A stretch of DNA of 52,412 nucleotides from a virus (taxonomy: Duplodnaviria > Caudoviricetes), in the IMG/VR virus record IMGVR_UViG_3300025838_000051, positions 1-52,412 of that record; one strand, written 5' to 3'. Position numbers and translations under genes: made by a program. The notes beneath the pieces are model-generated. The model was given only the letters and a program-made list of their open reading frames with translations. It was not told the DNA's origin and did not search any database. How positions within the stretch are numbered: position 1 is the stretch's first letter; every line of letters starts with the position of its first letter. Shown here piece after piece: positions 1 through 52,412 of the stretch.

Positions 1-96
1 GGGGACATTATGGAGGCTTGGTGTGCCGTTAATCCGACCAGCCAACAACGGTCTCAAATGGATACCTATATGCGGTTAAGGAGCGCAGCATGGTAA
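1..96 (+). CDS. 3' end of a truncated gene, possibly the C-terminus of a LamG/ConA-like virion protein
   Basis: Frame 1 reads GDIMEAWCAVNPTSQQRSQMDTYMRLRSAAW* and overlaps the next start; resembles the 'GDIxE...ERxxIExYL...W' ending of LamG-like domains. Confidence 0.4.
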   Translation, partial: GDIMEAWCAVNPTSQQRSQMDTYMRLRSAAW

Positions 97-503
97 CGCA
101 ATACCTTTATCGCCTGATTGCGGTTATTCCTGCGAGTATGCAGGCTCAAGTAAACGCATGGATCACTGCGAATGTCGATCCTGCTCCAGCGGGGCCATGG
201 CTCACTAACGGGTTATCGGCTACGGGTGCGACTCCTCCGAGCCACTACTTTTTCGATGCGGGTTTAAATGCGAGCCAGTTTTGCACCATTGTTGCACAGA
301 TTGCCAGCACTGCTGGAGTATCGGTTCCGGCTAATTGGGCAAGCATGGGATTTGCCGATCAAGCGGTCTGGATATCGGCAAACGTCGCGGCAATTAAACA
401 GGCCAGCGGGGTTTCGTTGAACCTGTCGGATAATACAAGCATCTGGACGGATGCGGTAAACTTTTTCGCCCTGCTGGGACTAAAGCAGATTGGACAGGGG
501 TAG
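90..503 (+). CDS. hypothetical virion-module protein
   Basis: 137-aa ORF, AAGGAG RBS, collinear with neck/tail genes. Confidence 0.6.
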   Translation: MVTQYLYRLIAVIPASMQAQVNAWITANVDPAPAGPWLTNGLSATGATPPSHYFFDAGLNASQFCTIVAQIASTAGVSVPANWASMGFADQAVWISANVAAIKQASGVSLNLSDNTSIWTDAVNFFALLGLKQIGQG

Positions 504-511
504 GGGGCAGC

Positions 512-874
512 ATGAGGATTGAATACGTCAACGACACGCTGCAAAAATTCACCCGCATAGGAAAACGGTTGATTCCCGGAGCGGTACGGCCATCGGTTGT
601 TGTTGGCTATACAGCCAATTACGCAATTTATGTCCATGAAAACCTGGAGGCAAAACACACCAACGGACAAGCCAAATTTCTGGAAGCTCCCGCACGCGAA
701 CTGGATGAGGAAATTTTGCGAGGCATTCGCGACGACTGCAAAAAAGGTTTGACCCTGCCACAGGCATTGCTTAGGGCGGGCCTGAAGCTGCAACGGGCGT
801 CACAAAAGCTGGTGCCAGTTGATACGGGCAATCTCAAGGGCTCAGCTATAACACGGCTTGAAGATGAGGAATAA
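512..874 (+). CDS. HK97 gp10-like neck/tail-completion protein
   Basis: Motifs VGYTANYAIYVHE, GQAKFLE, VPVDTGNLKGS; position before tail terminator. Confidence 0.8.
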   Translation: MRIEYVNDTLQKFTRIGKRLIPGAVRPSVVVGYTANYAIYVHENLEAKHTNGQAKFLEAPARELDEEILRGIRDDCKKGLTLPQALLRAGLKLQRASQKLVPVDTGNLKGSAITRLEDEE

Positions 875-876
875 CA

Positions 877-1329
877 ATGTCGACCCCTTTGGTGCATTCG
901 CCAGCCGATGTCGTTCGGTATTTGCTGATCGCCATGAATCTGGGGTCCGATCCGGCTACGTCTACAGTTTCATGGCCGGTTTATGCAACCTCAGAGCCAA
1001 GTGCGCCAGACGACGTTATCACCGTATACGATACCCAAGGTATGGTCTTTGGTCGTAACATGTTGGACGGAGAAAGCGTCGAACATTTCGGGATTCAGAT
1101 TCGGCTACGCTCGCAGGATCATGCGACTGGCTGGAAAAAGACGAAAGGCATTGCCCGCCAGCTGGATGAGGAAATTTACCAGGAATCAATTACGATTCAA
1201 GGATCGGTTTATTGTGTCCGATCTATCAAGCGGACTTCCAGCGTCCTTGTCCTTGGAAAAGACACCCCCGGCAGTAAACGGAGCATCTTTACCCTAAACG
1301 CCCTTTGTAGTATCAGGCAAACCGTTTAA
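877..1329 (+). CDS. tail terminator / 'minor capsid' family protein
   Basis: EPSAPDDVITVYDT...GIQIRLRS pattern; lies between neck and major tail genes. Confidence 0.7.
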   Translation: MSTPLVHSPADVVRYLLIAMNLGSDPATSTVSWPVYATSEPSAPDDVITVYDTQGMVFGRNMLDGESVEHFGIQIRLRSQDHATGWKKTKGIARQLDEEIYQESITIQGSVYCVRSIKRTSSVLVLGKDTPGSKRSIFTLNALCSIRQTV

Positions 1330-1344
1330 CGAAAGGAAAATAGC

Positions 1345-1830
1345 ATGGCAAGTCCAGTAGCAGCAACTCGGCAGAATCCAACCCTGACCAAGATGGCGGA
1401 TGGTTTCCGTACCTACATCACCCTGACCGTCAACCCGTCAATCGAGTTCTGGGAAGTGTCTGTAACACCTCCCGGGATTGATGGAGGCGAGCCGACCGAT
1501 ACGACCAACATGCACAACAACTTGTGGCGGACCTTCCATGCCCGCAAGCTGATCAAGATGGATAACGTCGTGTGTGAGGCGGAATACAATCCCGCCCTTT
1601 ACACGGACATTCTGGCAGTGGTCAACGTGGCTACGACCATCACGGTACTTTTCCCGGACCATTCCACACTGGCCATGTTCGGCTACCTGAAGTCGTTCAA
1701 GCCAGCGGCTTTGGAAGATGGCAAGGTTCCAACCTGTTCCGTGGAATTCGTCGTCACCAATGCCGATCCAACAACCTGCGTGGAGGCAGGTCCTGTTTAT
1801 ACCTCCGCCAGCGGAACTGGTGGTTGTTAA
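1345..1830 (+). CDS. major tail tube protein
   Basis: SVTPPGIDGGEPTDTT and ITVLFPD..TLAMFGYLKSF motifs; precedes chaperones and tape measure; AAGGA RBS. Confidence 0.75.
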   Translation: MASPVAATRQNPTLTKMADGFRTYITLTVNPSIEFWEVSVTPPGIDGGEPTDTTNMHNNLWRTFHARKLIKMDNVVCEAEYNPALYTDILAVVNVATTITVLFPDHSTLAMFGYLKSFKPAALEDGKVPTCSVEFVVTNADPTTCVEAGPVYTSASGTGGC

Positions 1831-1862
1831 TCTTTTTGTCCCGAGGTTAAGGAGCAAAGACT

Positions 1863-2363
1863 ATGACGATTGAAGTATTCGATGAATTCGCATCACTGGA
1901 ACGGCAAAAAATCATCGTTCCAATCATGGGTGTCCGTTACCTGTTGATGGAAGCGGACACCAATGCTGCAAAGCTGTTTAAGAACGCCTGCGCCCGTGCG
2001 GGCAGGATGGTGGATGGGGAAATTGTCGGCGTTGACAATATTGGCGAGGTTGAGCCCCTGCTTGTAGGGATGTGTCTTTACCAGCTGATTCCCGCCAAGC
2101 CGGGTTTTCCAACCATCACGGCTCAGGATGAGATGCTCGGGCCCCAGGTGGATCGAAAGGTCATGGCAGAATGGCCCAGCCGGATCGTCAAACGGCTTTT
2201 TGATCGGGTGAAAGAAATGTCCGATTTGAACGAGACTGAAACGGAAGAGCAGATCTCCAAGTCGATTGAAAAGCTGCAAAAGAAGCTGGACAAGCTCCGC
2301 AAGGCCAAGGCAGGCTCCGTGGCAAAAAACGAGCCCGCGAATACTGGGGAGAATTCCGACTAG
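1863..2363 (+). CDS. tail assembly chaperone (gpG-like)
   Basis: Between tail tube and tape measure; slippery A AAA AAC near the 3' end. Confidence 0.75.
   Translation: MTIEVFDEFASLERQKIIVPIMGVRYLLMEADTNAAKLFKNACARAGRMVDGEIVGVDNIGEVEPLLVGMCLYQLIPAKPGFPTITAQDEMLGPQVDRKVMAEWPSRIVKRLFDRVKEMSDLNETETEEQISKSIEKLQKKLDKLRKAKAGSVAKNEPANTGENSD
2324..2330 (+). other. -1 programmed ribosomal frameshift site A AAA AAC
   Basis: X XXY YYZ heptamer in frame (GCA AAA AAC); the -1 frame is open from 2330 (RAREYWGEFRLAHQLG...) to 2719. Confidence 0.8.
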
Positions 2364-2719
2364 CCCACCAGCTGGGTTGTCAGCTTCACCATGTCATGAA
2401 CTGGGAGCCGGTGGTCACTTACCGGCAGTTCATGGCGTGGCAGGAATGGCTGGATGAGGACATGAGCAATCCCGGAAAGGTCGAACACTACCTGATGCAG
2501 ATTGCTGCGGAAGTCCGCCAAAGCGTTCCTACAAAATCTCCGAAGCGGGTGTCGCTGAAAGATTTTCGCATTCCTTTTAAAAGGGAAACGAAACGGCGGC
2601 AGTCGCGGGAAGAGGCTGCCAGACTCAGCAAAATGGCATGGATCGGTTATCTGGGTCCAACCAAAATCACGGGCTTGCCCAGTGACGTGTTGGGCCCCAG
2701 GAGCGAAGAGCAACCATGA
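2330..2719 (+). CDS. tail assembly chaperone frameshift extension (gpT-like)
   Basis: -1 frame continuous with ORF 2396..2719; LAHQLG...TYRQFMAW...LMQIAAEV is typical of gpT parts. Confidence 0.75.
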   Translation, partial: RAREYWGEFRLAHQLGCQLHHVMNWEPVVTYRQFMAWQEWLDEDMSNPGKVEHYLMQIAAEVRQSVPTKSPKRVSLKDFRIPFKRETKRRQSREEAARLSKMAWIGYLGPTKITGLPSDVLGPRSEEQP

Positions 2720-5241
2720 ACCCCGAAGAAATCCAAGGCTTGCTGGTACGGCTGACAGGGGACGGGACATCCTTCCTGCGGATGCTGGATCAGGCTGCGT
2801 CCCAGACGGTTTCCGTTACTGCTGCCATCGAGGGAGCAGGCAAACGAATCGAGGGAATTGCCACTTCCGTCAAGGAATTCGGCAATGCCACCGTGCAAGC
2901 CCTTGGAGCCCTCGGGGCTCAAAAGTTTCTCAACAATGCCATGAGCATGTTTGCCGAAACGGAAACCGTACAGATCAGGCTCAAGGCCAGCCTCAAAGGC
3001 ACGGCTGAAGAAATAAATACCCTGTACGACGCCTACGAAAAATATGCCGGAACCCTTCGCAATGCAACAGGGGCCAGCAAGGACGATACGTTTGCACTGC
3101 TCCAGCATGTGGCTGCCCAAGGGATTCAGGGCAAACAGGCGATGGATCTCGTAACTCAGGTCAATGCTTTGGCAGCGGCAACAGGCAGGGACACGCATTC
3201 CATCCTGCGAGGAATCGAAATGCTGGAAAAGGGTGAAACCAGCATGATCAAACGGTTGCTGAACTTGCGGGACATCAAGGACAACGAAGAGCTTGTCGCC
3301 AACATCAATGAAAAGGTCAACAAGGGCCTGAAGATTCAGGGCGACTTGATGAACTCGACCAATGGTATTTTGAAGCAGTATTCAGGAGCGTGGAAAGGCT
3401 TGGTCAAGCAATTTGGCGAAACGGTCAGCCAGGCTATCACCCCTATGGCCAAAGGGATGACGATGCTGATCCGTCAATTCCTCAATCTGGATGACGCTAC
3501 CCGGAAAATGATCGTGTCCGGTGCAATGCTGGCAGCGGGCCTGCTATCCATTTCCCCCTTGTTGACCACAATCATGAAATTTGTGACACCTTGGGTAAAT
3601 TATTTTGTTTCCGGTTTCGGATTGATCGGCATGGCCTTGACTGCGGTTGGATATGTTCTGATGGAACTGGTCAAAAAATTCGTCAACTGGGGCGAGGTTG
3701 TAACAGTCACCAAAAACGTAGTCCTTCTTGGATTCAAGGCAATTCAGGAGGCCGCGAATTTCGCTGTTCAAATTGTTTCCGACAACATTGGCTGGTTATG
3801 GGAAGGCCTCCAGCAAGGCACATCCATGATTGGCCAGACATTCATGCGAGTCGGGCAGATCCTTCAGGAATTCAGCGGCTACGTTGCCCTTGCTGCGACA
3901 GCGGTTACCGCCAGCGTTATGGCCTATTACGGGCTCTCCGCAGCTATTGCTATCACTTCCACCCTTTATACCGCCTTGGGCCTGAATTACGTTGTCAACA
4001 CTGCTTTGGTGCTTGCGTGGAAAGGGGCGGTTTTGGTGGCCACCGTTGCAACAACAGTTTTCAACGGAGTTCATGCCCTGCTCAGCGGAACAATGAGCCT
4101 CAGTTCCATTGCCATGGGAATCTATACGGCCGCGACAGGAGTGGCGACCGGGGCAACCAATTTATTGACTTCAGCGGTTCTCGCTTTGGAAGCGGCATTG
4201 GCACCCATCACGCTTTTAGCCTTTGCAGTTACGGCTATTGTTTTGGCAGCGATTCTGGCTGGTATCGCTATCACTGTTGCAGGATTGGCCAGCGGATTTT
4301 ATGCGGTTGCCGTCAGCGCGGGAGGATTCTTTACCCAGGTTGTCAACGGGGCTGCTGCTGCTGTTGGGCAGCTTGAAGGCTTCAATACGGTTGTCAACGA
4401 CCTCAGCAATAGCTTTGGCATGTTGATGCGGGCCATGAAACTTGGCAACGGGATGGACCTGGCATGGAAAATCATGATGGCCCAGTTTAAATTAACCTAC
4501 GAGCAAATCAAGGTGATGATGCCACCATTGTGGCAATTCCTGAAGACGGGATTCATGACTATCTGGGATGAGATTGGAGACGCTCTGTGGAGGTCATTGC
4601 TGTCGGGCATCATCCATTTTGAGGAAACCATGTTGAAATACATGGACCCTACAGGAATCCTTTCTGGCTGGTTTTCATCAATGACGAAAGAAGTAGACAA
4701 GTTGCAAGGAGAGCTTGCAAGCAAATCAATTGAAAAAATCAAGGATTCACTGGCTGAAGCAGTGAAAATCTACAACGAAGCCGTTGCACAAGCGGACCAG
4801 TCAGGAATCAAGGAAGCCCGCAAAAATATTCAGGAACTGGAATCTCAATTAAAAACCATGGAAGAGCAGGCCAAAAACAAGGCCGCTGGAGATGCCAAAA
4901 AGCTGGACCCGTTTGCTCCTATCGCCATGGGGGCCAAAGCGGCCAAAGAAGAGATTCAGAAACTGGAAGGAGTTTTGGCAGGATCTCAGCAGGCAGCAGT
5001 TTTTGCCTACAACTATTTCGCGGGTCTCAAAGATCGAATCCCTGTCGGTCGTGGAATGGCCGCAGCTTCTGAAGGCGGAGGTTCCGGAGGAGCAGGGTCT
5101 CATGGAAACACTCCTGTCGCTGGTACGCCCGCAGCTTCTTCAGACGCCAAAATGGCCTTGGATATCCAGCGCAATGAGTACCTGAAAACTATTGCTGAAG
5201 CCGTGACCAAAAAGTCGGAAACGGCCATGGCCGGGATTTAA
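2716..5241 (+). CDS. tape measure protein
   Basis: 841 aa, Ala/Gly-rich and helical, N-terminal LLVRLTGDGTSF, central hydrophobic stretch; follows the chaperones with ATGA overlap. Confidence 0.9.
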   Translation: MNPEEIQGLLVRLTGDGTSFLRMLDQAASQTVSVTAAIEGAGKRIEGIATSVKEFGNATVQALGALGAQKFLNNAMSMFAETETVQIRLKASLKGTAEEINTLYDAYEKYAGTLRNATGASKDDTFALLQHVAAQGIQGKQAMDLVTQVNALAAATGRDTHSILRGIEMLEKGETSMIKRLLNLRDIKDNEELVANINEKVNKGLKIQGDLMNSTNGILKQYSGAWKGLVKQFGETVSQAITPMAKGMTMLIRQFLNLDDATRKMIVSGAMLAAGLLSISPLLTTIMKFVTPWVNYFVSGFGLIGMALTAVGYVLMELVKKFVNWGEVVTVTKNVVLLGFKAIQEAANFAVQIVSDNIGWLWEGLQQGTSMIGQTFMRVGQILQEFSGYVALAATAVTASVMAYYGLSAAIAITSTLYTALGLNYVVNTALVLAWKGAVLVATVATTVFNGVHALLSGTMSLSSIAMGIYTAATGVATGATNLLTSAVLALEAALAPITLLAFAVTAIVLAAILAGIAITVAGLASGFYAVAVSAGGFFTQVVNGAAAAVGQLEGFNTVVNDLSNSFGMLMRAMKLGNGMDLAWKIMMAQFKLTYEQIKVMMPPLWQFLKTGFMTIWDEIGDALWRSLLSGIIHFEETMLKYMDPTGILSGWFSSMTKEVDKLQGELASKSIEKIKDSLAEAVKIYNEAVAQADQSGIKEARKNIQELESQLKTMEEQAKNKAAGDAKKLDPFAPIAMGAKAAKEEIQKLEGVLAGSQQAAVFAYNYFAGLKDRIPVGRGMAAASEGGGSGGAGSHGNTPVAGTPAASSDAKMALDIQRNEYLKTIAEAVTKKSETAMAGI

Positions 5242-5255
5242 GGCGAGGTAAGTAA

Positions 5256-6632
5256 ATGGCTATTGTTTCTGTAACACCGACCAAATGGACCTGCTCCCGG
5301 GACCGCGACGGCCACCGCACCTACAAGGTGACCTTCAAGGTTATTACCGACGATCCTGCGGATGGACCGGCTACAGTTTTGCAAGCGGATGATCTTCCTT
5401 CCCCTGGCGATCCGTATTCGTTTGACAATGACGAAGATCTCTACGCCACCTGCAAGCAGGACATGGATATCACCCAAAAAGACAACATCGAAGGCGAGCC
5501 CGGGTACGTCTGGGAGGTGGTAGCAACCTTTACCACCCAGTACGACGAAAAACGATGTAAGGATGTGGCAATCGAAGATCCGTTGTTGATCCCGGACAGG
5601 ATCAGTGGTGGTTCATCACGGTTTCAGGAATCCGCACAGTACGACCGGTTTGGCGATCCGATTACCAATTCGGCATTTGAGCCACTGGAAGGGCCTGCCA
5701 GTGAATGGGACAAAACCAGAGGCACCGTCAAGATCGTTCAGAACCGTCTTCTGTTGGAATTAGGCTTGCTGGAGTCGCTCCGGGATGCGGTCAACGATCA
5801 GCCTTTATGGGGGCTGCCTTCCCGTTGCATCAAACTGTCAACCACCAGTTGGGACCGTAAGTTCTACGGCCAATGCTTCTACTATTTCGAGCGTACACTG
5901 GAATTTGAAATCAACACCGAGACCTTTGACCGCACCTTTCAGGATCAAGGTACCAAGTTCTTGAATGGGCACTGGGACACCTCGGGAACTGTCGCGGGCG
6001 GGCAGTGGGTAGTGGATCCAATCGCTCCAGGCATTCCAGCGGATCCAACCAATCCTGCCCATTTCCGGGCAGCAATCGGGCGGGATGGCAAATCCGGGAA
6101 ATGGCTGCTCGATGGCGGCGGACTTCCTGCCGGTGTCAGTATCCGCAACGGTGCCACTACGGAAACAAACTATTACCTCAGTCTGGTAGACCAGAATGAG
6201 TCCAACCCGATCCATACGCCTTCCGAATGGCTGCGAATCGCCGGAAATCTGGAGCCTGAATCGTGGGATGCGGAAACTACTTATATTCAAGGCAATCTTG
6301 TCTACGACAATAACGACCCCATCAATGTTTATGCCTTGATCAGCTCTACCTCTGTAATCGGTGTCGCTCCCAGTCCTGCTACCAGCGGACCCGGTGGGCC
6401 TTGGTTGCTGATTCCTGATTTCAATTCCGATGGAATGGATTTTGTATTGGAATGGGATACCAGTCTTGCTTATCCGATTTATCGGATTGTGAAATTTGTT
6501 CACGATGTCGGAACAGGATCGTCCACAGGCGGGAACATTCACGGGCCAGGTGAAATCTTCGTGTCAAAATACAAGTCGGGGAATTTCCTGCTGTTGGGTA
6601 TTCCGACCGACCTTGAAATCTTTGGAGTTTAA
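5256..6632 (+). CDS. tail tip / distal tail protein with possible small carbohydrate-binding repeats
   Basis: Directly after tape measure; C-terminal W-x4-Y-x2-G/R-x-V units (SWDAETTYIQGNLV, EWDTSLAYPIYRIV). Confidence 0.55.
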   Translation: MAIVSVTPTKWTCSRDRDGHRTYKVTFKVITDDPADGPATVLQADDLPSPGDPYSFDNDEDLYATCKQDMDITQKDNIEGEPGYVWEVVATFTTQYDEKRCKDVAIEDPLLIPDRISGGSSRFQESAQYDRFGDPITNSAFEPLEGPASEWDKTRGTVKIVQNRLLLELGLLESLRDAVNDQPLWGLPSRCIKLSTTSWDRKFYGQCFYYFERTLEFEINTETFDRTFQDQGTKFLNGHWDTSGTVAGGQWVVDPIAPGIPADPTNPAHFRAAIGRDGKSGKWLLDGGGLPAGVSIRNGATTETNYYLSLVDQNESNPIHTPSEWLRIAGNLEPESWDAETTYIQGNLVYDNNDPINVYALISSTSVIGVAPSPATSGPGGPWLLIPDFNSDGMDFVLEWDTSLAYPIYRIVKFVHDVGTGSSTGGNIHGPGEIFVSKYKSGNFLLLGIPTDLEIFGV

Positions 6633-6635
6633 GCC

Positions 6636-7067
6636 ATGGCGAACGAAGCTCAAATCAATGTCAGTCTCCGGATTCAAAATGGCAACTTTGGCTATCAAAG
6701 CTCCAGCGGAGCTTATACGGCCAATGTCGCTGGCACATTTGGTCCAACGCCCGGGGCTGTGACGGTCTCGGTGTCAGGAACGTCTATTTCTTTAGCAGGA
6801 TTGTCGGCCATGGGCGGGCTGATTATCCTGAAGAACTACGACCCGACCAAATCGGTTCGCTGGGGAATCGAGGATTCCGTTACCAATCATTTCATCCCGA
6901 TTGGGCGATTGCTTCCCGGTGAAACCCAGATTTTCCGGCTGGACAACTCATTCGGCGAATACGAAGCGACAGCAGGCACAGGAACCTTTACCGGTTCTAC
7001 CGTCAGCCTGTACATGAAGGCACAGGGCGGCAATTGCGTTGTTTTCGTCGGGGCATTCAACCCATAA
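6636..7067 (+). CDS. hypothetical tail-associated beta-rich protein
   Basis: 143 aa, tightly coupled in the tail operon. Confidence 0.6.
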   Translation: MANEAQINVSLRIQNGNFGYQSSSGAYTANVAGTFGPTPGAVTVSVSGTSISLAGLSAMGGLIILKNYDPTKSVRWGIEDSVTNHFIPIGRLLPGETQIFRLDNSFGEYEATAGTGTFTGSTVSLYMKAQGGNCVVFVGAFNP

Positions 7068-7094
7068 CCGCAAGGCACGACAGGAGCAATAACG

Positions 7095-7568
7095 ATGATG
7101 CTAAACAAAGTTGCGACTACCAACAAGATCACCGTCCTTTGCAAGGTCTGCCACCAAAGCAGTCCTTCAGGAGATGTGACGCCTGTTGAATCGGGTTATT
7201 CCCGAATTATTCAGTCCGATGAACAACCCTATCTACGACGACAGCGGATCAACCGCGAACTATCTCCATTGGACTATGGTTGGCTCAAAGACAAGTCCAT
7301 TTCGTTGTTGGTGCTTGAACATCGACCGGAAGGCATGGCGGCTGGAGCCGTGTCCGACAAAGATGCCCGGAAATGGGATCTGGAGGTGGTCATCTCTTTG
7401 CAGACGGAAAATGCAACCATTGACCTGATGGTCCTTAAACCCGGAGAATCCTGCCAATTTCGTCCCGCCCCCGGATTCAGCAATCTATCAGCCTGGTGTC
7501 GTAGGGCAAACGGAAAGCAGTCCGATTGGACCCAAACATACCTGTATGTCAATGTTTTCCCGGAGTAG
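7095..7568 (+). CDS. hypothetical tail-associated protein
   Basis: 157 aa, AGGAG RBS; shares an 'LxPGE' motif with the preceding ORF. Confidence 0.6.
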   Translation: MMLNKVATTNKITVLCKVCHQSSPSGDVTPVESGYSRIIQSDEQPYLRRQRINRELSPLDYGWLKDKSISLLVLEHRPEGMAAGAVSDKDARKWDLEVVISLQTENATIDLMVLKPGESCQFRPAPGFSNLSAWCRRANGKQSDWTQTYLYVNVFPE

Positions 7569-7571
7569 GAC

Positions 7572-9509
7572 ATGAGCAAGGGATATTTGCTGTCTGAAGA
7601 CGATGTGATTACCCTTCGGGCCATGGCCAAGGCTTACCGGGATCAGCAGGGAGGGGCCGGTGGCAATGGCAAAACCATGAACCGTCCTGCTCCGCCCCCA
7701 TTGCTGGACGCCTCCCCGGAAACCTACCTTGCCGTGGTTGGCCCTTTGGGGCTTCCGGCAATGACCTATTCCGGAACAGGCAGTCACAATCCGGACGATT
7801 ATATCGTTGGCCAAGACAATCAGGCCCAGGTATACCAGCTGGTGAACGCGGGAGGCGTGGTCAAACTGATCAAGGTCTACGGCTATTACCTGACTGTTTA
7901 CAACTTCACTTTGGCAACGGTTCCGGCTGGAACCATGGTGCTTGTCTGCAAGGACAATTATGGGAACTGGTTCCTTTCCAATTCCGGCAATCAGCTTTCC
8001 AGCAATTTCTACAATTCTGAAAATAGAGTCAGCTATCCCAATTTCAGCAACGGATCGTTTTCGTCTTTAACAGTCGATGGAACCTACGGCTTGAATCTAT
8101 CTCATTCAGGAACATCGGACACCCTTGGCATTTTCCCGGCAACCACGTCGGCAAATGGAGTGGTAACCACAACAACCCAAAGTTTTGCGGGCAACAAAGA
8201 GTTTATCAGCGGAGCAATCGTTGACGGGGTTTGTTTTGTCAATGGTACGTTGGAAGCAGGAGTGACGGGATCAAGCGGATACGTTGCCTTGACCCAATTT
8301 GTTGCTTCCTTTGTTGGCCCCTACGATCCCGTTCATGTTGGTGCCTCCGGAACCGTAACTATCACAGGCAATTCGAGTCCAACAGCTGGAGCGTCAACCT
8401 ATCTGTTGCTCAACAACACCATTAATCTGGCCGGAAACAGTGCAGCCCAAAGTTCCGGATTGAATGCAACCTCGTTGATCTTTGACAATAAATCAGGATC
8501 AACATATCCGGGATCGTCGATCTCATCAATGCAGGCGTATTTTTACAGCAACAACAGTTCATCGCAAGACTCTGCGACGATGAACAGCAATTCCATTTAC
8601 CTTACTTACAATAACGCTCCAGTTTCGGGAACCTACATTCAAAATACAATCAAGGCCTCCACTTTCAATTATCCGGCTATTACGTGCACCAAGCAATCGG
8701 TAACCAGTGGCGTGGCAAGCCTGAATCAAAATACAAACGTTTATGCTGGTTCCGTTGTGTGTCAGGATACAACCGTAAGTTCCGGCTGGGGGAACGTTAA
8801 TTTTTGCTCACTGGGATTTGATGCAAGCACAAAAAGACCCTGCATAACCTTTATGCAGACCCAGCTGATTGTGCCTGATCAAACCAGCTCAGGATTCAAC
8901 AATGGCACATTGCAATGGAATGGCAATTACATTTCAACTGTAACAGGCTACAAGATTGGATCGACAATAGGGGCTACCGGAACTGACTCCATCGGCAATA
9001 CGTTTACTGGAGGCATTCTGACAACTCTCGGATCCGGTTCGGTTACAAGTGGTACTGTTACCAGTGTCGGATTGTCGATGCCTGGTATTTTCAGCGTGAC
9101 AGGTTCCCCCGTTACGTCGTCAGGCACGCTCGCGGTAGCGTTGGCAACCCAGTCAGTCAACAAGGTCTTTGCAGGCCCTGCCAGCGGGTCCGTTGCAACT
9201 CCGACATTCAGGTCACTTGTTGCTGCCGATCTGCCTGTTGCAACAACATCCTCTTTGGGTGCGGTTCAACCGGATGGAACAAGCATTACGATTTCCGGAG
9301 GTGTTATATCCGCGACAGGCGGCGGATCTTATACCCTGCCAACCGCAACAACTACAATTTTGGGCGGAGTCAAGATTGATGGAACGTCCATCAAAATCTC
9401 GTCCGGCCAAATTTTCACGGGAGGTATCTCGGGAACCTATACCGTGGGCAGTGGCACAATGACTTTTACCAAAGGCCTGCTGACAGCAACGACATTGGCT
9501 TCGAGCTAA
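7572..9509 (+). CDS. tail fibre / receptor-binding protein
   Basis: 645 aa, very S/T/G/N-rich; repeats LPVATTSSLGAVQPDGTSITI and LPTATTTILGGVKIDGTSIKI; GTVTSVGLS motif. Confidence 0.75.
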   Translation: MSKGYLLSEDDVITLRAMAKAYRDQQGGAGGNGKTMNRPAPPPLLDASPETYLAVVGPLGLPAMTYSGTGSHNPDDYIVGQDNQAQVYQLVNAGGVVKLIKVYGYYLTVYNFTLATVPAGTMVLVCKDNYGNWFLSNSGNQLSSNFYNSENRVSYPNFSNGSFSSLTVDGTYGLNLSHSGTSDTLGIFPATTSANGVVTTTTQSFAGNKEFISGAIVDGVCFVNGTLEAGVTGSSGYVALTQFVASFVGPYDPVHVGASGTVTITGNSSPTAGASTYLLLNNTINLAGNSAAQSSGLNATSLIFDNKSGSTYPGSSISSMQAYFYSNNSSSQDSATMNSNSIYLTYNNAPVSGTYIQNTIKASTFNYPAITCTKQSVTSGVASLNQNTNVYAGSVVCQDTTVSSGWGNVNFCSLGFDASTKRPCITFMQTQLIVPDQTSSGFNNGTLQWNGNYISTVTGYKIGSTIGATGTDSIGNTFTGGILTTLGSGSVTSGTVTSVGLSMPGIFSVTGSPVTSSGTLAVALATQSVNKVFAGPASGSVATPTFRSLVAADLPVATTSSLGAVQPDGTSITISGGVISATGGGSYTLPTATTTILGGVKIDGTSIKISSGQIFTGGISGTYTVGSGTMTFTKGLLTATTLASS

Positions 9510-9519
9510 GGAAGAAACC

Positions 9520-10236
9520 ATGCCACCAATTACGACCATTGCAGGTATTACGACAGTTCCGTCACGTCGCAAGGATCTGTTTCCCCGGACGCTGGAATCG
9601 CTTCGTCAGGCAGGGTTTACCGATCTGCGGATTTTCCTCGACAATGCCACACTTGACCAAGGCCGCAGCTATGAGCAGGAGTTCCACCTCCCGGTTACGG
9701 TTCGCAATCCCGGAGTCCTGACCTTCGGAAACTGGTGCTTGGGACTTGCCGAGCTTTACCTTCGCAACCCCAGCCATATCAACCGCTACGCCATGTTTCA
9801 GGATGATTTTGTCACCTATCGAAAGCTGAAGAATTATCTGGATCAATGCAAGTTCCCGGATAAAGGCTATTGGAACCTTTACACTTTCCCGCAGAATCAG
9901 GAGCTGGCTGGAGGCAGGCAAGGCTGGTTCGAGAGCAACCAGCGAGGCAAAGGGGCGGTTGCCCTGATGTTTAATCAGCCCGGAGTGATCGACCTCTTGA
10001 CCAGCCTGCACATGGTACGACGTCCGCAAGACGCAGCGAGGGGATGGAAATCGATTGATGGCGGCATTGTCGAGGGAATGCGGGAAAAGGGGTACAAGGA
10101 ATACTGCCACAGCCCCAGCCTTGTGCAACATACAGGGATCCTGTCAACCATGCGGAATCCGGTTCACCCTCAGGCCCCTGTGTTTCTGGGCGAGCAAACA
10201 GACGCGACAATTTTAATACCTAAGGAGGGCTCCTGA
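9520..10236 (+). CDS. GT-A fold glycosyltransferase-like protein
   Basis: ITTVPSRR start, MFQDD (DxD-like), PSLVQHTG motif. Confidence 0.65.
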   Translation: MPPITTIAGITTVPSRRKDLFPRTLESLRQAGFTDLRIFLDNATLDQGRSYEQEFHLPVTVRNPGVLTFGNWCLGLAELYLRNPSHINRYAMFQDDFVTYRKLKNYLDQCKFPDKGYWNLYTFPQNQELAGGRQGWFESNQRGKGAVALMFNQPGVIDLLTSLHMVRRPQDAARGWKSIDGGIVEGMREKGYKEYCHSPSLVQHTGILSTMRNPVHPQAPVFLGEQTDATILIPKEGS

Positions 10237-10472
10237 TGCAACTTGGCGATATGGTCACCAAGGCTCTCAGTTCCATCGGTATCACCTCGGAAAGGGTTGA
10301 GCACTACCTTGGTCGCCCTTGTGGATGCAAGGAACGAGCCCGCAAACTGAATGCCCTTGGAGCATGGGCCCGACGGGTGTTAGGCGGCAAAAAGGAGGAT
10401 GCGGAAAAGCATCTCGACAATCTGATCGAACAAGGGGATCCGGGGCCCGTACCGATCAAACTGGAGCGATAA
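10236..10472 (+). CDS. small phage protein with LGD...CGC motif
   Basis: LGDMVTKALSSIGI...CGCKERARKLN; AAGGAGG RBS, TGATG coupling. Confidence 0.6.
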   Translation: MQLGDMVTKALSSIGITSERVEHYLGRPCGCKERARKLNALGAWARRVLGGKKEDAEKHLDNLIEQGDPGPVPIKLER

Positions 10473-10492
10473 TCGTAACCAAGGAGCAAACA

Positions 10493-11341
10493 ATGTACCC
10501 TAACATCGGCATTATCGGTAACGGTGTTGTCGGGCAGGCAATTGCCCGGAGCTATCTGGAACATGCAGAGGTTTTCATCCATGATTCAAGGCCTACGCGG
10601 TCACCGCATACCTTGAAATACGTGCTGAAACATGCCAAAATCATTTTCCTTTGCCTGCCAACGCCATTGCATCGCGATCCAAAACATGGGTTGGATATTT
10701 CGGCCATTCGTTCCGTTTGCCGTCAACTGACAGCCCGGCCTGATCTGGTCTACGTTTTGAAAAGTACCGTTCCGATTGGGACAACCAAAGCCTTGCGACG
10801 GGAATTTTGGCTGGATAACCTGGTTCATTCGCCTGAGTTTCTCACCGCCCGTTGTGCTGCCCTTGATGCCTGCTTGCCCTCCCGGAACATCATTGGCACG
10901 ACAGGAGACCTTCCTGCAGGACCTGTCTGGAAGGACCATGAAATCCGGCTTCTGCATGACCTGTACCAGCAACGGTTCCCGGGAGTGCCGATCCACATCA
11001 TGACCAGTGACGAAAGCGAAGCCGTCAAGCTGTTCCAGAATTCTTTTTTCGCAACCAAGATCTCGATCTTCAACCAGCTCCATCACCTGTGCCAACGGGA
11101 TGGCCTCAATTGGGACAGAATCCTGCCGGGCCTGCTGGCGGATGGCCGGATCCATCCATCTCATACCAAAGTTCCGGGACCGGATGGCAAATACGGCTTT
11201 GGTGGCGAATGTTTGCCCAAAGATCTGGCACAATTGATCTGCGAAATGGAACGCCCTGGTACGATGCCAATTGATGAGAATATTTTTCAGTCTGTTGCCA
11301 ACCGCAATCAGATTGACCGAATTTGGGAGGCCTCCGCATGA
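10493..11341 (+). CDS. ugd: UDP-glucose/GDP-mannose dehydrogenase family protein (short form)
   Basis: IIGNGVVG Rossmann motif, KSTVPIGTT, HSPEFL, EAVKLFQN, GFGGECLPKD; start moved to ATG 10493 behind AAGGAG. Confidence 0.9.
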   Translation: MYPNIGIIGNGVVGQAIARSYLEHAEVFIHDSRPTRSPHTLKYVLKHAKIIFLCLPTPLHRDPKHGLDISAIRSVCRQLTARPDLVYVLKSTVPIGTTKALRREFWLDNLVHSPEFLTARCAALDACLPSRNIIGTTGDLPAGPVWKDHEIRLLHDLYQQRFPGVPIHIMTSDESEAVKLFQNSFFATKISIFNQLHHLCQRDGLNWDRILPGLLADGRIHPSHTKVPGPDGKYGFGGECLPKDLAQLICEMERPGTMPIDENIFQSVANRNQIDRIWEASA

Positions 11342-12312
11342 ATCAACGACCCAAAATCGGTTTGATCGGTTACCGGACGCACCAAGGAGGACTGTCGGAA
11401 GTCAACCGGCAATTAGCGAAATATTGCAATGTCACGGACTGGCTTGTGATTCCTTCGGCAAGCCCGTCTTTGCCCGGCAGTAGCAATATCAAGGACTGGC
11501 AGGTGGATGAAACTGCGGCTTTCGTGCGAGCGGTGGACGTGGTGCTGTTTGCGGAAACGCCCCATTATCCATCCATCCTTGTGGAAGCCCGGAAACAGGG
11601 TAAGGCTGTAGTCTGCATACCCATGCAGGAATGGCTTTTTCCTGAACGGGATCCATGGACATCACTGGTAGATCGCTACCTATGCCCAACCCGGCATTGC
11701 TTTGATCTGTTCAAGGATAAATTGCCCTGCACCCTGTTTGAATGGCCTGCCGATACAGCCAGACATGAGTGCAGGCCAAGGATCAAATGCGAGCAATTTC
11801 TGTGGATCCGGGGCAATGGCGGATTCCTTGGGAGAAAAGGGGAACACACGATCCGGAAATTGGTCCGGCTGTGGCCTGAGATTCCATTGACCATACTCAC
11901 TTGGAATCCGATGCGGGACCTGACTGGCCCCAACCTGCAATACCGGTTTTGTGCAGACGACAACCGCAATATCTACGATGACAGTGACGTCTTGCTGTTA
12001 CCTCACACCCGCGATGGTATTGGCTTGTCCTGTCTGGAAGCGGCTTGTGCAGGCCTGCCCGTCATCGCCACCCATGGCCGTCCGTGGGATGAATATTTCT
12101 TGCTTGACTGGATCGAATCCCAGCAGGACGCGGGATCTTATATCCCTAATGCCCGCCACCTCGAAACCTTGTGTCGCGATTGGCATGGCAAGGGCATTTA
12201 TCAGCAATCCATTGACTCCTACCTATGGGCCAAAGCGCGATCATGGACCAATCGGGCCGGCCTTATTAACCAGCTATTACGGGAGGAACACCTGACATGC
12301 CAACACAAATGA
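11338..12312 (+). CDS. GT-B (GT4-like) glycosyltransferase
   Basis: GRKG; DVLLLP...DGIGLSCLEAACAGLPVIAT motif; ATGA overlap with ugd. Confidence 0.85.
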   Translation: MNQRPKIGLIGYRTHQGGLSEVNRQLAKYCNVTDWLVIPSASPSLPGSSNIKDWQVDETAAFVRAVDVVLFAETPHYPSILVEARKQGKAVVCIPMQEWLFPERDPWTSLVDRYLCPTRHCFDLFKDKLPCTLFEWPADTARHECRPRIKCEQFLWIRGNGGFLGRKGEHTIRKLVRLWPEIPLTILTWNPMRDLTGPNLQYRFCADDNRNIYDDSDVLLLPHTRDGIGLSCLEAACAGLPVIATHGRPWDEYFLLDWIESQQDAGSYIPNARHLETLCRDWHGKGIYQQSIDSYLWAKARSWTNRAGLINQLLREEHLTCQHK

Positions 12313-13082
12313 ACGGAATCACCGTATGTGTGAATTATTCCGACCTGCTGGAAATTACCTTGCGTCGAAACATGCGGCACTTGTCACGGTGCGTGGTCGT
12401 AACAAGCCCGGAGGACGCCAATACGCTCGCCGTTGTAGATTCGGTGCCAAATTGCACAGCCTACGTCACGGATGCGTTTAAAAGGCACGGAGCGGCCTTT
12501 AACAAGGGGCTGGCACTGGAGGAAGGATTTGAATTCCTTGGCAGGCAAGGGGTGATTTGTTCCTGGGACGCGGACATTGTTTTTCCGGACTCATTTCCTG
12601 TTCCAGATGTCCAACCGGGCAAGCTCTATTCCGCCCCCAGACGGATACTGGAACACCCAAGCCGTTTCCGGGAAGGGCTGCATTGGTCGCGATACCCATT
12701 ATCCCGCGAGCAGGTCATGCCCGGGTATCTCCATATTTTCCATGCGGAAGATCCGGTTTTGCAAGAACTGCCTTGGGGGGACGTTACCTTCAGCCATGCA
12801 GGTGGATCGGACGGATTCTTCCAGTCCCGATGGTCTACGGAAAATAAGATCTGGCTTCCGTTTGATGTCTTGCATCTGGGACCACGTGACAGGAACTGGT
12901 TTGGCCGTGCCTCGCAACTGGTGAACGGACAACGGGCCCCGGGTGCGGAAGAGGCTAATCGACAGATTGAGGAGTTTCATCTGGCCAAAGGCTGGAAAAT
13001 TCGAGGACGAAAAAATCCTGCTTACGTGGAGCGAGTTGAAGTGCCAGGGAACAAGCCCCGGGAATGGATACACGGCAGATAA
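12297..13082 (+). CDS. GT-A (GT2-like) glycosyltransferase
   Basis: ITVCVNYSD, FNKGLAL, WDADIVF (DxD), GGSD, VLHLG. Confidence 0.8.
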   Translation: MPTQMNGITVCVNYSDLLEITLRRNMRHLSRCVVVTSPEDANTLAVVDSVPNCTAYVTDAFKRHGAAFNKGLALEEGFEFLGRQGVICSWDADIVFPDSFPVPDVQPGKLYSAPRRILEHPSRFREGLHWSRYPLSREQVMPGYLHIFHAEDPVLQELPWGDVTFSHAGGSDGFFQSRWSTENKIWLPFDVLHLGPRDRNWFGRASQLVNGQRAPGAEEANRQIEEFHLAKGWKIRGRKNPAYVERVEVPGNKPREWIHGR

Positions 13083-13276
13083 AACTAACCCCCGCAGTTC
13101 GAGCCCCCCCGCTGAGGTGACCCGACATTTGCCATTGCTCCTGTGGCGGTTGTGGCCCTCAGCGGGGTTCATAATATTCTGGCGGATAGACGGGCTTGCG
13201 GGCAGTGCGGATCTTGTATTCAGGTTTTGCCCCTAATTTTTTTTTATCTGGATCCTTCATCCCCTCACCCCTTTTT

Positions 13277-13456
13277 TTACCCTGACCACGACCACGACCC
13301 CGACCTCGACACCGACCTCGCCCTCGACCACCTCGACCACTGCTGTCTGGAGCATTTGTACCTTATCGCTTCTGCCGCCGCGATGCCCCCCTCATCCTCC
13401 AGCCAATCGGCATAAATCAAATAATCGTCTGTTGACGCGAAATCAAAATCGCCCAT
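13277..13456 (-). CDS. 59-aa TIGR02996-motif protein with Ser/Arg/Trp tail (absent from ORF track)
   Basis: Translated by hand: MGDFDFASTDDYLIYADWLEDEGGIAAAEAIRYKCSRQQWSRWSRARSVSRSGSWSWSG*; TAATG coupling to upstream gene. Confidence 0.7.
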   Translation of the reverse strand: MGDFDFASTDDYLIYADWLEDEGGIAAAEAIRYKCSRQQWSRWSRARSVSRSGSWSWSG

Positions 13457-13710
13457 TAGATTGCCTCGCTAAAAAGTTTATGCGGCCACGGGATCCAGTT
13501 GACCCATTGAACCGTCACGGCCCCAACTGGTTCAATCTCCATACCCGCAGCCTTGCCATTTTTGACAAAATCTGATAGTTTTCCGCTATCCGCAACCCAG
13601 CTTGCGTCAGCCAAAATTACGGTAAACGGATTCGGTATTTTGACTACACGACCAACCCAATCTTTTGTTACAGTTTGCACGAAAACAACATCGCCTATTT
13701 TAAGATCCAC
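13456..13710 (-). CDS. small beta-barrel phage protein (DUF6948-like)
   Basis: IGDVVFVQTVT..WVGRV...LADASWVADSG pattern. Confidence 0.6.
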   Translation of the reverse strand: MDLKIGDVVFVQTVTKDWVGRVVKIPNPFTVILADASWVADSGKLSDFVKNGKAAGMEIEPVGAVTVQWVNWIPWPHKLFSEAI

Positions 13711-13721
13711 CCCTCACCCCC

Positions 13722-13925
13722 TCACTTTATTATGAGCCATTTTTGAACCATATCCCACGGATAATACCGCTCCCACGGGATAGACATCGCCTCGTTATAG
13801 CGATAGCGTACATGACAATACAAACCACCCGTATCAACCAAAACCTCCTGCGCACTCTCCGGAGGCAACCCGCCCCCGCACGCTGGACCCGGTTGCCAAG
13901 GCAAGGTCTGGTGGGTGTCGGACAT
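13722..13925 (-). CDS. hypothetical protein, paralogue of 13937..14248
   Basis: Start MSDTHQ behind AAGGAG; shares LPWQPGPA and W..V..WLI.K. Confidence 0.6.
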   Translation of the reverse strand: MSDTHQTLPWQPGPACGGGLPPESAQEVLVDTGGLYCHVRYRYNEAMSIPWERYYPWDMVQKWLIIK

Positions 13926-13936
13926 ATTTGTCTCCT

Positions 13937-14248
13937 TTACTTCAAGATTAACCATCGATCTACTTCGCTCCAGTTCCTTTGAGATACCATTCTGTGATTT
14001 TCCGAGTATTGCCATATATCACTATTTTGAAACCTGTAAGCCATATTCCATTCACCAGCGGTATTATGCAGTATGGCATTAGTATAAGATTGTCCCGGCA
14101 AGGCTTCCGGTATAGTTCCCCCGGCTGCTGGCCCATCCTCCCAGATCGGTATTTTGTCGAGCAGGTTTTGTAATGGAGTGGCCCCAGTCCCGCCCGCTGG
14201 CCCCGGCTGCCATGGCAGGGCTGGTTCTACTATATCAGCAATATTCAT
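13937..14248 (-). CDS. hypothetical protein
   Basis: 103 aa, two WxxGPA-GG units, GGGAG RBS. Confidence 0.6.
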   Translation of the reverse strand: MNIADIVEPALPWQPGPAGGTGATPLQNLLDKIPIWEDGPAAGGTIPEALPGQSYTNAILHNTAGEWNMAYRFQNSDIWQYSENHRMVSQRNWSEVDRWLILK

Positions 14249-14597
14249 TCTCCCTCACTTGATTACGAGGTCGATCTTCATAACACAAGTATGGTTCGGG
14301 CCCATGTCCATTAATAATAGTAAAATGTCCTTCGTATTTCTGACCAAGCATTCCCCTTCCGCCGTCTTTTACTTTTTCCGGTTGCAAATGCGATGTAGGT
14401 ACAAACTCCATATAACCGTTTACGAAAACTGCAACGTGATAAAGGTAATAAGTTTTGTTTCTTTTTCCGCGAAAATGATAGCTCCGCAACAAGTCTCCGG
14501 GATATATCGGATAGCCATTGGAATCATGTATTTGTCCCGGTTTCGTCCACCAACAAGGTATTGGCCGATCAGGGCTCGAAGGATTTTCAACGGTCAT
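14235..14597 (-). CDS. YopX-like protein
   Basis: HDSNGYPIYPGDLL resembles the YopX DxNGxxIYEGDI motif; GGAGG RBS. Confidence 0.5.
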   Translation of the reverse strand: MTVENPSSPDRPIPCWWTKPGQIHDSNGYPIYPGDLLRSYHFRGKRNKTYYLYHVAVFVNGYMEFVPTSHLQPEKVKDGGRGMLGQKYEGHFTIINGHGPEPYLCYEDRPRNQVRENEYC

Positions 14598-14794
14598 CTA
14601 AACACCTCCAATGATACGCCTAGCGATTTTGTAATCTGACGCATAGTTTGAAAAGCCGGTCGGGTAGTCCTGCCGTCCTCAATGCGGGTGACCACACTGG
14701 GGAGCAATCCTGACTCCCGGGCCAGCCGGTATATGGTCCATCCCTTTTGCTCGCGAAGGACGCGAAGTCTCTGACCTAATGACAGCTGTTTCAT
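14594..14794 (-). CDS. XRE-family HTH regulator
   Basis: LGQRLRVLREQKGWTIYRLARESGL...IEDG...P...T...I..SLGVSL; GAGGA RBS. Confidence 0.85.
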   Translation of the reverse strand: MKQLSLGQRLRVLREQKGWTIYRLARESGLLPSVVTRIEDGRTTRPAFQTMRQITKSLGVSLEVFR

Positions 14795-14819
14795 GGGTTC
14801 CTCGGATTGCATCTGAGTT

Positions 14820-14848
14820 AATATATCCATTTGTACACTATGAGTCAA
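14820..14848 (-). promoter_or_regulatory. sigma70-type promoter of the leftward accessory operon
   Basis: Minus strand TTGACT-17 nt-TATATT, just upstream of the XRE gene. Confidence 0.65.
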
Positions 14849-14934
14849 CAAAAGATTAAAATAATTTCGTATAAAACTCGAGTTATTTGCCGAGCCTGAA
14901 GCCCGCTATTTTTGCAGGCCAAAATAGGCTATAA

Positions 14935-15143
14935 TGGGTAGAAGGTGGGTAGTACCAAATCACCTAAATTGTTTTGTAATCAAGATTTACGGTTCTCCGA
15001 GCGGGTCTTCATAAGCCGCGTGTCACAGGTTCAAATCCTGTCACCGCTACTGTCGCAACCCCTATCAGCAAAAGAGATTTTATCTCTTACCCCAGCCCGC
15101 TGGGAGTGCCAATAACCCTAAAATAGGTGGGTAAAAATACCCA
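14935..15143. repeat. TGGGTA repeats flanking the attP core (candidate integrase arm sites)
   Basis: TGGGTA at 14935, 14946 and 15128, inverted TACCCA at 15138; GGTGGGTA on both sides of the core. Confidence 0.5.
15008..15050 (+). other. attP core: 3' half of a tRNA with CAT anticodon (Met or Ile2)
   Basis: TTCATAA loop, GCCGC, GTGTC, ACAGG-TTCAAAT-CCTGT T-arm, CACCGCT-A; no D-arm or 5' acceptor strand; 113 bp upstream of integrase. Confidence 0.85.
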
Positions 15144-15163
15144 ACTATTCCGGAGGCACCCCT

Positions 15164-16246
15164 ATGGCACGTTCGCCTATCTGGCCGCCCAAACGTCGCG
15201 TCCACAAAACCGGCCAGGAATATATCTGTTTCAAAAAACACACTTATTATCTCGGTCAGCCAGGTTCGGCTGAAGCCGACGAAAAATATCGTGCCTTGCT
15301 GTTACAGTTGGCTCCTGCTGCTTCCATCGGACTCCCCGTTCCCCCGGACTTGGCTGATCTTACGGTTGAGGATGTTGTCTCCCGGTGGATCGTGGAAGAA
15401 ATTCCTCGCTATCCTCGCAGTTCCCGCGAGCCTGCACAGTTTCGATATAGCCTAGTCCCATTGCTGGAGTTGTTCGGTACGACCCTTGCAAAAAATTTCC
15501 GAGCTGGACAGCTGGAGCAGGTTCAGATGGCCATGGCCAAAACCTTGATTCGACCTGTCGTCAATCGGCGGATTGTCCGGATCCGGACAGTCTGGAGGTG
15601 GGTCGAGCAAAAAGGATTGGTCCCACCTGGATCGTGGGAAAACCTGCGCACACTCAGGGGGCTATCTGCATGGGATGCCCGCGTACGTCAGCCAGCCAAA
15701 AGGCTTGCCATCACTGAAGCCGATATTACCCGCATTGCAAATGCAGCTCCTGCGGTTGTAAGGGCAATGATCTGGACCCAGTATCTGACCGGTATGCGAT
15801 CTGGAGAGGTCCGCACAGCCCGGGTAGGGGAAATTGACCGATTAGGCGATATCTGGATCTATCGACCTGCCAATCACAAAATGGCCTATCGCGGCCAATC
15901 CCGGGCCATTCCAATCGGTCCCCGAGCCCAAGAGTTGCTAAAGCCTTATCTGCTACGACCTTCGGAGGAGTACGTGTTTCATCCCGTCCTTGAAGCCCGT
16001 CGTGGAAATGTCTGTTACAGCGATACCAGCTATGCGCAGGCTTGCAGGCGAGCAGCCCTGTCCTGCGACATCATAGGATTCCATCCCTATTTGCTACGAC
16101 ACGCGGCCAAACAGCATTTGACGGAGCTTTATGGACTGGATACCGCCCGGGCGGTATTGGGACAGCTAAGCCTGGGCACAACCAATCTGTATGGATCAGC
16201 TGTCGATCTGCGTGTCGCCATCAATGCAATACAAAAGTCCGGATAG
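15164..16246 (+). CDS. int: tyrosine recombinase / phage integrase
   Basis: TGMRSGE (R), HK (K), HPYLLRH, LGQ...TTNLY (Y); N-terminal YLGxxGSxEAxxKY arm-binding region. Confidence 0.95.
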   Translation: MARSPIWPPKRRVHKTGQEYICFKKHTYYLGQPGSAEADEKYRALLLQLAPAASIGLPVPPDLADLTVEDVVSRWIVEEIPRYPRSSREPAQFRYSLVPLLELFGTTLAKNFRAGQLEQVQMAMAKTLIRPVVNRRIVRIRTVWRWVEQKGLVPPGSWENLRTLRGLSAWDARVRQPAKRLAITEADITRIANAAPAVVRAMIWTQYLTGMRSGEVRTARVGEIDRLGDIWIYRPANHKMAYRGQSRAIPIGPRAQELLKPYLLRPSEEYVFHPVLEARRGNVCYSDTSYAQACRRAALSCDIIGFHPYLLRHAAKQHLTELYGLDTARAVLGQLSLGTTNLYGSAVDLRVAINAIQKSG

Positions 16247-16462
16247 GCGGTTTACGTCGCTTGTTGTTTTTACAAAGACGGTGGACCTTGACAAAAGGTT
16301 CACCTTTTTTTATTGAGTTGTTTTGTCCCATCTGACCTGCACATTTTTAACAGTTTCAGTGTACAATCATACAGTACCATAAAAATCGTGAACTATCCGA
16401 TTTTCCCCAAAACGCTACAATTGTTGCAGCTGCATTTTTCCTCTTTTAGCTGGACCGGATCC

Positions 16463-16870
16463 ATGAATCAATTTTCATTGGATGAACTGATTGCCGTCAC
16501 GAGAGCGTTCGTTGCCAATCACTACGATGATTCTCCAGATGTCATTAAAATCACAATGAAATCAGGCAAAGAGTTGAGTCTACCAATTCCATCCCGATCT
16601 CCCGTTCCGGTCAATAAACCACAAGAGGACTTAGAGGAAGAATGGGAACCATTTATTCCGACTCCATTTCAACGTGGAATTCTTAAAGCCCTTGACGGAA
16701 AAGCTCTTCGTACGGACGCTCTTGCTGCTGTCGTAGGGGATCGGTCAAGGTTGTTTCGTCGAGGCGGTTTAAATGAGCTTAGAGATCGTGGTATGGTCGC
16801 CAATCATCCTGCTATTGGATTTTACAGGCCAGACGCACCTCCCCCTGAATTGGAAACCACGCTATCTTGA
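16463..16870 (+). CDS. hypothetical protein with possible C-terminal winged helix
   Basis: TPFQRGILKAL...LRTDALAAVVG...LNELRDRGMV...GFY. Confidence 0.55.
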   Translation: MNQFSLDELIAVTRAFVANHYDDSPDVIKITMKSGKELSLPIPSRSPVPVNKPQEDLEEEWEPFIPTPFQRGILKALDGKALRTDALAAVVGDRSRLFRRGGLNELRDRGMVANHPAIGFYRPDAPPPELETTLS

Positions 16871-16962
16871 TGGTTCAATACCAAGTATACACCTAGTTTG
16901 CGACTGAAACGGACCAACATTTTACGCCAAAATGAACTCTCCAATATTCCCGGAGAGTTCAA

Positions 16963-17229
16963 GTGAATCAATATTACACCCCGACAGAATTGGCCCAGCT
17001 GCTCCGACTAAACACCGAGACCATTTATCGGTGGCTACGGCAACAGCGGATAGCGGCCATCAACCTGGGCAGCAGCAATCGCCCGCAATGGAGGATTCCG
17101 GAGCAGGCTGTCCGTCAGCTGACAGGGACAAACAAACAAACCGACCCACCACGAAAGCGGCGGGCCGGTAATAAATTCAATGAAGCTGCGTGGAATTTGC
17201 TGGCAAAAAGGAGTCGTGGGAAATGCTAG
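16963..17229 (+). CDS. xis: excisionase-like HTH_17 DNA-binding protein
   Basis: YYTPTELAQLLRLNTETIYRWLRQQRIAAINLG...WRIP; GGAG RBS. Confidence 0.8.
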   Translation: MNQYYTPTELAQLLRLNTETIYRWLRQQRIAAINLGSSNRPQWRIPEQAVRQLTGTNKQTDPPRKRRAGNKFNEAAWNLLAKRSRGKC

Positions 17230-17235
17230 AAAATT

Positions 17236-17457
17236 TTAATCAACAGGCTCGGTGGATTCATCCATCTCCAGCTGCTTGGTCACAGCCAGCCGAACATACG
17301 AAGACATTGACAGCCCATGCCGACGGCTTTGGTGAAACAGCCGTCGGTATAGCTCAGGATCAACACGGAGATCAACCCGATCGCGGACGTCGGATGTTTC
17401 GTCCGGCTTTTTTTTCTTGGCCACGGGATCGTCCAGCATCAAGACCATATTTATCAT
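17236..17457 (-). CDS. ribbon-helix-helix (CopG/Arc-like) regulator
   Basis: RVDLRVDPELYRRL...SRRHGLSMSSYVRLAV; divergent from the early operon. Confidence 0.75.
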   Translation of the reverse strand: MINMVLMLDDPVAKKKKPDETSDVRDRVDLRVDPELYRRLFHQSRRHGLSMSSYVRLAVTKQLEMDESTEPVD

Positions 17458-17559
17458 CTCCCCATGTTACCAATTACAGCTCACGTACCCTACAGGTAAT
17501 TGTAACGCAGTTTACCAGCCTCCGTACGTATTTTCAACGGATTTTTCCCGATTTTGTTC

Positions 17560-17588
17560 TTGACTGATCCGGGAAACGTACGTACGAT
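17560..17588 (+). promoter_or_regulatory. sigma70-type early promoter overlapped by CGTACG palindromes
   Basis: TTGACT-17 nt-TACGAT; CGTACGTA at 17523 and 17577. Confidence 0.7.
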
Positions 17589-17631
17589 TAACAGAGTAAA
17601 CAACTTTACTCCTATTTGAAAGGAACAGGAC

Positions 17632-17955
17632 ATGAGCGTGGTGCATGTTTCTGAGCCGAAAAAAAAGATGGGACCGGAAGAGGCTAAAACCCTCGTTTCC
17701 CAGCATGATTTTGGCTATCGCTGGCTGTCAATTGACCCCAATCGCAGCGAATACCCGATGGTCCCGGCGATTTGGATTACCGAGTTCGGTCCCCGTATGC
17801 GAATGGTCTTCGACGGATCCGATTGGTTTCTTGATGTCCCAAAAGAGGACCGCCACGAATACCGGCATTTTGGCTTTTATCCTAGTTTGCAGAAATGCCT
17901 GGAGGCCGCCGAAATCCATTACCTGATGGAAACCGTCCCCCGATTTTCAATGTGA
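17632..17955 (+). CDS. hypothetical protein
   Basis: 107 aa, AGGA RBS, first gene after the promoter. Confidence 0.6.
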   Translation: MSVVHVSEPKKKMGPEEAKTLVSQHDFGYRWLSIDPNRSEYPMVPAIWITEFGPRMRMVFDGSDWFLDVPKEDRHEYRHFGFYPSLQKCLEAAEIHYLMETVPRFSM

Positions 17956-17976
17956 TCACCTTGTTGGTGGTTTTTT

Positions 17977-18011
17977 CCCGGGGGAATGCTGGCTTGCTCC
18001 CCCGGGTTTTT
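17977..18011 (+). terminator. hairpin with T-tract
   Basis: CCCGGGGGA...TCCCCCGGG followed by TTTTT. Confidence 0.5.
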
Positions 18012-18037
18012 GATGAGTGTTTTTTTAGGAGACTAAC

Positions 18038-18574
18038 ATGTCCGCCGCATTAAGTTTGTACGGTTTAACCCACAATCATGCAGGTATGGAATTGATGATT
18101 GAGGATGCAATCGATCAGGAGCGTCCTCAGGAAGAGATTGACCGCCTACTACAGGAGCAGCTGGTGCGAGAGGGCCAGATTGAGGCCAAAGTCGATAATT
18201 ATATCCGGTATATCCGCCATCTCGAAGCCGTAGCTGCTGCGAGGCAGGAGGAATCCGACAGGTTGCACCAACTGGTCCAGTCCAGCATGTCCAAGGTTGC
18301 TTCGATGAAGCAGGCCCTCAAAGAGGGCCTGAAAATCTTGGGCAAGCCCAAGTTATCTACCCCCCATCACGAAATCTCTGTCCGCAAAAACGGTGGCAAA
18401 GAGCCGCTGATTATCGAGCCCTCCGCAAATCCGGAAAATCTGGATCAGGGGTGGGTAAAAATTGTTGTAACGAAACGGATTGATACGGACCTTATTCGTC
18501 AGGCACTGGAAAACGGAGAGGTCCTTGATTTTGCCCATTTGGGCCAGCGTGGGGATCACCTGAGTATACGGTAG
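18038..18574 (+). CDS. Siphovirus Gp157 family protein
   Basis: KVDNYIRYIRHLEA...ESDRL...ISVRKN...IDTDLIRQALENGEVLDFAHL...HLSIR. Confidence 0.85.
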   Translation: MSAALSLYGLTHNHAGMELMIEDAIDQERPQEEIDRLLQEQLVREGQIEAKVDNYIRYIRHLEAVAAARQEESDRLHQLVQSSMSKVASMKQALKEGLKILGKPKLSTPHHEISVRKNGGKEPLIIEPSANPENLDQGWVKIVVTKRIDTDLIRQALENGEVLDFAHLGQRGDHLSIR

Positions 18575-18670
18575 AAGATTTGAAGCCTGCAAGCGGTTGT
18601 CGTTTGCGATGCCCTGGGGGCGTTTGGTATACGCGCCCCCGGGGGTTTTGACTACTACAGGAGTTTTACC

Positions 18671-18955
18671 GTGATTCCAGACAATCAAAAATGCCAGACC
18701 TGCCGATATGCGGTTGATCATCCCGGTGGAAAAGGCAGCAATACTGAGTGCCACAAAAACCCACCAGTTGTAAAAGTCGGCACCCGATGGGGCCAGTGGC
18801 CCGAGGTGGAAAAATACGATTGGTGTGGTGAGTGGCAACCACAAGCATCCAACACAATTACAGGAGCCAATAATGCCAGCTTTGAAGCACTTGGACCAAT
18901 TGATCGGCAAGGAGTTTCGATTGCCCAAATCGCTATATCCGGTGAGCCATTGTGA
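18671..18955 (+). CDS. small Cys-rich phage protein
   Basis: CQTCRY...CHKNPP...WPEV...DWCGEW; AGGAG RBS. Confidence 0.65.
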   Translation: MIPDNQKCQTCRYAVDHPGGKGSNTECHKNPPVVKVGTRWGQWPEVEKYDWCGEWQPQASNTITGANNASFEALGPIDRQGVSIAQIAISGEPL

Positions 18956-19100
18956 GTCACCAGTTTGCCGTCGGCGTGGAGAGCATATCTACCACTGCTG
19001 CCATCGTCGTGATGAGGAAAGCCTGCGAAGATCATTTGTGTCGCGGGCGATTGCAGAGGGGAAATCAAGAAGCAGAAAACAGGAGGTTAGTGATGAATAA
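18873..19100 (+). CDS. possible small protein
   Basis: AGGAG RBS plus ATG; overlaps the tail of the upstream ORF and the next start. Confidence 0.35.
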   Translation: MPALKHLDQLIGKEFRLPKSLYPVSHCESPVCRRRGEHIYHCCHRRDEESLRRSFVSRAIAEGKSRSRKQEVSDE

Positions 19101-19398
19101 TCAGCTGGTGGTGCAATTTGAGTTTTGTGCCGCTGGAGTTGCGGATAAATCCGAAACCAGTCAGCAAATCAAGTCGCTGTTGGAGCTGCGATATCCCAAC
19201 GGGTTGATATCTGTTTTTGCAGGCCCCCACAATCGCTGTGCAGTCTGGATGCTGCCAGAGGGCAACAATCCGGGAGAGCTACCACGACGGCAGTTTTTTC
19301 AAGCCACCCAGACTTTTGATTATGTGATTCAGAATATCCCGGACATTGCCTGCACGGACGGCGACCACATTGCAACCATTTGGGGGAAAGTAGTGTGA
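19093..19398 (+). CDS. hypothetical protein
   Basis: AGGAGG RBS, ATG 19093. Confidence 0.55.
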   Translation: MNNQLVVQFEFCAAGVADKSETSQQIKSLLELRYPNGLISVFAGPHNRCAVWMLPEGNNPGELPRRQFFQATQTFDYVIQNIPDIACTDGDHIATIWGKVV

Positions 19399-19619
19399 CA
19401 ATCCTTGTTATTGTTTACCTTGCAGGTTTTTTTGCAGGCGGTTTGATAACCCGGGAATACTTCCTGTGGCATATGGAGCAACGTCTGCAACACTGGCAGG
19501 ACGATCTGGCTCAATTGGAGCGGTGCGAGGCGATCCACCGCGAAAATGAGGAGCTAATCCGTCGGCTAACAACCCCCAAGCTGCCTCGCAAAGCGCAACA
19601 AAACTATCGTTACAACTAA
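19395..19619 (+). CDS. small membrane-anchored coiled-coil protein
   Basis: N-terminal hydrophobic helix ILVIVYLAGFFAGGLI; GTGA coupling. Confidence 0.55.
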   Translation: MTILVIVYLAGFFAGGLITREYFLWHMEQRLQHWQDDLAQLERCEAIHRENEELIRRLTTPKLPRKAQQNYRYN

Positions 19620-19625
19620 CCCCCC

Positions 19626-20786
19626 GTGGAGACAAAAAAAATGAGTAGCAATGTTGTTGAATATACTCCCGATCAGGTTTCTTTAATCAAAGACACGTGT
19701 TGCCGTGATGCCAGCGATCTGGAGTTAAAGTTTTTTCTAAACCAGGTGCAGCGGACTCAGCTGGATCCGCTGTCCAAGCAGATTTATGCAATTAAACGGT
19801 ACGATACGGCTCTTCGTCGCGAGGTCTTGGGTATTCAGGTTGGGATTGATGGCCTCCGATTAATCGCTGAGCGAACAGGCGAAACGGATGGTCAAGATGG
19901 GCCATACTGGTGCGGTGAAGACGGCAAATGGGTCGACGTCTGGTTAAGCAATAAACCACCGTCTGCGGCTAAAGCGGTAGTGTACCGGAAGGGCAGGACT
20001 CACGCCTATGTCGGCATAGCCCGATGGACCAGTTATTGCCAGCTAACTAAGGACGGTAGCCCCACACGAATGTGGCAAAAAATGTCAGACCTAATGCTGT
20101 ACAAATGCGCAGAGGCATTGGCACTCCGAAAGGCATTTCCCCATGAGTTGTCCGGGATTTACACTGATGACGAAATGGATCAGGCTATTCCTGTTGTCGA
20201 GGAATCGCCTGCAATCTCGCATACTAAAACGTCTGCAATACCACACAAGCATACGCCTGCCCAGATTGCTCACGCTCCCGGAATCCGCAAGGATCAGATG
20301 GATCGGCTGGCGGTTTTGATACGCCATCTGGGCGCCAAACCTGTACAGGATTTGATGATCCAAACGTATGAAAAATCCAAGCGGGCTGAGTTGACCGAAA
20401 ACGAGGCCCGTGGCCTCATCTCCGCCCTGGAAAAGTGGAATCTTGCTGAGCCTGCCCCAGAGCCTATTCCAGAACAGCCTGTCCCCGTAGTACTCGCGAA
20501 AAAATTTGAGATAACAGTTAATGATTCCTGGACATTTGATCCGACTCAACCGCCGGACGATGACGGCCAGTTAATCAATACAGGCGCGATGCGAATCGTA
20601 TCAAATCTGATGAAGCAGGCTAAGACCGAAGTAGGATACAACTTCACCAAAGAGGTCTGCGAGCTTCAGTTTAATGTTGGATCCCTAACAGAGTTGACCC
20701 TTTATCAGGCATGGATCTTGATCCATGACCTTACCAGCCGTCTGGATGGAACCGGACAGGAGCAGGAACAGGAGGCAGCGGTATGA
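19626..20786 (+). CDS. bet: Bet/RecT-family ssDNA annealing protein
   Basis: ELKFFL...LDPLSKQIY...QVGIDGLRLIAERTG...WQKMSDLMLYKCAEALALRKAFP..LSGIYTDDEM. Confidence 0.92.
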   Translation: METKKMSSNVVEYTPDQVSLIKDTCCRDASDLELKFFLNQVQRTQLDPLSKQIYAIKRYDTALRREVLGIQVGIDGLRLIAERTGETDGQDGPYWCGEDGKWVDVWLSNKPPSAAKAVVYRKGRTHAYVGIARWTSYCQLTKDGSPTRMWQKMSDLMLYKCAEALALRKAFPHELSGIYTDDEMDQAIPVVEESPAISHTKTSAIPHKHTPAQIAHAPGIRKDQMDRLAVLIRHLGAKPVQDLMIQTYEKSKRAELTENEARGLISALEKWNLAEPAPEPIPEQPVPVVLAKKFEITVNDSWTFDPTQPPDDDGQLINTGAMRIVSNLMKQAKTEVGYNFTKEVCELQFNVGSLTELTLYQAWILIHDLTSRLDGTGQEQEQEAAV

Positions 20787-20983
20787 TTGCCAGGCGGTTC
20801 AGGAACATCAAGTGCCCCCACTGCAACGGTAGTGGGGTTGTCGGGAAGTTGCAAGTATGGTCGGAAATTGATTGGATTGACTGGATTCCAGACGGTTCAA
20901 ATCGCATTACGACCCCTGTTCCGGTGATTGCGGAAATCCGGGATTGTCCTTGTCCGACCTGTGATGGCCGCAAAAAAATTTGA
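20783..20983 (+). CDS. small zinc-finger protein
   Basis: CPHCNGSG and CPTCDG; GGAGG RBS, ATGA overlap. Confidence 0.65.
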   Translation: MIARRFRNIKCPHCNGSGVVGKLQVWSEIDWIDWIPDGSNRITTPVPVIAEIRDCPCPTCDGRKKI

Positions 20984-20993
20984 GAAAACTTGA

Positions 20994-21020
20994 GCTGCCC
21001 ACCCTAATCAGGTGGGCAGC
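20994..21020. terminator. perfect 10-bp stem-loop
   Basis: GCTGCCCACC-ctaatca-GGTGGGCAGC in intergenic DNA. Confidence 0.45.
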
Positions 21021-21103
21021 CAGTGTACCCGAGAGATGTGCTAATTGAGATGGGATGGATGGGATTGAGACCTGTAATTTGATGATAACATTAGGAGCCG
21101 AGA

Positions 21104-22132
21104 ATGAAAGCCGAGCAGGTTAGTTATTTGAAAATTGACGAAATTATCGCGGATCCAGATACTCAGGTCAGGGTATCACACAGCGAGGAAAGGGAAATTG
21201 AGTATGCCGAGCATTACGCCAATGGAGTGCAGTTTCCCCCGCTGGTTGTGTTTTACAATTCATCTAAAGATCAGGACAACCGCTATTGGTTGTCTGATGG
21301 CCACCATCGTTTTGCGGCAGCCAAGCGAGCCGGATTGCAGGTTATTAATTGCAAGGTAAATTTTGCGTCTGGCGATACAAGAGAAGCGGCAATTGAGGCC
21401 GCATGTGGTGCCAACGCCACCCATGGTATGCCTCGGACCCGCGCGGATAAACGTCGTACGGTTGAGATTTATTGGAGAACTTTTTGCAAGGGACGAGAAG
21501 TGCGCAAATCTTCAAGAATTATTGCCGAAATCTGCAAAGTGACGCAGCCATTTGTTGATTCCGTCCTAAATGATTTAGAAACGACTGATAATAATTATCA
21601 CTCAAAAATTGAGGGCAAGGACGGTAGAACCTATACTGTCAAACCCAAATCTAAACCCAAGCCAGTTCCCATCAAAATATCTGAATCAATTGATGAACTT
21701 GTTGATCAGGAGGAGCCAGAAATTCCCCAAGTGGTTGTTCCTCCTGAGTGCGATATGGAAGGCCATGCCCTTACTTCGGTGGTCAAACCGGCTTTTGAAG
21801 TCGTGCCCAAATTTGCAGAACTTATGCGATTGCTGGAAACAGCCGGGAATCTGGTGCAGGCAATTGCAGTGCATCCGGGCGGAGAATTTTTTCGCTTGAC
21901 CTGCCAGCTGCATGGAAAAAAAGGCAATGCCAAACATCGGTCAGCCGAGCTGGATGAACTGCTATGCAATGTACGCATGAGCCAACCTCATTCGATTTGT
22001 GCCCGCTGTCACGGTGTCGGGGAAACCGACTCGGTAAAGTGTATCTCCTGCTGCGGTCGTGGCTGGTGGGACAGGGTAACCTGGACAGGGGCCAGTTCGG
22101 AACTCAAATCGGGATTGTCCAAGTGCATATAG
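21104..22132 (+). CDS. ParB/Srx-domain protein with HTH and C-terminal zinc finger
   Basis: FPPLVVF...WLSDGHHRFAAA; ANATHGMPRTRADKRR; HTH SSRIIAEICKVTQPFV; CARCHG...CISCCGRGW. Confidence 0.85.
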   Translation: MKAEQVSYLKIDEIIADPDTQVRVSHSEEREIEYAEHYANGVQFPPLVVFYNSSKDQDNRYWLSDGHHRFAAAKRAGLQVINCKVNFASGDTREAAIEAACGANATHGMPRTRADKRRTVEIYWRTFCKGREVRKSSRIIAEICKVTQPFVDSVLNDLETTDNNYHSKIEGKDGRTYTVKPKSKPKPVPIKISESIDELVDQEEPEIPQVVVPPECDMEGHALTSVVKPAFEVVPKFAELMRLLETAGNLVQAIAVHPGGEFFRLTCQLHGKKGNAKHRSAELDELLCNVRMSQPHSICARCHGVGETDSVKCISCCGRGWWDRVTWTGASSELKSGLSKCI

Positions 22133-22216
22133 ATTTTGATTTGATCGTGGCGGACTTTATTGCGGGAGCGTGGGCGGAGGCAATTGCCGAGAATCCGCCC
22201 ACGCCAAGGAGGGATC

Positions 22217-23797
22217 ATGGTAATGGCGTCAAAGCCAAAATTGATAAGGCCGTACCAAGCCGATGCGATACAAGCAATTTTGAAAAATCTGGAGAGGCAT
22301 CAATCAACCCTGCTTGAGCTGGCAACAGGGCTTGGAAAGACCTTCTGCTTCAGCAATGTGATCAAAGAATCGCCTGGGCGATGGCTTGTTTTGGCCCACA
22401 CTCGCGAACTGATTGAACAGGCGGCCAAAGATATCCACGAAAACACCGGCGAACGGCCAGACATTGAGATGGGCTCCCGGCAGGCGTACGTCAATGGCAG
22501 TCTGGGGCGGCGGATAGTTGTCGGGAGCGTTCAAACCTGCAAAAGTCTGAAAAGGCTATCGCGGTTTCCAAGGGATTATTTTGACGGCCTTGTCATTGAT
22601 GAAGGGCATCACGCAGCGGCGGAAACCTATCGCAGGATCATGGGCTATTTTAAGGACGCCAAGCGGTTGCTGGTGACAGCCACTCCCAAACGTGGCGACA
22701 AAATCGGGCTTGATGGCTTTTGTGACTCGGTTGCATATCAGTATGGAATTGAGCCAGCCGTCGAAGATTCCTGGCTGGTGCCGATCACCCAGGAGGTTAT
22801 TAGGGTTGACTCGCTGGATTATTCCAAGGTCAACACCTCCGATAATGGAGACATGAATCGGGAGGAGTTGGACAAGGCACTGAGGGAAGAGGCAGCTTCC
22901 CAAAAAATGGTCAGCAGTGCTTTTGAGGTTGTTGGTAATCGGCCAACCATCTGGTTTTGTGCGACAGTGGAGCACGCCCGTTGCCTTGCAATCATACTGG
23001 AGCGATATGCGGGTAGTGGCCGGGTGGAATACCTGTCAGGCGAGAGTTCTCCTGATCATCGCAAGATTGTGATTAACAAATATAAATCCGGGGAAATCCA
23101 GCATTTGCTGAATTGCGGGTTATTTCTGGAGGGCTTTAACGCTCCTGCAACGTCTGCAATCGTGATGGCGAGGCCGACCAAAAGTCTGGCTCTGTACACC
23201 CAGATTCTGGGAAGAGGAACGCGAACGTTGCCGGACACAATTGACGACGCGGCCTGCCTGCATTCGCCCGAGCTACGACGCCAGCGCATTGCTGAGTCTG
23301 CGAAAAAAGATGTGCTGGTGATTGACTATGTTGGCAATGCCGGCAAGCACAAAATTGTTACGGCCCGAGATGTGTTGGGCGGGAAATACAGCCCTGAAGT
23401 GATTGAATATGCCGGTGGATTGCTTGAAGAATCCAAGGGGGATGTGAGTGAAACCCTTCTTAGGTCCCAGGCGGAAATAGCCTTTTTAGCCGAAGAACGA
23501 CAGCAGCAGGAAGAAGAAGAGAAAAAGCTGCGAGCTGCCAGAAAACATATTAAAGCAGAGGTTTCCTTCATCCGCACCGAGGTCAGCCCTTTTGAGAACA
23601 GTCACGTCGGTAAGGCCCCGGTTGCACCTAAGCCGGTCGAAATGGCAACCCATGGCCAAGCGGGGTATATCGCTAAATTATCCCGCGAAGCTGGCAAGCC
23701 CATGACCTACAAACAGGCCTTGCGATTAACCAAAAAAATGGCGTCCGGGGTGATTGCCAAACTCAAAAAGGAGGCAGGTGCCTATGCAGGCAATTAA
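22217..23797 (+). CDS. SF2 DExH (Res-like) helicase
   Basis: RPYQ, LATGLGKT, DEGHH, TATP, EGFNAP, QILGRGTR. Confidence 0.92.
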   Translation: MVMASKPKLIRPYQADAIQAILKNLERHQSTLLELATGLGKTFCFSNVIKESPGRWLVLAHTRELIEQAAKDIHENTGERPDIEMGSRQAYVNGSLGRRIVVGSVQTCKSLKRLSRFPRDYFDGLVIDEGHHAAAETYRRIMGYFKDAKRLLVTATPKRGDKIGLDGFCDSVAYQYGIEPAVEDSWLVPITQEVIRVDSLDYSKVNTSDNGDMNREELDKALREEAASQKMVSSAFEVVGNRPTIWFCATVEHARCLAIILERYAGSGRVEYLSGESSPDHRKIVINKYKSGEIQHLLNCGLFLEGFNAPATSAIVMARPTKSLALYTQILGRGTRTLPDTIDDAACLHSPELRRQRIAESAKKDVLVIDYVGNAGKHKIVTARDVLGGKYSPEVIEYAGGLLEESKGDVSETLLRSQAEIAFLAEERQQQEEEEKKLRAARKHIKAEVSFIRTEVSPFENSHVGKAPVAPKPVEMATHGQAGYIAKLSREAGKPMTYKQALRLTKKMASGVIAKLKKEAGAYAGN

Positions 23798-24020
23798 AGA
23801 CCAGCAGCCCAAGCGGATTATCCGGTTGCAGGATATTTTAAAAGCCCTGAAGCGACGAAAGCTGTACTTGTTCCTGGACCCGGAAGGAAATATTGCGATA
23901 GGCCCGCCGAATTCCGCAGGCATTACCCCTGCCCTTTTGGCAGTGATTTCCATCGAAGACCATTACGATCAATTGTTGAAATTAATCCGGCAAATACCGA
24001 GTAGGAGATTGAAACCATGA
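23784..24020 (+). CDS. small protein resembling the TubC N-terminal docking domain
   Basis: ILKALKRRKLYLFLD..G...GP...ITPALL...HYDQLLKLI. Confidence 0.45.
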   Translation: MQAIKDQQPKRIIRLQDILKALKRRKLYLFLDPEGNIAIGPPNSAGITPALLAVISIEDHYDQLLKLIRQIPSRRLKP

Positions 24021-24346
24021 TTAGCAGGGAGGAGTTTTTGTTAAGGTTCCGAGGGCGATTTCTTGCGTACATCATGGATTGCTGGGCACTGAAAAATAAG
24101 GCTGAACTTACGAACCTGACTGCCGATCGTTTGGTTCGTGATCTAGACAACGCCTTGGACAGCATATATACTGTTTTTGTACCTCCACCAGAGAAGCAGC
24201 CAATTGTTGAAACACCGGTATCCGCTCCCGTTGTTGCACAGGCAAACAGGCCTGCCTTAGCACCCTCAGGCGCTGCACCAGTTCGCACACCCGCAATTGC
24301 CCCCAAGCCTATGCCCAATGGCTTGCCCAGAAATAATTACAATTGA
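24017..24346 (+). CDS. hypothetical protein with Pro/Ala-rich tail
   Basis: AGGAG RBS, ATGA overlap. Confidence 0.6.
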   Translation: MISREEFLLRFRGRFLAYIMDCWALKNKAELTNLTADRLVRDLDNALDSIYTVFVPPPEKQPIVETPVSAPVVAQANRPALAPSGAAPVRTPAIAPKPMPNGLPRNNYN

Positions 24347-24379
24347 TCCACCCCCGTTTCTTTTTTTTACAGGAGTTGA

Positions 24380-24577
24380 ATGATGGCCGAAGCAGTATTG
24401 GAAAGCGAAAAAATTGAACGCGAGATCCAAACCGGTCGCGTGGTCAAGGATCCTGAGCTAACAGCCATGGACCGGATTTGCCGGATATTGGCGGATTTTG
24501 ATTTGAATGGACGACGGAGAGTGTTGGATTGGCTTTCGTCAAAGCTGATTCCAAAGGACCTTACCGATACATTTTAA
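24380..24577 (+). CDS. small hypothetical protein
   Basis: DPELTAMDRICRILADFD...RRRVLDWL; AGGAG RBS. Confidence 0.65.
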   Translation: MMAEAVLESEKIEREIQTGRVVKDPELTAMDRICRILADFDLNGRRRVLDWLSSKLIPKDLTDTF

Positions 24578-24591
24578 ATTTGCTTGATCTT

Positions 24592-24630
24592 GCGTATCGT
24601 GCAGCTATTCAAATTGCACGATACGCTTTT
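24592..24630 (+). terminator. 12-bp perfect inverted repeat plus TTTT (terminator or operator)
   Basis: GCGTATCGTGCA-11 nt-TGCACGATACGC-TTTT. Confidence 0.55.
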
Positions 24631-24938
24631 GGTAACACCATAGCCCCGGGTTGGCACAGTGAGCGATCCACTCAGGCAGTGAGGCTTCGGCACCCTGCGG
24701 TCGCATCGGCCAAAATCATCGTCGATACCAGGAAGTTTAACCGCCTGGCGAACGGATCGAGAATGGATAGGTGAGAGGCGTTTTACCTATCCGGGTGGGC
24801 ATCACGGCAGGCACTGGCACCCAAGGAAAGATCCAAGTAGCGTGCTCAAAACCCCGACACGATAAACCCGTGAGCTGGATTAGTGCACCTCTCCAAGGGT
24901 GCATTACGCCCTCACTCTGCCCCGGAGCTGGTTTACCA
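24630..24938 (+). ncRNA. candidate large multibranch structured RNA of unknown class
   Basis: 5' end 24630-24665 pairs with 24907-24938; six internal hairpins, a cUUCGg tetraloop and G-U pairs favouring the + strand. Confidence 0.55.
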
Positions 24939-24998
24939 GCGAACGGGGAACGATTAAAGGGGTTTGACTTGACCCCTACAACTAAAACAGGAGCTGGC

Positions 24999-26069
24999 TT
25001 GAATACTACGACCAAAACAACACTTACTGAAGAACAAACGGACATTGTTGACCAAATCATTGAAGGGATTGAAAATGGAATTCTGATCCAGACCCTTGGT
25101 GGATATGCCGGGACCGGCAAAACCACCTTGGTTGCCACCCTGCATGAATTGCTGCCAAACTTTGCTGTATGTGCTTTTACGGGAAAGGCTGCAACCGTTC
25201 TGGGTAGAAAGGGAATTGCGGACACTTCCACAATTCACTCGCGAATTTACAAGCCAGTCACGGAATTGGATGGAAGTGTGTCGTTTGAATTGCGACATCG
25301 TTTTGAAATGAATGGAATTGAAGGGTTTTTGGTGGATGAGGCCTCCATGGTATCGCGGTCTATTTATGAGGACCTGTTGTCTTTCAAACTTCCAATTGTT
25401 TTTGTTGGCGATCATGGACAGCTGGAACCGGTTGGCAGCGACATCAATGTCATGGCTAACCCCATGTATCGGCTTGAAACGATTCACCGGAATGCTGGCG
25501 AGATTGCAAGGTTTGCCGAGCATTTGCGAGAAGGGAAATTGGCGAACCATTATCAATCCAAGGGCAAAGTAAAGATTATGTACGGCCATCGCAAAATGGC
25601 TGAATGGGTGCAATACGAAGCCGATCAAATGATCTGCGCGTTCAATGCGACGCGGGTCAGTTTTAATGATTTATATCGCGAAGCAGCTGGCAGGTCTGGA
25701 TTGGTTGAGCCAGGTGAGCGGGTGATCTGCTTGCGAAACAACCGGCAGAGCGGAGTTTACAACGGTCAGCAGGGCATTGTTAAAACCGTGAAGTTAAGCA
25801 AGAAAATAATGACCGTAGACATGGAGGGAGTTGGAGAGGTTGAGCTGGAATTCTGCCCTGAGCAGTTTGGTCAGGAGAAGCCATTGATTTTACAACCGTA
25901 CCACGTCAATCTGTTTGACTACGGTTATTGTATTACCGCACACAAATCCCAGGGCTCGGAATGGGGCAGGGTGGTGGTCAAGGAGGAACGATGCAATAAA
26001 TGGAATCATGTACGGTGGTCGTATACCGCAGCCAGCAGGGCCAAGGATGAATTGATCTGGATTGGTTGA
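24999..26069 (+). CDS. SF1B RecD/Dda-like helicase
   Basis: LTEEQ, GYAGTGKTT, STIHS, VDEASMV, VGDHGQL, YGYCITAHKSQGSEW, YTAASRAK; TTG start behind AGGAG. Confidence 0.92.
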   Translation: MNTTTKTTLTEEQTDIVDQIIEGIENGILIQTLGGYAGTGKTTLVATLHELLPNFAVCAFTGKAATVLGRKGIADTSTIHSRIYKPVTELDGSVSFELRHRFEMNGIEGFLVDEASMVSRSIYEDLLSFKLPIVFVGDHGQLEPVGSDINVMANPMYRLETIHRNAGEIARFAEHLREGKLANHYQSKGKVKIMYGHRKMAEWVQYEADQMICAFNATRVSFNDLYREAAGRSGLVEPGERVICLRNNRQSGVYNGQQGIVKTVKLSKKIMTVDMEGVGEVELEFCPEQFGQEKPLILQPYHVNLFDYGYCITAHKSQGSEWGRVVVKEERCNKWNHVRWSYTAASRAKDELIWIG

Positions 26070-26095
26070 TACACAACAAACGGAGGGAACCCGCA

Positions 26096-26389
26096 ATGAA
26101 GCAGCAGAAACGAGTGACCAAGATTCAGTTATTGTCCAAAGGGTATCATTGGATATGCAGGGATTACTGGTATGAGTCTTTGTGTGGGTCGTACCGGATC
26201 GAGCCACAACTTTTGAGTGATTTTTGCCGAAAGCATACCAACTGGCGGCATGCCGTCCAAACAAAAATTCCCAATTACACGGTTTACACTCCAACCGAAT
26301 CCAAGGGCTTTACCTCGTTAAAAGAAGCCGCCGCCTTTGCGGAACATGAAATCCTGCAACGGAATCGCGGTATAGCTGAAAGGAACTGA
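26096..26389 (+). CDS. hypothetical protein
   Basis: GGAGG RBS, collinear. Confidence 0.55.
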   Translation: MKQQKRVTKIQLLSKGYHWICRDYWYESLCGSYRIEPQLLSDFCRKHTNWRHAVQTKIPNYTVYTPTESKGFTSLKEAAAFAEHEILQRNRGIAERN

Positions 26390-26390
26390 A

Positions 26391-26741
26391 ATGTCACCGA
26401 TTAACAAGCCAGCCGAAATACCTGTTGAAATACCTGATTTTGCTGAAGGTCCCGTTGGGGTTTATCTTGTTTGCCTAAATGGGGAGCGACGGACATTTCA
26501 GCAGGTGCAAGCCGATCTGCAAAAGCTGATCGACTATAATCGCAGCATCAATGCCGGGAAACCTGTCAAAGACAACCAGTCACGAAATGAAGACCTGCAA
26601 AAACAATTGGTATTGGCTGAGCAGGCTCAAGCGGAGCCGATGCCCAAGGTGCCGGTGGTTGAGCCGACGGCAACAAACCGCATCAGCAATGTGATTCAGA
26701 GGGGAAGCTACAAGAGCCGCATGAGGCCAAGCAACAATTGA
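26391..26741 (+). CDS. hypothetical protein
   Basis: AAGGA RBS, collinear. Confidence 0.55.
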   Translation: MSPINKPAEIPVEIPDFAEGPVGVYLVCLNGERRTFQQVQADLQKLIDYNRSINAGKPVKDNQSRNEDLQKQLVLAEQAQAEPMPKVPVVEPTATNRISNVIQRGSYKSRMRPSNN

Positions 26742-26749
26742 GGTGTGCC

Positions 26750-27103
26750 ATGAAAGGGTGGTCCGAAAAGGAATTCACGAAAGCCGTTTTAAACGAAGCT
26801 ACAAGATTTGGCTGGAGCCTTTCTTATCATCCTTTGCCTGCAACGGTTGCCAAAGGAAAAATCATTACACCCTATCAAGGTAATGGCAAAGGTTTTCCGG
26901 ATTTGATACTGCTTAAATCAACCTGCGGGATTGTTGCGGAATTGAAGGTCGGCAACAACAAGCCAACTCCGGAGCAGCAAAAATGGCTGGAGGCCTTTCG
27001 GGCCCTTGGTTTTATTGCGGAGGTTTGGTATCCACGGGACTGGGACAGGATCGTGAGCCTGTTGTCAGGCGGCAGGGCCAGCAGTTTAGCGGTAAGGATT
27101 TAA
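26750..27103 (+). CDS. VRR-NUC (PD-(D/E)xK) endonuclease / resolvase
   Basis: SEKEF...GFPDLILL...AELK...PTPEQQKWLEAF...VWYP.DW. Confidence 0.88.
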   Translation: MKGWSEKEFTKAVLNEATRFGWSLSYHPLPATVAKGKIITPYQGNGKGFPDLILLKSTCGIVAELKVGNNKPTPEQQKWLEAFRALGFIAEVWYPRDWDRIVSLLSGGRASSLAVRI

Positions 27104-27104
27104 A

Positions 27105-27323
27105 ATGGCAGCATGGCACCCAGGGTCAGCGACAGGCGGCAGGATTCCCCAACCGAAAGCAGACGCCTTGGTATTGTGCGAATTGCCAGCCGGGCAAACC
27201 AGACTGCTGTTGTACCTGGGCAAGCATCAATGGCACTGTTATGAAAAAAATGGCGTATTTTCTGAGTGGCAAAAAGTGATATCGTTTACCGTGTGGCCGA
27301 AGCGGAAGGAGCCGAAAATATGA
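27105..27323 (+). CDS. hypothetical protein
   Basis: 72 aa, AAGGA RBS, ATGA overlap downstream. Confidence 0.5.
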   Translation: MAAWHPGSATGGRIPQPKADALVLCELPAGQTRLLLYLGKHQWHCYEKNGVFSEWQKVISFTVWPKRKEPKI

Positions 27324-28063
27324 TTGCTGATACAACAAACGCCAAGCAATTAGCCGAAGACAATATGGGGCTGTTGAAAAAATGGTGCAAATTCAAACTG
27401 CATCATTTGAAAAAACGGCCAAACAGGAAACACAAGCTGCGAAGTCTGGATGAGCTTTTGGCGGACATGTCTGAAGCCTATATGCTTGGGATTCATTCCT
27501 ATCTGAAAAAAAGTCCGGGCAATGAAGTTAGCCTGGGCACATGGATCTGGAACATGCTGAACTGGGAATGGTTTCGGCAATGCCATCGGGAAAGGATCGT
27601 TCCATTTTCGGCCAAGGAATTTATAAGCCAAAAGGAATTGGACGATTCGGAAAAGCAGTCTCATGTGTGGTCGATATCAGATGTCGACATGAAAATTCTT
27701 AAAAATTTATCCTATCAGCCCAACATAATTGAGGAGATGGAAAAGCGGGATCAGAAAGCCCAGTTTGAAGCTGCTCTGGTAATGGTTCGTGGAGGACGGC
27801 GACGGTTGCTGGATAAATACCTGCAAGGAGCATCGTATGCGGAGCTTGGCAGGGAACTGGGAGTGAGCAGGCAGGCAATTGAGCAGCGTATCAAAATTAT
27901 TATCGAAAGGATCAGCGAACATTTAACAAAGGAAAAACATGAGAAAGAAAAAATCACTGTGCAAGCACAACGGCCTGTTAGGGTTGCCCCACCTGTTAGA
28001 CAAGGTCAATCTGTCAATACGACAGTTGCTGGAATTGCAGGATGGTGGGAGGTGCAAATATAG
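27320..28063 (+). CDS. sigma70-like factor (candidate late-gene activator)
   Basis: Region-2-like NMGLL...LGTW; region-4 HTH SYAELGRELGVSRQAIEQR. Confidence 0.7.
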   Translation: MIADTTNAKQLAEDNMGLLKKWCKFKLHHLKKRPNRKHKLRSLDELLADMSEAYMLGIHSYLKKSPGNEVSLGTWIWNMLNWEWFRQCHRERIVPFSAKEFISQKELDDSEKQSHVWSISDVDMKILKNLSYQPNIIEEMEKRDQKAQFEAALVMVRGGRRRLLDKYLQGASYAELGRELGVSRQAIEQRIKIIIERISEHLTKEKHEKEKITVQAQRPVRVAPPVRQGQSVNTTVAGIAGWWEVQI

Positions 28064-28193
28064 TCAACGTGCATATCAGGAGTGGCGAAAGCATATGCGA
28101 ATCGCCATTCGTGCAAAAGTGGCAGCAAGGCGTATCCGGGAAACCTTTAAAGGGGTAATTGATTATGTCCAAGAATTCGGAATCGATGAATGA
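27939..28193 (+). CDS. possible small basic protein
   Basis: 84-aa ORF filling the gap between the sigma-like and DUF3310 genes; overlaps both. Confidence 0.35.
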   Translation: MRKKKSLCKHNGLLGLPHLLDKVNLSIRQLLELQDGGRCKYSQRAYQEWRKHMRIAIRAKVAARRIRETFKGVIDYVQEFGIDE

Positions 28194-28590
28194 TTTGACC
28201 GATGATTTGATCATGGAAGTGATTGAAGATTTGAAGGCCAGAATCAAAACAGGAAAAAAGAAAAAGCCGGTCCAGCCTGTTGAGGATCCTGATGATAGTT
28301 ATACCGCTAACTATTCCGAAGATTACGAATTTAAAATCGTTCCCGACCACGACGATGGTGGTGATGATGAATCGATCTCCAATCCCAGTCATTATAAAGG
28401 ACATGGAGAAATTGATTGCAAGACAGCAATGCAAGCAATGGTCGGCGGGCAAGGGATGGAAATTTTCTGGAGGCTCGCGGCATTGAAATATCTTTGGAGG
28501 TACGACAGGAAAAACGGCAACGCTGACATCAACAAGGCCATCCAGTGCCTGTACAACCTAAAGGAACAATACCTCACCAATAAACGATAG
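28165..28590 (+). CDS. DUF3310 domain protein
   Basis: ISNPSHYKG..EIDC...ALKYLWRY..KNG..DINKA...L. Confidence 0.85.
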   Translation: MSKNSESMNDLTDDLIMEVIEDLKARIKTGKKKKPVQPVEDPDDSYTANYSEDYEFKIVPDHDDGGDDESISNPSHYKGHGEIDCKTAMQAMVGGQGMEIFWRLAALKYLWRYDRKNGNADINKAIQCLYNLKEQYLTNKR

Positions 28591-28598
28591 GGGTAAAT

Positions 28599-29489
28599 AT
28601 GACAACAGTAGGAGACCAACAATTTGAAGTGGAAATGCGTCGCAATCCTCGGGATCAATATGCACGATTGTTGTACGCAGACTGGTTGGAAAGCGAGGGG
28701 CGAAATGAGGACGCCATGTTTATCCGGTGCCTGCATAAGCTCGCCACTGAGAAAGTAAAACGGGTGTCCGACAGGCGTGCGCTCGAGAATCAACTGAGGC
28801 AACTGGCATTGTCTCGACAATTCCGCCCCGGTCCATTTTGGACCAATTGTATTGGGATGAAATTTGCTTGGGTCCAAGATGATCTGCATTATCCTGCGGG
28901 CGGATTCTGGCTGGGAGTATATCCTGTAACTCAAGCCCAGTATTTGAGGGTGAAGAAAAATAACCCCAGTTTTTTTAACAAAGAAGGCGTTGATTTAAAT
29001 GGATATCCTGTTGATGGTGTTCGATGGGGCGATTGCTATGAATTTATTCACTGGCTGGAATTATTGGACAAATATAACAGATATGAATTGCCCACCCCAT
29101 CAGAATGGGTAACAGCCTGTTCCGGAGGAATTCATTGCAGCGACTATTGGTTCAGGGATTATCCGTTCAAATATGCAAATGTTTATACTGGGATACCCCA
29201 TAATAATACAACTCCGGTGGACAAATACCCGGCCAACCCGTTTGGCATCAAAGACATGATTGGAAATGTGTGGGAATGGTGCAAGACAGAGCCTAATGAA
29301 ACAATGTGGCGACCGATTATGGGGCCCAGTTGGGCTTACCCTGCAATGGCTCCAAAAGCACAATTAAACAGGTCGCTAGGTCAAGGTAATTCCGCCAATA
29401 CGCATGTTCTTTCCGCCGACATTGGTTTCCGGATCAAACTGGTAAACATTATCCCTACAGTCGTTGACAAGGATCAAAAGCCTTGCTAA
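28599..29489 (+). CDS. TIGR02996 domain + FGE-sulfatase (SUMF1, C-type-lectin fold) protein
   Basis: NPRDQYARLLYADWLESEG; NCIGMKFAWV, YPVTQAQY, NNPSFF, YELPTPSEW, NPFGIKDMIGNVWEWC, IGFR. Confidence 0.88.
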   Translation: MTTVGDQQFEVEMRRNPRDQYARLLYADWLESEGRNEDAMFIRCLHKLATEKVKRVSDRRALENQLRQLALSRQFRPGPFWTNCIGMKFAWVQDDLHYPAGGFWLGVYPVTQAQYLRVKKNNPSFFNKEGVDLNGYPVDGVRWGDCYEFIHWLELLDKYNRYELPTPSEWVTACSGGIHCSDYWFRDYPFKYANVYTGIPHNNTTPVDKYPANPFGIKDMIGNVWEWCKTEPNETMWRPIMGPSWAYPAMAPKAQLNRSLGQGNSANTHVLSADIGFRIKLVNIIPTVVDKDQKPC

Positions 29490-29524
29490 AACAATAGGAC
29501 CAACTTCAAAGCTGGTCTCCAGCT

Positions 29525-29553
29525 AGGACCGGTGGACACCACGCCACCGGTCC
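29525..29553. terminator. stem-loop between convergent genes
   Basis: AGGACCGGTGG...CCACCGGTCCT 11-bp stem. Confidence 0.6.
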
Positions 29554-29568
29554 TGTGCGTTTGTGCAA

Positions 29569-30342
29569 TCACTTTTTGGATTCGGACAATCGCTTCCAAA
29601 CAAAATCCTGGGCATTATTTCCAAACCGGGCGACTCCGGTAATAGTGGTACCATCAGCCGACACGATACCGACACGTACCTGCGGTTCATAACCGGCAGG
29701 CTTGAAATAGGTCAGTTTGATCTGCAAGACTCCCTGATCGGATAAGGCCCCTGTAAAGGTCCAGTTGACAACGCCATCCTTGCCCTGATACTTGCAGCTT
29801 CCCGTGACATGCCCATCGTCTTTTTGTTTGATATTCAGGGTGATGTTGTTTTCCGTTCCATCGGACCATTCTCCTGTAATGTCAATATTGACCGGCTTGG
29901 CTGCAATCGGGTTTCCTGCTTTGCCAGCAGCTTCGAGAACCAGTATGGTCCGGCCATTGTGCCTGGACGTTCCTGAGACCACAAACTCTTTCAATCCCAA
30001 CACGCTGGGCCATTGGCCGCCGCTGATGAACTTGTCGTCGGTCAGGCCAGCCGTCTTGCATTTCACCAAAGCCGTAGCCGTGGGCCCGTTGGCAATCCGG
30101 GCTTCCTTGAGCTGCACCAGCAAGGTGCTATCGTCAACCACGGACAAAATCTGCAGATCGAGGAAATTGGTTAGCCCCTTGGCACCAACTTTTAGATTGT
30201 CGACAATCAGCTGTCCAGGCGGAGCTTTCATCGCCTCCACGCGGGCTTTCATGTCCGCGATTTCTTTCGCGTTCTGGAACCGTTGTTGAGATGTCACTGA
30301 ACTGGCCAGCAACAGTAGCAGGAACAAGGCAATCGTTCTCAT
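29569..30342 (-). CDS. secreted/periplasmic protein (moron-like)
   Basis: Signal peptide MRTIALFLLLLLASSVTS behind GGAG; C-terminal beta-barrel-like DITGEW...VTGS...FTG. Confidence 0.7.
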   Translation of the reverse strand: MRTIALFLLLLLASSVTSQQRFQNAKEIADMKARVEAMKAPPGQLIVDNLKVGAKGLTNFLDLQILSVVDDSTLLVQLKEARIANGPTATALVKCKTAGLTDDKFISGGQWPSVLGLKEFVVSGTSRHNGRTILVLEAAGKAGNPIAAKPVNIDITGEWSDGTENNITLNIKQKDDGHVTGSCKYQGKDGVVNWTFTGALSDQGVLQIKLTYFKPAGYEPQVRVGIVSADGTTITGVARFGNNAQDFVWKRLSESKK

Positions 30343-30460
30343 AGGATGTCTCCATGCGGGGTAAGGGAATGTAACATGCTTTCCATTTTGTCGAATAATC
30401 ACGGTAACGCTATATTTTTTTTAAAGGTGGGGTAAAATAAGGATAAATGAAAGGGAAATT

Positions 30461-31060
30461 ATGGCCACAAAGAAAACCACATCTGAACCAGCTCCCAAAA
30501 ACCGCAACCTGGGAATCCGTCGCGTCCGCGTAGCGGATATCGAAGACGCCCCTTGGAATTTTCGTACCCATCCTGAAGGGCAGGCAAAGGCCCTGGGCGA
30601 CGTTGTTGATGAACTGGGATGGTATGGCTATCCTGATGTTTACGAAACCGCAGACGGGCTCCTGCGATTGTGTGACGGGCATCTGCGCAAAAAGATCTTG
30701 CTGGACAAGTATGGACTTGAAGCTGAAATTGAAGTGAATATCACCAACTTTGATGAGCATGAAGCGAAAAAGGCGACACTGACCAAGGATCCGCTGGCGG
30801 CCATGGCAGAGGTGGATGCGGAGCAGTTAGACGCCTTGCTTCGCGAGGTGCAAACAGAAAGCGAAGCGATCGGCGGAATGCTGGAGGAAATGGCCAAGTC
30901 TGCGGGCATTGTGCCGGAAGAGGGGCCAGCTGCGGATCAATCCGGGCTGTTGAAAGAAAAATATCAGATCCTCATTGACTGCGAGAGTGAAACACAACAA
31001 GCGGAGCTACTCGAAAGGTTTCAGGGGGAGGGGATCGAATGCCGGTCATTGATGTCGTAA
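30461..31060 (+). CDS. ParB/Srx N-terminal-domain protein
   Basis: PWNFRTHP...ELGW...LCDGHLR; C-terminal YQILIDCESETQQAELLERF..EGIECR. Confidence 0.8.
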   Translation: MATKKTTSEPAPKNRNLGIRRVRVADIEDAPWNFRTHPEGQAKALGDVVDELGWYGYPDVYETADGLLRLCDGHLRKKILLDKYGLEAEIEVNITNFDEHEAKKATLTKDPLAAMAEVDAEQLDALLREVQTESEAIGGMLEEMAKSAGIVPEEGPAADQSGLLKEKYQILIDCESETQQAELLERFQGEGIECRSLMS

Positions 31061-32166
31061 ACAAGGTCGAGGTAACCAAAACGCCGCGATTGATGCAATT
31101 GAACGGGCTGTTTGACGTTGCCATTCCCGCTGTCAGCGAATGCAGTTGGAAAATTGATTTGCCGATTGAAAAGGATGACTGGAACATCGGATTGATAGTT
31201 GGGCCCAGTGGATCAGGCAAGAGCAGTGTTGCCAGGACATTGTTTGCTGATCAATACGCATTAAGCCACGATTGGCCGGCCAACAAATCAATCGTGGACG
31301 GTTTCCCTGCAAGCATGTCGATCAAGGAAATTACGCAACTCCTTTCGTCTGTTGGGTTTTCCAGTCCACCCAGTTGGGTGAGGCCTTATTCTGCCTTGTC
31401 AACAGGGGAGCAGTTTCGCGTGACAGTGGCCAGAGCGTTAGCGGAATGCAGCGATTTGGCGGTTTTGGATGAGTTCACGAGTGTCGTAGACAGGACGGTT
31501 GCCCGGATTGGTTCGGCAGCCGTAGCCAAAGCAGTCCGGATACGCAAGCAAAAATTCATCGCAGTGACCTGCCATTACGATGTGGCTGACTGGCTTCAGC
31601 CGGATTGGATTCTGGAGATGCCAGACGCGGTGTTTACCCGGAGGTTACTTCAACGACGCCCGGCAATTCAACTGGAAATCCGGCGAGTCCATAAAGACAC
31701 TTGGCACAAATTCAAGCGTTATCACTATCTGAGTTCATCAACATCCAGTGCCGCTACCTGTTTTGCTGGCTACGTCGATGGCAATCCTGTTGCTTTTGCG
31801 TCCTGCATGCACGTCGTAAATTCCATGGGCGGAAATTGCGAATTGCGAACGGTCTGCCTGCCGGATTGGCAAGGGATCGGCATTGGCAATGCCATCAGTG
31901 AATTTGTGGCAGGCGTCATGCGTGCGGTTCATAAAAACTATTACAGTGTCACTGGCAATCCAGCCATGATTCGCCATCGTGCCCGCAGTCCCCTTTGGGT
32001 GATGACACGAAAACCAAGCCGAAACACTTCAAAACATAACAGTTGCGAACAGATTAAATTAAACAAATCTGTTGCTTCCGATCGTTTGACCTGTTCCTTC
32101 AAATACGTTGGGCCTCCCCGGATTGATGACGCCAAGCAGCTCGGTTTGCTTTGCGGCAAATCATAG
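31039..32166 (+). CDS. ABC ATPase fused to a GNAT (Mom-like) acyltransferase
   Basis: GPSGSGKS, LSTGEQFR, LDEFTS, TCH; C-terminal FKRYHYL...RTVCLPDWQGIGIG acetyl-CoA motif. Confidence 0.88.
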   Translation: MPVIDVVNKVEVTKTPRLMQLNGLFDVAIPAVSECSWKIDLPIEKDDWNIGLIVGPSGSGKSSVARTLFADQYALSHDWPANKSIVDGFPASMSIKEITQLLSSVGFSSPPSWVRPYSALSTGEQFRVTVARALAECSDLAVLDEFTSVVDRTVARIGSAAVAKAVRIRKQKFIAVTCHYDVADWLQPDWILEMPDAVFTRRLLQRRPAIQLEIRRVHKDTWHKFKRYHYLSSSTSSAATCFAGYVDGNPVAFASCMHVVNSMGGNCELRTVCLPDWQGIGIGNAISEFVAGVMRAVHKNYYSVTGNPAMIRHRARSPLWVMTRKPSRNTSKHNSCEQIKLNKSVASDRLTCSFKYVGPPRIDDAKQLGLLCGKS

Positions 32167-32544
32167 TCGCGATTGATGCTGTTGCAAAAACTCGGAAGGC
32201 GGCATCCAGAGCAATTGCTGTCCACGACAGTAGTACGGTTTGACCGGCCTGACGTTAGCCAAGATCCAGCAACATGGCCCAATCTTGAATGGATTAGCCG
32301 GAACGCTTTCAGCTGGCAGGCAATCAATCAAATCGCAAAGGCCAATAATGGCCCCAAAGACCAGCTGCTCTTTGGGAGGGAACTCGCAAGGCTTATCGTG
32401 CCCGTTGTTGAAGTAAAACAATTTCTGCCCGGCATGAATGGCCAGCGGGCCACGGTAGGGCGTCTTCCATGTGCGGTTCTCAATTCGCTTTTGCCCATGA
32501 ACGATTGCCCAAGCCCACGGTTGCAGGATGGTTAATGCCTTCAC
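32161..32544 (-). CDS. ASCH domain protein
   Basis: KALTILQPWAWAIVHGQKRIENRTW...YRGPLAIHAG...RGQQLLW; GTG start behind GGAGG. Confidence 0.9.
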   Translation of the reverse strand: MKALTILQPWAWAIVHGQKRIENRTWKTPYRGPLAIHAGQKLFYFNNGHDKPCEFPPKEQLVFGAIIGLCDLIDCLPAESVPANPFKIGPCCWILANVRPVKPYYCRGQQLLWMPPSEFLQQHQSRL

Positions 32545-32717
32545 TTTTTCACCTCCTGCTGTAATTGCTCCAATAGTTTGCGCGTGGCGGCAGAAGGTGT
32601 ACGCCTGCCGTATTCCCACTGCTGGTAGGTCCGCAGATGGACGCCAAGCCTTTCGGCCATTTTCAGCTGCGTGAGGTGTAGTTTTTGACGAAGGGCTAAA
32701 ATTTCCGGAGGTTTCAT
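32541..32717 (-). CDS. XRE HTH protein
   Basis: ILALRQKLHLTQLKMAERLGVHLRTYQQWEYGRRTPS. Confidence 0.88.
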   Translation of the reverse strand: MKPPEILALRQKLHLTQLKMAERLGVHLRTYQQWEYGRRTPSAATRKLLEQLQQEVKK

Positions 32718-32841
32718 TTGACACGCTTTCATTTTGGTGATATTAAACTGATGGCACTCGTTAGTCTCCGATGCCAACAGCCCCGCCTGGAGTGCAATCC
32801 GGGCGGGGCATTTTGCTTTTACCTACTGCTGCCAGTCGGCA

Positions 32842-33507
32842 TCAACGATTGCAGCGGGCGCATCCCATCCCGCCCCATTCCACCCGTCCTGGAACATCAA
32901 AGACCTCCCCGCATTCCATGCACTCAGTTAAAGGGCATGGGGGCGGATTAAAGGCTTCTTTTGCCTGTTCCCACCTGTCAAAAACATCGAACTGATAGCC
33001 TTCCGAATAGCCGACAGAAAAAACAAATACCGTTTTGTCCTCAGTATCTAGTCGCAATCGAATTTTTTCTATTTTTCTGGGAGAAAAACCACCGTTGTAA
33101 TTGCCGATCTGAATTTCTTTTTTTTCCAAAACATCACGGATCCGACCTAACCAGGCTGGTATGGTTCCTCCGTCGCTATCCATGACCGTGCTGACAAAAT
33201 TAGATGCTTTAAAGCTTACGGGAGAATCCTCTATTTTTGTTGGAATATCGTGCAACATATCGTATTCTTCACAAATTTCACGAACGCTTAAAAACCTGAT
33301 TTTTCCATCTGACCAAATTGAGCGTCCGTGTTCATTGTGTATTAATTCGGCATCAATAACAAATTCTTCAATTTTAGACAATTCGTCTGATAAGGTTTTA
33401 CCGATTTTATATTCTTTCAAAGTCTTATTCCAGCTGTCAGTCAACAACCTTGCAACTTCTTCGCGGGTTTTAAAAATCCTATTGTAAATTTTGTAATAGG
33501 TAGCCAT
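32842..33507 (-). CDS. hypothetical protein with C-terminal zinc ribbon, low GC
   Basis: CMECG...CARC; AAGGA RBS. Confidence 0.65.
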   Translation of the reverse strand: MATYYKIYNRIFKTREEVARLLTDSWNKTLKEYKIGKTLSDELSKIEEFVIDAELIHNEHGRSIWSDGKIRFLSVREICEEYDMLHDIPTKIEDSPVSFKASNFVSTVMDSDGGTIPAWLGRIRDVLEKKEIQIGNYNGGFSPRKIEKIRLRLDTEDKTVFVFSVGYSEGYQFDVFDRWEQAKEAFNPPPCPLTECMECGEVFDVPGRVEWGGMGCARCNR

Positions 33508-33606
33508 CTGATTCCTTTTCGTAAAAATCGAATTTGTAAAAGTTTTTGATGAGTTCAGCAGTGTTATTAATAAGTGTTAGTTTTGCCCTTGTTTGCTAAC
33601 ACCTGA

Positions 33607-34041
33607 CTAACTCCACGGCAGCAAGCAAGGGATCCGGGCCACTTGCCTCCAGCGGCATCTGCTCCAAAAAACCTGATGCGGTTTGCCGTTCATGAATTCC
33701 CAGGCGATAATTTTCCACTCTTGCCCAGGTGGTGGTTGCGCTGGCAAAAAATCAAACGATGTCGGCGACAGATGCAGGGCGAACGGATTTTGAGACCCAT
33801 CATCAAAAAGCAGCTCAACCGCTTCAGGTAACCCCATATCGGGCCATGGCCCGCGAGACAGGATAACCTCTTTGCCTGTCCGCATTTCCTTGATGACTGC
33901 CCGTTGCGAATCCGGTATCAAAATCCGGATTGCACCGGCATTGATCGAGCAGAAGACCTTGCCTGCCCGGTTGTATTCGCTGTCCCAGTAATTGGACGCA
34001 GCGATTAACGGGCCATCGTTGCTGATTTCAATTAAAGCCAT
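33607..34041 (-). CDS. hypothetical phage protein
   Basis: 144 aa, GGAG RBS. Confidence 0.65.
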   Translation of the reverse strand: MALIEISNDGPLIAASNYWDSEYNRAGKVFCSINAGAIRILIPDSQRAVIKEMRTGKEVILSRGPWPDMGLPEAVELLFDDGSQNPFALHLSPTSFDFLPAQPPPGQEWKIIAWEFMNGKPHQVFWSRCRWRQVARIPCLLPWS

Positions 34042-34070
34042 TGTTTAGTCTCCGAGTTTTACAAGGTGTT

Positions 34071-34940
34071 TTACAATTCAAAATCAACCCGATTCCACTG
34101 CTTACACAGCTTTTCCAGAAATTCCTTTTGTTCGGGTGCCAAGGTTCCATGATTCCATTTGACTGAGCCTGGGCGGTTGTAGCGGTCACCAGTGTGGTAG
34201 TAGGTGAGCCTCTCACGTTTCCCGTTGCCGATATAAATCCTTTTTTCGGCGTCCCTGCTCCAGACCTTTAGGCTATCGCCGGACTGAATGACCCCCTTGA
34301 AAAGTTCGCGAGCCTGAGCCGCGATTTTATCTTTTTCCTCCCACAGCTTGCGGGTTTTTTCTGCTTCTTGGGCTTTGGTCTCGGCTTCAGCCTCTGCCTT
34401 TCGTTTGCGTTCAAATTCGTCTTGTTGGAGCCGATTAAGTTTTTTGAGCAGCATCCGGGTATTTTCGTAGCGATTATCAATCCAGAATTTAGCGTCGGCT
34501 TGTTGCAGGACCCAAGCTGCTGCTTTGGTGTGCTGGACAGGCAGGCCATTTCCTTCCAGCCAGTCAGCCAGCAATGACCAAGCGAATAAATCAAAAGGGT
34601 GATCGGAAAGGTTTTGAATCAGCTCCGATCCAACAGGATCGTTGGATTCAAAATCGGTAGTCCATTTCGGCAGATCCTGCAACAACTCCTGCCGGACTGA
34701 TTCAGCCCAGCTGCATTGTTTTTCGGATCCGATCAGAACAGGCAGATTGTTTTCCGCTGCCCATCGTTGGGCCGCAGAATTTGCGGACGCCTGGCGTTCG
34801 CTTCTGATTTGCTCCAGGCAGGCCGGGCAATGGCCGCTGGACTCCAGCCACTCAACTCGCTTTTGTCGCTCGGACGTTTTGCCGAAAAGCCGTTCCGTGC
34901 CGGCATGGCCGCAGGAATAGTTGATCGTGTATTGAGCCAT
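34071..34940 (-). CDS. zinc-binding phage protein with internal TIGR02996-like motif
   Basis: YSCGH...CPAC; LIGSEKQCSWAESVR; HPFDLFAWSLLADWLEGNG; AKFWIDNR. Confidence 0.7.
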   Translation of the reverse strand: MAQYTINYSCGHAGTERLFGKTSERQKRVEWLESSGHCPACLEQIRSERQASANSAAQRWAAENNLPVLIGSEKQCSWAESVRQELLQDLPKWTTDFESNDPVGSELIQNLSDHPFDLFAWSLLADWLEGNGLPVQHTKAAAWVLQQADAKFWIDNRYENTRMLLKKLNRLQQDEFERKRKAEAEAETKAQEAEKTRKLWEEKDKIAAQARELFKGVIQSGDSLKVWSRDAEKRIYIGNGKRERLTYYHTGDRYNRPGSVKWNHGTLAPEQKEFLEKLCKQWNRVDFEL

Positions 34941-35038
34941 GATACGCAGTCTCCGATTAAGAGGGCCGGGTGCAACCGGCATGGTTAAAGAAGCGGACAA
35001 GAAGCCCGGCCACATGACCGGGGGCGAACTTGGTTGAA

Positions 35039-35503
35039 TTAGTCTTGAACAATTTTAATCATTAGATCTTGCGCAATATCCCAGCGTACCAGGAATTGAG
35101 AAGTCCCTTCATCCATGGGATGGTTCGATTTGTAATAGCGACGGTGAAAACCAAAATTCAGGCGTTCGCTAAGACCTTTTAACTCAGAGCGATAATGCCC
35201 TTTGGCCCGATCGATTAATCTCTGATGCTCGAAATCGTATTCTGGTTGTCCCGATTTTTTTACTCCGATAGGGTCCTTGCTGCCGACGACCCGTAAATAC
35301 TCCAGGTACAACTTATAAGCATCTTTGGCTTTTTGAACAATTTCATGAGTAATTTCAATTTCGGCAACTTTCAATAATAGCCGGCTTAATTTTCGCTCAT
35401 GTTCAGCCATATCGCTATTGCCTTGTTCTTCCAACCAATCCGCATATATAGACCGGACCAAAGGATTGGAGGGTTCTTTTTTTACTAAATCGCCAATATT
35501 CAT
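35039..35503 (-). CDS. TIGR02996-motif protein
   Basis: EPSNPLVRSIYADWLEEQGNSDMAEHER; AGGAG RBS. Confidence 0.75.
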   Translation of the reverse strand: MNIGDLVKKEPSNPLVRSIYADWLEEQGNSDMAEHERKLSRLLLKVAEIEITHEIVQKAKDAYKLYLEYLRVVGSKDPIGVKKSGQPEYDFEHQRLIDRAKGHYRSELKGLSERLNFGFHRRYYKSNHPMDEGTSQFLVRWDIAQDLMIKIVQD

Positions 35504-35534
35504 CCCATTTTCTCCTGTTTAGCCTGTATTCAAT

Positions 35535-35575
35535 GACTACATTTTCAATTTTAACATCATCCCAAATGTCTGCAA
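35535..35575 (-). promoter_or_regulatory. repeated leftward promoter, copy 1
   Basis: Minus strand TTGCAG-16-TAAAAT-TGAAAATGTAGTCA. Confidence 0.6.
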
Positions 35576-35656
35576 GTCTAAAAATCGGGAAATTTAAAAA
35601 AAACTTGGTTTGAAAGAAACCCGGGGCGAAAATGCCCCGGGCGAGGGCGGTTGATG

Positions 35657-36637
35657 TTAGCTGGCCATTGCGATTTGGAGGGCGGCAGCATATGCCTGTT
35701 CCTTCATCCGGCTAGCGGATCCCATCCAGATTGAATTGAGGCGGTTGTCGTCCTTGGCCTCCCGGGTCTTGCCGAAAACCGTCATGGTATGATCGGCATA
35801 TTCCGAGACAGCGTTGTAAGCTGCCCAGATGGACCCGGCCATGCCTTTAATGCGGTTCCGTTCGTTCTCAAAATTCTCGGCGAAGACTTCCAGCAATTTC
35901 TTTTGTTGCTTTTCAGCCCTGTCAGCGACCATTTTGGCAAAATATTCCCCGAGCTGCTTTTCGGTCAGCTGCTTGCGGGCCATTGCCTGAACCTCCCCGC
36001 AAAAGTCATCGACACGCCGAGCAATGATTCCCAGGTTGGTCCTTGCTTCGGAAACCCGACGGTCCAGTGATTCAGTGTGCCAGATGGTTATGCCTTGCGA
36101 ACCGGCTTTGCGTAAAGCAAGGTTTAACGTGTTCTGACATACAACCCGGACGGTAGTTGGGATCATCCGGAGAGCGGAAGTCCCGTCGTGTGAATTGGTG
36201 AGCAAGATATAAGGGTTAATAACATCATCCTTCACTGCCCGGACTTCAGATGGAAGGCGGGCCATCATCCAGACCCGCTTGCCACCTTTCAGGGCCCCGG
36301 CCGTTTCAAACATGGCCAGCTTCTCGCCGACGATTGCGTCCATAAAATCGAACGCCTCCCGATTTTGGAAAGGCCTGTAAAAACCACCCACAACGCCCAA
36401 GCTGGCCCCGGTATCCTGTCGGGAAACCGAATAAGTGGACGGAATAGTAATCAGGCCACCATCATGCGATTTGGTGTAGACATCCTGCAACTGGACCTCC
36501 CAATCCAGCCCGGCCAGCTTAATCGCTTCAGCCGAGGTTTGAGCTTCGGCAACATTGATTCCAAGCCGATGCCAGGGCATTTCGCCGGCGGAAAACATTG
36601 CAGCGCGTCCAGTTGCCATGTCGAGTTCGTGAGCCAT
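35657..36637 (-). CDS. DUF932 family phage/plasmid protein
   Basis: MAHEL...PWHRLG...AGLDWEV...YRPFQNREAFDF...FETAGALKGGKRVW...NSHDG...RVVCQNTL. Confidence 0.9.
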   Translation of the reverse strand: MAHELDMATGRAAMFSAGEMPWHRLGINVAEAQTSAEAIKLAGLDWEVQLQDVYTKSHDGGLITIPSTYSVSRQDTGASLGVVGGFYRPFQNREAFDFMDAIVGEKLAMFETAGALKGGKRVWMMARLPSEVRAVKDDVINPYILLTNSHDGTSALRMIPTTVRVVCQNTLNLALRKAGSQGITIWHTESLDRRVSEARTNLGIIARRVDDFCGEVQAMARKQLTEKQLGEYFAKMVADRAEKQQKKLLEVFAENFENERNRIKGMAGSIWAAYNAVSEYADHTMTVFGKTREAKDDNRLNSIWMGSASRMKEQAYAAALQIAMAS

Positions 36638-36700
36638 GTCCAAGTCTCCTTAAAAGTGATGTTACCGGGTGCAACCGGCCTGTTTATTACTTGTAGTCTT

Positions 36701-36742
36701 TGACTACATTTTCAATCTTAATCGAACACCGGGACGTTACAA
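36701..36742 (-). promoter_or_regulatory. repeated leftward promoter, copy 2
   Basis: Minus strand TTGTAA-16-TAAGAT-TGAAAATGTAGTCA. Confidence 0.6.
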
Positions 36743-36861
36743 GAGCAAAAAGACAAAAAAACGGAAAAAAACCAAAAAAGGTTTGTTTTGCCGAAAAAAC
36801 CAATGGATTGATCCGGCTTCAAACCGGGCAAACGAGGCCGCTATATATTACAAGGTGGAAA

Positions 36862-37875
36862 TTGCAGGTTTTGCAAGAATTCATCAAGTTCTTTTGCTGC
36901 TCCAAGATCGACCGTGATTTGATCTTGTCGTTTTTTTGCAGTGTTCTTTACGGTGGCCGACCTGGGGACAGGCCTGGATTTTTGTTTACATCAGAGGAAA
37001 ACGATACCGGAGGTGGCAGGGGCGTTGGAAAATCGACGGTGGTGCTAGCAGCAAGCCAGCTATTCAATGGGCATCTCAGCGCAGATACCAACGAAAAAAA
37101 CTTCGACAGTTTAAAAACCCGTTTGTTAAGCCCGGGTGCCATGAATCGAAGGATTGTTCTTCTGGACAATTGCAAGAGCGACCATTTCAGCAGCGAGGGA
37201 ATGGAATCCCTGATTACCGAAACCACAATTTCGGGCAAGCAGCTTTACTTTGGAAACGGTTCCCGACCAAACACCCTAACCATTGCCCTGACAGCGAACG
37301 GAGCTCGACTGAACAAGGATATGGCCGACCGGATTGTTCCTGTGGTTTTGAGCAGACCCCAATACGACCCTACTTTCAACAAGCGATTTTCGCAGTTTAT
37401 CGAAAAGAACCGTTGGTTCATTATTGCTGACCTGATTCATCTCCTGGAGCAACCTTCCAGGGAAGTGGCCGAACGCTCCCGATGGGCGACTTGGGAACAG
37501 GATGTTTTATCCAAGGCAAGCAATGAGCCGACCAAAGCTATCACCACTATTATCGAACGCCGAGGGAATGTGGATGAGGATCAGGAGCAGTGCGATTTGG
37601 TTGCCGATGCGATACGGCAACAGCTCCGAGACAGACACCATGACCCGGAGATTGAAAAGGTTATCATTCCTACAGAAACATTGGCCAAATGGCTTGAAAG
37701 CATAACCGGCGCGAAAAATGTCATTGCAACGGGAAGAGTTCTTTCCAGACTAAAAATCCCGGAACTGGACAAAGGCCGGAGCAATAAAAAAGATCGACTT
37801 CCCGGCTACGTTTGGTGCGGAAAAAATTGTCCAGCAAACCGAACCATTACTTCATTGAATGTTTTGAATAATTAG
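36862..37875 (+). CDS. P-loop NTPase resembling the helicase half of a primase-helicase; start uncertain, possibly truncated
   Basis: GRGVGKST Walker A, IVLLDN Walker B, LTAN, DMADR; no ATG or clear RBS upstream of the domain. Confidence 0.6.
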   Translation: MQVLQEFIKFFCCSKIDRDLILSFFCSVLYGGRPGDRPGFLFTSEENDTGGGRGVGKSTVVLAASQLFNGHLSADTNEKNFDSLKTRLLSPGAMNRRIVLLDNCKSDHFSSEGMESLITETTISGKQLYFGNGSRPNTLTIALTANGARLNKDMADRIVPVVLSRPQYDPTFNKRFSQFIEKNRWFIIADLIHLLEQPSREVAERSRWATWEQDVLSKASNEPTKAITTIIERRGNVDEDQEQCDLVADAIRQQLRDRHHDPEIEKVIIPTETLAKWLESITGAKNVIATGRVLSRLKIPELDKGRSNKKDRLPGYVWCGKNCPANRTITSLNVLNN

Positions 37876-37990
37876 CCCATGTCAAGGATGACATAGATTT
37901 TTTCCTTTGTATCCCAACGCGCGAAAAAGAAAAAAAATAATTCGGTGATAACAGAAAAATTCATTTTTGATTTTTAGGAAGTAGGCACAA

Positions 37991-38203
37991 ATGAAAAAAT
38001 CCCTGACATCCCTGACATCCCCGCCAGCCGACAATAACCCGCCGGACAAAAGGTGGAAGTTTCTTCTGGAGGTGGAAGACATTTCCCATGAGGGGACAGC
38101 CTGTTCACCAACATTCAACCGACTCCGAATCGTGTTGAAAAACCTTTTACGCGCTCATGGTTTCCGGTGCAATGACATCCGCGAAAAACCAAGCGACACA
38201 TAA
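37991..38203 (+). CDS. small phage protein
   Basis: FLLEVE...RLRIVLKNLLRAHGFRC motif. Confidence 0.55.
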   Translation: MKKSLTSLTSPPADNNPPDKRWKFLLEVEDISHEGTACSPTFNRLRIVLKNLLRAHGFRCNDIREKPSDT

Positions 38204-38287
38204 CAGGAGCCAAAAATGTAGCTTAATCCGGAGTTTTTTAACGCCTTCAAAAAGGTTTTAGCGAAGGCAAGCAGGTGGTAATATTAC

Positions 38288-38366
38288 CACCCGCTACAAG
38301 CTAATGAACAACGTGATCAATTCCAGTCGACTGATAATTATTATCAGTCGACATAAACCAAGGAGT
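38288..38366 (+). repeat. late-gene upstream repeat, copy 1, with 27-bp palindrome
   Basis: CACCCGCTACAAGC plus 42 bp (38325-38366) identical to 44184-44225; palindrome GTCGACTGATAAT-T-ATTATCAGTCGAC at 38326-38352. Confidence 0.9.
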
Positions 38367-38466
38367 TGCGTGGCGTGTTTTTCATTTCAACAAAAATGAT
38401 CAATTTACTATATATTTTGCAAGGTAGGTTTATAATCAAATTATCTGTTGGAGGAGGACTTCAGCC

Positions 38467-38997
38467 GTGCCTACCGGACGACCTACAAAACTTGACGCCA
38501 ATGTGATCGCAGAAATGCGGCGATTGCTTCCGGTGGTCATGTACATTGACAGCGTAGCTGGCTATTTGGGTGTGACACGTGTCACGATCCATTATTGGGT
38601 TAAAAGGGGTCGGGCTGAAGCCCTGAGGCTGGAAAAAGCCAACACAAAGCCGAAAGAATCGGAAGCCCTTTACCTTGAATTTTTTAACACCTATCAAAAA
38701 GCATTGGCTCAAGGTGAGCTGGCAGACTGCCTTGCAATCAAACAGGCGAGCCAAACGGAGTGGCAGGCAGCAGCCTGGCGATTGGAAAGGCGATTTCCAA
38801 AGCGATGGGGCAGAAAGACTCCTGTAGTTGAAATTAACAACCAAACCAATACTACAAAAGTGGACGTGTGGCAGGTCCTGACCAATCAGGCCAGCCAGCC
38901 CAAACAAATCACTGTCGAAGAGGAAATGCAGCTACTTCTGGAGGATAACACGAAAAAAACGGCAGGCAGGAGCGAGCAACAACAACAATCGTCGTGA
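38467..38997 (+). CDS. terS: terminase small subunit
   Basis: GRPTKL N-terminus, HTH VAGYLGVTRVTIHYW, WQAAAWRLERRFPKRWG; GGAGG RBS. Confidence 0.8.
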   Translation: MPTGRPTKLDANVIAEMRRLLPVVMYIDSVAGYLGVTRVTIHYWVKRGRAEALRLEKANTKPKESEALYLEFFNTYQKALAQGELADCLAIKQASQTEWQAAAWRLERRFPKRWGRKTPVVEINNQTNTTKVDVWQVLTNQASQPKQITVEEEMQLLLEDNTKKTAGRSEQQQQSS

Positions 38998-39027
38998 CAT
39001 CCCGCGCTTTATTTTCGCAGGTGCCGT

Positions 39028-39222
39028 ATGACCCAAGCCAATTCCATCGTAGTTGATTGCCCTGTCTGTTTCCGAACAATCTGGTCCAACACAATTTGCC
39101 ATCATGGCCAGATACCACCATTGACGCCACCCACCGCAGAACAAATCCGGCAGCTAAACAAAAAATATGGGCTAAAACACAAAGGGAAGCAAAAGGGAGG
39201 TGGTCATGGTTTGCCCACCTGA
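39028..39222 (+). CDS. small hypothetical protein
   Basis: CPVC motif, 64 aa. Confidence 0.45.
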   Translation: MTQANSIVVDCPVCFRTIWSNTICHHGQIPPLTPPTAEQIRQLNKKYGLKHKGKQKGGGHGLPT

Positions 39223-39418
39223 CCGCCTGCGACGATTGCCGGACCGTGCCTGGCGAAAACGGGTAGCAACCGTGACCTACATCCACAATGGGACCATCTG
39301 GCTTAGCGACTTCTTTGGCACACTAGGGCAATGGGAGCAGTATCAGGATGAATGGGTCCGGCCAATGGGATGGCGGGTGATTGATATTATGTGGCGGGAG
39401 AACCATGGACCTGCGTGA
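39206..39418 (+). CDS. small hypothetical protein
   Basis: GGAGG RBS, overlaps neighbours. Confidence 0.5.
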   Translation: MVCPPDRLRRLPDRAWRKRVATVTYIHNGTIWLSDFFGTLGQWEQYQDEWVRPMGWRVIDIMWRENHGPA

Positions 39419-40028
39419 TATCCTGGCACTGCATCGGTATCGCGATGATCCTATCGGGCTGGCGGAGTCGCTATGGCCACACGCAAGGTTTTACGCCAAG
39501 CAGCGAGAGTGCATTGAATCCGTTCGCGACAACGACGAGACATTCATTGTTGCGGGCAACATGCTTGGCAAAGATTACCAGGCGGGCTTCATCTGCCTAT
39601 GGTTTTTCCTGACTCGCCACCCCTGTCGTATCGTAACCACCAGCGTCAAGGACGACCACCTTCGAGTTCTTTGGGGCGAGATTGGCCGGTTTATTTCCAC
39701 CTGCAAAATCCCACTGGATGAGCGTGAGGGGGGAATCTTGCGAATCAATCACCGCGATATCCGCAAAAGCGTTAACAACAGGAAATGCGACATTTCTTAT
39801 CTGGTTGGAATGGTCAGCAAGTCCGGCGAAGGTATGGCTGGCCATCATGCCGCCAACACACTGGGAGTGATTGATGAGGCTTCTGGTGTAGACGATTTGG
39901 TTTACACGCAAATGGACACCTGGGCCAAAAGGAAGCTGGTTTTCGGTAACCCGATGAACACCACCAATTTTTTCTACCGCGCTGTAAAATCCGGTAACTT
40001 GCAGGAAAAGGAGGCTGTCAATGGTTGA
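39405..40028 (+). CDS. terL: terminase large subunit, N-terminal ATPase part
   Basis: YAKQ, Walker A AGNMLGKD, GHHA, Walker B IDEASGV, FGNP, FFY; ends shortly after. Confidence 0.85.
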   Translation: MDLRDILALHRYRDDPIGLAESLWPHARFYAKQRECIESVRDNDETFIVAGNMLGKDYQAGFICLWFFLTRHPCRIVTTSVKDDHLRVLWGEIGRFISTCKIPLDEREGGILRINHRDIRKSVNNRKCDISYLVGMVSKSGEGMAGHHAANTLGVIDEASGVDDLVYTQMDTWAKRKLVFGNPMNTTNFFYRAVKSGNLQEKEAVNG

Positions 40029-40260
40029 TCAAACTTTGTTGGTGCTGATGCAAGCGGAGCTGGACCAGGGCAATTTCCATGGAGCAGGCGTTTTTCGCAG
40101 GCTGCACAGCGCAATTGCCCAAGTGAAGGGACTGGATGATCCAACCTTCAAGGATTTTCTAGTCACCCCACTGGATTCTCTATGGGACCATCCGGCTTTA
40201 CTTTTAGGGGATTTGAGCTACAGCAATTTTTGGTATTCCCGCAAATTAAACAACGGCTAA
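40021..40260 (+). CDS. 79-aa ORF inserted between the TerL halves
   Basis: Strong AAGGAGG RBS; no terminase-like motifs. Confidence 0.55.
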   Translation: MVDQTLLVLMQAELDQGNFHGAGVFRRLHSAIAQVKGLDDPTFKDFLVTPLDSLWDHPALLLGDLSYSNFWYSRKLNNG

Positions 40261-40266
40261 AAACGT

Positions 40267-41211
40267 ATGGAGTCACCAAAACAACGGTATTACCGCAAGG
40301 TGATCAAAATCTCCGCCACCGATTCGCCCAATGTCCAGCTGGCCTTGGAAGAAAAGCGACGTGGCCTGCCGGTCTCCAATACCATGATACTGCCAGGCGT
40401 CATTGACTGGTACCAATATCAAAAACGGCTGCAAACATGGGACCCGATTCGCAAATGTATTGGCTTGGACGGCGATTTTTACGAGGGTTCGGAGGTTTTG
40501 CTGTTCCCGCCATTGTGGCTTAATCGCGCTGAAGAGGTTGCGGTGGAAAACCGCAAGCGGACACGACACGCGAGGGCCATGGGAGTCGATCCGGCTGAAG
40601 GCGGCGACAGCAGTGTCTGGACAATCGTGGATGAATGGGGAATAATCAAACAGATCAGCATGAAGACCCCCAATACGGCTGTGGTCACCGCTGTCACCAT
40701 TAAACTGATTCATGAGTTTCACGTTTCCCCGGAGCGAGTGATGTTTGATCGCGGCGGCGGCGGAAAGGAACACGCGGACAGGCTGGAATCGCAAGGTTAC
40801 CGCGTGCAATCCATCGGCTTTGGCGAAACTGTGACATTGGCTCCCAAAAGAGGCCTACGACAGATTGACGAAAAAATTGAACTGCTGGAGGAACGCTACG
40901 CCTACAAAAACCGTAGGGCCGAAATGTATGTCGGGCTAAGCATGTTGCTGGATCCTGACATTTCTCCCGGCTTTGGCATTCCTGCAGAATACACGGAATT
41001 GAGACGGCAGTTGGCACCTTTGCCCAAATGGTACGACCCTGAAGGTAGATTGTTTTTGCCACCCAAGAAACGGGCCAGCGGAGAGCGGGAGTCCGACAAG
41101 GTCACCATCGACAAACTGATTGGCTGTTCTCCAGATGAGGCTGACAGCTTGGTATTGGCAGTGTACTCCATGCAGAACAAGCCGCGACGAAACAAGGCAA
41201 CGGCTGTGTGA
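40267..41211 (+). CDS. terL: terminase large subunit, C-terminal lid + RNase H-like nuclease part
   Basis: ISATDSPNV, GDF, MGVDPAEGGD, FDRGGGG, YKNRRAEMY, SPDEADSL. Confidence 0.85.
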   Translation: MESPKQRYYRKVIKISATDSPNVQLALEEKRRGLPVSNTMILPGVIDWYQYQKRLQTWDPIRKCIGLDGDFYEGSEVLLFPPLWLNRAEEVAVENRKRTRHARAMGVDPAEGGDSSVWTIVDEWGIIKQISMKTPNTAVVTAVTIKLIHEFHVSPERVMFDRGGGGKEHADRLESQGYRVQSIGFGETVTLAPKRGLRQIDEKIELLEERYAYKNRRAEMYVGLSMLLDPDISPGFGIPAEYTELRRQLAPLPKWYDPEGRLFLPPKKRASGERESDKVTIDKLIGCSPDEADSLVLAVYSMQNKPRRNKATAV

Positions 41212-41224
41212 AAAAAGGAGCGAT

Positions 41225-41503
41225 ATGAAAGGTACGACAAAAAAACGTCAAACCCATTGTCGTAGGGGCCACCTTTTGACCTCGGACAATGTGTTGTCGT
41301 TCACACCGCGAAACGGGCTGCCCTACAGGACCTGTCGCACATGCAGGACCTTTACCACCCGTCAATGGCACGCCAATCGTCGCAGAGGGCGGGCCTGCCA
41401 CCAATGTGGCGAACATGCCTTGGCATTGGTGGACGACCTATGCCGGGCCTGCAAGGATTATCAGCAAGGAGTTGGTCGCAGACGGGCCAATCTGGTTAAA
41501 TAA
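41225..41503 (+). CDS. small zinc-binding protein (THCxxGH type)
   Basis: THCRRGH...N...RTCRTC plus CHQC...CRAC; AAGGAG RBS. Confidence 0.65.
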   Translation: MKGTTKKRQTHCRRGHLLTSDNVLSFTPRNGLPYRTCRTCRTFTTRQWHANRRRGRACHQCGEHALALVDDLCRACKDYQQGVGRRRANLVK

Positions 41504-41575
41504 ACGGTAAGCAATCGCAATGGTTCCACCCCCGCAGGAGTACGGCTGAACCGCATTCCTTAGAGGACCTGACCG

Positions 41576-43411
41576 ATGCCAACCGAACGCAAGCAGTTGT
41601 CCCTGAACGAGCAGGAATTGAGCAGGCTGGAAAATCTGGTCGCCAATGCCTGGTATTCTCGCGAGCAGTTTTTCACCCGATTCATGGATCCCCGTCGCAA
41701 CATCGACGACGATTGCGGGTACCCCGGACCGGATGAATTGCTGGCCAATTATTATCGGGACCTATACGACCGCAATCCCATTGCGGAACGGGTTGTCCAG
41801 CTTTTTCCCAAGGAATCATGGCAGGTCACCCCGCGCGTTTATGAGTCCGCAAAAAGCAAGATTGAGACGCCTTTTGAAAAGGATCTGGATCAGCTTGGCC
41901 GGAGCCTTTTCAATTCCAATGGCAGCAAGTCTTGGCATGAGGATGAAGTCGGTTGCCTTCTCTGGACCTATTTGCTGAAGGCGGACATCCTTTCCGGGAT
42001 CGGTGTTTACGGCATTATTTTGTTGGGCCTGAATGATGGTCTCCTGCTGGAGCAGCCTGCCTACGGGGCCCCTCCGGATGGCCAAAGGAAGGACATTACC
42101 GGCATCAGCCAAGATCAGTCCAAGGATATTTATGGCGGGAAATTACCGCAGGACTTCGAGAATCCTTTCCCCCAAAAAATCGGCACCGATGCCCAATATT
42201 TCCGGACCCAGTTCACCCCACCTGAAACAACCAAGCGATCGGGCAAGCCGGAATTGATGTTTCTGCGTGCCTTCGATGAATCCCTTGTGCAAGTGGTGCA
42301 ATACGAAGCCAGCTTGGCATCTCCGCGATTTGGCCAGCCGGTCATGTATCAGGTGACCTTGAACGACCCCCGCCAGCCTCATTCCGGAGTCGGCTTACCT
42401 CTGGCAACCGTGCGGGTACATTGGAGCCGGGTAATCCATATCGCGGATAATGGCGACCTCACCAGCGAGATTTTCGCCAAGCCACGCATGAAGCCCGTTT
42501 TAAACAACATCCTTGATCTGCGGAAGCTCTACGGCGGTAGCGCGGAAGGCTATTGGCGAGGAGCTTTCCCGGGCCTGTCGCTGGAAACGGTTCCCCAGTT
42601 GGGTGGCGATGTCGATGTCGATCAGAACGCCATCCGGGACATGATGCACAAATACACCTCGAAACTGGATCGGTTCTTGGTGCTTGTCGGCATGTCCGCC
42701 AAGAGCCTTGCTCCCCAGGTTGTCGACCCGACACCGCAAATTGAAAAGCAGATCGAAGCGATTTGCATCGAACTGGGTTGCCCGGTTCGCGTTTTCAAGG
42801 GAAGTGAAAGGGGCGAGCTGGCCAGCACGCAGGATGATTCGGCTTGGAATGACAGGCTGAAACACCGCCAGCAATTTTATATCACCCCGAAAATCATTGT
42901 CCCTTTCATTGATCGGCTGATCAAACTGGGCATCCTTTCTGAGCCCACCGGCTACAAGGTGGAATGGCCGGATCTGGATAGCAGCACTGACAAGGATAAG
43001 GCAGGAGTCATGCTGCAAAAGACGCAGGCCTATGCGGCTTATGTGGCTGGCAATGTGGAAACCCTGATTCCGCCGCATGAATTCATGACCAAGGTTGACA
43101 ACTTCGATGAGGATACTGCTTCAGCGATCCTGACTGAAGCGGTGGAAGAAAAGGAGGCCAAAGAGCAGGAAGATCAGGACCTGGCGGATGAGCATGGCAT
43201 GATTCCAAAGCCTCCGGAAGGTTTCCAGCACGCACCGCAACCGCCGCAGCCACCAACCCCCAAGATTCCGGGTGTTCCTACGCCAGCCCCCAAGATTCTT
43301 GCACCTGCAACCCCAAAGCCGGTATCGGAGAACAGGAGGCATCTGGAGCAGGAGCTCCAGTTTTTTCGCGATTCGCAACGAGTTCAACGAGGACGCCATC
43401 GTTCGCGATGA
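41576..43411 (+). CDS. portal protein (DUF1073-like)
   Basis: YDRNPIAERVV..P..SW, SPRFGQP..Y, VHWSRVIH, DLRKLYGGSAEGYW, P.RVF.GSERGELASTQD; follows TerL. Confidence 0.9.
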   Translation: MPTERKQLSLNEQELSRLENLVANAWYSREQFFTRFMDPRRNIDDDCGYPGPDELLANYYRDLYDRNPIAERVVQLFPKESWQVTPRVYESAKSKIETPFEKDLDQLGRSLFNSNGSKSWHEDEVGCLLWTYLLKADILSGIGVYGIILLGLNDGLLLEQPAYGAPPDGQRKDITGISQDQSKDIYGGKLPQDFENPFPQKIGTDAQYFRTQFTPPETTKRSGKPELMFLRAFDESLVQVVQYEASLASPRFGQPVMYQVTLNDPRQPHSGVGLPLATVRVHWSRVIHIADNGDLTSEIFAKPRMKPVLNNILDLRKLYGGSAEGYWRGAFPGLSLETVPQLGGDVDVDQNAIRDMMHKYTSKLDRFLVLVGMSAKSLAPQVVDPTPQIEKQIEAICIELGCPVRVFKGSERGELASTQDDSAWNDRLKHRQQFYITPKIIVPFIDRLIKLGILSEPTGYKVEWPDLDSSTDKDKAGVMLQKTQAYAAYVAGNVETLIPPHEFMTKVDNFDEDTASAILTEAVEEKEAKEQEDQDLADEHGMIPKPPEGFQHAPQPPQPPTPKIPGVPTPAPKILAPATPKPVSENRRHLEQELQFFRDSQRVQRGRHRSR

Positions 43412-43949
43412 AAAAGGACGATTCGCTTCGGGAGGTGGCAATCACGATGCTGATAGCTCGCCAAAATCCTTTTATGGGAAAACCAAAGCCGTTTTTTCAG
43501 CGGCAGGAAAAGCCCTTTACAACACCATGCCCAGGTCGGTGCAAAAAGTGGTCGACCTTGGAAATGCCCTGCATCATGCTGCCGACAAGTTCTACGACAC
43601 TAATCAGCGCTTAGCCACGGAGATTGCCAAGCAGCTAGGACACGATGATCGGCATATTGAGCGGGTCGGCAAAATCCTGTCCCGGGTCGATGCAGTCTCC
43701 CGGTGGACAGTAAACGTACCGGGAGCCCATGTCGGCCTGCACGAGCTTGCGGCCATAGGCGGACCTGCTGGCTTGGCTATCTCCAAGGCCGCCTACTACG
43801 TTCCAGTGGCCAGCCTGGCATATGTGGGCTATCAAATGGGCAAGGCAACCGTATCTGGAAAACGAAATCCAGTGGATTTGATTGCCAAAGCCCGGGCAAA
43901 CATCAAGGCCAACGACCGATTCAAACAGGCTTTTGGAAAGGCACACTAA
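43365..43949 (+). CDS. probable +1 frameshift extension of the portal (or a separate gene with no obvious start)
   Basis: Coding-like sequence begins at TTT TTT C (43361-43367); RDEKGRFASGG motif lies upstream of the first ATG. Confidence 0.55.
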   Translation, partial: FAIRNEFNEDAIVRDEKGRFASGGGNHDADSSPKSFYGKTKAVFSAAGKALYNTMPRSVQKVVDLGNALHHAADKFYDTNQRLATEIAKQLGHDDRHIERVGKILSRVDAVSRWTVNVPGAHVGLHELAAIGGPAGLAISKAAYYVPVASLAYVGYQMGKATVSGKRNPVDLIAKARANIKANDRFKQAFGKAH

Positions 43950-44143
43950 TGGCATGGTCCAAAGAAACATTTGCGACAAAACTATCCTTATGGTTTGACA
44001 CTTTGTCCGATGAGGAGGTGGAGCAGGCTGACATGCTTGTAACCGCAGCCTTGGACGAAACCAAGGGAAATTTAAAAATGTCGTTCACAATTGCCAAAGA
44101 CGAATTCCGGGCCTTCAAAAGAAAAAGCAAGGCAAAACAATAG
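43949..44143 (+). CDS. small hypothetical protein
   Basis: TAATG coupling; MAWSKETF..., 64 aa. Confidence 0.55.
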   Translation: MAWSKETFATKLSLWFDTLSDEEVEQADMLVTAALDETKGNLKMSFTIAKDEFRAFKRKSKAKQ

Positions 44144-44148
44144 CTTTG

Positions 44149-44225
44149 CACCCGCTACAAGCCAAAAAAAAGTGGTCAATTATAGTCGACTGATAATTAT
44201 TATCAGTCGACATAAACCAAGGAGT
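44149..44225 (+). repeat. late-gene upstream repeat, copy 2, with 27-bp palindrome and RBS
   Basis: Palindrome 44185-44211; AAGGAG leads to ATG 44229. Confidence 0.9.
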
Positions 44226-44228
44226 CGC

Positions 44229-45254
44229 ATGGCACGTTATTTGAAAACCAAGTCGGCCATGGTGCGGGGAGTAAACAGCAGGCCAACAGGCAAACGTCCG
44301 CCCAATCCATTGCGAGTCGACCCCACCCGGACTGGCGGATTAGTCCGGGTGATGACGTCGCATATTAACAAGCAATTTGCCAGATTGACAGCAGCCATTC
44401 GGCAAAAGATCGAGGTGGAAGACGCGCTGGGGCTGAAGGCGTCAACGGGGCCCGCGCTGATCAATGCGATGGTTGTCCTCAATGATGTCCCTTGGAAGTT
44501 TGGCACGGATCCGCAGAAATTACGGCAATTTCAGGACTGGCTAAGACACCAGGCGGAAGCAACCCTGACCACTGTTGATGAACGACAGCTGTGGGACAAG
44601 TTTGTCCATGACGGTTTTCAGCAAGGGGCAAAACGCAGCTACGACGATTATCGCGGTAAACGGAAGCTGCATGAAACCCTGGATTTTTATCATGGCACGC
44701 GAGAGGAATTCCTTAAAACAGCTTTTGCTCAGCCTGTCGCAATAGAAAAGGTTGAGTTGATTGCCGAACGCACATTCAACGAAATTCAGGGCGTTTCCGA
44801 CACCATGAAGACCCGCATGGGCCGTGTTTTGGCGGAAGGGCTGACACGCGGCGAAAGCCCCCGTACGATGGCTGCCGGACTGATCGAGGAAGGCGAGATC
44901 GGTAAAAAAAGAGCATTGACCATAGCCCGCACGGAGGTCATTCGGGCCCATGCCCAAGGGCAACTGATTGCCCTGAAAAAAATGGGGGTTGAGGAATTAG
45001 GTGTTGCCACGGAATGGAGCACTACGGGAGATGAAAAAGTCTGCGAACTGTGCGAGCCTCTTCAGGGAATTGTCCTTACCCTTGACGAAGCGGAAGGGCT
45101 GATTCCAAGGCATCCCAATTGCCGATGTGCCTGGATTCCCGCAGTGGATGAGGAAGAAGATATGAAACGGAAAAAGAGCGAGATCGATGACGCTCTTGAA
45201 GAGTCGGGGCTGGAAAGCGTGGACATTTCACCAAAACGGCCAAAACTGGGTTAA
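44229..45254 (+). CDS. minor head morphogenesis protein (SPP1 gp7 / Mu F family)
   Basis: DPTRT, RALTIARTEVIRAH, DEKVCELC, IPRHPNCRCAWIP. Confidence 0.9.
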   Translation: MARYLKTKSAMVRGVNSRPTGKRPPNPLRVDPTRTGGLVRVMTSHINKQFARLTAAIRQKIEVEDALGLKASTGPALINAMVVLNDVPWKFGTDPQKLRQFQDWLRHQAEATLTTVDERQLWDKFVHDGFQQGAKRSYDDYRGKRKLHETLDFYHGTREEFLKTAFAQPVAIEKVELIAERTFNEIQGVSDTMKTRMGRVLAEGLTRGESPRTMAAGLIEEGEIGKKRALTIARTEVIRAHAQGQLIALKKMGVEELGVATEWSTTGDEKVCELCEPLQGIVLTLDEAEGLIPRHPNCRCAWIPAVDEEEDMKRKKSEIDDALEESGLESVDISPKRPKLG

Positions 45255-45263
45255 AGGAGATGT

Positions 45264-45518
45264 ATGGCAGAAGTGTTTACTCCTGTTCAGCTGCGAATTC
45301 TGGGCCTTTTGTCGGACGGCTTCAGGCATAGCAAGGTTGAACTCAAACGCGCTGCTGATGACGAATGGATGAGCGATAACGCTTTGGCCGTGCATATCTG
45401 CACGATTCGCAAGGTTTTAAAGCCTCGCGGGCAAGATGTTTTGTGTATCACGGCTTCCGGGGGATACCCCATCACCTACCAACATGTTCGGCTATTGCGG
45501 TCGTCTCACGACAGTTAA
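45264..45518 (+). CDS. small winged-helix DNA-binding protein
   Basis: FTPVQLRILGLLSDG..HSKVEL...NALAVHICTIRKVL. Confidence 0.7.
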   Translation: MAEVFTPVQLRILGLLSDGFRHSKVELKRAADDEWMSDNALAVHICTIRKVLKPRGQDVLCITASGGYPITYQHVRLLRSSHDS

Positions 45519-45547
45519 GACAAGTATTAAAAATTAAACTTCCAACA

Positions 45548-45597
45548 TTGCCATTACTCCCAAAAGGGTTCTAGGATTGAGACTGACAATCAATCCT
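45548..45597 (+). promoter_or_regulatory. candidate capsid-operon promoter with overlapping inverted repeat
   Basis: TTGCCA-18-TAGGAT; AGGATTGA-N9-TCAATCCT at 45573-45597. Confidence 0.4.
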
Positions 45598-45630
45598 TAG
45601 TGCTTCGACAACCCCACCGGCGAGGACACA

Positions 45631-46443
45631 ATGGCAGATCAGTATAACAGCCTTACCCGTCCTTTTCACAATTTGTCCGCATCCACCGACCCCACTACCA
45701 GCTCTGATTCCACCCAAGGTTACAGCCAAGGATCTTTCTGGTACAACCTTACCTCCAGCCGTACTTGGCTGTGCATTGACCCGACAGCTGGAGCGGCCAA
45801 GTGGATTTTCGACGGGGCAAACTACAACAGCGGCGGTTCCGAGCCTAACAACGTAGTAACACAGTTTGGTGGCAGTCCATTAGGCTCCATATTTGGCGTG
45901 TTTTTTGAAGAAGGCAACCTTTATCGCAATTGCGGCAACCCAATCAAAGGGAATCTTGCCAACACAAGCGACAACATCCTTGACGGATTTGTCATGCCTG
46001 CCGGGGCTTTTGACGTTGCCAACCGCCAACTGATGATCAATTTCAACGGATCGTTTGGGGCCAACAACAACAGCAAGCGGGTTAAGGTCTGGATCAATCC
46101 AAACATGTCTGGCCAGACCATTGCCAATGGCGTGATTACAGGTGGTACTGTGACAGGCGTCGGTAGCGGTGCCCTGATCTTTGACACGGGTGTCGTGACT
46201 ACCAACAATGGTGGTTGGCAGATTGACGTCGTTCTTTGCAAATACGGTGCGACGGGCAGCAATACCCAGTACACCATTGGCCAAGGCATGACGGGGGCGA
46301 TCCATCTCGGATCCAGTTTGCCTATTTACACCACCATCAACGAAGCCAACGCCATGAACATTCTGGTCACGGGGGCAAGCCCGACCACAGGGGCGGCAAA
46401 CGATGTTGTGCTTGGTTACACCGAAATCAACGCGATGAACTAA
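45631..46443 (+). CDS. virion structural / decoration-like protein
   Basis: G/N/T-rich; DPT..SD..QGYSQGSFWYN...W.C.D.T.GAAKW module; in the head operon. Confidence 0.6.
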   Translation: MADQYNSLTRPFHNLSASTDPTTSSDSTQGYSQGSFWYNLTSSRTWLCIDPTAGAAKWIFDGANYNSGGSEPNNVVTQFGGSPLGSIFGVFFEEGNLYRNCGNPIKGNLANTSDNILDGFVMPAGAFDVANRQLMINFNGSFGANNNSKRVKVWINPNMSGQTIANGVITGGTVTGVGSGALIFDTGVVTTNNGGWQIDVVLCKYGATGSNTQYTIGQGMTGAIHLGSSLPIYTTINEANAMNILVTGASPTTGAANDVVLGYTEINAMN

Positions 46444-46453
46444 GGGGCAGCCC

Positions 46454-48904
46454 TTGATTTCATATGTCGCAAATTTCGGGGCACTTAAAGCCCAGCGAGT
46501 CCGCCGCAACGGCAAGGACTGGCTGGTCGCTCCGATTGTGTCTATCGTCCCTGGCATCCTTCCCGGAAGTCAGGGACGTCTGTTGTATCCCGAAAGCGAA
46601 GTGAAGGATTCAACACCGGAATGGGATGGCATTCCGATCACCCAATACCATCCGACTACCGAAAATGGCGATCCGGCTTCCGCGCAGGATCCCGGAGTCC
46701 TGCAAAGGCAGGGCATCGGTTACCTTGCCAAATCGCAATACAACGGCAAGCTGACCCATCAAGCATGGTTTGATGTTGAGCGAACCAAACGGATTGATTC
46801 CCGCATTTATCAGGCTTTAATCAAGGGGCACCCGATGGAGGTGTCCACTGGCCTGTTTACCGACAATTATGACCCTCAACCCAATGAAACTTGGAAGGGG
46901 CAATCGTTCGATTATGTGGCCCGGAATTACAAGCCGGACCATTTGGCCATCTTGCCTGATCAGGTGGGAGCCTGTAGTCGAAACGACGGGTGTGGATTGC
47001 TGGTCAACAAATCAAAGCAGAGTGATTCCATGTCGCTACAAAAATATCATTTGCTGCGGAATTTCATGGCCCTGATCGACAATGCAGGTGCCAACCAGGT
47101 GCGGCGTGGCAATGGTCAATTCGGGGCCTACGGCGAAGGCACTGGCAAAGGCCCCGTCCATGAAGCGGCCAAAGCAGGAGCCCGCCACCACGTCGATGAT
47201 GGTAGCGACGACAGCGATGATGAAGACAACGAAGAAGAAGACGATGAAGACAGCGGACTGGACGATCCTAACGAAAAGGATTCGGACAATTACGACCCCA
47301 TGACCGGGGATGAATTGACCTCCACCAAAGGCGGCAAAAAAGCTGCCAGAAATTTCTTCAAGGCCTTCCAGGCAATCCTGAATGCGGACGCGCTGGAAGA
47401 GGATGAGGAAGAGACCGGCAACGATGTTGACGGTGATGGCGAAGACGGCGAATCCGAGGAACACAAAACCAAGATCAAGGCGGCACGCATGAAATCTCGC
47501 ATGAAATCCAATCGCACCCGAAACGCCAATGGCATGATCTGCGACAACTGTGGTGTCACTGCCAACAGCAAGGGCATGTGCGTCAACTGCGGCAAACGTG
47601 TCACCGCCAATGCCGGAGGCTTCTCCAAGGAAGATCGAGCCAACGACGCAACCAAGACCGCTGCTGCTGCGTCCCTCCAGACCGACAGCGACAAAAGCAT
47701 GGGGCACGCCATCAAGACCATCGAAGCGGCCAAAGATGGCGATTCTGCGAGTGCGGCCAAGGTCCATCTGCAAGCTGCCAAGCAGCATGAAAGCGAAGCA
47801 CTTGAATCCCGCAAAAATGGTGACGACATGGGGGCCCAGCAACACGATAGTGCTGCTGCTGCTCACCGGAAAGCTGCCAGCTGCCATTTTGCCAATGCTG
47901 ACACACAAGGAGTAGCGAACATGTTTGCTTTGAATGATTTGCTGACCGACGACCAACGTAAGGCTTATTTCGCGAAAATGGCCGACGGGGGTGGAGATGA
48001 AACCAGGTCGGCCATGAAAGCCTCGGAATCAGCCCAGAAAAACGGCACAAAGGCGGCCCATCAAAAAGCTGCTGCTGCCCACAAGGAAGCCAAGGAGCAT
48101 CACGAATCGGAAGGCAACACAGAACTTGCTGAAGCCCATGGCAAGGCAGCAACTTACCACTCCAGAAAGGCAAAAGGGGTCAAAAACATGGCAATAAACA
48201 AGTTACGACTGGTGCAGAGGTTGATCAACAACGGTTGTGCCTGCAACAGCGACCGCAAGACACTGCTGTCGTTGTCCACCAAAACCCTGAACGCCATGGC
48301 CAAAAAGGGCGTCATGGCGGACAACGACGAAGATGACGATGACGAAGACTACGAAGACCATCGGCTTGACGACGACGAAGATGACGTCGATGAAGATGAG
48401 GACAAGGATGACATGAAAAACAACGATGGCGAGCTGATGCACAGCTTCGATCAGGCTACCGGCAAGGGCAGCCTTTCCGAAGGCCAGCAGTCCGGCGGAA
48501 AGGGGACTCGCGATGAGTACAAATCCCCCAAAAGGGACAACAAGGGGGACGGCAAGAACTATGCCTCCACCGACAACCGCCTGACCAGTCAGGAGCGGGC
48601 TATCCTCAATCGGTTCCTTGAGCAGGAAAAGAGGGAAAAGCTCCAGATTGTCAACAAGCTGATTTCCGGCCTCAGGGACAACACCCAACGGAACCTTGTT
48701 GGCAATCAATACATGAAGATGGATAAAGATGTCTTGCGTTCCTTGCTGGAGTCCCAGTTCCCACATGAGCCAACCCCAATCTATCAGGGAGCGGCCGTAC
48801 CTGCCTTCAATGCTGCACCCAGCGAGGAATTCAAAAAGGATATCCTTGATATCCCTGTTATCAACTATGCCGATCTCGCGGCAGAAAACAAGAAGCGACG
48901 TTAA
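46454..48904 (+). CDS. prohead protease (DUF2213-like) fused to a long scaffold region
   Basis: LYP...WDGIPIT..HP, EVSTG, PDHLAILPDQVGACS..DGCG; acidic and His/Ala-rich C-terminal region. Confidence 0.8.
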   Translation: MISYVANFGALKAQRVRRNGKDWLVAPIVSIVPGILPGSQGRLLYPESEVKDSTPEWDGIPITQYHPTTENGDPASAQDPGVLQRQGIGYLAKSQYNGKLTHQAWFDVERTKRIDSRIYQALIKGHPMEVSTGLFTDNYDPQPNETWKGQSFDYVARNYKPDHLAILPDQVGACSRNDGCGLLVNKSKQSDSMSLQKYHLLRNFMALIDNAGANQVRRGNGQFGAYGEGTGKGPVHEAAKAGARHHVDDGSDDSDDEDNEEEDDEDSGLDDPNEKDSDNYDPMTGDELTSTKGGKKAARNFFKAFQAILNADALEEDEEETGNDVDGDGEDGESEEHKTKIKAARMKSRMKSNRTRNANGMICDNCGVTANSKGMCVNCGKRVTANAGGFSKEDRANDATKTAAAASLQTDSDKSMGHAIKTIEAAKDGDSASAAKVHLQAAKQHESEALESRKNGDDMGAQQHDSAAAAHRKAASCHFANADTQGVANMFALNDLLTDDQRKAYFAKMADGGGDETRSAMKASESAQKNGTKAAHQKAAAAHKEAKEHHESEGNTELAEAHGKAATYHSRKAKGVKNMAINKLRLVQRLINNGCACNSDRKTLLSLSTKTLNAMAKKGVMADNDEDDDDEDYEDHRLDDDEDDVDEDEDKDDMKNNDGELMHSFDQATGKGSLSEGQQSGGKGTRDEYKSPKRDNKGDGKNYASTDNRLTSQERAILNRFLEQEKREKLQIVNKLISGLRDNTQRNLVGNQYMKMDKDVLRSLLESQFPHEPTPIYQGAAVPAFNAAPSEEFKKDILDIPVINYADLAAENKKRR

Positions 48905-48964
48905 ACCGGCTAGCGATACAACGCCAGCAATACTCACAAATCATTTGAATTAAGGATCAATCAC

Positions 48965-49480
48965 ATGGCAAAAGGGCAAGAAATCGTTTTGACCAGCAAT
49001 CCCCGGGGTAATTACCTCGAAGGAATCATTGGCGATGCTTCGTTACCCGGGACCATCATGCAGATCAAGGCGGGCGTTGATGCTGTCAACGGCCGTCATA
49101 CCTGGGTGGCTTTGGGCAACCAGTCCGGTAACACCTACAACCCCGGTGCAGCTACGGATCCGCGATTGACCGCGATCCTGCTTCCCGACCGGTTACAGGG
49201 TTTTACGCAATCGACTGCGTACGTTTCCGGCCAGAGGTGTTTCCTTTATTGCCCGATTCCGGGCGATGAACTCAACGTGCTTTGTGCGGCCCAGCAGGGT
49301 ACAGGCAGCGCGGACGCCTACTTCGTTGGCGAACGGCTTGTCCCGTCCGTAAGCTCCGGATCCAACGGCCAGCTTGTGGTGCAGTCCACCAGCGGATCCC
49401 GGGCCCCGTTCGTGAGCGCGGAACATATCAACCTGACAGCGGATGTCGCTGGCCTCGTGTGGTGCTACTACGCGGGCTAG
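48965..49480 (+). CDS. capsid decoration / cement protein
   Basis: Between protease and major capsid; EG...PG...AY.SG.R...P.PGDELN pattern. Confidence 0.7.
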   Translation: MAKGQEIVLTSNPRGNYLEGIIGDASLPGTIMQIKAGVDAVNGRHTWVALGNQSGNTYNPGAATDPRLTAILLPDRLQGFTQSTAYVSGQRCFLYCPIPGDELNVLCAAQQGTGSADAYFVGERLVPSVSSGSNGQLVVQSTSGSRAPFVSAEHINLTADVAGLVWCYYAG

Positions 49481-49541
49481 TCAATAATCCCTGTCGATTG
49501 CCAAGGTTTTCAAAAGAGTTAATCAACGAAAGGATCAACAG

Positions 49542-50783
49542 ATGGCAGCTGCAATGGACTATATTCTGAATGGTGCCGGTCATGGTGCTGTCGGCCAAAC
49601 ACTGGTTGACAACAATTTCGATCTGGGACTATTCCGGCCATATCGCGACGAACGCGGTATTCCTTGCGTTTCCAAAGCTACAGGCCGTTGGGTTTACAAC
49701 GAAAAACACAAGCGAATGGTGCAGGAACGAGAGCAGGTCCGCATCTCCGACCTTGTTGCCAATGGCGTACAGGTGCCCGTGCATAACGCCACCGCCCTTC
49801 GCAAGGAAGAATGGGTGATGCTGGACCAAAAGGTCCTGCTTGCGGCACGCTACCGCTTGCGTGCATGGGCTGACCTGGCTGCTGCCAACAGCTTTGGCGG
49901 GTTCAATGGTATGTCCAAGCTGATCTTGGAACATGAAACCATGACCGATCCCGGCGAGGCCATTGTGGACTTCGATGGCCTGACTGAGGGTAGGTCCGAT
50001 TCTCCGACCTACCAGCTCCAGGGGCTGCCTCTCCCCATCACCCATGCCGATTTCAGTTTCTCGGCAAGGCGTATGGGCGTGAGCAGGAATTCCGGAACGC
50101 CTCTTGATACCACCATGGCCGAAGCAGCTGCCCGGCGTGTGGCGGAATCCATCGAAAAGGTGACCATCGGTGTCAATCAAGGGCCCACTTATGGTGGCAA
50201 CTCTACCCAGGTAGGCGGCTATGGTCGTTCTGCTACGGTTTACGGTTACACCAACTTCACCGGGCGACTGACCTACACCAGCGTCGTAGCTCCGACCGCC
50301 AACGGCTACAGTCCTGCCAAGACCCTCGCCAACGTCCTGGCTATGCGTGACCAGCTCAAAGCCAACAAGTTCTTTGGTCCTTACATGCTGTATACCAGCA
50401 ACGATTGGGATCAGTACATGGATACGGACTACATTCTCACCGGTGGAAATGTAGCGACTCAAACGCTGCGAAACCGTCTGCGTGAGATTGACGACATCGA
50501 AGACGTCCGCAGGCTGGACTTCCTGTTTGCGTCCCAGCCCAATGCAGCCAAGGGCCCGGGTGGTGAAGGCTTTACCGCAACCGCAACCAGTCCCTTCACC
50601 CTGCTGCTGGTCCAGATGACTCCCGATGTTTGCCGGGCTGTCAACGGGATGGATATCACCACCATCCAGTGGCCAACGGTTGGCGGACTCCAGCTGAATT
50701 TCAAGGTCATGGCCATTCAGGTGCCCCAGCTTCGTGCCGATGCCTACGGCAACTGTGGTATCTGCCATGGTACCACGGCTTAA
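49542..50783 (+). CDS. major capsid protein (HK97 fold, encapsulin/Linocin-M18-like type)
   Basis: NATALRKEEWVMLD, PLPITHADF...R, LDTTMAEAAARRVAESIE, YGYTN, FKVMAIQVPQLR. Confidence 0.88.
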   Translation: MAAAMDYILNGAGHGAVGQTLVDNNFDLGLFRPYRDERGIPCVSKATGRWVYNEKHKRMVQEREQVRISDLVANGVQVPVHNATALRKEEWVMLDQKVLLAARYRLRAWADLAAANSFGGFNGMSKLILEHETMTDPGEAIVDFDGLTEGRSDSPTYQLQGLPLPITHADFSFSARRMGVSRNSGTPLDTTMAEAAARRVAESIEKVTIGVNQGPTYGGNSTQVGGYGRSATVYGYTNFTGRLTYTSVVAPTANGYSPAKTLANVLAMRDQLKANKFFGPYMLYTSNDWDQYMDTDYILTGGNVATQTLRNRLREIDDIEDVRRLDFLFASQPNAAKGPGGEGFTATATSPFTLLLVQMTPDVCRAVNGMDITTIQWPTVGGLQLNFKVMAIQVPQLRADAYGNCGICHGTTA

Positions 50784-50821
50784 CCCCTGATCCGCTAGGT
50801 TTTCTGTTTCAAGGAGTGCAG

Positions 50822-51322
50822 ATGTATATGGCGTTAGAAGAACCAAGAAAATACCGGTTGCTTGCCGGGGAACATGTCCAAGACATCCCCGGCACGACTG
50901 GTCCCAATGGCCTTCCCCTGACCCAGAAATTCCGGGCAGGGGATGTTTTCGAGTCTTACACCGATCTGGAAGAAAGACTCAACTCGAAGGATCAGGCTTG
51001 CGACAAAAAAGTCGAGAGAGTCTACGACAGCGATCCTTACACCAATTCTCCGCCTGATCCAGGTTCCCAGTGGCAGAAGCGTGCCGACGAAACGCCTCAG
51101 CAGTTCGCGGAGCGTGTCATGAAACTGGCATTGGCCGAACCATCTCCGCCGCCGCCTGCTCCAATCCCATTGGCGACAGCGGCAACAGCTGTGAACTTCA
51201 TGGCGACGTATGAGGCCATGACGGTAGCTCAGCTGAAAGCGTATTGCGAATCTGAAGAGATCGATTTGAGAGGTGCCCGCACCAAGGAAGAGATCCTTGC
51301 AGTGCTGCGGGCTCAAGGTTAA
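50822..51322 (+). CDS. head-associated protein with C-terminal SAP/Rho-N-like helix pair
   Basis: YEAMTVAQLKAYC...IDLRGARTKEEILAVL; AAGGAG RBS. Confidence 0.65.
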   Translation: MYMALEEPRKYRLLAGEHVQDIPGTTGPNGLPLTQKFRAGDVFESYTDLEERLNSKDQACDKKVERVYDSDPYTNSPPDPGSQWQKRADETPQQFAERVMKLALAEPSPPPPAPIPLATAATAVNFMATYEAMTVAQLKAYCESEEIDLRGARTKEEILAVLRAQG

Positions 51323-51384
51323 TTCTGCGGGGGCGGAATTGCCAGACGGGGCACGATCCGTACAGGCAGGTGCAACGCCAGCCA

Positions 51385-51451
51385 TACCGGGTAGTTTAAG
51401 CGGAAAAACGACTGTTGCAGTCATGCGGGGTTCGATTACCTGCCCTGGTGT
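51385..51451 (+). ncRNA. degenerate tRNA-like element
   Basis: 7-bp acceptor stem, D-arm GTTT-AAGCGGAA-AAAC, arm GACTG-TTG-CAGTC, T-arm GCGGG-gTTCGATTa-CCTGC. Confidence 0.5.
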
Positions 51452-51495
51452 TGTAAAAACGGGAGTCTTGCAACCATTAACTTTTAGGGGAACCG

Positions 51496-51744
51496 ATGGA
51501 TGTTCACGTTTTACGCCTCGTTATTAGTTCCCTCACTGCTATTTGCGGGATGTGCATTTTCGGTATCGTACTGTCGAACGCTCTGGGGCATGACGTTCCG
51601 CCTACCTTGGGAGCTATTGCAAGCATGGCTGCCGGGTCGCTGGTTGGAATCCTTGTCACTCCGGCAGGCGTCGCAGCAAACAAGGCGGCGCAGCAAAAAA
51701 ACGCAAGTGATGATGCCTCCCCTCCTTCCCATGGAGGTCGTTAG
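51496..51744 (+). CDS. two-TM membrane protein, holin-like
   Basis: Two hydrophobic helices and a polar C-terminus. Confidence 0.55.
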   Translation: MDVHVLRLVISSLTAICGMCIFGIVLSNALGHDVPPTLGAIASMAAGSLVGILVTPAGVAANKAAQQKNASDDASPPSHGGR

Positions 51745-51801
51745 TCACGAATCCGTTCACTAAGGTTTTAGCCCCATATCAAAGTTAGGAGCACAGTTGT
51801 T

Positions 51802-52412
51802 ATGAGAGCCTGGATACTTGTTGCACTGCTTCTGTTGTGTCAGGCCACCTGCCAAGGTGCTGACCTCACCCTCCCGGCTACCATCACCGGCGAGCCAGGG
51901 GATTTCCTCAGAGTTTCGGCGACCACAACCGGGACCTGTGTGAAATGGAAATCGTACAACAAAGAGTTAAAGCTCTTCCCGATGGATCAGCTCAAGGATA
52001 CGAAAACCGCGATTGTGACCGCGACGAAGCCCGGAAAATATAGGCTTTTTGCAGTCACCAGCGACGCAAGCGGGCCGAGCGATATTGCAGAAACTGAGAT
52101 CGTGATTACCGGCCAGCCTGATCCGGCTCCCGGACCCGGTCCACAGCCAACACCAACCCCGACTCCAACGCCTGCCGACACTGCTCCGATTCCTGCTCCG
52201 GGGTTTCGTGTGCTGGTGATCTATGACACCCTTACAGTGACTACGTTGCCAGCAGCACAGCAAAACGCATTGTTTTCCAAGGCTATCAGCGAATACTTGA
52301 ACGCCCGTTGCATCCGTGGGCAGGATATGAAAACTCCGGAATGGAGGTTTTTCGATGCCAAGATTGATCCATCAGCCGATGGGGCCTTGTGGGTGGAAGC
52401 CATGAAACGGCC
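51802..52412 (+). CDS. secreted protein with Ig-like N-domain and Pro/Thr linker; runs off the window (absent from ORF track)
   Basis: AGGAG RBS; MRAWILVALLLLCQATCQGADLTLPATITGEPG...PGKYRLFAV...PDPAPGPGPQPTPTPTPTP...FRVLVIYD; frame open to the end. Confidence 0.75.
   Translation, partial: MRAWILVALLLLCQATCQGADLTLPATITGEPGDFLRVSATTTGTCVKWKSYNKELKLFPMDQLKDTKTAIVTATKPGKYRLFAVTSDASGPSDIAETEIVITGQPDPAPGPGPQPTPTPTPTPADTAPIPAPGFRVLVIYDTLTVTTLPAAQQNALFSKAISEYLNARCIRGQDMKTPEWRFFDAKIDPSADGALWVEAMKR

Follow-up and report, generated by a model that had tools for sequence, protein, structure and literature searches.

The window analysed here, the whole 52,412-nucleotide stretch of IMGVR_UViG_3300025838_000051, comes from a freshwater, siphovirus-like temperate phage genome that is 73% complete according to the IMG/VR record; the integrase and excisionase-like genes that it carries likewise indicate a temperate phage. 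Four ORFs encode the motif (Y/L)ADWLExxG, namely P0001 (13277..13456, minus strand), P0002 (28599..29489, plus strand), P0003 (34071..34940, minus strand) and P0004 (35039..35503, minus strand). These were the four ORFs listed in an earlier note on this DNA, and all were confirmed at these coordinates. In a six-frame scan of the window, ADWLE occurred at these four places only, against a mean motif count of 0.01 (maximum 1) in 300 mononucleotide shuffles.

In two profile searches with TIGR02996 (curated cut-off, 29.05 bits), P0002 exceeded the cut-off (35.4 and 38.7 bits; domain at nt 28620-28745), P0001 (27.6 and 27.1 bits) and P0004 (24.7 and 26.4 bits) fell just under it, and P0003 was weak, unmatched in one search and scoring 12.7 bits (E = 0.007) in the other. 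The window copies thus score 13-39 bits, compared with 60-94 bits for typical host or viral copies, and may have lost the canonical interaction or never have had it. ADWLE and the Gly three residues later are invariant in all four; in a 110-row alignment, ADWLE is invariant and the Gly is at least 90% conserved. The closest relative of each window copy is a cellular copy (37-46% identity), with the other window copies at 20-36%, a comparison of identities that we count in favour of probably independent origins. The remaining parts of the four proteins had no match in the other sampled TIGR02996 proteins. An AlphaFold2 model predicts a TPR-like module of three helices (residues 4-14, 20-31 and 35-57), and 47 of 110 TIGR02996 segments gave a weak TPR_15 match; no specific fold match was found for this weakly TPR-like module.

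The four phage proteins and their surroundings

P0001, a 59-aa near-minimal protein with a Ser/Arg/Trp-rich tail, matches only positions 17-44 of the 45 in the profile and therefore lacks the first helix. It is the last gene of a minus-strand cluster headed by a cI/Cro-type HTH repressor-like gene (14594..14851, minus strand; HTH_31, E = 8 × 10−12; PHROG transcriptional repressor families), with a promoter-like sequence at 14848-14820. The start of P0001 overlaps, at 13456, the stop of an 84-aa gene directly upstream (13456..13710, minus strand). A homologue of that gene (42% identity, E = 9 × 10−25) is found in two viral loci, L112 and L113, where the genes immediately after it encode small proteins whose tails are rich in Ser and Arg, ahead of a 229-aa TIGR02996 protein. 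The description of the phage copies in general as near-minimal has to be given up: it applies to P0001 only, and since large parts of P0002, P0003 and P0004 are made up of additional domains, 'tagged cargo' fits these three better than 'decoy'.

P0002 (296 aa) joins an N-terminal TIGR02996 domain to a C-terminal FGE-sulfatase/C-type-lectin-fold (FGS) domain at about aa 102-233 (PF03781, 74.9 bits; cut-off, 23.3). The same fusion occurs in two more proteins named as TIGR02996 family members (P0006 and P0007). The order of its domains agrees with the syntax of FGS effectors in the main text of PMC7159879, where the other domain is N-terminal of FGS. P0002 shares a PF03781 C-terminus preceded by another domain with the variable proteins of this fold from diversity-generating retroelements that are mentioned there (BPP-1 Mtd, TvpA). 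However, the window has neither a reverse transcriptase nor a template/variable repeat pair, and P0002 closes the replication block and is not one of the genes of the tail region.

P0003 (289 aa) is a member of phrog_16123 (E = 5.8 × 10−23), a family of unassigned function. A longer frame reaches 35015; the homologues and the PHROG match start at the Met at 34940. A Zn-ribbon-like N-terminus (Cys/His block), along with two more blocks of conserved sequence, is common to P0003 and its relatives from Bifidobacterium phage BigBern1, Clostridium phage phiCs5676-1 and Streptomyces phage Gilgamesh. Between the latter two blocks, P0003 alone has a TIGR02996-like segment of ~40 aa (nt 34512-34625), missing from 3/3 aligned homologues. 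The insertion is precise and in-frame, and both flanking blocks are kept; judged by this alignment, P0003 is a widespread phage protein into which a TIGR02996-like module has been inserted.

P0004 (154 aa) has an N-terminal TIGR02996-type module (nt 35393-35482) followed by 113 aa without a relative: a search of 1.84 billion representatives returned only P0004 itself. Together with P0003 it belongs to a minus-strand block between the replication and packaging modules, whose first gene encodes a DUF932 protein (35657..36643, minus strand; PF06067, 1.9 × 10−57). A minus-strand 30-nt element (family D2) is present in two copies of 87% identity, one upstream of P0004 (35525..35554), overlapping a −10-like TAAAAT, and the other (36692..36721) at a distance of 49-78 nt before the start of the DUF932 gene. 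A terminator-like hairpin (35619..35642, minus strand; 9 pairs, 8 of them G-C) separates the DUF932 gene from P0004. The repeated promoter that the earlier note placed before P0004 is thus real as a repeat; a TTGCAG-16-TAAAAT site can be read at the upstream copy, the consensus scan did not flag it, and we call the element promoter-like.

TIGR02996 in cellular and viral genomes

TIGR02996 was detected in 56 of 81 genomes of the order Gemmatales, with up to at least 75 copies each, compared with 6 of 201 genomes in a phylum-wide sample and 0 of 14 control genomes, in line with the heavy expansion in Gemmata-like genomes that had been asserted. The phage host is most likely a planctomycete from a TIGR02996-rich lineage; the portal of the window had no match in 401 planctomycete genomes. 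The asserted fusions to LRR or FGE-type domains were also recovered: 50 of 92 cellular TIGR02996 ORFs carry LRRs, the PF03781 fusions are those noted above, and one ORF has a SUKH-1 head.

Two scans for the motif, run on 2.9 million viral contigs, yielded 14 and 30 confirmed loci, corresponding to 35 other records. At least two copies were present in 16 of these and at least three in 13, with a maximum of 8 copies in 31.8 kb. Only 2/35 share the portal of the window and 33/35 have an unrelated one, which places the trait in phage lineages that are not related to each other. LRRs were found on 1 of 28 viral TIGR02996 ORFs vs. 50/92 in cells (Fisher's test, p = 4.5 × 10−7). The density in the window is 57-76 copies/Mb, compared with 0.8-14/Mb in five host genomes that were chosen for having TIGR02996. 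Viral copies adjoin a terminase gene in 7 loci and a C5 methylase gene in 4. Direct terminal repeats identify four carriers as free phage genomes, and two others are classed as proviruses. New here is the recurrence of the module in 35 viral records with mostly unrelated portals, almost never with LRRs. Our preferred explanation takes the four ORFs of the window to be genuine accessory genes that a temperate phage carries.

Association with FtsH-MoxR-vWA ternary systems

The earlier note presented TIGR02996 as a proposed adaptor of innate-immune-like systems. No paper naming 'TIGR02996' or 'repeat-companion domain' was found in a search that covered texts outside the supplements of PMC7159879; gene context provides part of what the claim needs. 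For 8 of 80 cellular TIGR02996 loci, the closest neighbouring gene encodes part of the FtsH-MoxR-vWA ternary conflict system (fvmX5 in 4 loci, fvmX7 in 2, and fvmX3-analog, FtsH AAA+M41 and MoxR). A TIGR02996 gene of ~364 aa forms a tight pair with fvmX5, overlapping it in one genome and 128 nt from it in the other; in these two genomes, no FtsH, MoxR or vWA gene was found within about 10 kb of the pair. FtsH AAA+M41 genes adjoin TIGR02996 genes in two loci (L035 and L131). L131 brings together FtsH, ivWA with a helical N-terminus, fvmX7 and two TIGR02996-type genes, and is of the simple type with no Ubl genes seen. In Zavarzinella, itself of the order Gemmatales, a TIGR02996 gene encoding 240 aa is separated by 27 nt from a divergent fvmX7 gene. 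Its product, alone among the cellular ORFs, matches over the full length (E = 8 × 10−13) the C-terminal domain found in the most frequent TIGR02996 family of phages.

At the genome level, fvmX7 was present in 52/56 genomes with TIGR02996 vs. 1/25 without it in the order sample (p = 2 × 10−15), a co-occurrence that alternates genome by genome as if between two clades and is therefore phylogenetically confounded; in the phylum sample, the numbers were 3/6 vs. 9/195 (p = 0.003). None of a further 20 fvmX7 loci from Gemmatales (each of 13.6-20 kb) contained a TIGR02996 ORF, so the physical link is confined to some lineages, and most host paralogues had no conserved neighbour. These observations show that TIGR02996 and fvm components are linked in the genomes of some hosts, and give a partial basis to the premise of an immune adaptor with an ATPase partner. 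The ternary systems are themselves computational predictions, as the main text of PMC7159879 presents them, and PADLOC defence models matched 0/7 TIGR02996 proteins, including the four of the window.

TIGR02996 resembles the bacterial Death-like domains and the effector-associated domains (EADs) known from NTP-dependent conflict systems, as they appear in the main text of Kaur et al. 2020 (PMC7159879). Like them, it is short, helical and without enzymatic activity and sits at a protein terminus; a single genome can encode many lineage-specific paralogues with varied heads, FGS among them; part of the copies are encoded inside or beside a ternary locus; and at the genome level its presence correlates with that of a system component. 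A small helical TPR-like module fits the 'coupling adaptor' logic given there for EADs. However, TIGR02996 is not named in that main text, is fused to a core component (FtsH, fvmX5, fvmX7 or ivWA) in 0/24 loci scanned, most often has an LRR rather than an enzyme as its head, and is missing from most fvmX7 loci examined.

Possible roles of the phage copies

We tentatively favour the view that the phage modules dock on a host partner and so interfere with, or redirect, a host surveillance network. TIGR02996 would be a host-lineage-specific protein-protein docking unit, heading dozens of paralogous, mostly LRR-bearing host proteins and in some genomes encoded within or next to a ternary system. 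The phage copies could dock through the same surface in either of two roles. P0002 with its lectin-fold head, P0003 with its inserted module and P0004 with its orphan head would be tagged cargo, delivered to whichever host component ordinarily accepts TIGR02996 proteins, and the truncated P0001 would be a competitor. We infer the common partner, its place in an immune system and which way the effect runs, and likewise a decoy or hijack mechanism. DED-only vFLIPs and pyrin-only poxvirus proteins are adaptor-domain-only inhibitors of animal innate immunity. By analogy, the phage would encode short copies of a host adaptor domain without the usual sensor or effector part, P0001 coming nearest; however, three of the four window proteins have large other domains, and the host system is a predicted one.

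The modules might instead have no shared partner, being generic TPR-like capping or solubility helix pairs in fragments of abundant host genes gained by illegitimate recombination, neutral or with unrelated functions. The weakly TPR-like fold, the missing conserved neighbour of most host paralogues, the divergent, low-scoring window copies and their mutually unrelated heads would agree with this; however, a copy density in the phage that exceeds the densities in the five compared host genomes 4- to about 95-fold, multi-copy carriage across unrelated portals, the systematic absence of the host's LRR heads from viral copies, the invariance of ADWLE and near-invariance of the Gly, and the precise insertion in P0003 make it unlikely. 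It is also doubtful that the genes are prophage-borne defence cargo, extra sensor or effector heads that join the TIGR02996 network of the lysogen against other phages (superinfection exclusion) and so protect the host rather than attack it. The temperate lifestyle, the place of P0001 at the end of the repressor-headed cluster, typical of lysogeny-expressed genes, the two proviral carriers, the P0002-like homologues and the host-type adaptor-FGS build of P0002, as for ternary systems in the main text of PMC7159879, point that way. Against it stand the four free phage genomes, the terminase and methylase neighbours in other phages, the promoter-like element that P0003, P0004 and DUF932 have of their own and the lack of a PADLOC match for the window proteins.

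Least probable, in our judgement, is a viral F-box-style hijack, in which TIGR02996 would bring variable target-binding heads to a degradative or Ubl-conjugating host machine, turned by the phage versions to phage-chosen targets. TIGR02996 proteins, in which LRR, SUKH-1 or another head comes after a small helical domain at the N-terminus, are similar in build to the F-box proteins of viruses and pathogens such as Ralstonia GALA, by which an invader brings its own receptor subunits, and Gemmata LRRs were assigned to the CC-LRR class, which F-box proteins contain as well (PMC2244805). FtsH is a protease, and ternary systems of the complex type come with all the genes for Ubl conjugation (main text of PMC7159879); FtsH genes next to TIGR02996 genes agree with this. 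However, no F-box family is among the 25 listed of the 28 families matched by the 110 domain segments, a search of 81 Gemmatales genomes for Skp1, run without a positive control, found none, and the simple-type locus L131 shows no Ubl genes.

Under the preferred reading of docking on a host partner, the net effect would be a host surveillance network that is disturbed or redirected. Because TIGR02996 has multiplied in Gemmata-like bacteria, with some copies beside a predicted immune system, a phage that carries the module may plug into that network or jam it.

TIGR02996-type proteins of the phage

All four open reading frames that the earlier note had described are present: P0001 at 13277–13456 on the minus strand (59 aa), P0002 at 28599–29489 on the plus strand (296 aa), and, both on the minus strand, P0003 at 34071–34940 (289 aa, with a longer reading frame to 35015) and P0004 at 35039–35503 (154 aa). 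ADWLE, the core of their common motif, occurs exactly 4 times in the six frames of the window, compared to a mean of 0.01 and a maximum of 1 in 300 shuffles, which rules out a chance motif. The same five residues are invariant across an alignment of 110 TIGR02996 segments (four from the window, 14 viral and 92 cellular), and the glycine three residues past them is at least 90% conserved in this alignment and invariant in the window's four copies. The motif starts 15–26 residues from the N-terminus in P0001, P0002 and P0004, and at about residue 21 in most of the 106 ORFs examined; P0003 is the positional exception, with an internal motif at residue 124 of 289. Because every copy in the window is nearest to cellular copies and not to another window copy, recent intragenomic duplication of the four is excluded.

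In the HMM check that the earlier note had proposed, with TIGR02996 (NCBIfam rpt_mate_G_obs, curated cut-off 29.05 bits), only P0002 scored above the cut-off (35.4 / 38.7 bits, profile positions 4–45 of 45). The other three proteins fell under it: P0001 just so (27.6 / 27.1 bits, E = 2 × 10−6 / 2 × 10−7, positions 17–44), P0004 also with significant E-values (24.7 / 26.4 bits, E = 1.5 × 10−5 / 3.5 × 10−7, positions 10–39), and P0003 with a weak score (nothing at E ≤ 1 in one scan, 12.7 bits at E = 0.007 in the other), having in common with TIGR02996 only the invariant core and the helix pattern.

The four proteins carry the domain in different ways. The C-terminus of P0002 is an FGE-sulfatase/FGS domain (PF03781, 74.9 bits against a cut-off of 23.3, residues 102–233), and its gene stands at the end of the plus-strand replication block, after DUF3310; since two database proteins named 'TIGR02996 family' also carry PF03781, this architecture recurs. 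A reading of P0002 as a DGR variable protein was rejected, as there is no RT among 58 ORFs and no template repeat in the window (the record is 73% complete); no repeat pair in the window involves 29300–29489, the 3′ end of the gene. In P0001, the first helix is missing (the match covers profile positions 17–44 only) and the protein ends in a Ser/Arg/Trp-rich tail. Its gene is the last of a minus-strand cluster headed by a repressor-like gene and, at its start, overlaps the stop of the preceding gene, of 84 aa. Two viral loci contain a homologue of that 84-aa gene (42% identity, E = 9 × 10−25); there, small proteins whose tails are rich in Ser/Arg come directly after the homologue, and a 229-aa TIGR02996 protein comes next. 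This two-gene arrangement argues for P0001 being a real gene. The tailed mini-proteins of viral locus L113 resemble P0001 in position and architecture only, and their relationship to TIGR02996 is not significant (BLASTP E = 0.30; hhalign E = 0.12). In that locus, four tandem small ORFs (2148–3927) with a common N-terminus of ~55 aa (80%-conserved) and long Ser/Arg-rich low-complexity tails, together with a further ORF with a Gly/Asp/Tyr-rich tail (7149–7520), surround the homologue of the 84-aa gene.

P0003 belongs to phrog_16123 (E = 5.8 × 10−23, residues 25–198 of the 314-aa ORF on profile positions 1–151 of 368), with relatives in 9 phage records (tblastn), including Bifidobacterium, Clostridium, Streptomyces and Rhodobacter phages. 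When it is aligned with three of these relatives, the TIGR02996-like segment falls in a gap between conserved blocks and is, on this alignment, an insertion peculiar to this phage. For the C-terminal 113 residues of P0004, no relative was found among 1.84 billion representatives, and a search with the whole protein recovered only itself; the ESM Atlas gave no function for either P0003 or P0004. The 'repeated promoter' that had been placed ahead of P0004 is a real 30-nt repeat, as it recurs upstream of the DUF932 gene at 87% identity; its role as a promoter is putative. A terminator-like hairpin lies between the DUF932 gene and P0004.

The window, an entire IMG/VR virus record of 52,412 bases, is linear, with a CheckV completeness of 73%; scans with Pfam (58 ORFs) and PHROG (69 ORFs) mark it as a temperate phage of siphovirus-like type. 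They identified tail terminator and tape measure genes; UDP-glucose dehydrogenase-like and group-1 glycosyltransferase genes directly downstream of the tail genes (10319–12312); a cI-type HTH gene on the minus strand; an integrase and an excisionase-like HTH; Gam/Gp157-like, RecT, two helicases, VRR-NUC and DUF3310; ASCH-like and DUF932 genes in a minus-strand block; and small terminase, large terminase (two ORFs), portal, MuF-like and capsid-like genes. No tRNA genes were found in the window, megablast against a phage collection gave no match, and the portal was not found in the 401 planctomycete genomes searched. The GC content of 0.51 is a loose fit only to the lower-GC MAGs that bear TIGR02996. 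Contigs from four freshwater DNA runs span the region nearly without differences, which points to a nearly clonal population with no sign of diversification.

Several further features of the window were observed. The short form of the UDP-glucose dehydrogenase (about 270–290 aa) has 1,709 relatives at E ≤ 1 × 10−20, many on 50–80 kb contigs, and the dehydrogenase/glycosyltransferase pair may represent a module for sugar modification that is typical of phages. Two ORFs make up the large terminase, one for the ATPase (39381–40028) and one for the nuclease (40267–41211), and a third, of 79 aa (40021–40260), separates them; the closest complete relative, L001, has the same split (7340–7933 and 8519–9439), and a single ORF of locus L003 (2667–4304) matches both halves. 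A 27-nt palindrome occurs twice (38326–38352 and 44185–44211), inside a 76-nt repeat of 87% identity (38307–38382 and 44166–44241) that terminates in a ribosome-binding-site-like AAGGAG, and the replication block contains a related third copy (21582–21603); the palindrome, ahead of the packaging and head-morphogenesis genes, looks like an operator for a phage regulator. The ORF at 31039–32166 encodes an ABC/AAA-like ATPase (phrog_11143, E = 6 × 10−100; the PADLOC model mad3 also matches, E = 4 × 10−11), which is conserved in viral locus L012, as are the ASCH-like gene and the ParB-like neighbour upstream of the ATPase. The C-terminal ends of two overlapping minus-strand ORFs (13722–14015 and 13937–14248) are alike, which suggests paralogues or a programmed frame change, and the alignment of the former with its homologue in locus L004 breaks into two pieces that lie in different frames. 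An 816-aa protein with repeated Asp/Glu-rich stretches (direct repeat family D1) is encoded at 46454–48904, after the MuF-like gene on one side and next to the decoration-like gene on the other.

Structure and spread of the domain

We know of no established function for the TIGR02996 family. The domain, of 45 profile positions, is small, non-enzymatic and mostly α-helical, with a conserved helical pattern surrounding the invariant ADWLE. Scans with single segments gave weak matches to TPR_15 in 47 and to TPR_19 in 23 of the 110 segments, and an AlphaFold2 model of a phage family member has three helices over the domain (block pLDDT 94–97 for residues 1–50). The alignment profile found nothing significant among PDB sequences (best E values 0.15 and, with a type III chaperone of TPR-like character, 0.56). 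For the commonest phage TIGR02996 family, the AlphaFold2 model (pLDDT 77.7) gave no match at E ≤ 0.001 in a Foldseek search of the PDB, and VIA-align of this model returned generic helical hairpins only (Z ≤ 8.6, residues 34–107). We read the domain as a putative single TPR-like hairpin plus a leading helix. Complex prediction for two TIGR02996 segments, run without controls, gave a score of 0.02.

A motif scan of cellular genomes, one per species, yielded 200 stretches. Confirmation succeeded for 82, and the 80 retained belong almost entirely to Planctomycetota (Gemmataceae, Gemmatales, 'Planctomycetaceae', Pirellulaceae and Zavarzinella). The family model matched 56 of the 81 genomes in the order of Zavarzinella (Gemmatales), with up to at least 75 copies each (the cap set on scoring), 6 of 201 genomes across the phylum and no control genome (0 of 14). 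Among the genomes listed, the most matches, at least 120, are in a MAG that bears the label 'uncultured Alcaligenaceae' (G019; loci L015–L091, on CAYYUU... and CAYRFQ... contigs), and MAGs labelled Chitinophaga and Peribacteria also bear the domain; the non-planctomycete labels of these few TPA MAGs are probably wrong and the genomes planctomycetal. Among the 92 cellular motif ORFs, 50 have LRR heads, one SUKH-1 and one DUF6011, with none recognised in the remaining 40 and no FGE domain in any of the 92. Clustering within 3 kb identified no conserved neighbour of the cellular genes beyond small orthologous groups.

In viruses, 2.9 million contigs were scanned twice for the motif. The scans returned 41 and 101 stretches, with 14 and 30 of them confirmed, and 35 viral records besides the window carry the motif; the family model matches every one of these, as selection by motif would lead one to expect. 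Two or more copies were found in 16 of these records, three or more in 13 and four or more in 8, with 8 copies in 31.8 kb in one of them, figures that are valid only for records with at least one canonical copy. Tandem arrays occur among the viral records. As the loci were found via a strict motif, divergent copies are undercounted, both viral and cellular. The window's portal is common to only 2 of the 35 records, and to one of the 8 that are at least 90% complete, so the trait crosses phage lineages. Alignment of 16 viral proteins defined a family of ~200–260 aa in which TIGR02996 is followed by a Cys-rich linker and a conserved C-terminal α/β domain of ~110 aa; no member of this family was found in the window.

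Association with the predicted FtsH ternary systems

Among the nearest neighbours of the cellular genes (122 ORFs in 80 loci), we found fvmX5 in 4 loci, fvmX7 in 2, and an fvmX3 analog, an FtsH-type AAA+M41 protein and MoxR in one each, so that 8 of the 80 loci have such neighbours in total. These Pfam families stem from the 'FtsH ternary systems', which are predicted to be NTP-dependent anti-invader systems with helical proteins found nowhere else, and for which small 'effector-associated domains' were proposed as coupling adaptors acting via homotypic interaction (Kaur et al. 2020, PMC7159879).

A tight pair of fvmX5 and a TIGR02996 gene of ~364 aa occurs in two genomes, the two genes overlapping in cellular locus L128 (10173–11833) and 128 nt apart in L130 (8561–10362); no FtsH, MoxR or vWA gene lies within about 10 kb of either pair. 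fvmX5, described only from FtsH ternary systems, was observed once per genome in 5 of 5 genomes searched. A third locus, L131, combines FtsH, an fvmX3 analog, fvmX7 and ivWA with a 558-aa TIGR02996 gene and another that is TIGR02996-like. Zavarzinella has a 240-aa TIGR02996 gene in divergent orientation to an fvmX7 gene, at a distance of 27 nt, and the product of this TIGR02996 gene is the only cellular ORF that matches the C-terminal domain of the phage family at full length (E = 8 × 10−13).

At the level of genomes, the co-occurrence of TIGR02996 and fvmX7 gave a strong signal in the order sample (52/4/1/24 in the 2 × 2 table) and counts of 3/3/9/186 in the phylum sample, both uncorrected for phylogeny. 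Several results speak against such a link. The association in the order sample has the look of a division into two clades, no TIGR02996 ORFs were found in 20 further Gemmatales fvmX7 loci, and none of seven TIGR02996 proteins matches a PADLOC model. When all ORFs of 24 fvm loci were scanned with the alignment HMM, TIGR02996 was never fused to FtsH, fvmX5, fvmX7 or ivWA and occurred in separate proteins only.

The adaptor reading and its alternatives

TIGR02996 has adaptor-like behaviour: a small, helical domain in a terminal position, it occurs with many heads and in many paralogues, and some copies lie within an AAA+ ATPase system. The premise of the earlier note, that the domain is an adaptor in immune-like systems of the host, is therefore reasonable from the context found here; the published proposal to which it appealed was not located. 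The EAD-type coupling adaptors (PMC7159879) offer the closest comparison drawn here: TIGR02996 is likewise small, non-enzymatic and mostly α-helical, and its copies sit on varied heads, both beside the system and elsewhere in the genome. It differs in being unfused to the core components in the 24 fvm loci.

That the phage engages the TIGR02996 network of its host at all appears quite possible, if short of probable. The claim of four decoys gives way to a reading that better fits the anatomy of the phage proteins, in which they would be tagged cargo plus one truncated competitor, P0001. Such engagement could block the host network, redirect it or serve the lysogen, and sequence is compatible with each. 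A fuller version, in which TIGR02996 would serve a planctomycete immune network of the FtsH/MoxR type as a coupling adaptor that had so far gone unnamed, with dozens of dispersed LRR 'sensor' paralogues docking onto a single core machine, and in which phages would repeatedly have captured it, fused or inserted it into their own proteins and kept head-less copies to jam or commandeer the network, is doubtful as a whole.

Three alternatives, in descending order of weight, were considered. The proteins could be defence cargo borne by a prophage, which we consider unlikely. In favour, the phage is temperate; against, seven TIGR02996 proteins (the window's four, that of locus L110, that at 3932 in L113 and that of L058) had no match in PADLOC-DB 2.0.0 at E ≤ 0.001. 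It is similarly improbable that the copies have no common partner and reflect passive capture of abundant host gene fragments. The window holds 57–76 copies per Mb compared to 0.8–14 per Mb in five host genomes chosen for having the domain, and LRR heads, present on 50 of the 92 cellular motif ORFs, occur on only one of the 28 viral ones scanned (p = 4.5 × 10−7). Least weight falls on hijacking of a substrate receptor in the manner of F-box proteins, which seems very unlikely. F-box families, as a point of difference, are absent among the 25 listed of the 28 families that match the 110 segments at E ≤ 1, and no F-box profile matches the window's four proteins. The Skp1-type partner PF01466, which a literal SCF reading would call for, was found in none of 81 genomes of the host order, in a search whose controls likewise gave nothing.

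TIGR02996 is a very large family, with up to at least 75 paralogues per genome, in bearers that are difficult to study. For the first time, the present observations place the family in a context open to testing: it occurs in several copies in unrelated phages, its phage copies bear non-host heads, and a predicted FtsH-MoxR-vWA conflict system contains some of its host copies. Should the adaptor reading hold, the phage proteins would be ready-made probes for the hub of a planctomycete immune network, and mimicry of an immune adaptor at the level of a domain would join the known counter-defence strategies of phages; if the copies do jam the network or commandeer it, viral death-fold or F-box mimicry would have its counterpart in bacteria, and phage anti-defence strategies would gain a new class. 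If the adaptor reading is false, phages of Gemmata-like hosts still gain a marker gene class from these data.

Follow-up and report, generated by a model that had tools for sequence, protein, structure and literature searches.

The window analysed here is the whole 52,412-nt stretch of IMG/VR virus record IMGVR_UViG_3300025838_000051, which derives from an uncultured lake phage and has an estimated completeness of 73%. The phage is a temperate-type, freshwater virus, and Pfam and PHROG profile searches delineate a replication/recombination module on the + strand that comprises an integrase (15164-16246), a Gp157/Gam-like gene (18038-18574), RecT (19626-20786), a ParB-like gene (21104-22132) and a DEAD/ResIII (DEAD-box) helicase (22160-23797), followed by three small ORFs with no assigned function, the non-coding gap that is the subject of this study, and a Dda/RecD-like helicase. 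On the 3′ side of this second helicase, two small ORFs, a VRR-NUC gene (26738-27103) and a gene for a sigma-70 region-4-like protein with sigma-70 region 4 and HTH matches (27266-28063) are also encoded on the + strand, as are all genes flanking the gap. With the same profiles, no initiator, primase or polymerase gene was recognisable in the window; ARAGORN called no tRNA or tmRNA gene in it, and profile searches found no IscB, TnpB or reverse transcriptase gene near the gap.

The gap spans 24578-24998 (421 nt) and is among the longest in the phage genome. Its left edge is set by the TAA stop of a 65-aa + strand ORF (24380-24577) with no assigned function, which yielded no Pfam family and PHROGs matches only at E≥0.22, and its right edge by the gene for the 356-aa Dda/RecD-like helicase, which runs from a TTG at 24999 to a stop at 26069 and has its own AGGAG ribosome-binding site (24989-24993) five bases before the TTG. 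The product of this gene matches Pfam AAA_30, UvrD_C_2, PIF1 and SH3_13 as well as the PHROG Dda-like helicase. Although its frame is open from 24771 (432 aa), a reading of the gap as the helicase N-terminus was rejected because the helicase domains begin only at residue 75-85 of that frame, the source record's own helicase protein is 356 aa long from TTG 24999, and the homologues listed (~47-56% identity, 97-100% coverage) are mostly roughly 350-360 aa long, with a few up to about 420. The first-pass annotation had named this reading among the findings that would refute its RNA; the helicase instead starts at TTG 24999. An ORF scan returned nine ORFs of at least 20 aa that overlap the gap, and the long frames crossing it comprise 81 codons from 24529 (+), 76 codons from 24771 (+) and 164 codons on the - strand. 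These three frames were rejected as coding sequence, as they gave no Pfam family at E≤1 and a single PHROG at E=0.57, and the earlier description of a ~420-bp gap without a credible gene is thus borne out.

At a GC content of 0.544 (0.573 in the core), the gap is richer in GC than the genome (0.510) and than ten other gaps of at least 120 nt (0.405-0.531), the latter taken from a crude gene map that had itself wrongly scored 24578-24998 as coding. A consensus scan, which may not suit phage promoters, found no sigma-70-like promoter scoring at least 9/12 inside the gap. The phage encodes the sigma-70 region-4-like protein at 27266-28063, and if this protein redirected transcription, phage promoters would miss the sigma-70 consensus.

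A hairpin with a 12-13 bp stem and a 9-11 nt loop lies 15 nt past the upstream stop (stem-loop 24592-24626, + strand; dG -19.3 kcal/mol, probability 0.97) and is followed by UUUU, the whole covering 24592-24630. It contains a perfect 12-nt inverted repeat with an 11-nt spacer. A terminator consensus scanner did not call this hairpin because its loop exceeds 8 nt and its U-run consists of only 4 T; the terminator-like repeat that had been noted ahead of the element is nevertheless present as a 13-bp hairpin with its UUUU, and it may terminate or attenuate transcription. Three further hairpins on the + strand hold whatever context is folded, each, like the terminator-like one, at a probability of ~0.97 or more: a 12-bp hairpin with two G-U pairs and a GGCG loop at 24765-24792 (0.99 in all contexts), which is the most robust internal element; a 10-bp hairpin with two G-U pairs at 24881-24906 (0.96-0.97); and a 7-bp hairpin at 24958-24977 (0.98), which sits 12 nt ahead of the ribosome-binding site. 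The first-pass annotation had drawn seven stems inside or next to the element; those at 24765-24792, 24882-24905 and 24958-24977 proved robust, and the other four did not. The hairpin at 24663-24704, with its proposed cUUCGg loop at 24685-24690, is absent from the minimum free energy (MFE) structure and reaches a probability of 0.07-0.33; the stem at 24728-24748 ranges from 0.14 to 0.59 across contexts; and those at 24793-24822 and 24830-24881 do not rise above 0.12. The separate UUCG-loop hairpin and the 24728-24748 stem compete with a branched internal domain on the + strand (24664-24759) that is found in the MFE of every context, with probabilities of 0.15-0.92 per helix.

A long closing stem had also been proposed, joining 24630-24665 to 24907-24938 around an RNA of about 310 nt. 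Such a stem exists on paper, as 27 Watson-Crick pairs in seven segments that join 24625-24662 to 24912-24940, and it dominates when 24625-24945 is folded alone (MFE -122.1 kcal/mol; present in the centroid at probabilities of 0.57-0.99), but it does not survive the addition of flanking sequence. The probability of its CCGGG/CCCGG segment drops to 0.02 in 24578-24998, 0.00 in 24560-25060 and 0.01 in 24630-24998, and the stem is missing from the + strand MFE both of the whole gap and of 24631-24998. This fall to 0.02 or less occurs because the 5′ arm (24631-24662, +) pairs elsewhere: in the whole-gap fold (MFE -161.6 kcal/mol) 24644-24661 pairs with 24812-24826 and 24581-24591 with 24828-24839, while the 3′ arm (24912-24940, +) is taken up by local hairpins at 24870-24915 and 24920-24948 instead. 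Long-range stems of this size are uncommon in the genome: of 473 genomic windows, 7 have an MFE structure with a stem of at least 27 pairs (span of at least 200 nt, bulges of at most 3 nt), and 17 have one of at least 24 pairs within the same limits. Two other statistics for the closing stem were dropped as uninformative: unrestricted duplexfold of 150-nt arms (target rank 203/1040) and Smith-Waterman arm scoring, which captured no more than an 11-nt core (rank 5/347) or else entered a global regime (rank 14/694). The predicted ~310-base RNA architecture is context-unstable and stays an unproven candidate.

Folding stability was compared with dinucleotide shuffles. On the + strand, z was -3.05 for 24625-24945, -3.73 for the whole gap and -2.46 for 24631-24998, from which the terminator hairpin is excluded, and in each case none of 100 shuffles was as stable; on the - strand, the first two regions gave -2.72 and -2.99. 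Since natural sequence generally folds better than shuffles, a comparison with the genome's own windows was added, in which MFE was regressed on GC, G and U content. By this measure the 320-nt window at 24625 lies at -1.8 SD (rank 67 on the + strand and 70 on the - strand of 1302 genome windows), and the 421-nt gap lies at -2.36 SD (rank 10/474), with several coding windows scoring alike. The stability of the gap falls in the top 2-5% of the phage's mostly coding windows and is not outstanding for a region picked by eye from 52 kb. The check on folding energy suggested in the first-pass annotation thus came out better than shuffles (z -2.46 to -3.73) but unremarkable against the phage's own genome. 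For five long gaps upstream of related helicases, z ranged from -0.93 to +0.94, and in four of these gaps the GC content is lower than that of the surrounding locus.

The G-U pairs of the stems had been taken to favour a + strand RNA. They make up 10 of 107 pairs in the + strand MFE and 9 of 100 in the - strand MFE, and mirroring the MFE of each strand onto the other costs a similar amount of energy both ways; the G-U pairs therefore carry no strand signal. Since all 27 pairs of the closing stem are Watson-Crick, that stem is strand-neutral as well, and it appears in the whole-gap MFE of the - strand. The orientation of the genes is the only feature that favours a + strand transcript.

Searches for a known RNA family or for relatives of the gap came back empty. 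No Rfam model reached its gathering score anywhere in the window (cmscan, all 4227 models); the Rfam 15 families below threshold include GOLLD, ROOL, HEARO, group I and II introns, RNase P RNA, tmRNA, 6S RNA, riboswitches and self-cleaving ribozymes. A permissive cmscan of 24500-25100 at E≤10 returned one match, to a Dictyostelium snoRNA (16 bits against a threshold of 70, E=2.8) that lies inside the helicase gene. The first-pass statement that the element matches no recognised RNA class accordingly holds for Rfam, where nothing credible was found, and this lack of a match fits a new RNA and no RNA equally well. The gap gave no match among 50,697 phage records or 72,556 plasmids, is present in one copy in its own record, and had only chance matches (E≥0.2) in five candidate-host MAGs that carry related helicases.

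The helicase was used as a second route to related loci. A single-sequence search of the helicase protein against viral contigs found no close relative, and in metagenome contigs the gene was found only on a 4,408-nt contig (L082) identical to the window. Its best genome matches are scattered over several phyla at no more than 48% identity and support no host inference. With a 30-sequence helicase alignment (A1), 80 of 233 viral relatives and 80 of 426 genome relatives were kept, at 34-55% identity. When the gap was compared with 80 and then 162 of the relative loci by nhmmer and blastn, nothing better than E=0.31 was obtained. A covariance model (R1) was built on 24660-24795, a sub-domain that the two folds share; searched against the window together with 98 of 173 loci it matched nothing but its own sequence, and it had no match in five whole viral records. 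Two pattern scans of viral contigs yielded one match each, and both were rejected as chance because only the pattern itself agrees. Relatives of the DEAD-box helicase were represented by two loci at 46% identity, neither of which has a downstream Dda-like helicase or an obvious gap. Across 154 evaluable loci, the same-strand gap upstream of the Dda/RecD-like helicase has a median of 28 nt and reaches at least 300 nt in 17; a long leader is therefore not a trait of this helicase family.

Copies of the gap were found only in identical form, on the 4,408-nt contig, or in partial form at about 96% identity, in sequencing run X14. The stretch is contained in 14 sequencing runs, all of them freshwater DNA and none RNA. 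Run X14, which belongs to another study, holds contigs of a roughly 96% identical relative, each single and at a depth of about 3. Over 24565-24770 this relative has no substitutions in 205 nt and one 1-nt deletion, in the G-run at 24648, whereas within the helicase it has 2 differences in 156 nt (24996-25151), 15 in 339 nt (25214-25552) and 3 in 62 nt (25539-25600). Divergence steps up near 25200, from 2 of 361 nt to the left (24565-25151, ~0.5%) to 18 of 401 to the right (25214-25600, ~4.5%). The conservation of 24565-24770 could reflect constraint on the element; the step suggests a recombination or mosaic boundary inside the helicase gene, which explains the conservation equally well. Given this, and given single contigs at a depth of about 3, the conservation carries little weight here.

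The reading we favour, at a probability of about 40%, is that the gap may be an operon boundary, in which a terminator-like hairpin precedes a long untranslated leader, itself structured, that belongs to the helicase operon. The 13-bp hairpin with its U-run (24592-24630) would end or attenuate transcription of the upstream genes, and the following roughly 370 nt would form the GC-rich leader on the + strand, produced either by read-through or from a promoter with no recognisable match. Such a leader is predicted to fold into several stable local hairpins, and its 5′ arm (24644-24662) to pair with either 24812-24826 or 24912-24925. Because the 5′ arm has two alternative partners, the global fold is predicted to have two stable states or more, as would be fitting for a regulatory leader that controls the amount or the translation of the helicase message. 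In support, the genes on either side are encoded on the + strand, the helicase starts at a TTG with an AGGAG of its own, the hairpin follows the upstream stop by 15 nt, the GC content exceeds that of the genome and of the other gaps, and long GC-rich intergenic regions are known to be enriched in structured RNAs; in addition, the whole gap has a z of -3.73, against -0.93 to +0.94 for the five relatives' gaps, two alternative long-range pairings are predicted, and the X14 relative has no substitutions over 24565-24770. Against it stand the absence from the gap of a sigma-70-like promoter scoring at least 9/12, a U-run of only 4 U, a stability only in the top 2-5%, the fact that a long gap is not a helicase-family trait, the mosaic boundary in X14, and the lack, in the collections searched, of any homologue that would show selection on a pair.

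Intercistronic hairpins and leaders are familiar from the early regions of phages, as in lambda tR1/nut, HK022 put and the T7 RNase III sites. The gap resembles these in having a strong hairpin right after a stop codon, then an untranslated stretch, between genes on the same strand, but its 370-nt leader is much longer, and it has no sequence or model match to such elements, some of which are included in Rfam. If real, the leader or RNA would be a large regulatory RNA in a phage replication module, a setting with few known examples, and it would offer a handle on the timing of helicase expression in the phage.

A functionless spacer is the next most probable account. The gap would here be the remnant of gene decay or of an old MITE-like insertion whose terminal inverted repeats are the arms of the closing stem, with chance folding of GC-rich sequence next to an ordinary terminator. 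The stability of the gap is matched by coding windows elsewhere in the phage, and its fold is not robust; the 81- and 76-codon + strand frames abut and together span the whole gap, as a decayed gene might; and the gap is an orphan in every collection searched, in a helicase family that does not conserve a long gap. The frames nevertheless have no family match, and open frames of 76-81 codons are, by estimate, expected by chance at 57% GC. Non-functional phage spacers are usually short and AT-rich, the opposite of a gap that is long and GC-rich. As for an insertion, the ~310 nt bounded by imperfect, all-Watson-Crick inverted repeats are MITE-like, but MITEs and non-autonomous IS elements combine terminal repeats with a target duplication and multiple copies, and here the ends of the stem (24625-24631 / 24937-24945) show no duplicated target, the arms carry several indels, and beyond the single copy in the phage record no other was found in that record, the five candidate-host MAGs, the phage records or the plasmids.

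An unlikely explanation is the one from which the analysis set out, a discrete new ncRNA of roughly 310 nt (24630-24938), closed by the 27-bp stem and acting in trans or persisting in stable, processed form. When exactly 24625-24945 is folded, both the MFE and the centroid have the closing stem around a multi-branch interior, with a z of -3.05 that none of 100 shuffles equalled; the region is long and GC-rich, is explained by no Rfam family, and contains a stem of a size that only 7 of 473 genomic windows share. This architecture nevertheless loses its closing stem (probability of 0.02 or less) once flanks are included and retains three of its seven internal stems, and the region has no strand signal, no bracketing promoter or terminator, and an ordinary genome-wide rank. 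It is also a single copy with no relatives in the collections searched, and there is therefore no covariation. Equally doubtful is a broader version, in which a lineage-specific structured RNA of a new class, ~310-370 nt long and present as an independent ncRNA or as a switch-like leader, would toggle between 24812-24826 and 24912-24925 and control the helicase/VRR-NUC/sigma-like operon of unsampled freshwater phages. A hand-drawn closing stem together with a shuffle z near -3 does not set the region apart from coding background, and the promotion of an orphan sequence to an RNA class requires transcripts or relatives.

Several large RNAs in Rfam are associated with phages or prophages, among them GOLLD, ROOL and HEARO/IscB omega-RNA. 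A multi-stem phage RNA of several hundred nucleotides, as proposed here, would be akin to these and to group I introns, tmRNA, RNase P RNA and 6S RNA; it differs from them in that the gap has no Rfam match, no tRNA or tmRNA, and no IscB, TnpB or reverse transcriptase nearby. Long, GC-rich intergenic regions are a known enrichment criterion for structured RNAs, as outlined in the GC-IGR and DIMPL work (PMC6429828, PMC8723152). The gap is like the candidates described there in its length, in a GC content above that of the genome and in folding better than shuffles, but those candidates are, in these accounts, accepted only after covariation among homologues, and the gap has no homologues in the collections searched.

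The least probable of the readings is that the gap works as DNA, as an origin, a single-strand initiation site or a protein-binding region for the flanking helicases or recombination proteins, with its inverted repeats acting at the DNA level: it sits inside a replication/recombination module between two helicase genes, its closing-stem pairs are all Watson-Crick, the - strand folds about equally well (z -2.72 and -2.99) and the perfect 12-bp inverted repeat with its 11-nt spacer might be bound by a protein dimer, yet no similar element lies beside related helicases, and the folded ssDNA origin offered as an alternative in the first-pass annotation is without positive support. Theta-type origins have an AT-rich unwinding element and repeated initiator sites, while the gap has a GC content of 0.544, above that of the genome, no AT-rich region and no iteron family, with only two-copy repeats of 10-25 nt in the scanned interval 24400-25200, and no linked initiator gene. 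The ori transcript of lactococcal phage c2 comes from a non-coding origin region that is both transcribed and structured; the gap is alike in being non-coding, in lying within a replication module and in its strong predicted structure, and differs from such origins in the same lack of an AT-rich region, iterons or a linked initiator gene.

Other features of the window were observed along the way. A 76-nt direct repeat (38307-38382 and 44166-44241, 87% identical) has a partial third copy at 21575-21603 and holds a 27-bp perfect palindrome, with a ribosome-binding site after the repeat. The small terminase gene has one copy upstream of it, the other copy is at a head-morphogenesis gene, and the repeat is probably an operator or promoter that late genes share. 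Windows at these repeat sites rank with the most structured in the genome. Within the ORF at 46454-48904, the interval 47207-48411 holds a run of GAC/GAA/GAT-rich 29-nt repeats, with seven of the eight listed copies in this interval, which suggests that the predicted 816-aa protein has a long, acidic, low-complexity segment; the 320-nt window at 46465 is the most stable in the genome. The large terminase is spread over two ORFs, 39381-40028 (215 aa, the ATPase part) and 40267-41211 (314 aa, the later part of the profile), separated by about 240 nt (40029-40266) with a small open frame, an arrangement that could stem from an insertion or an intron, or from a gene that is genuinely split. Auxiliary-looking genes at 28599-29489 and 10319-12312 encode an FGE-sulfatase-domain protein and UDP-glucose-dehydrogenase-like and glycosyltransferase-like proteins.
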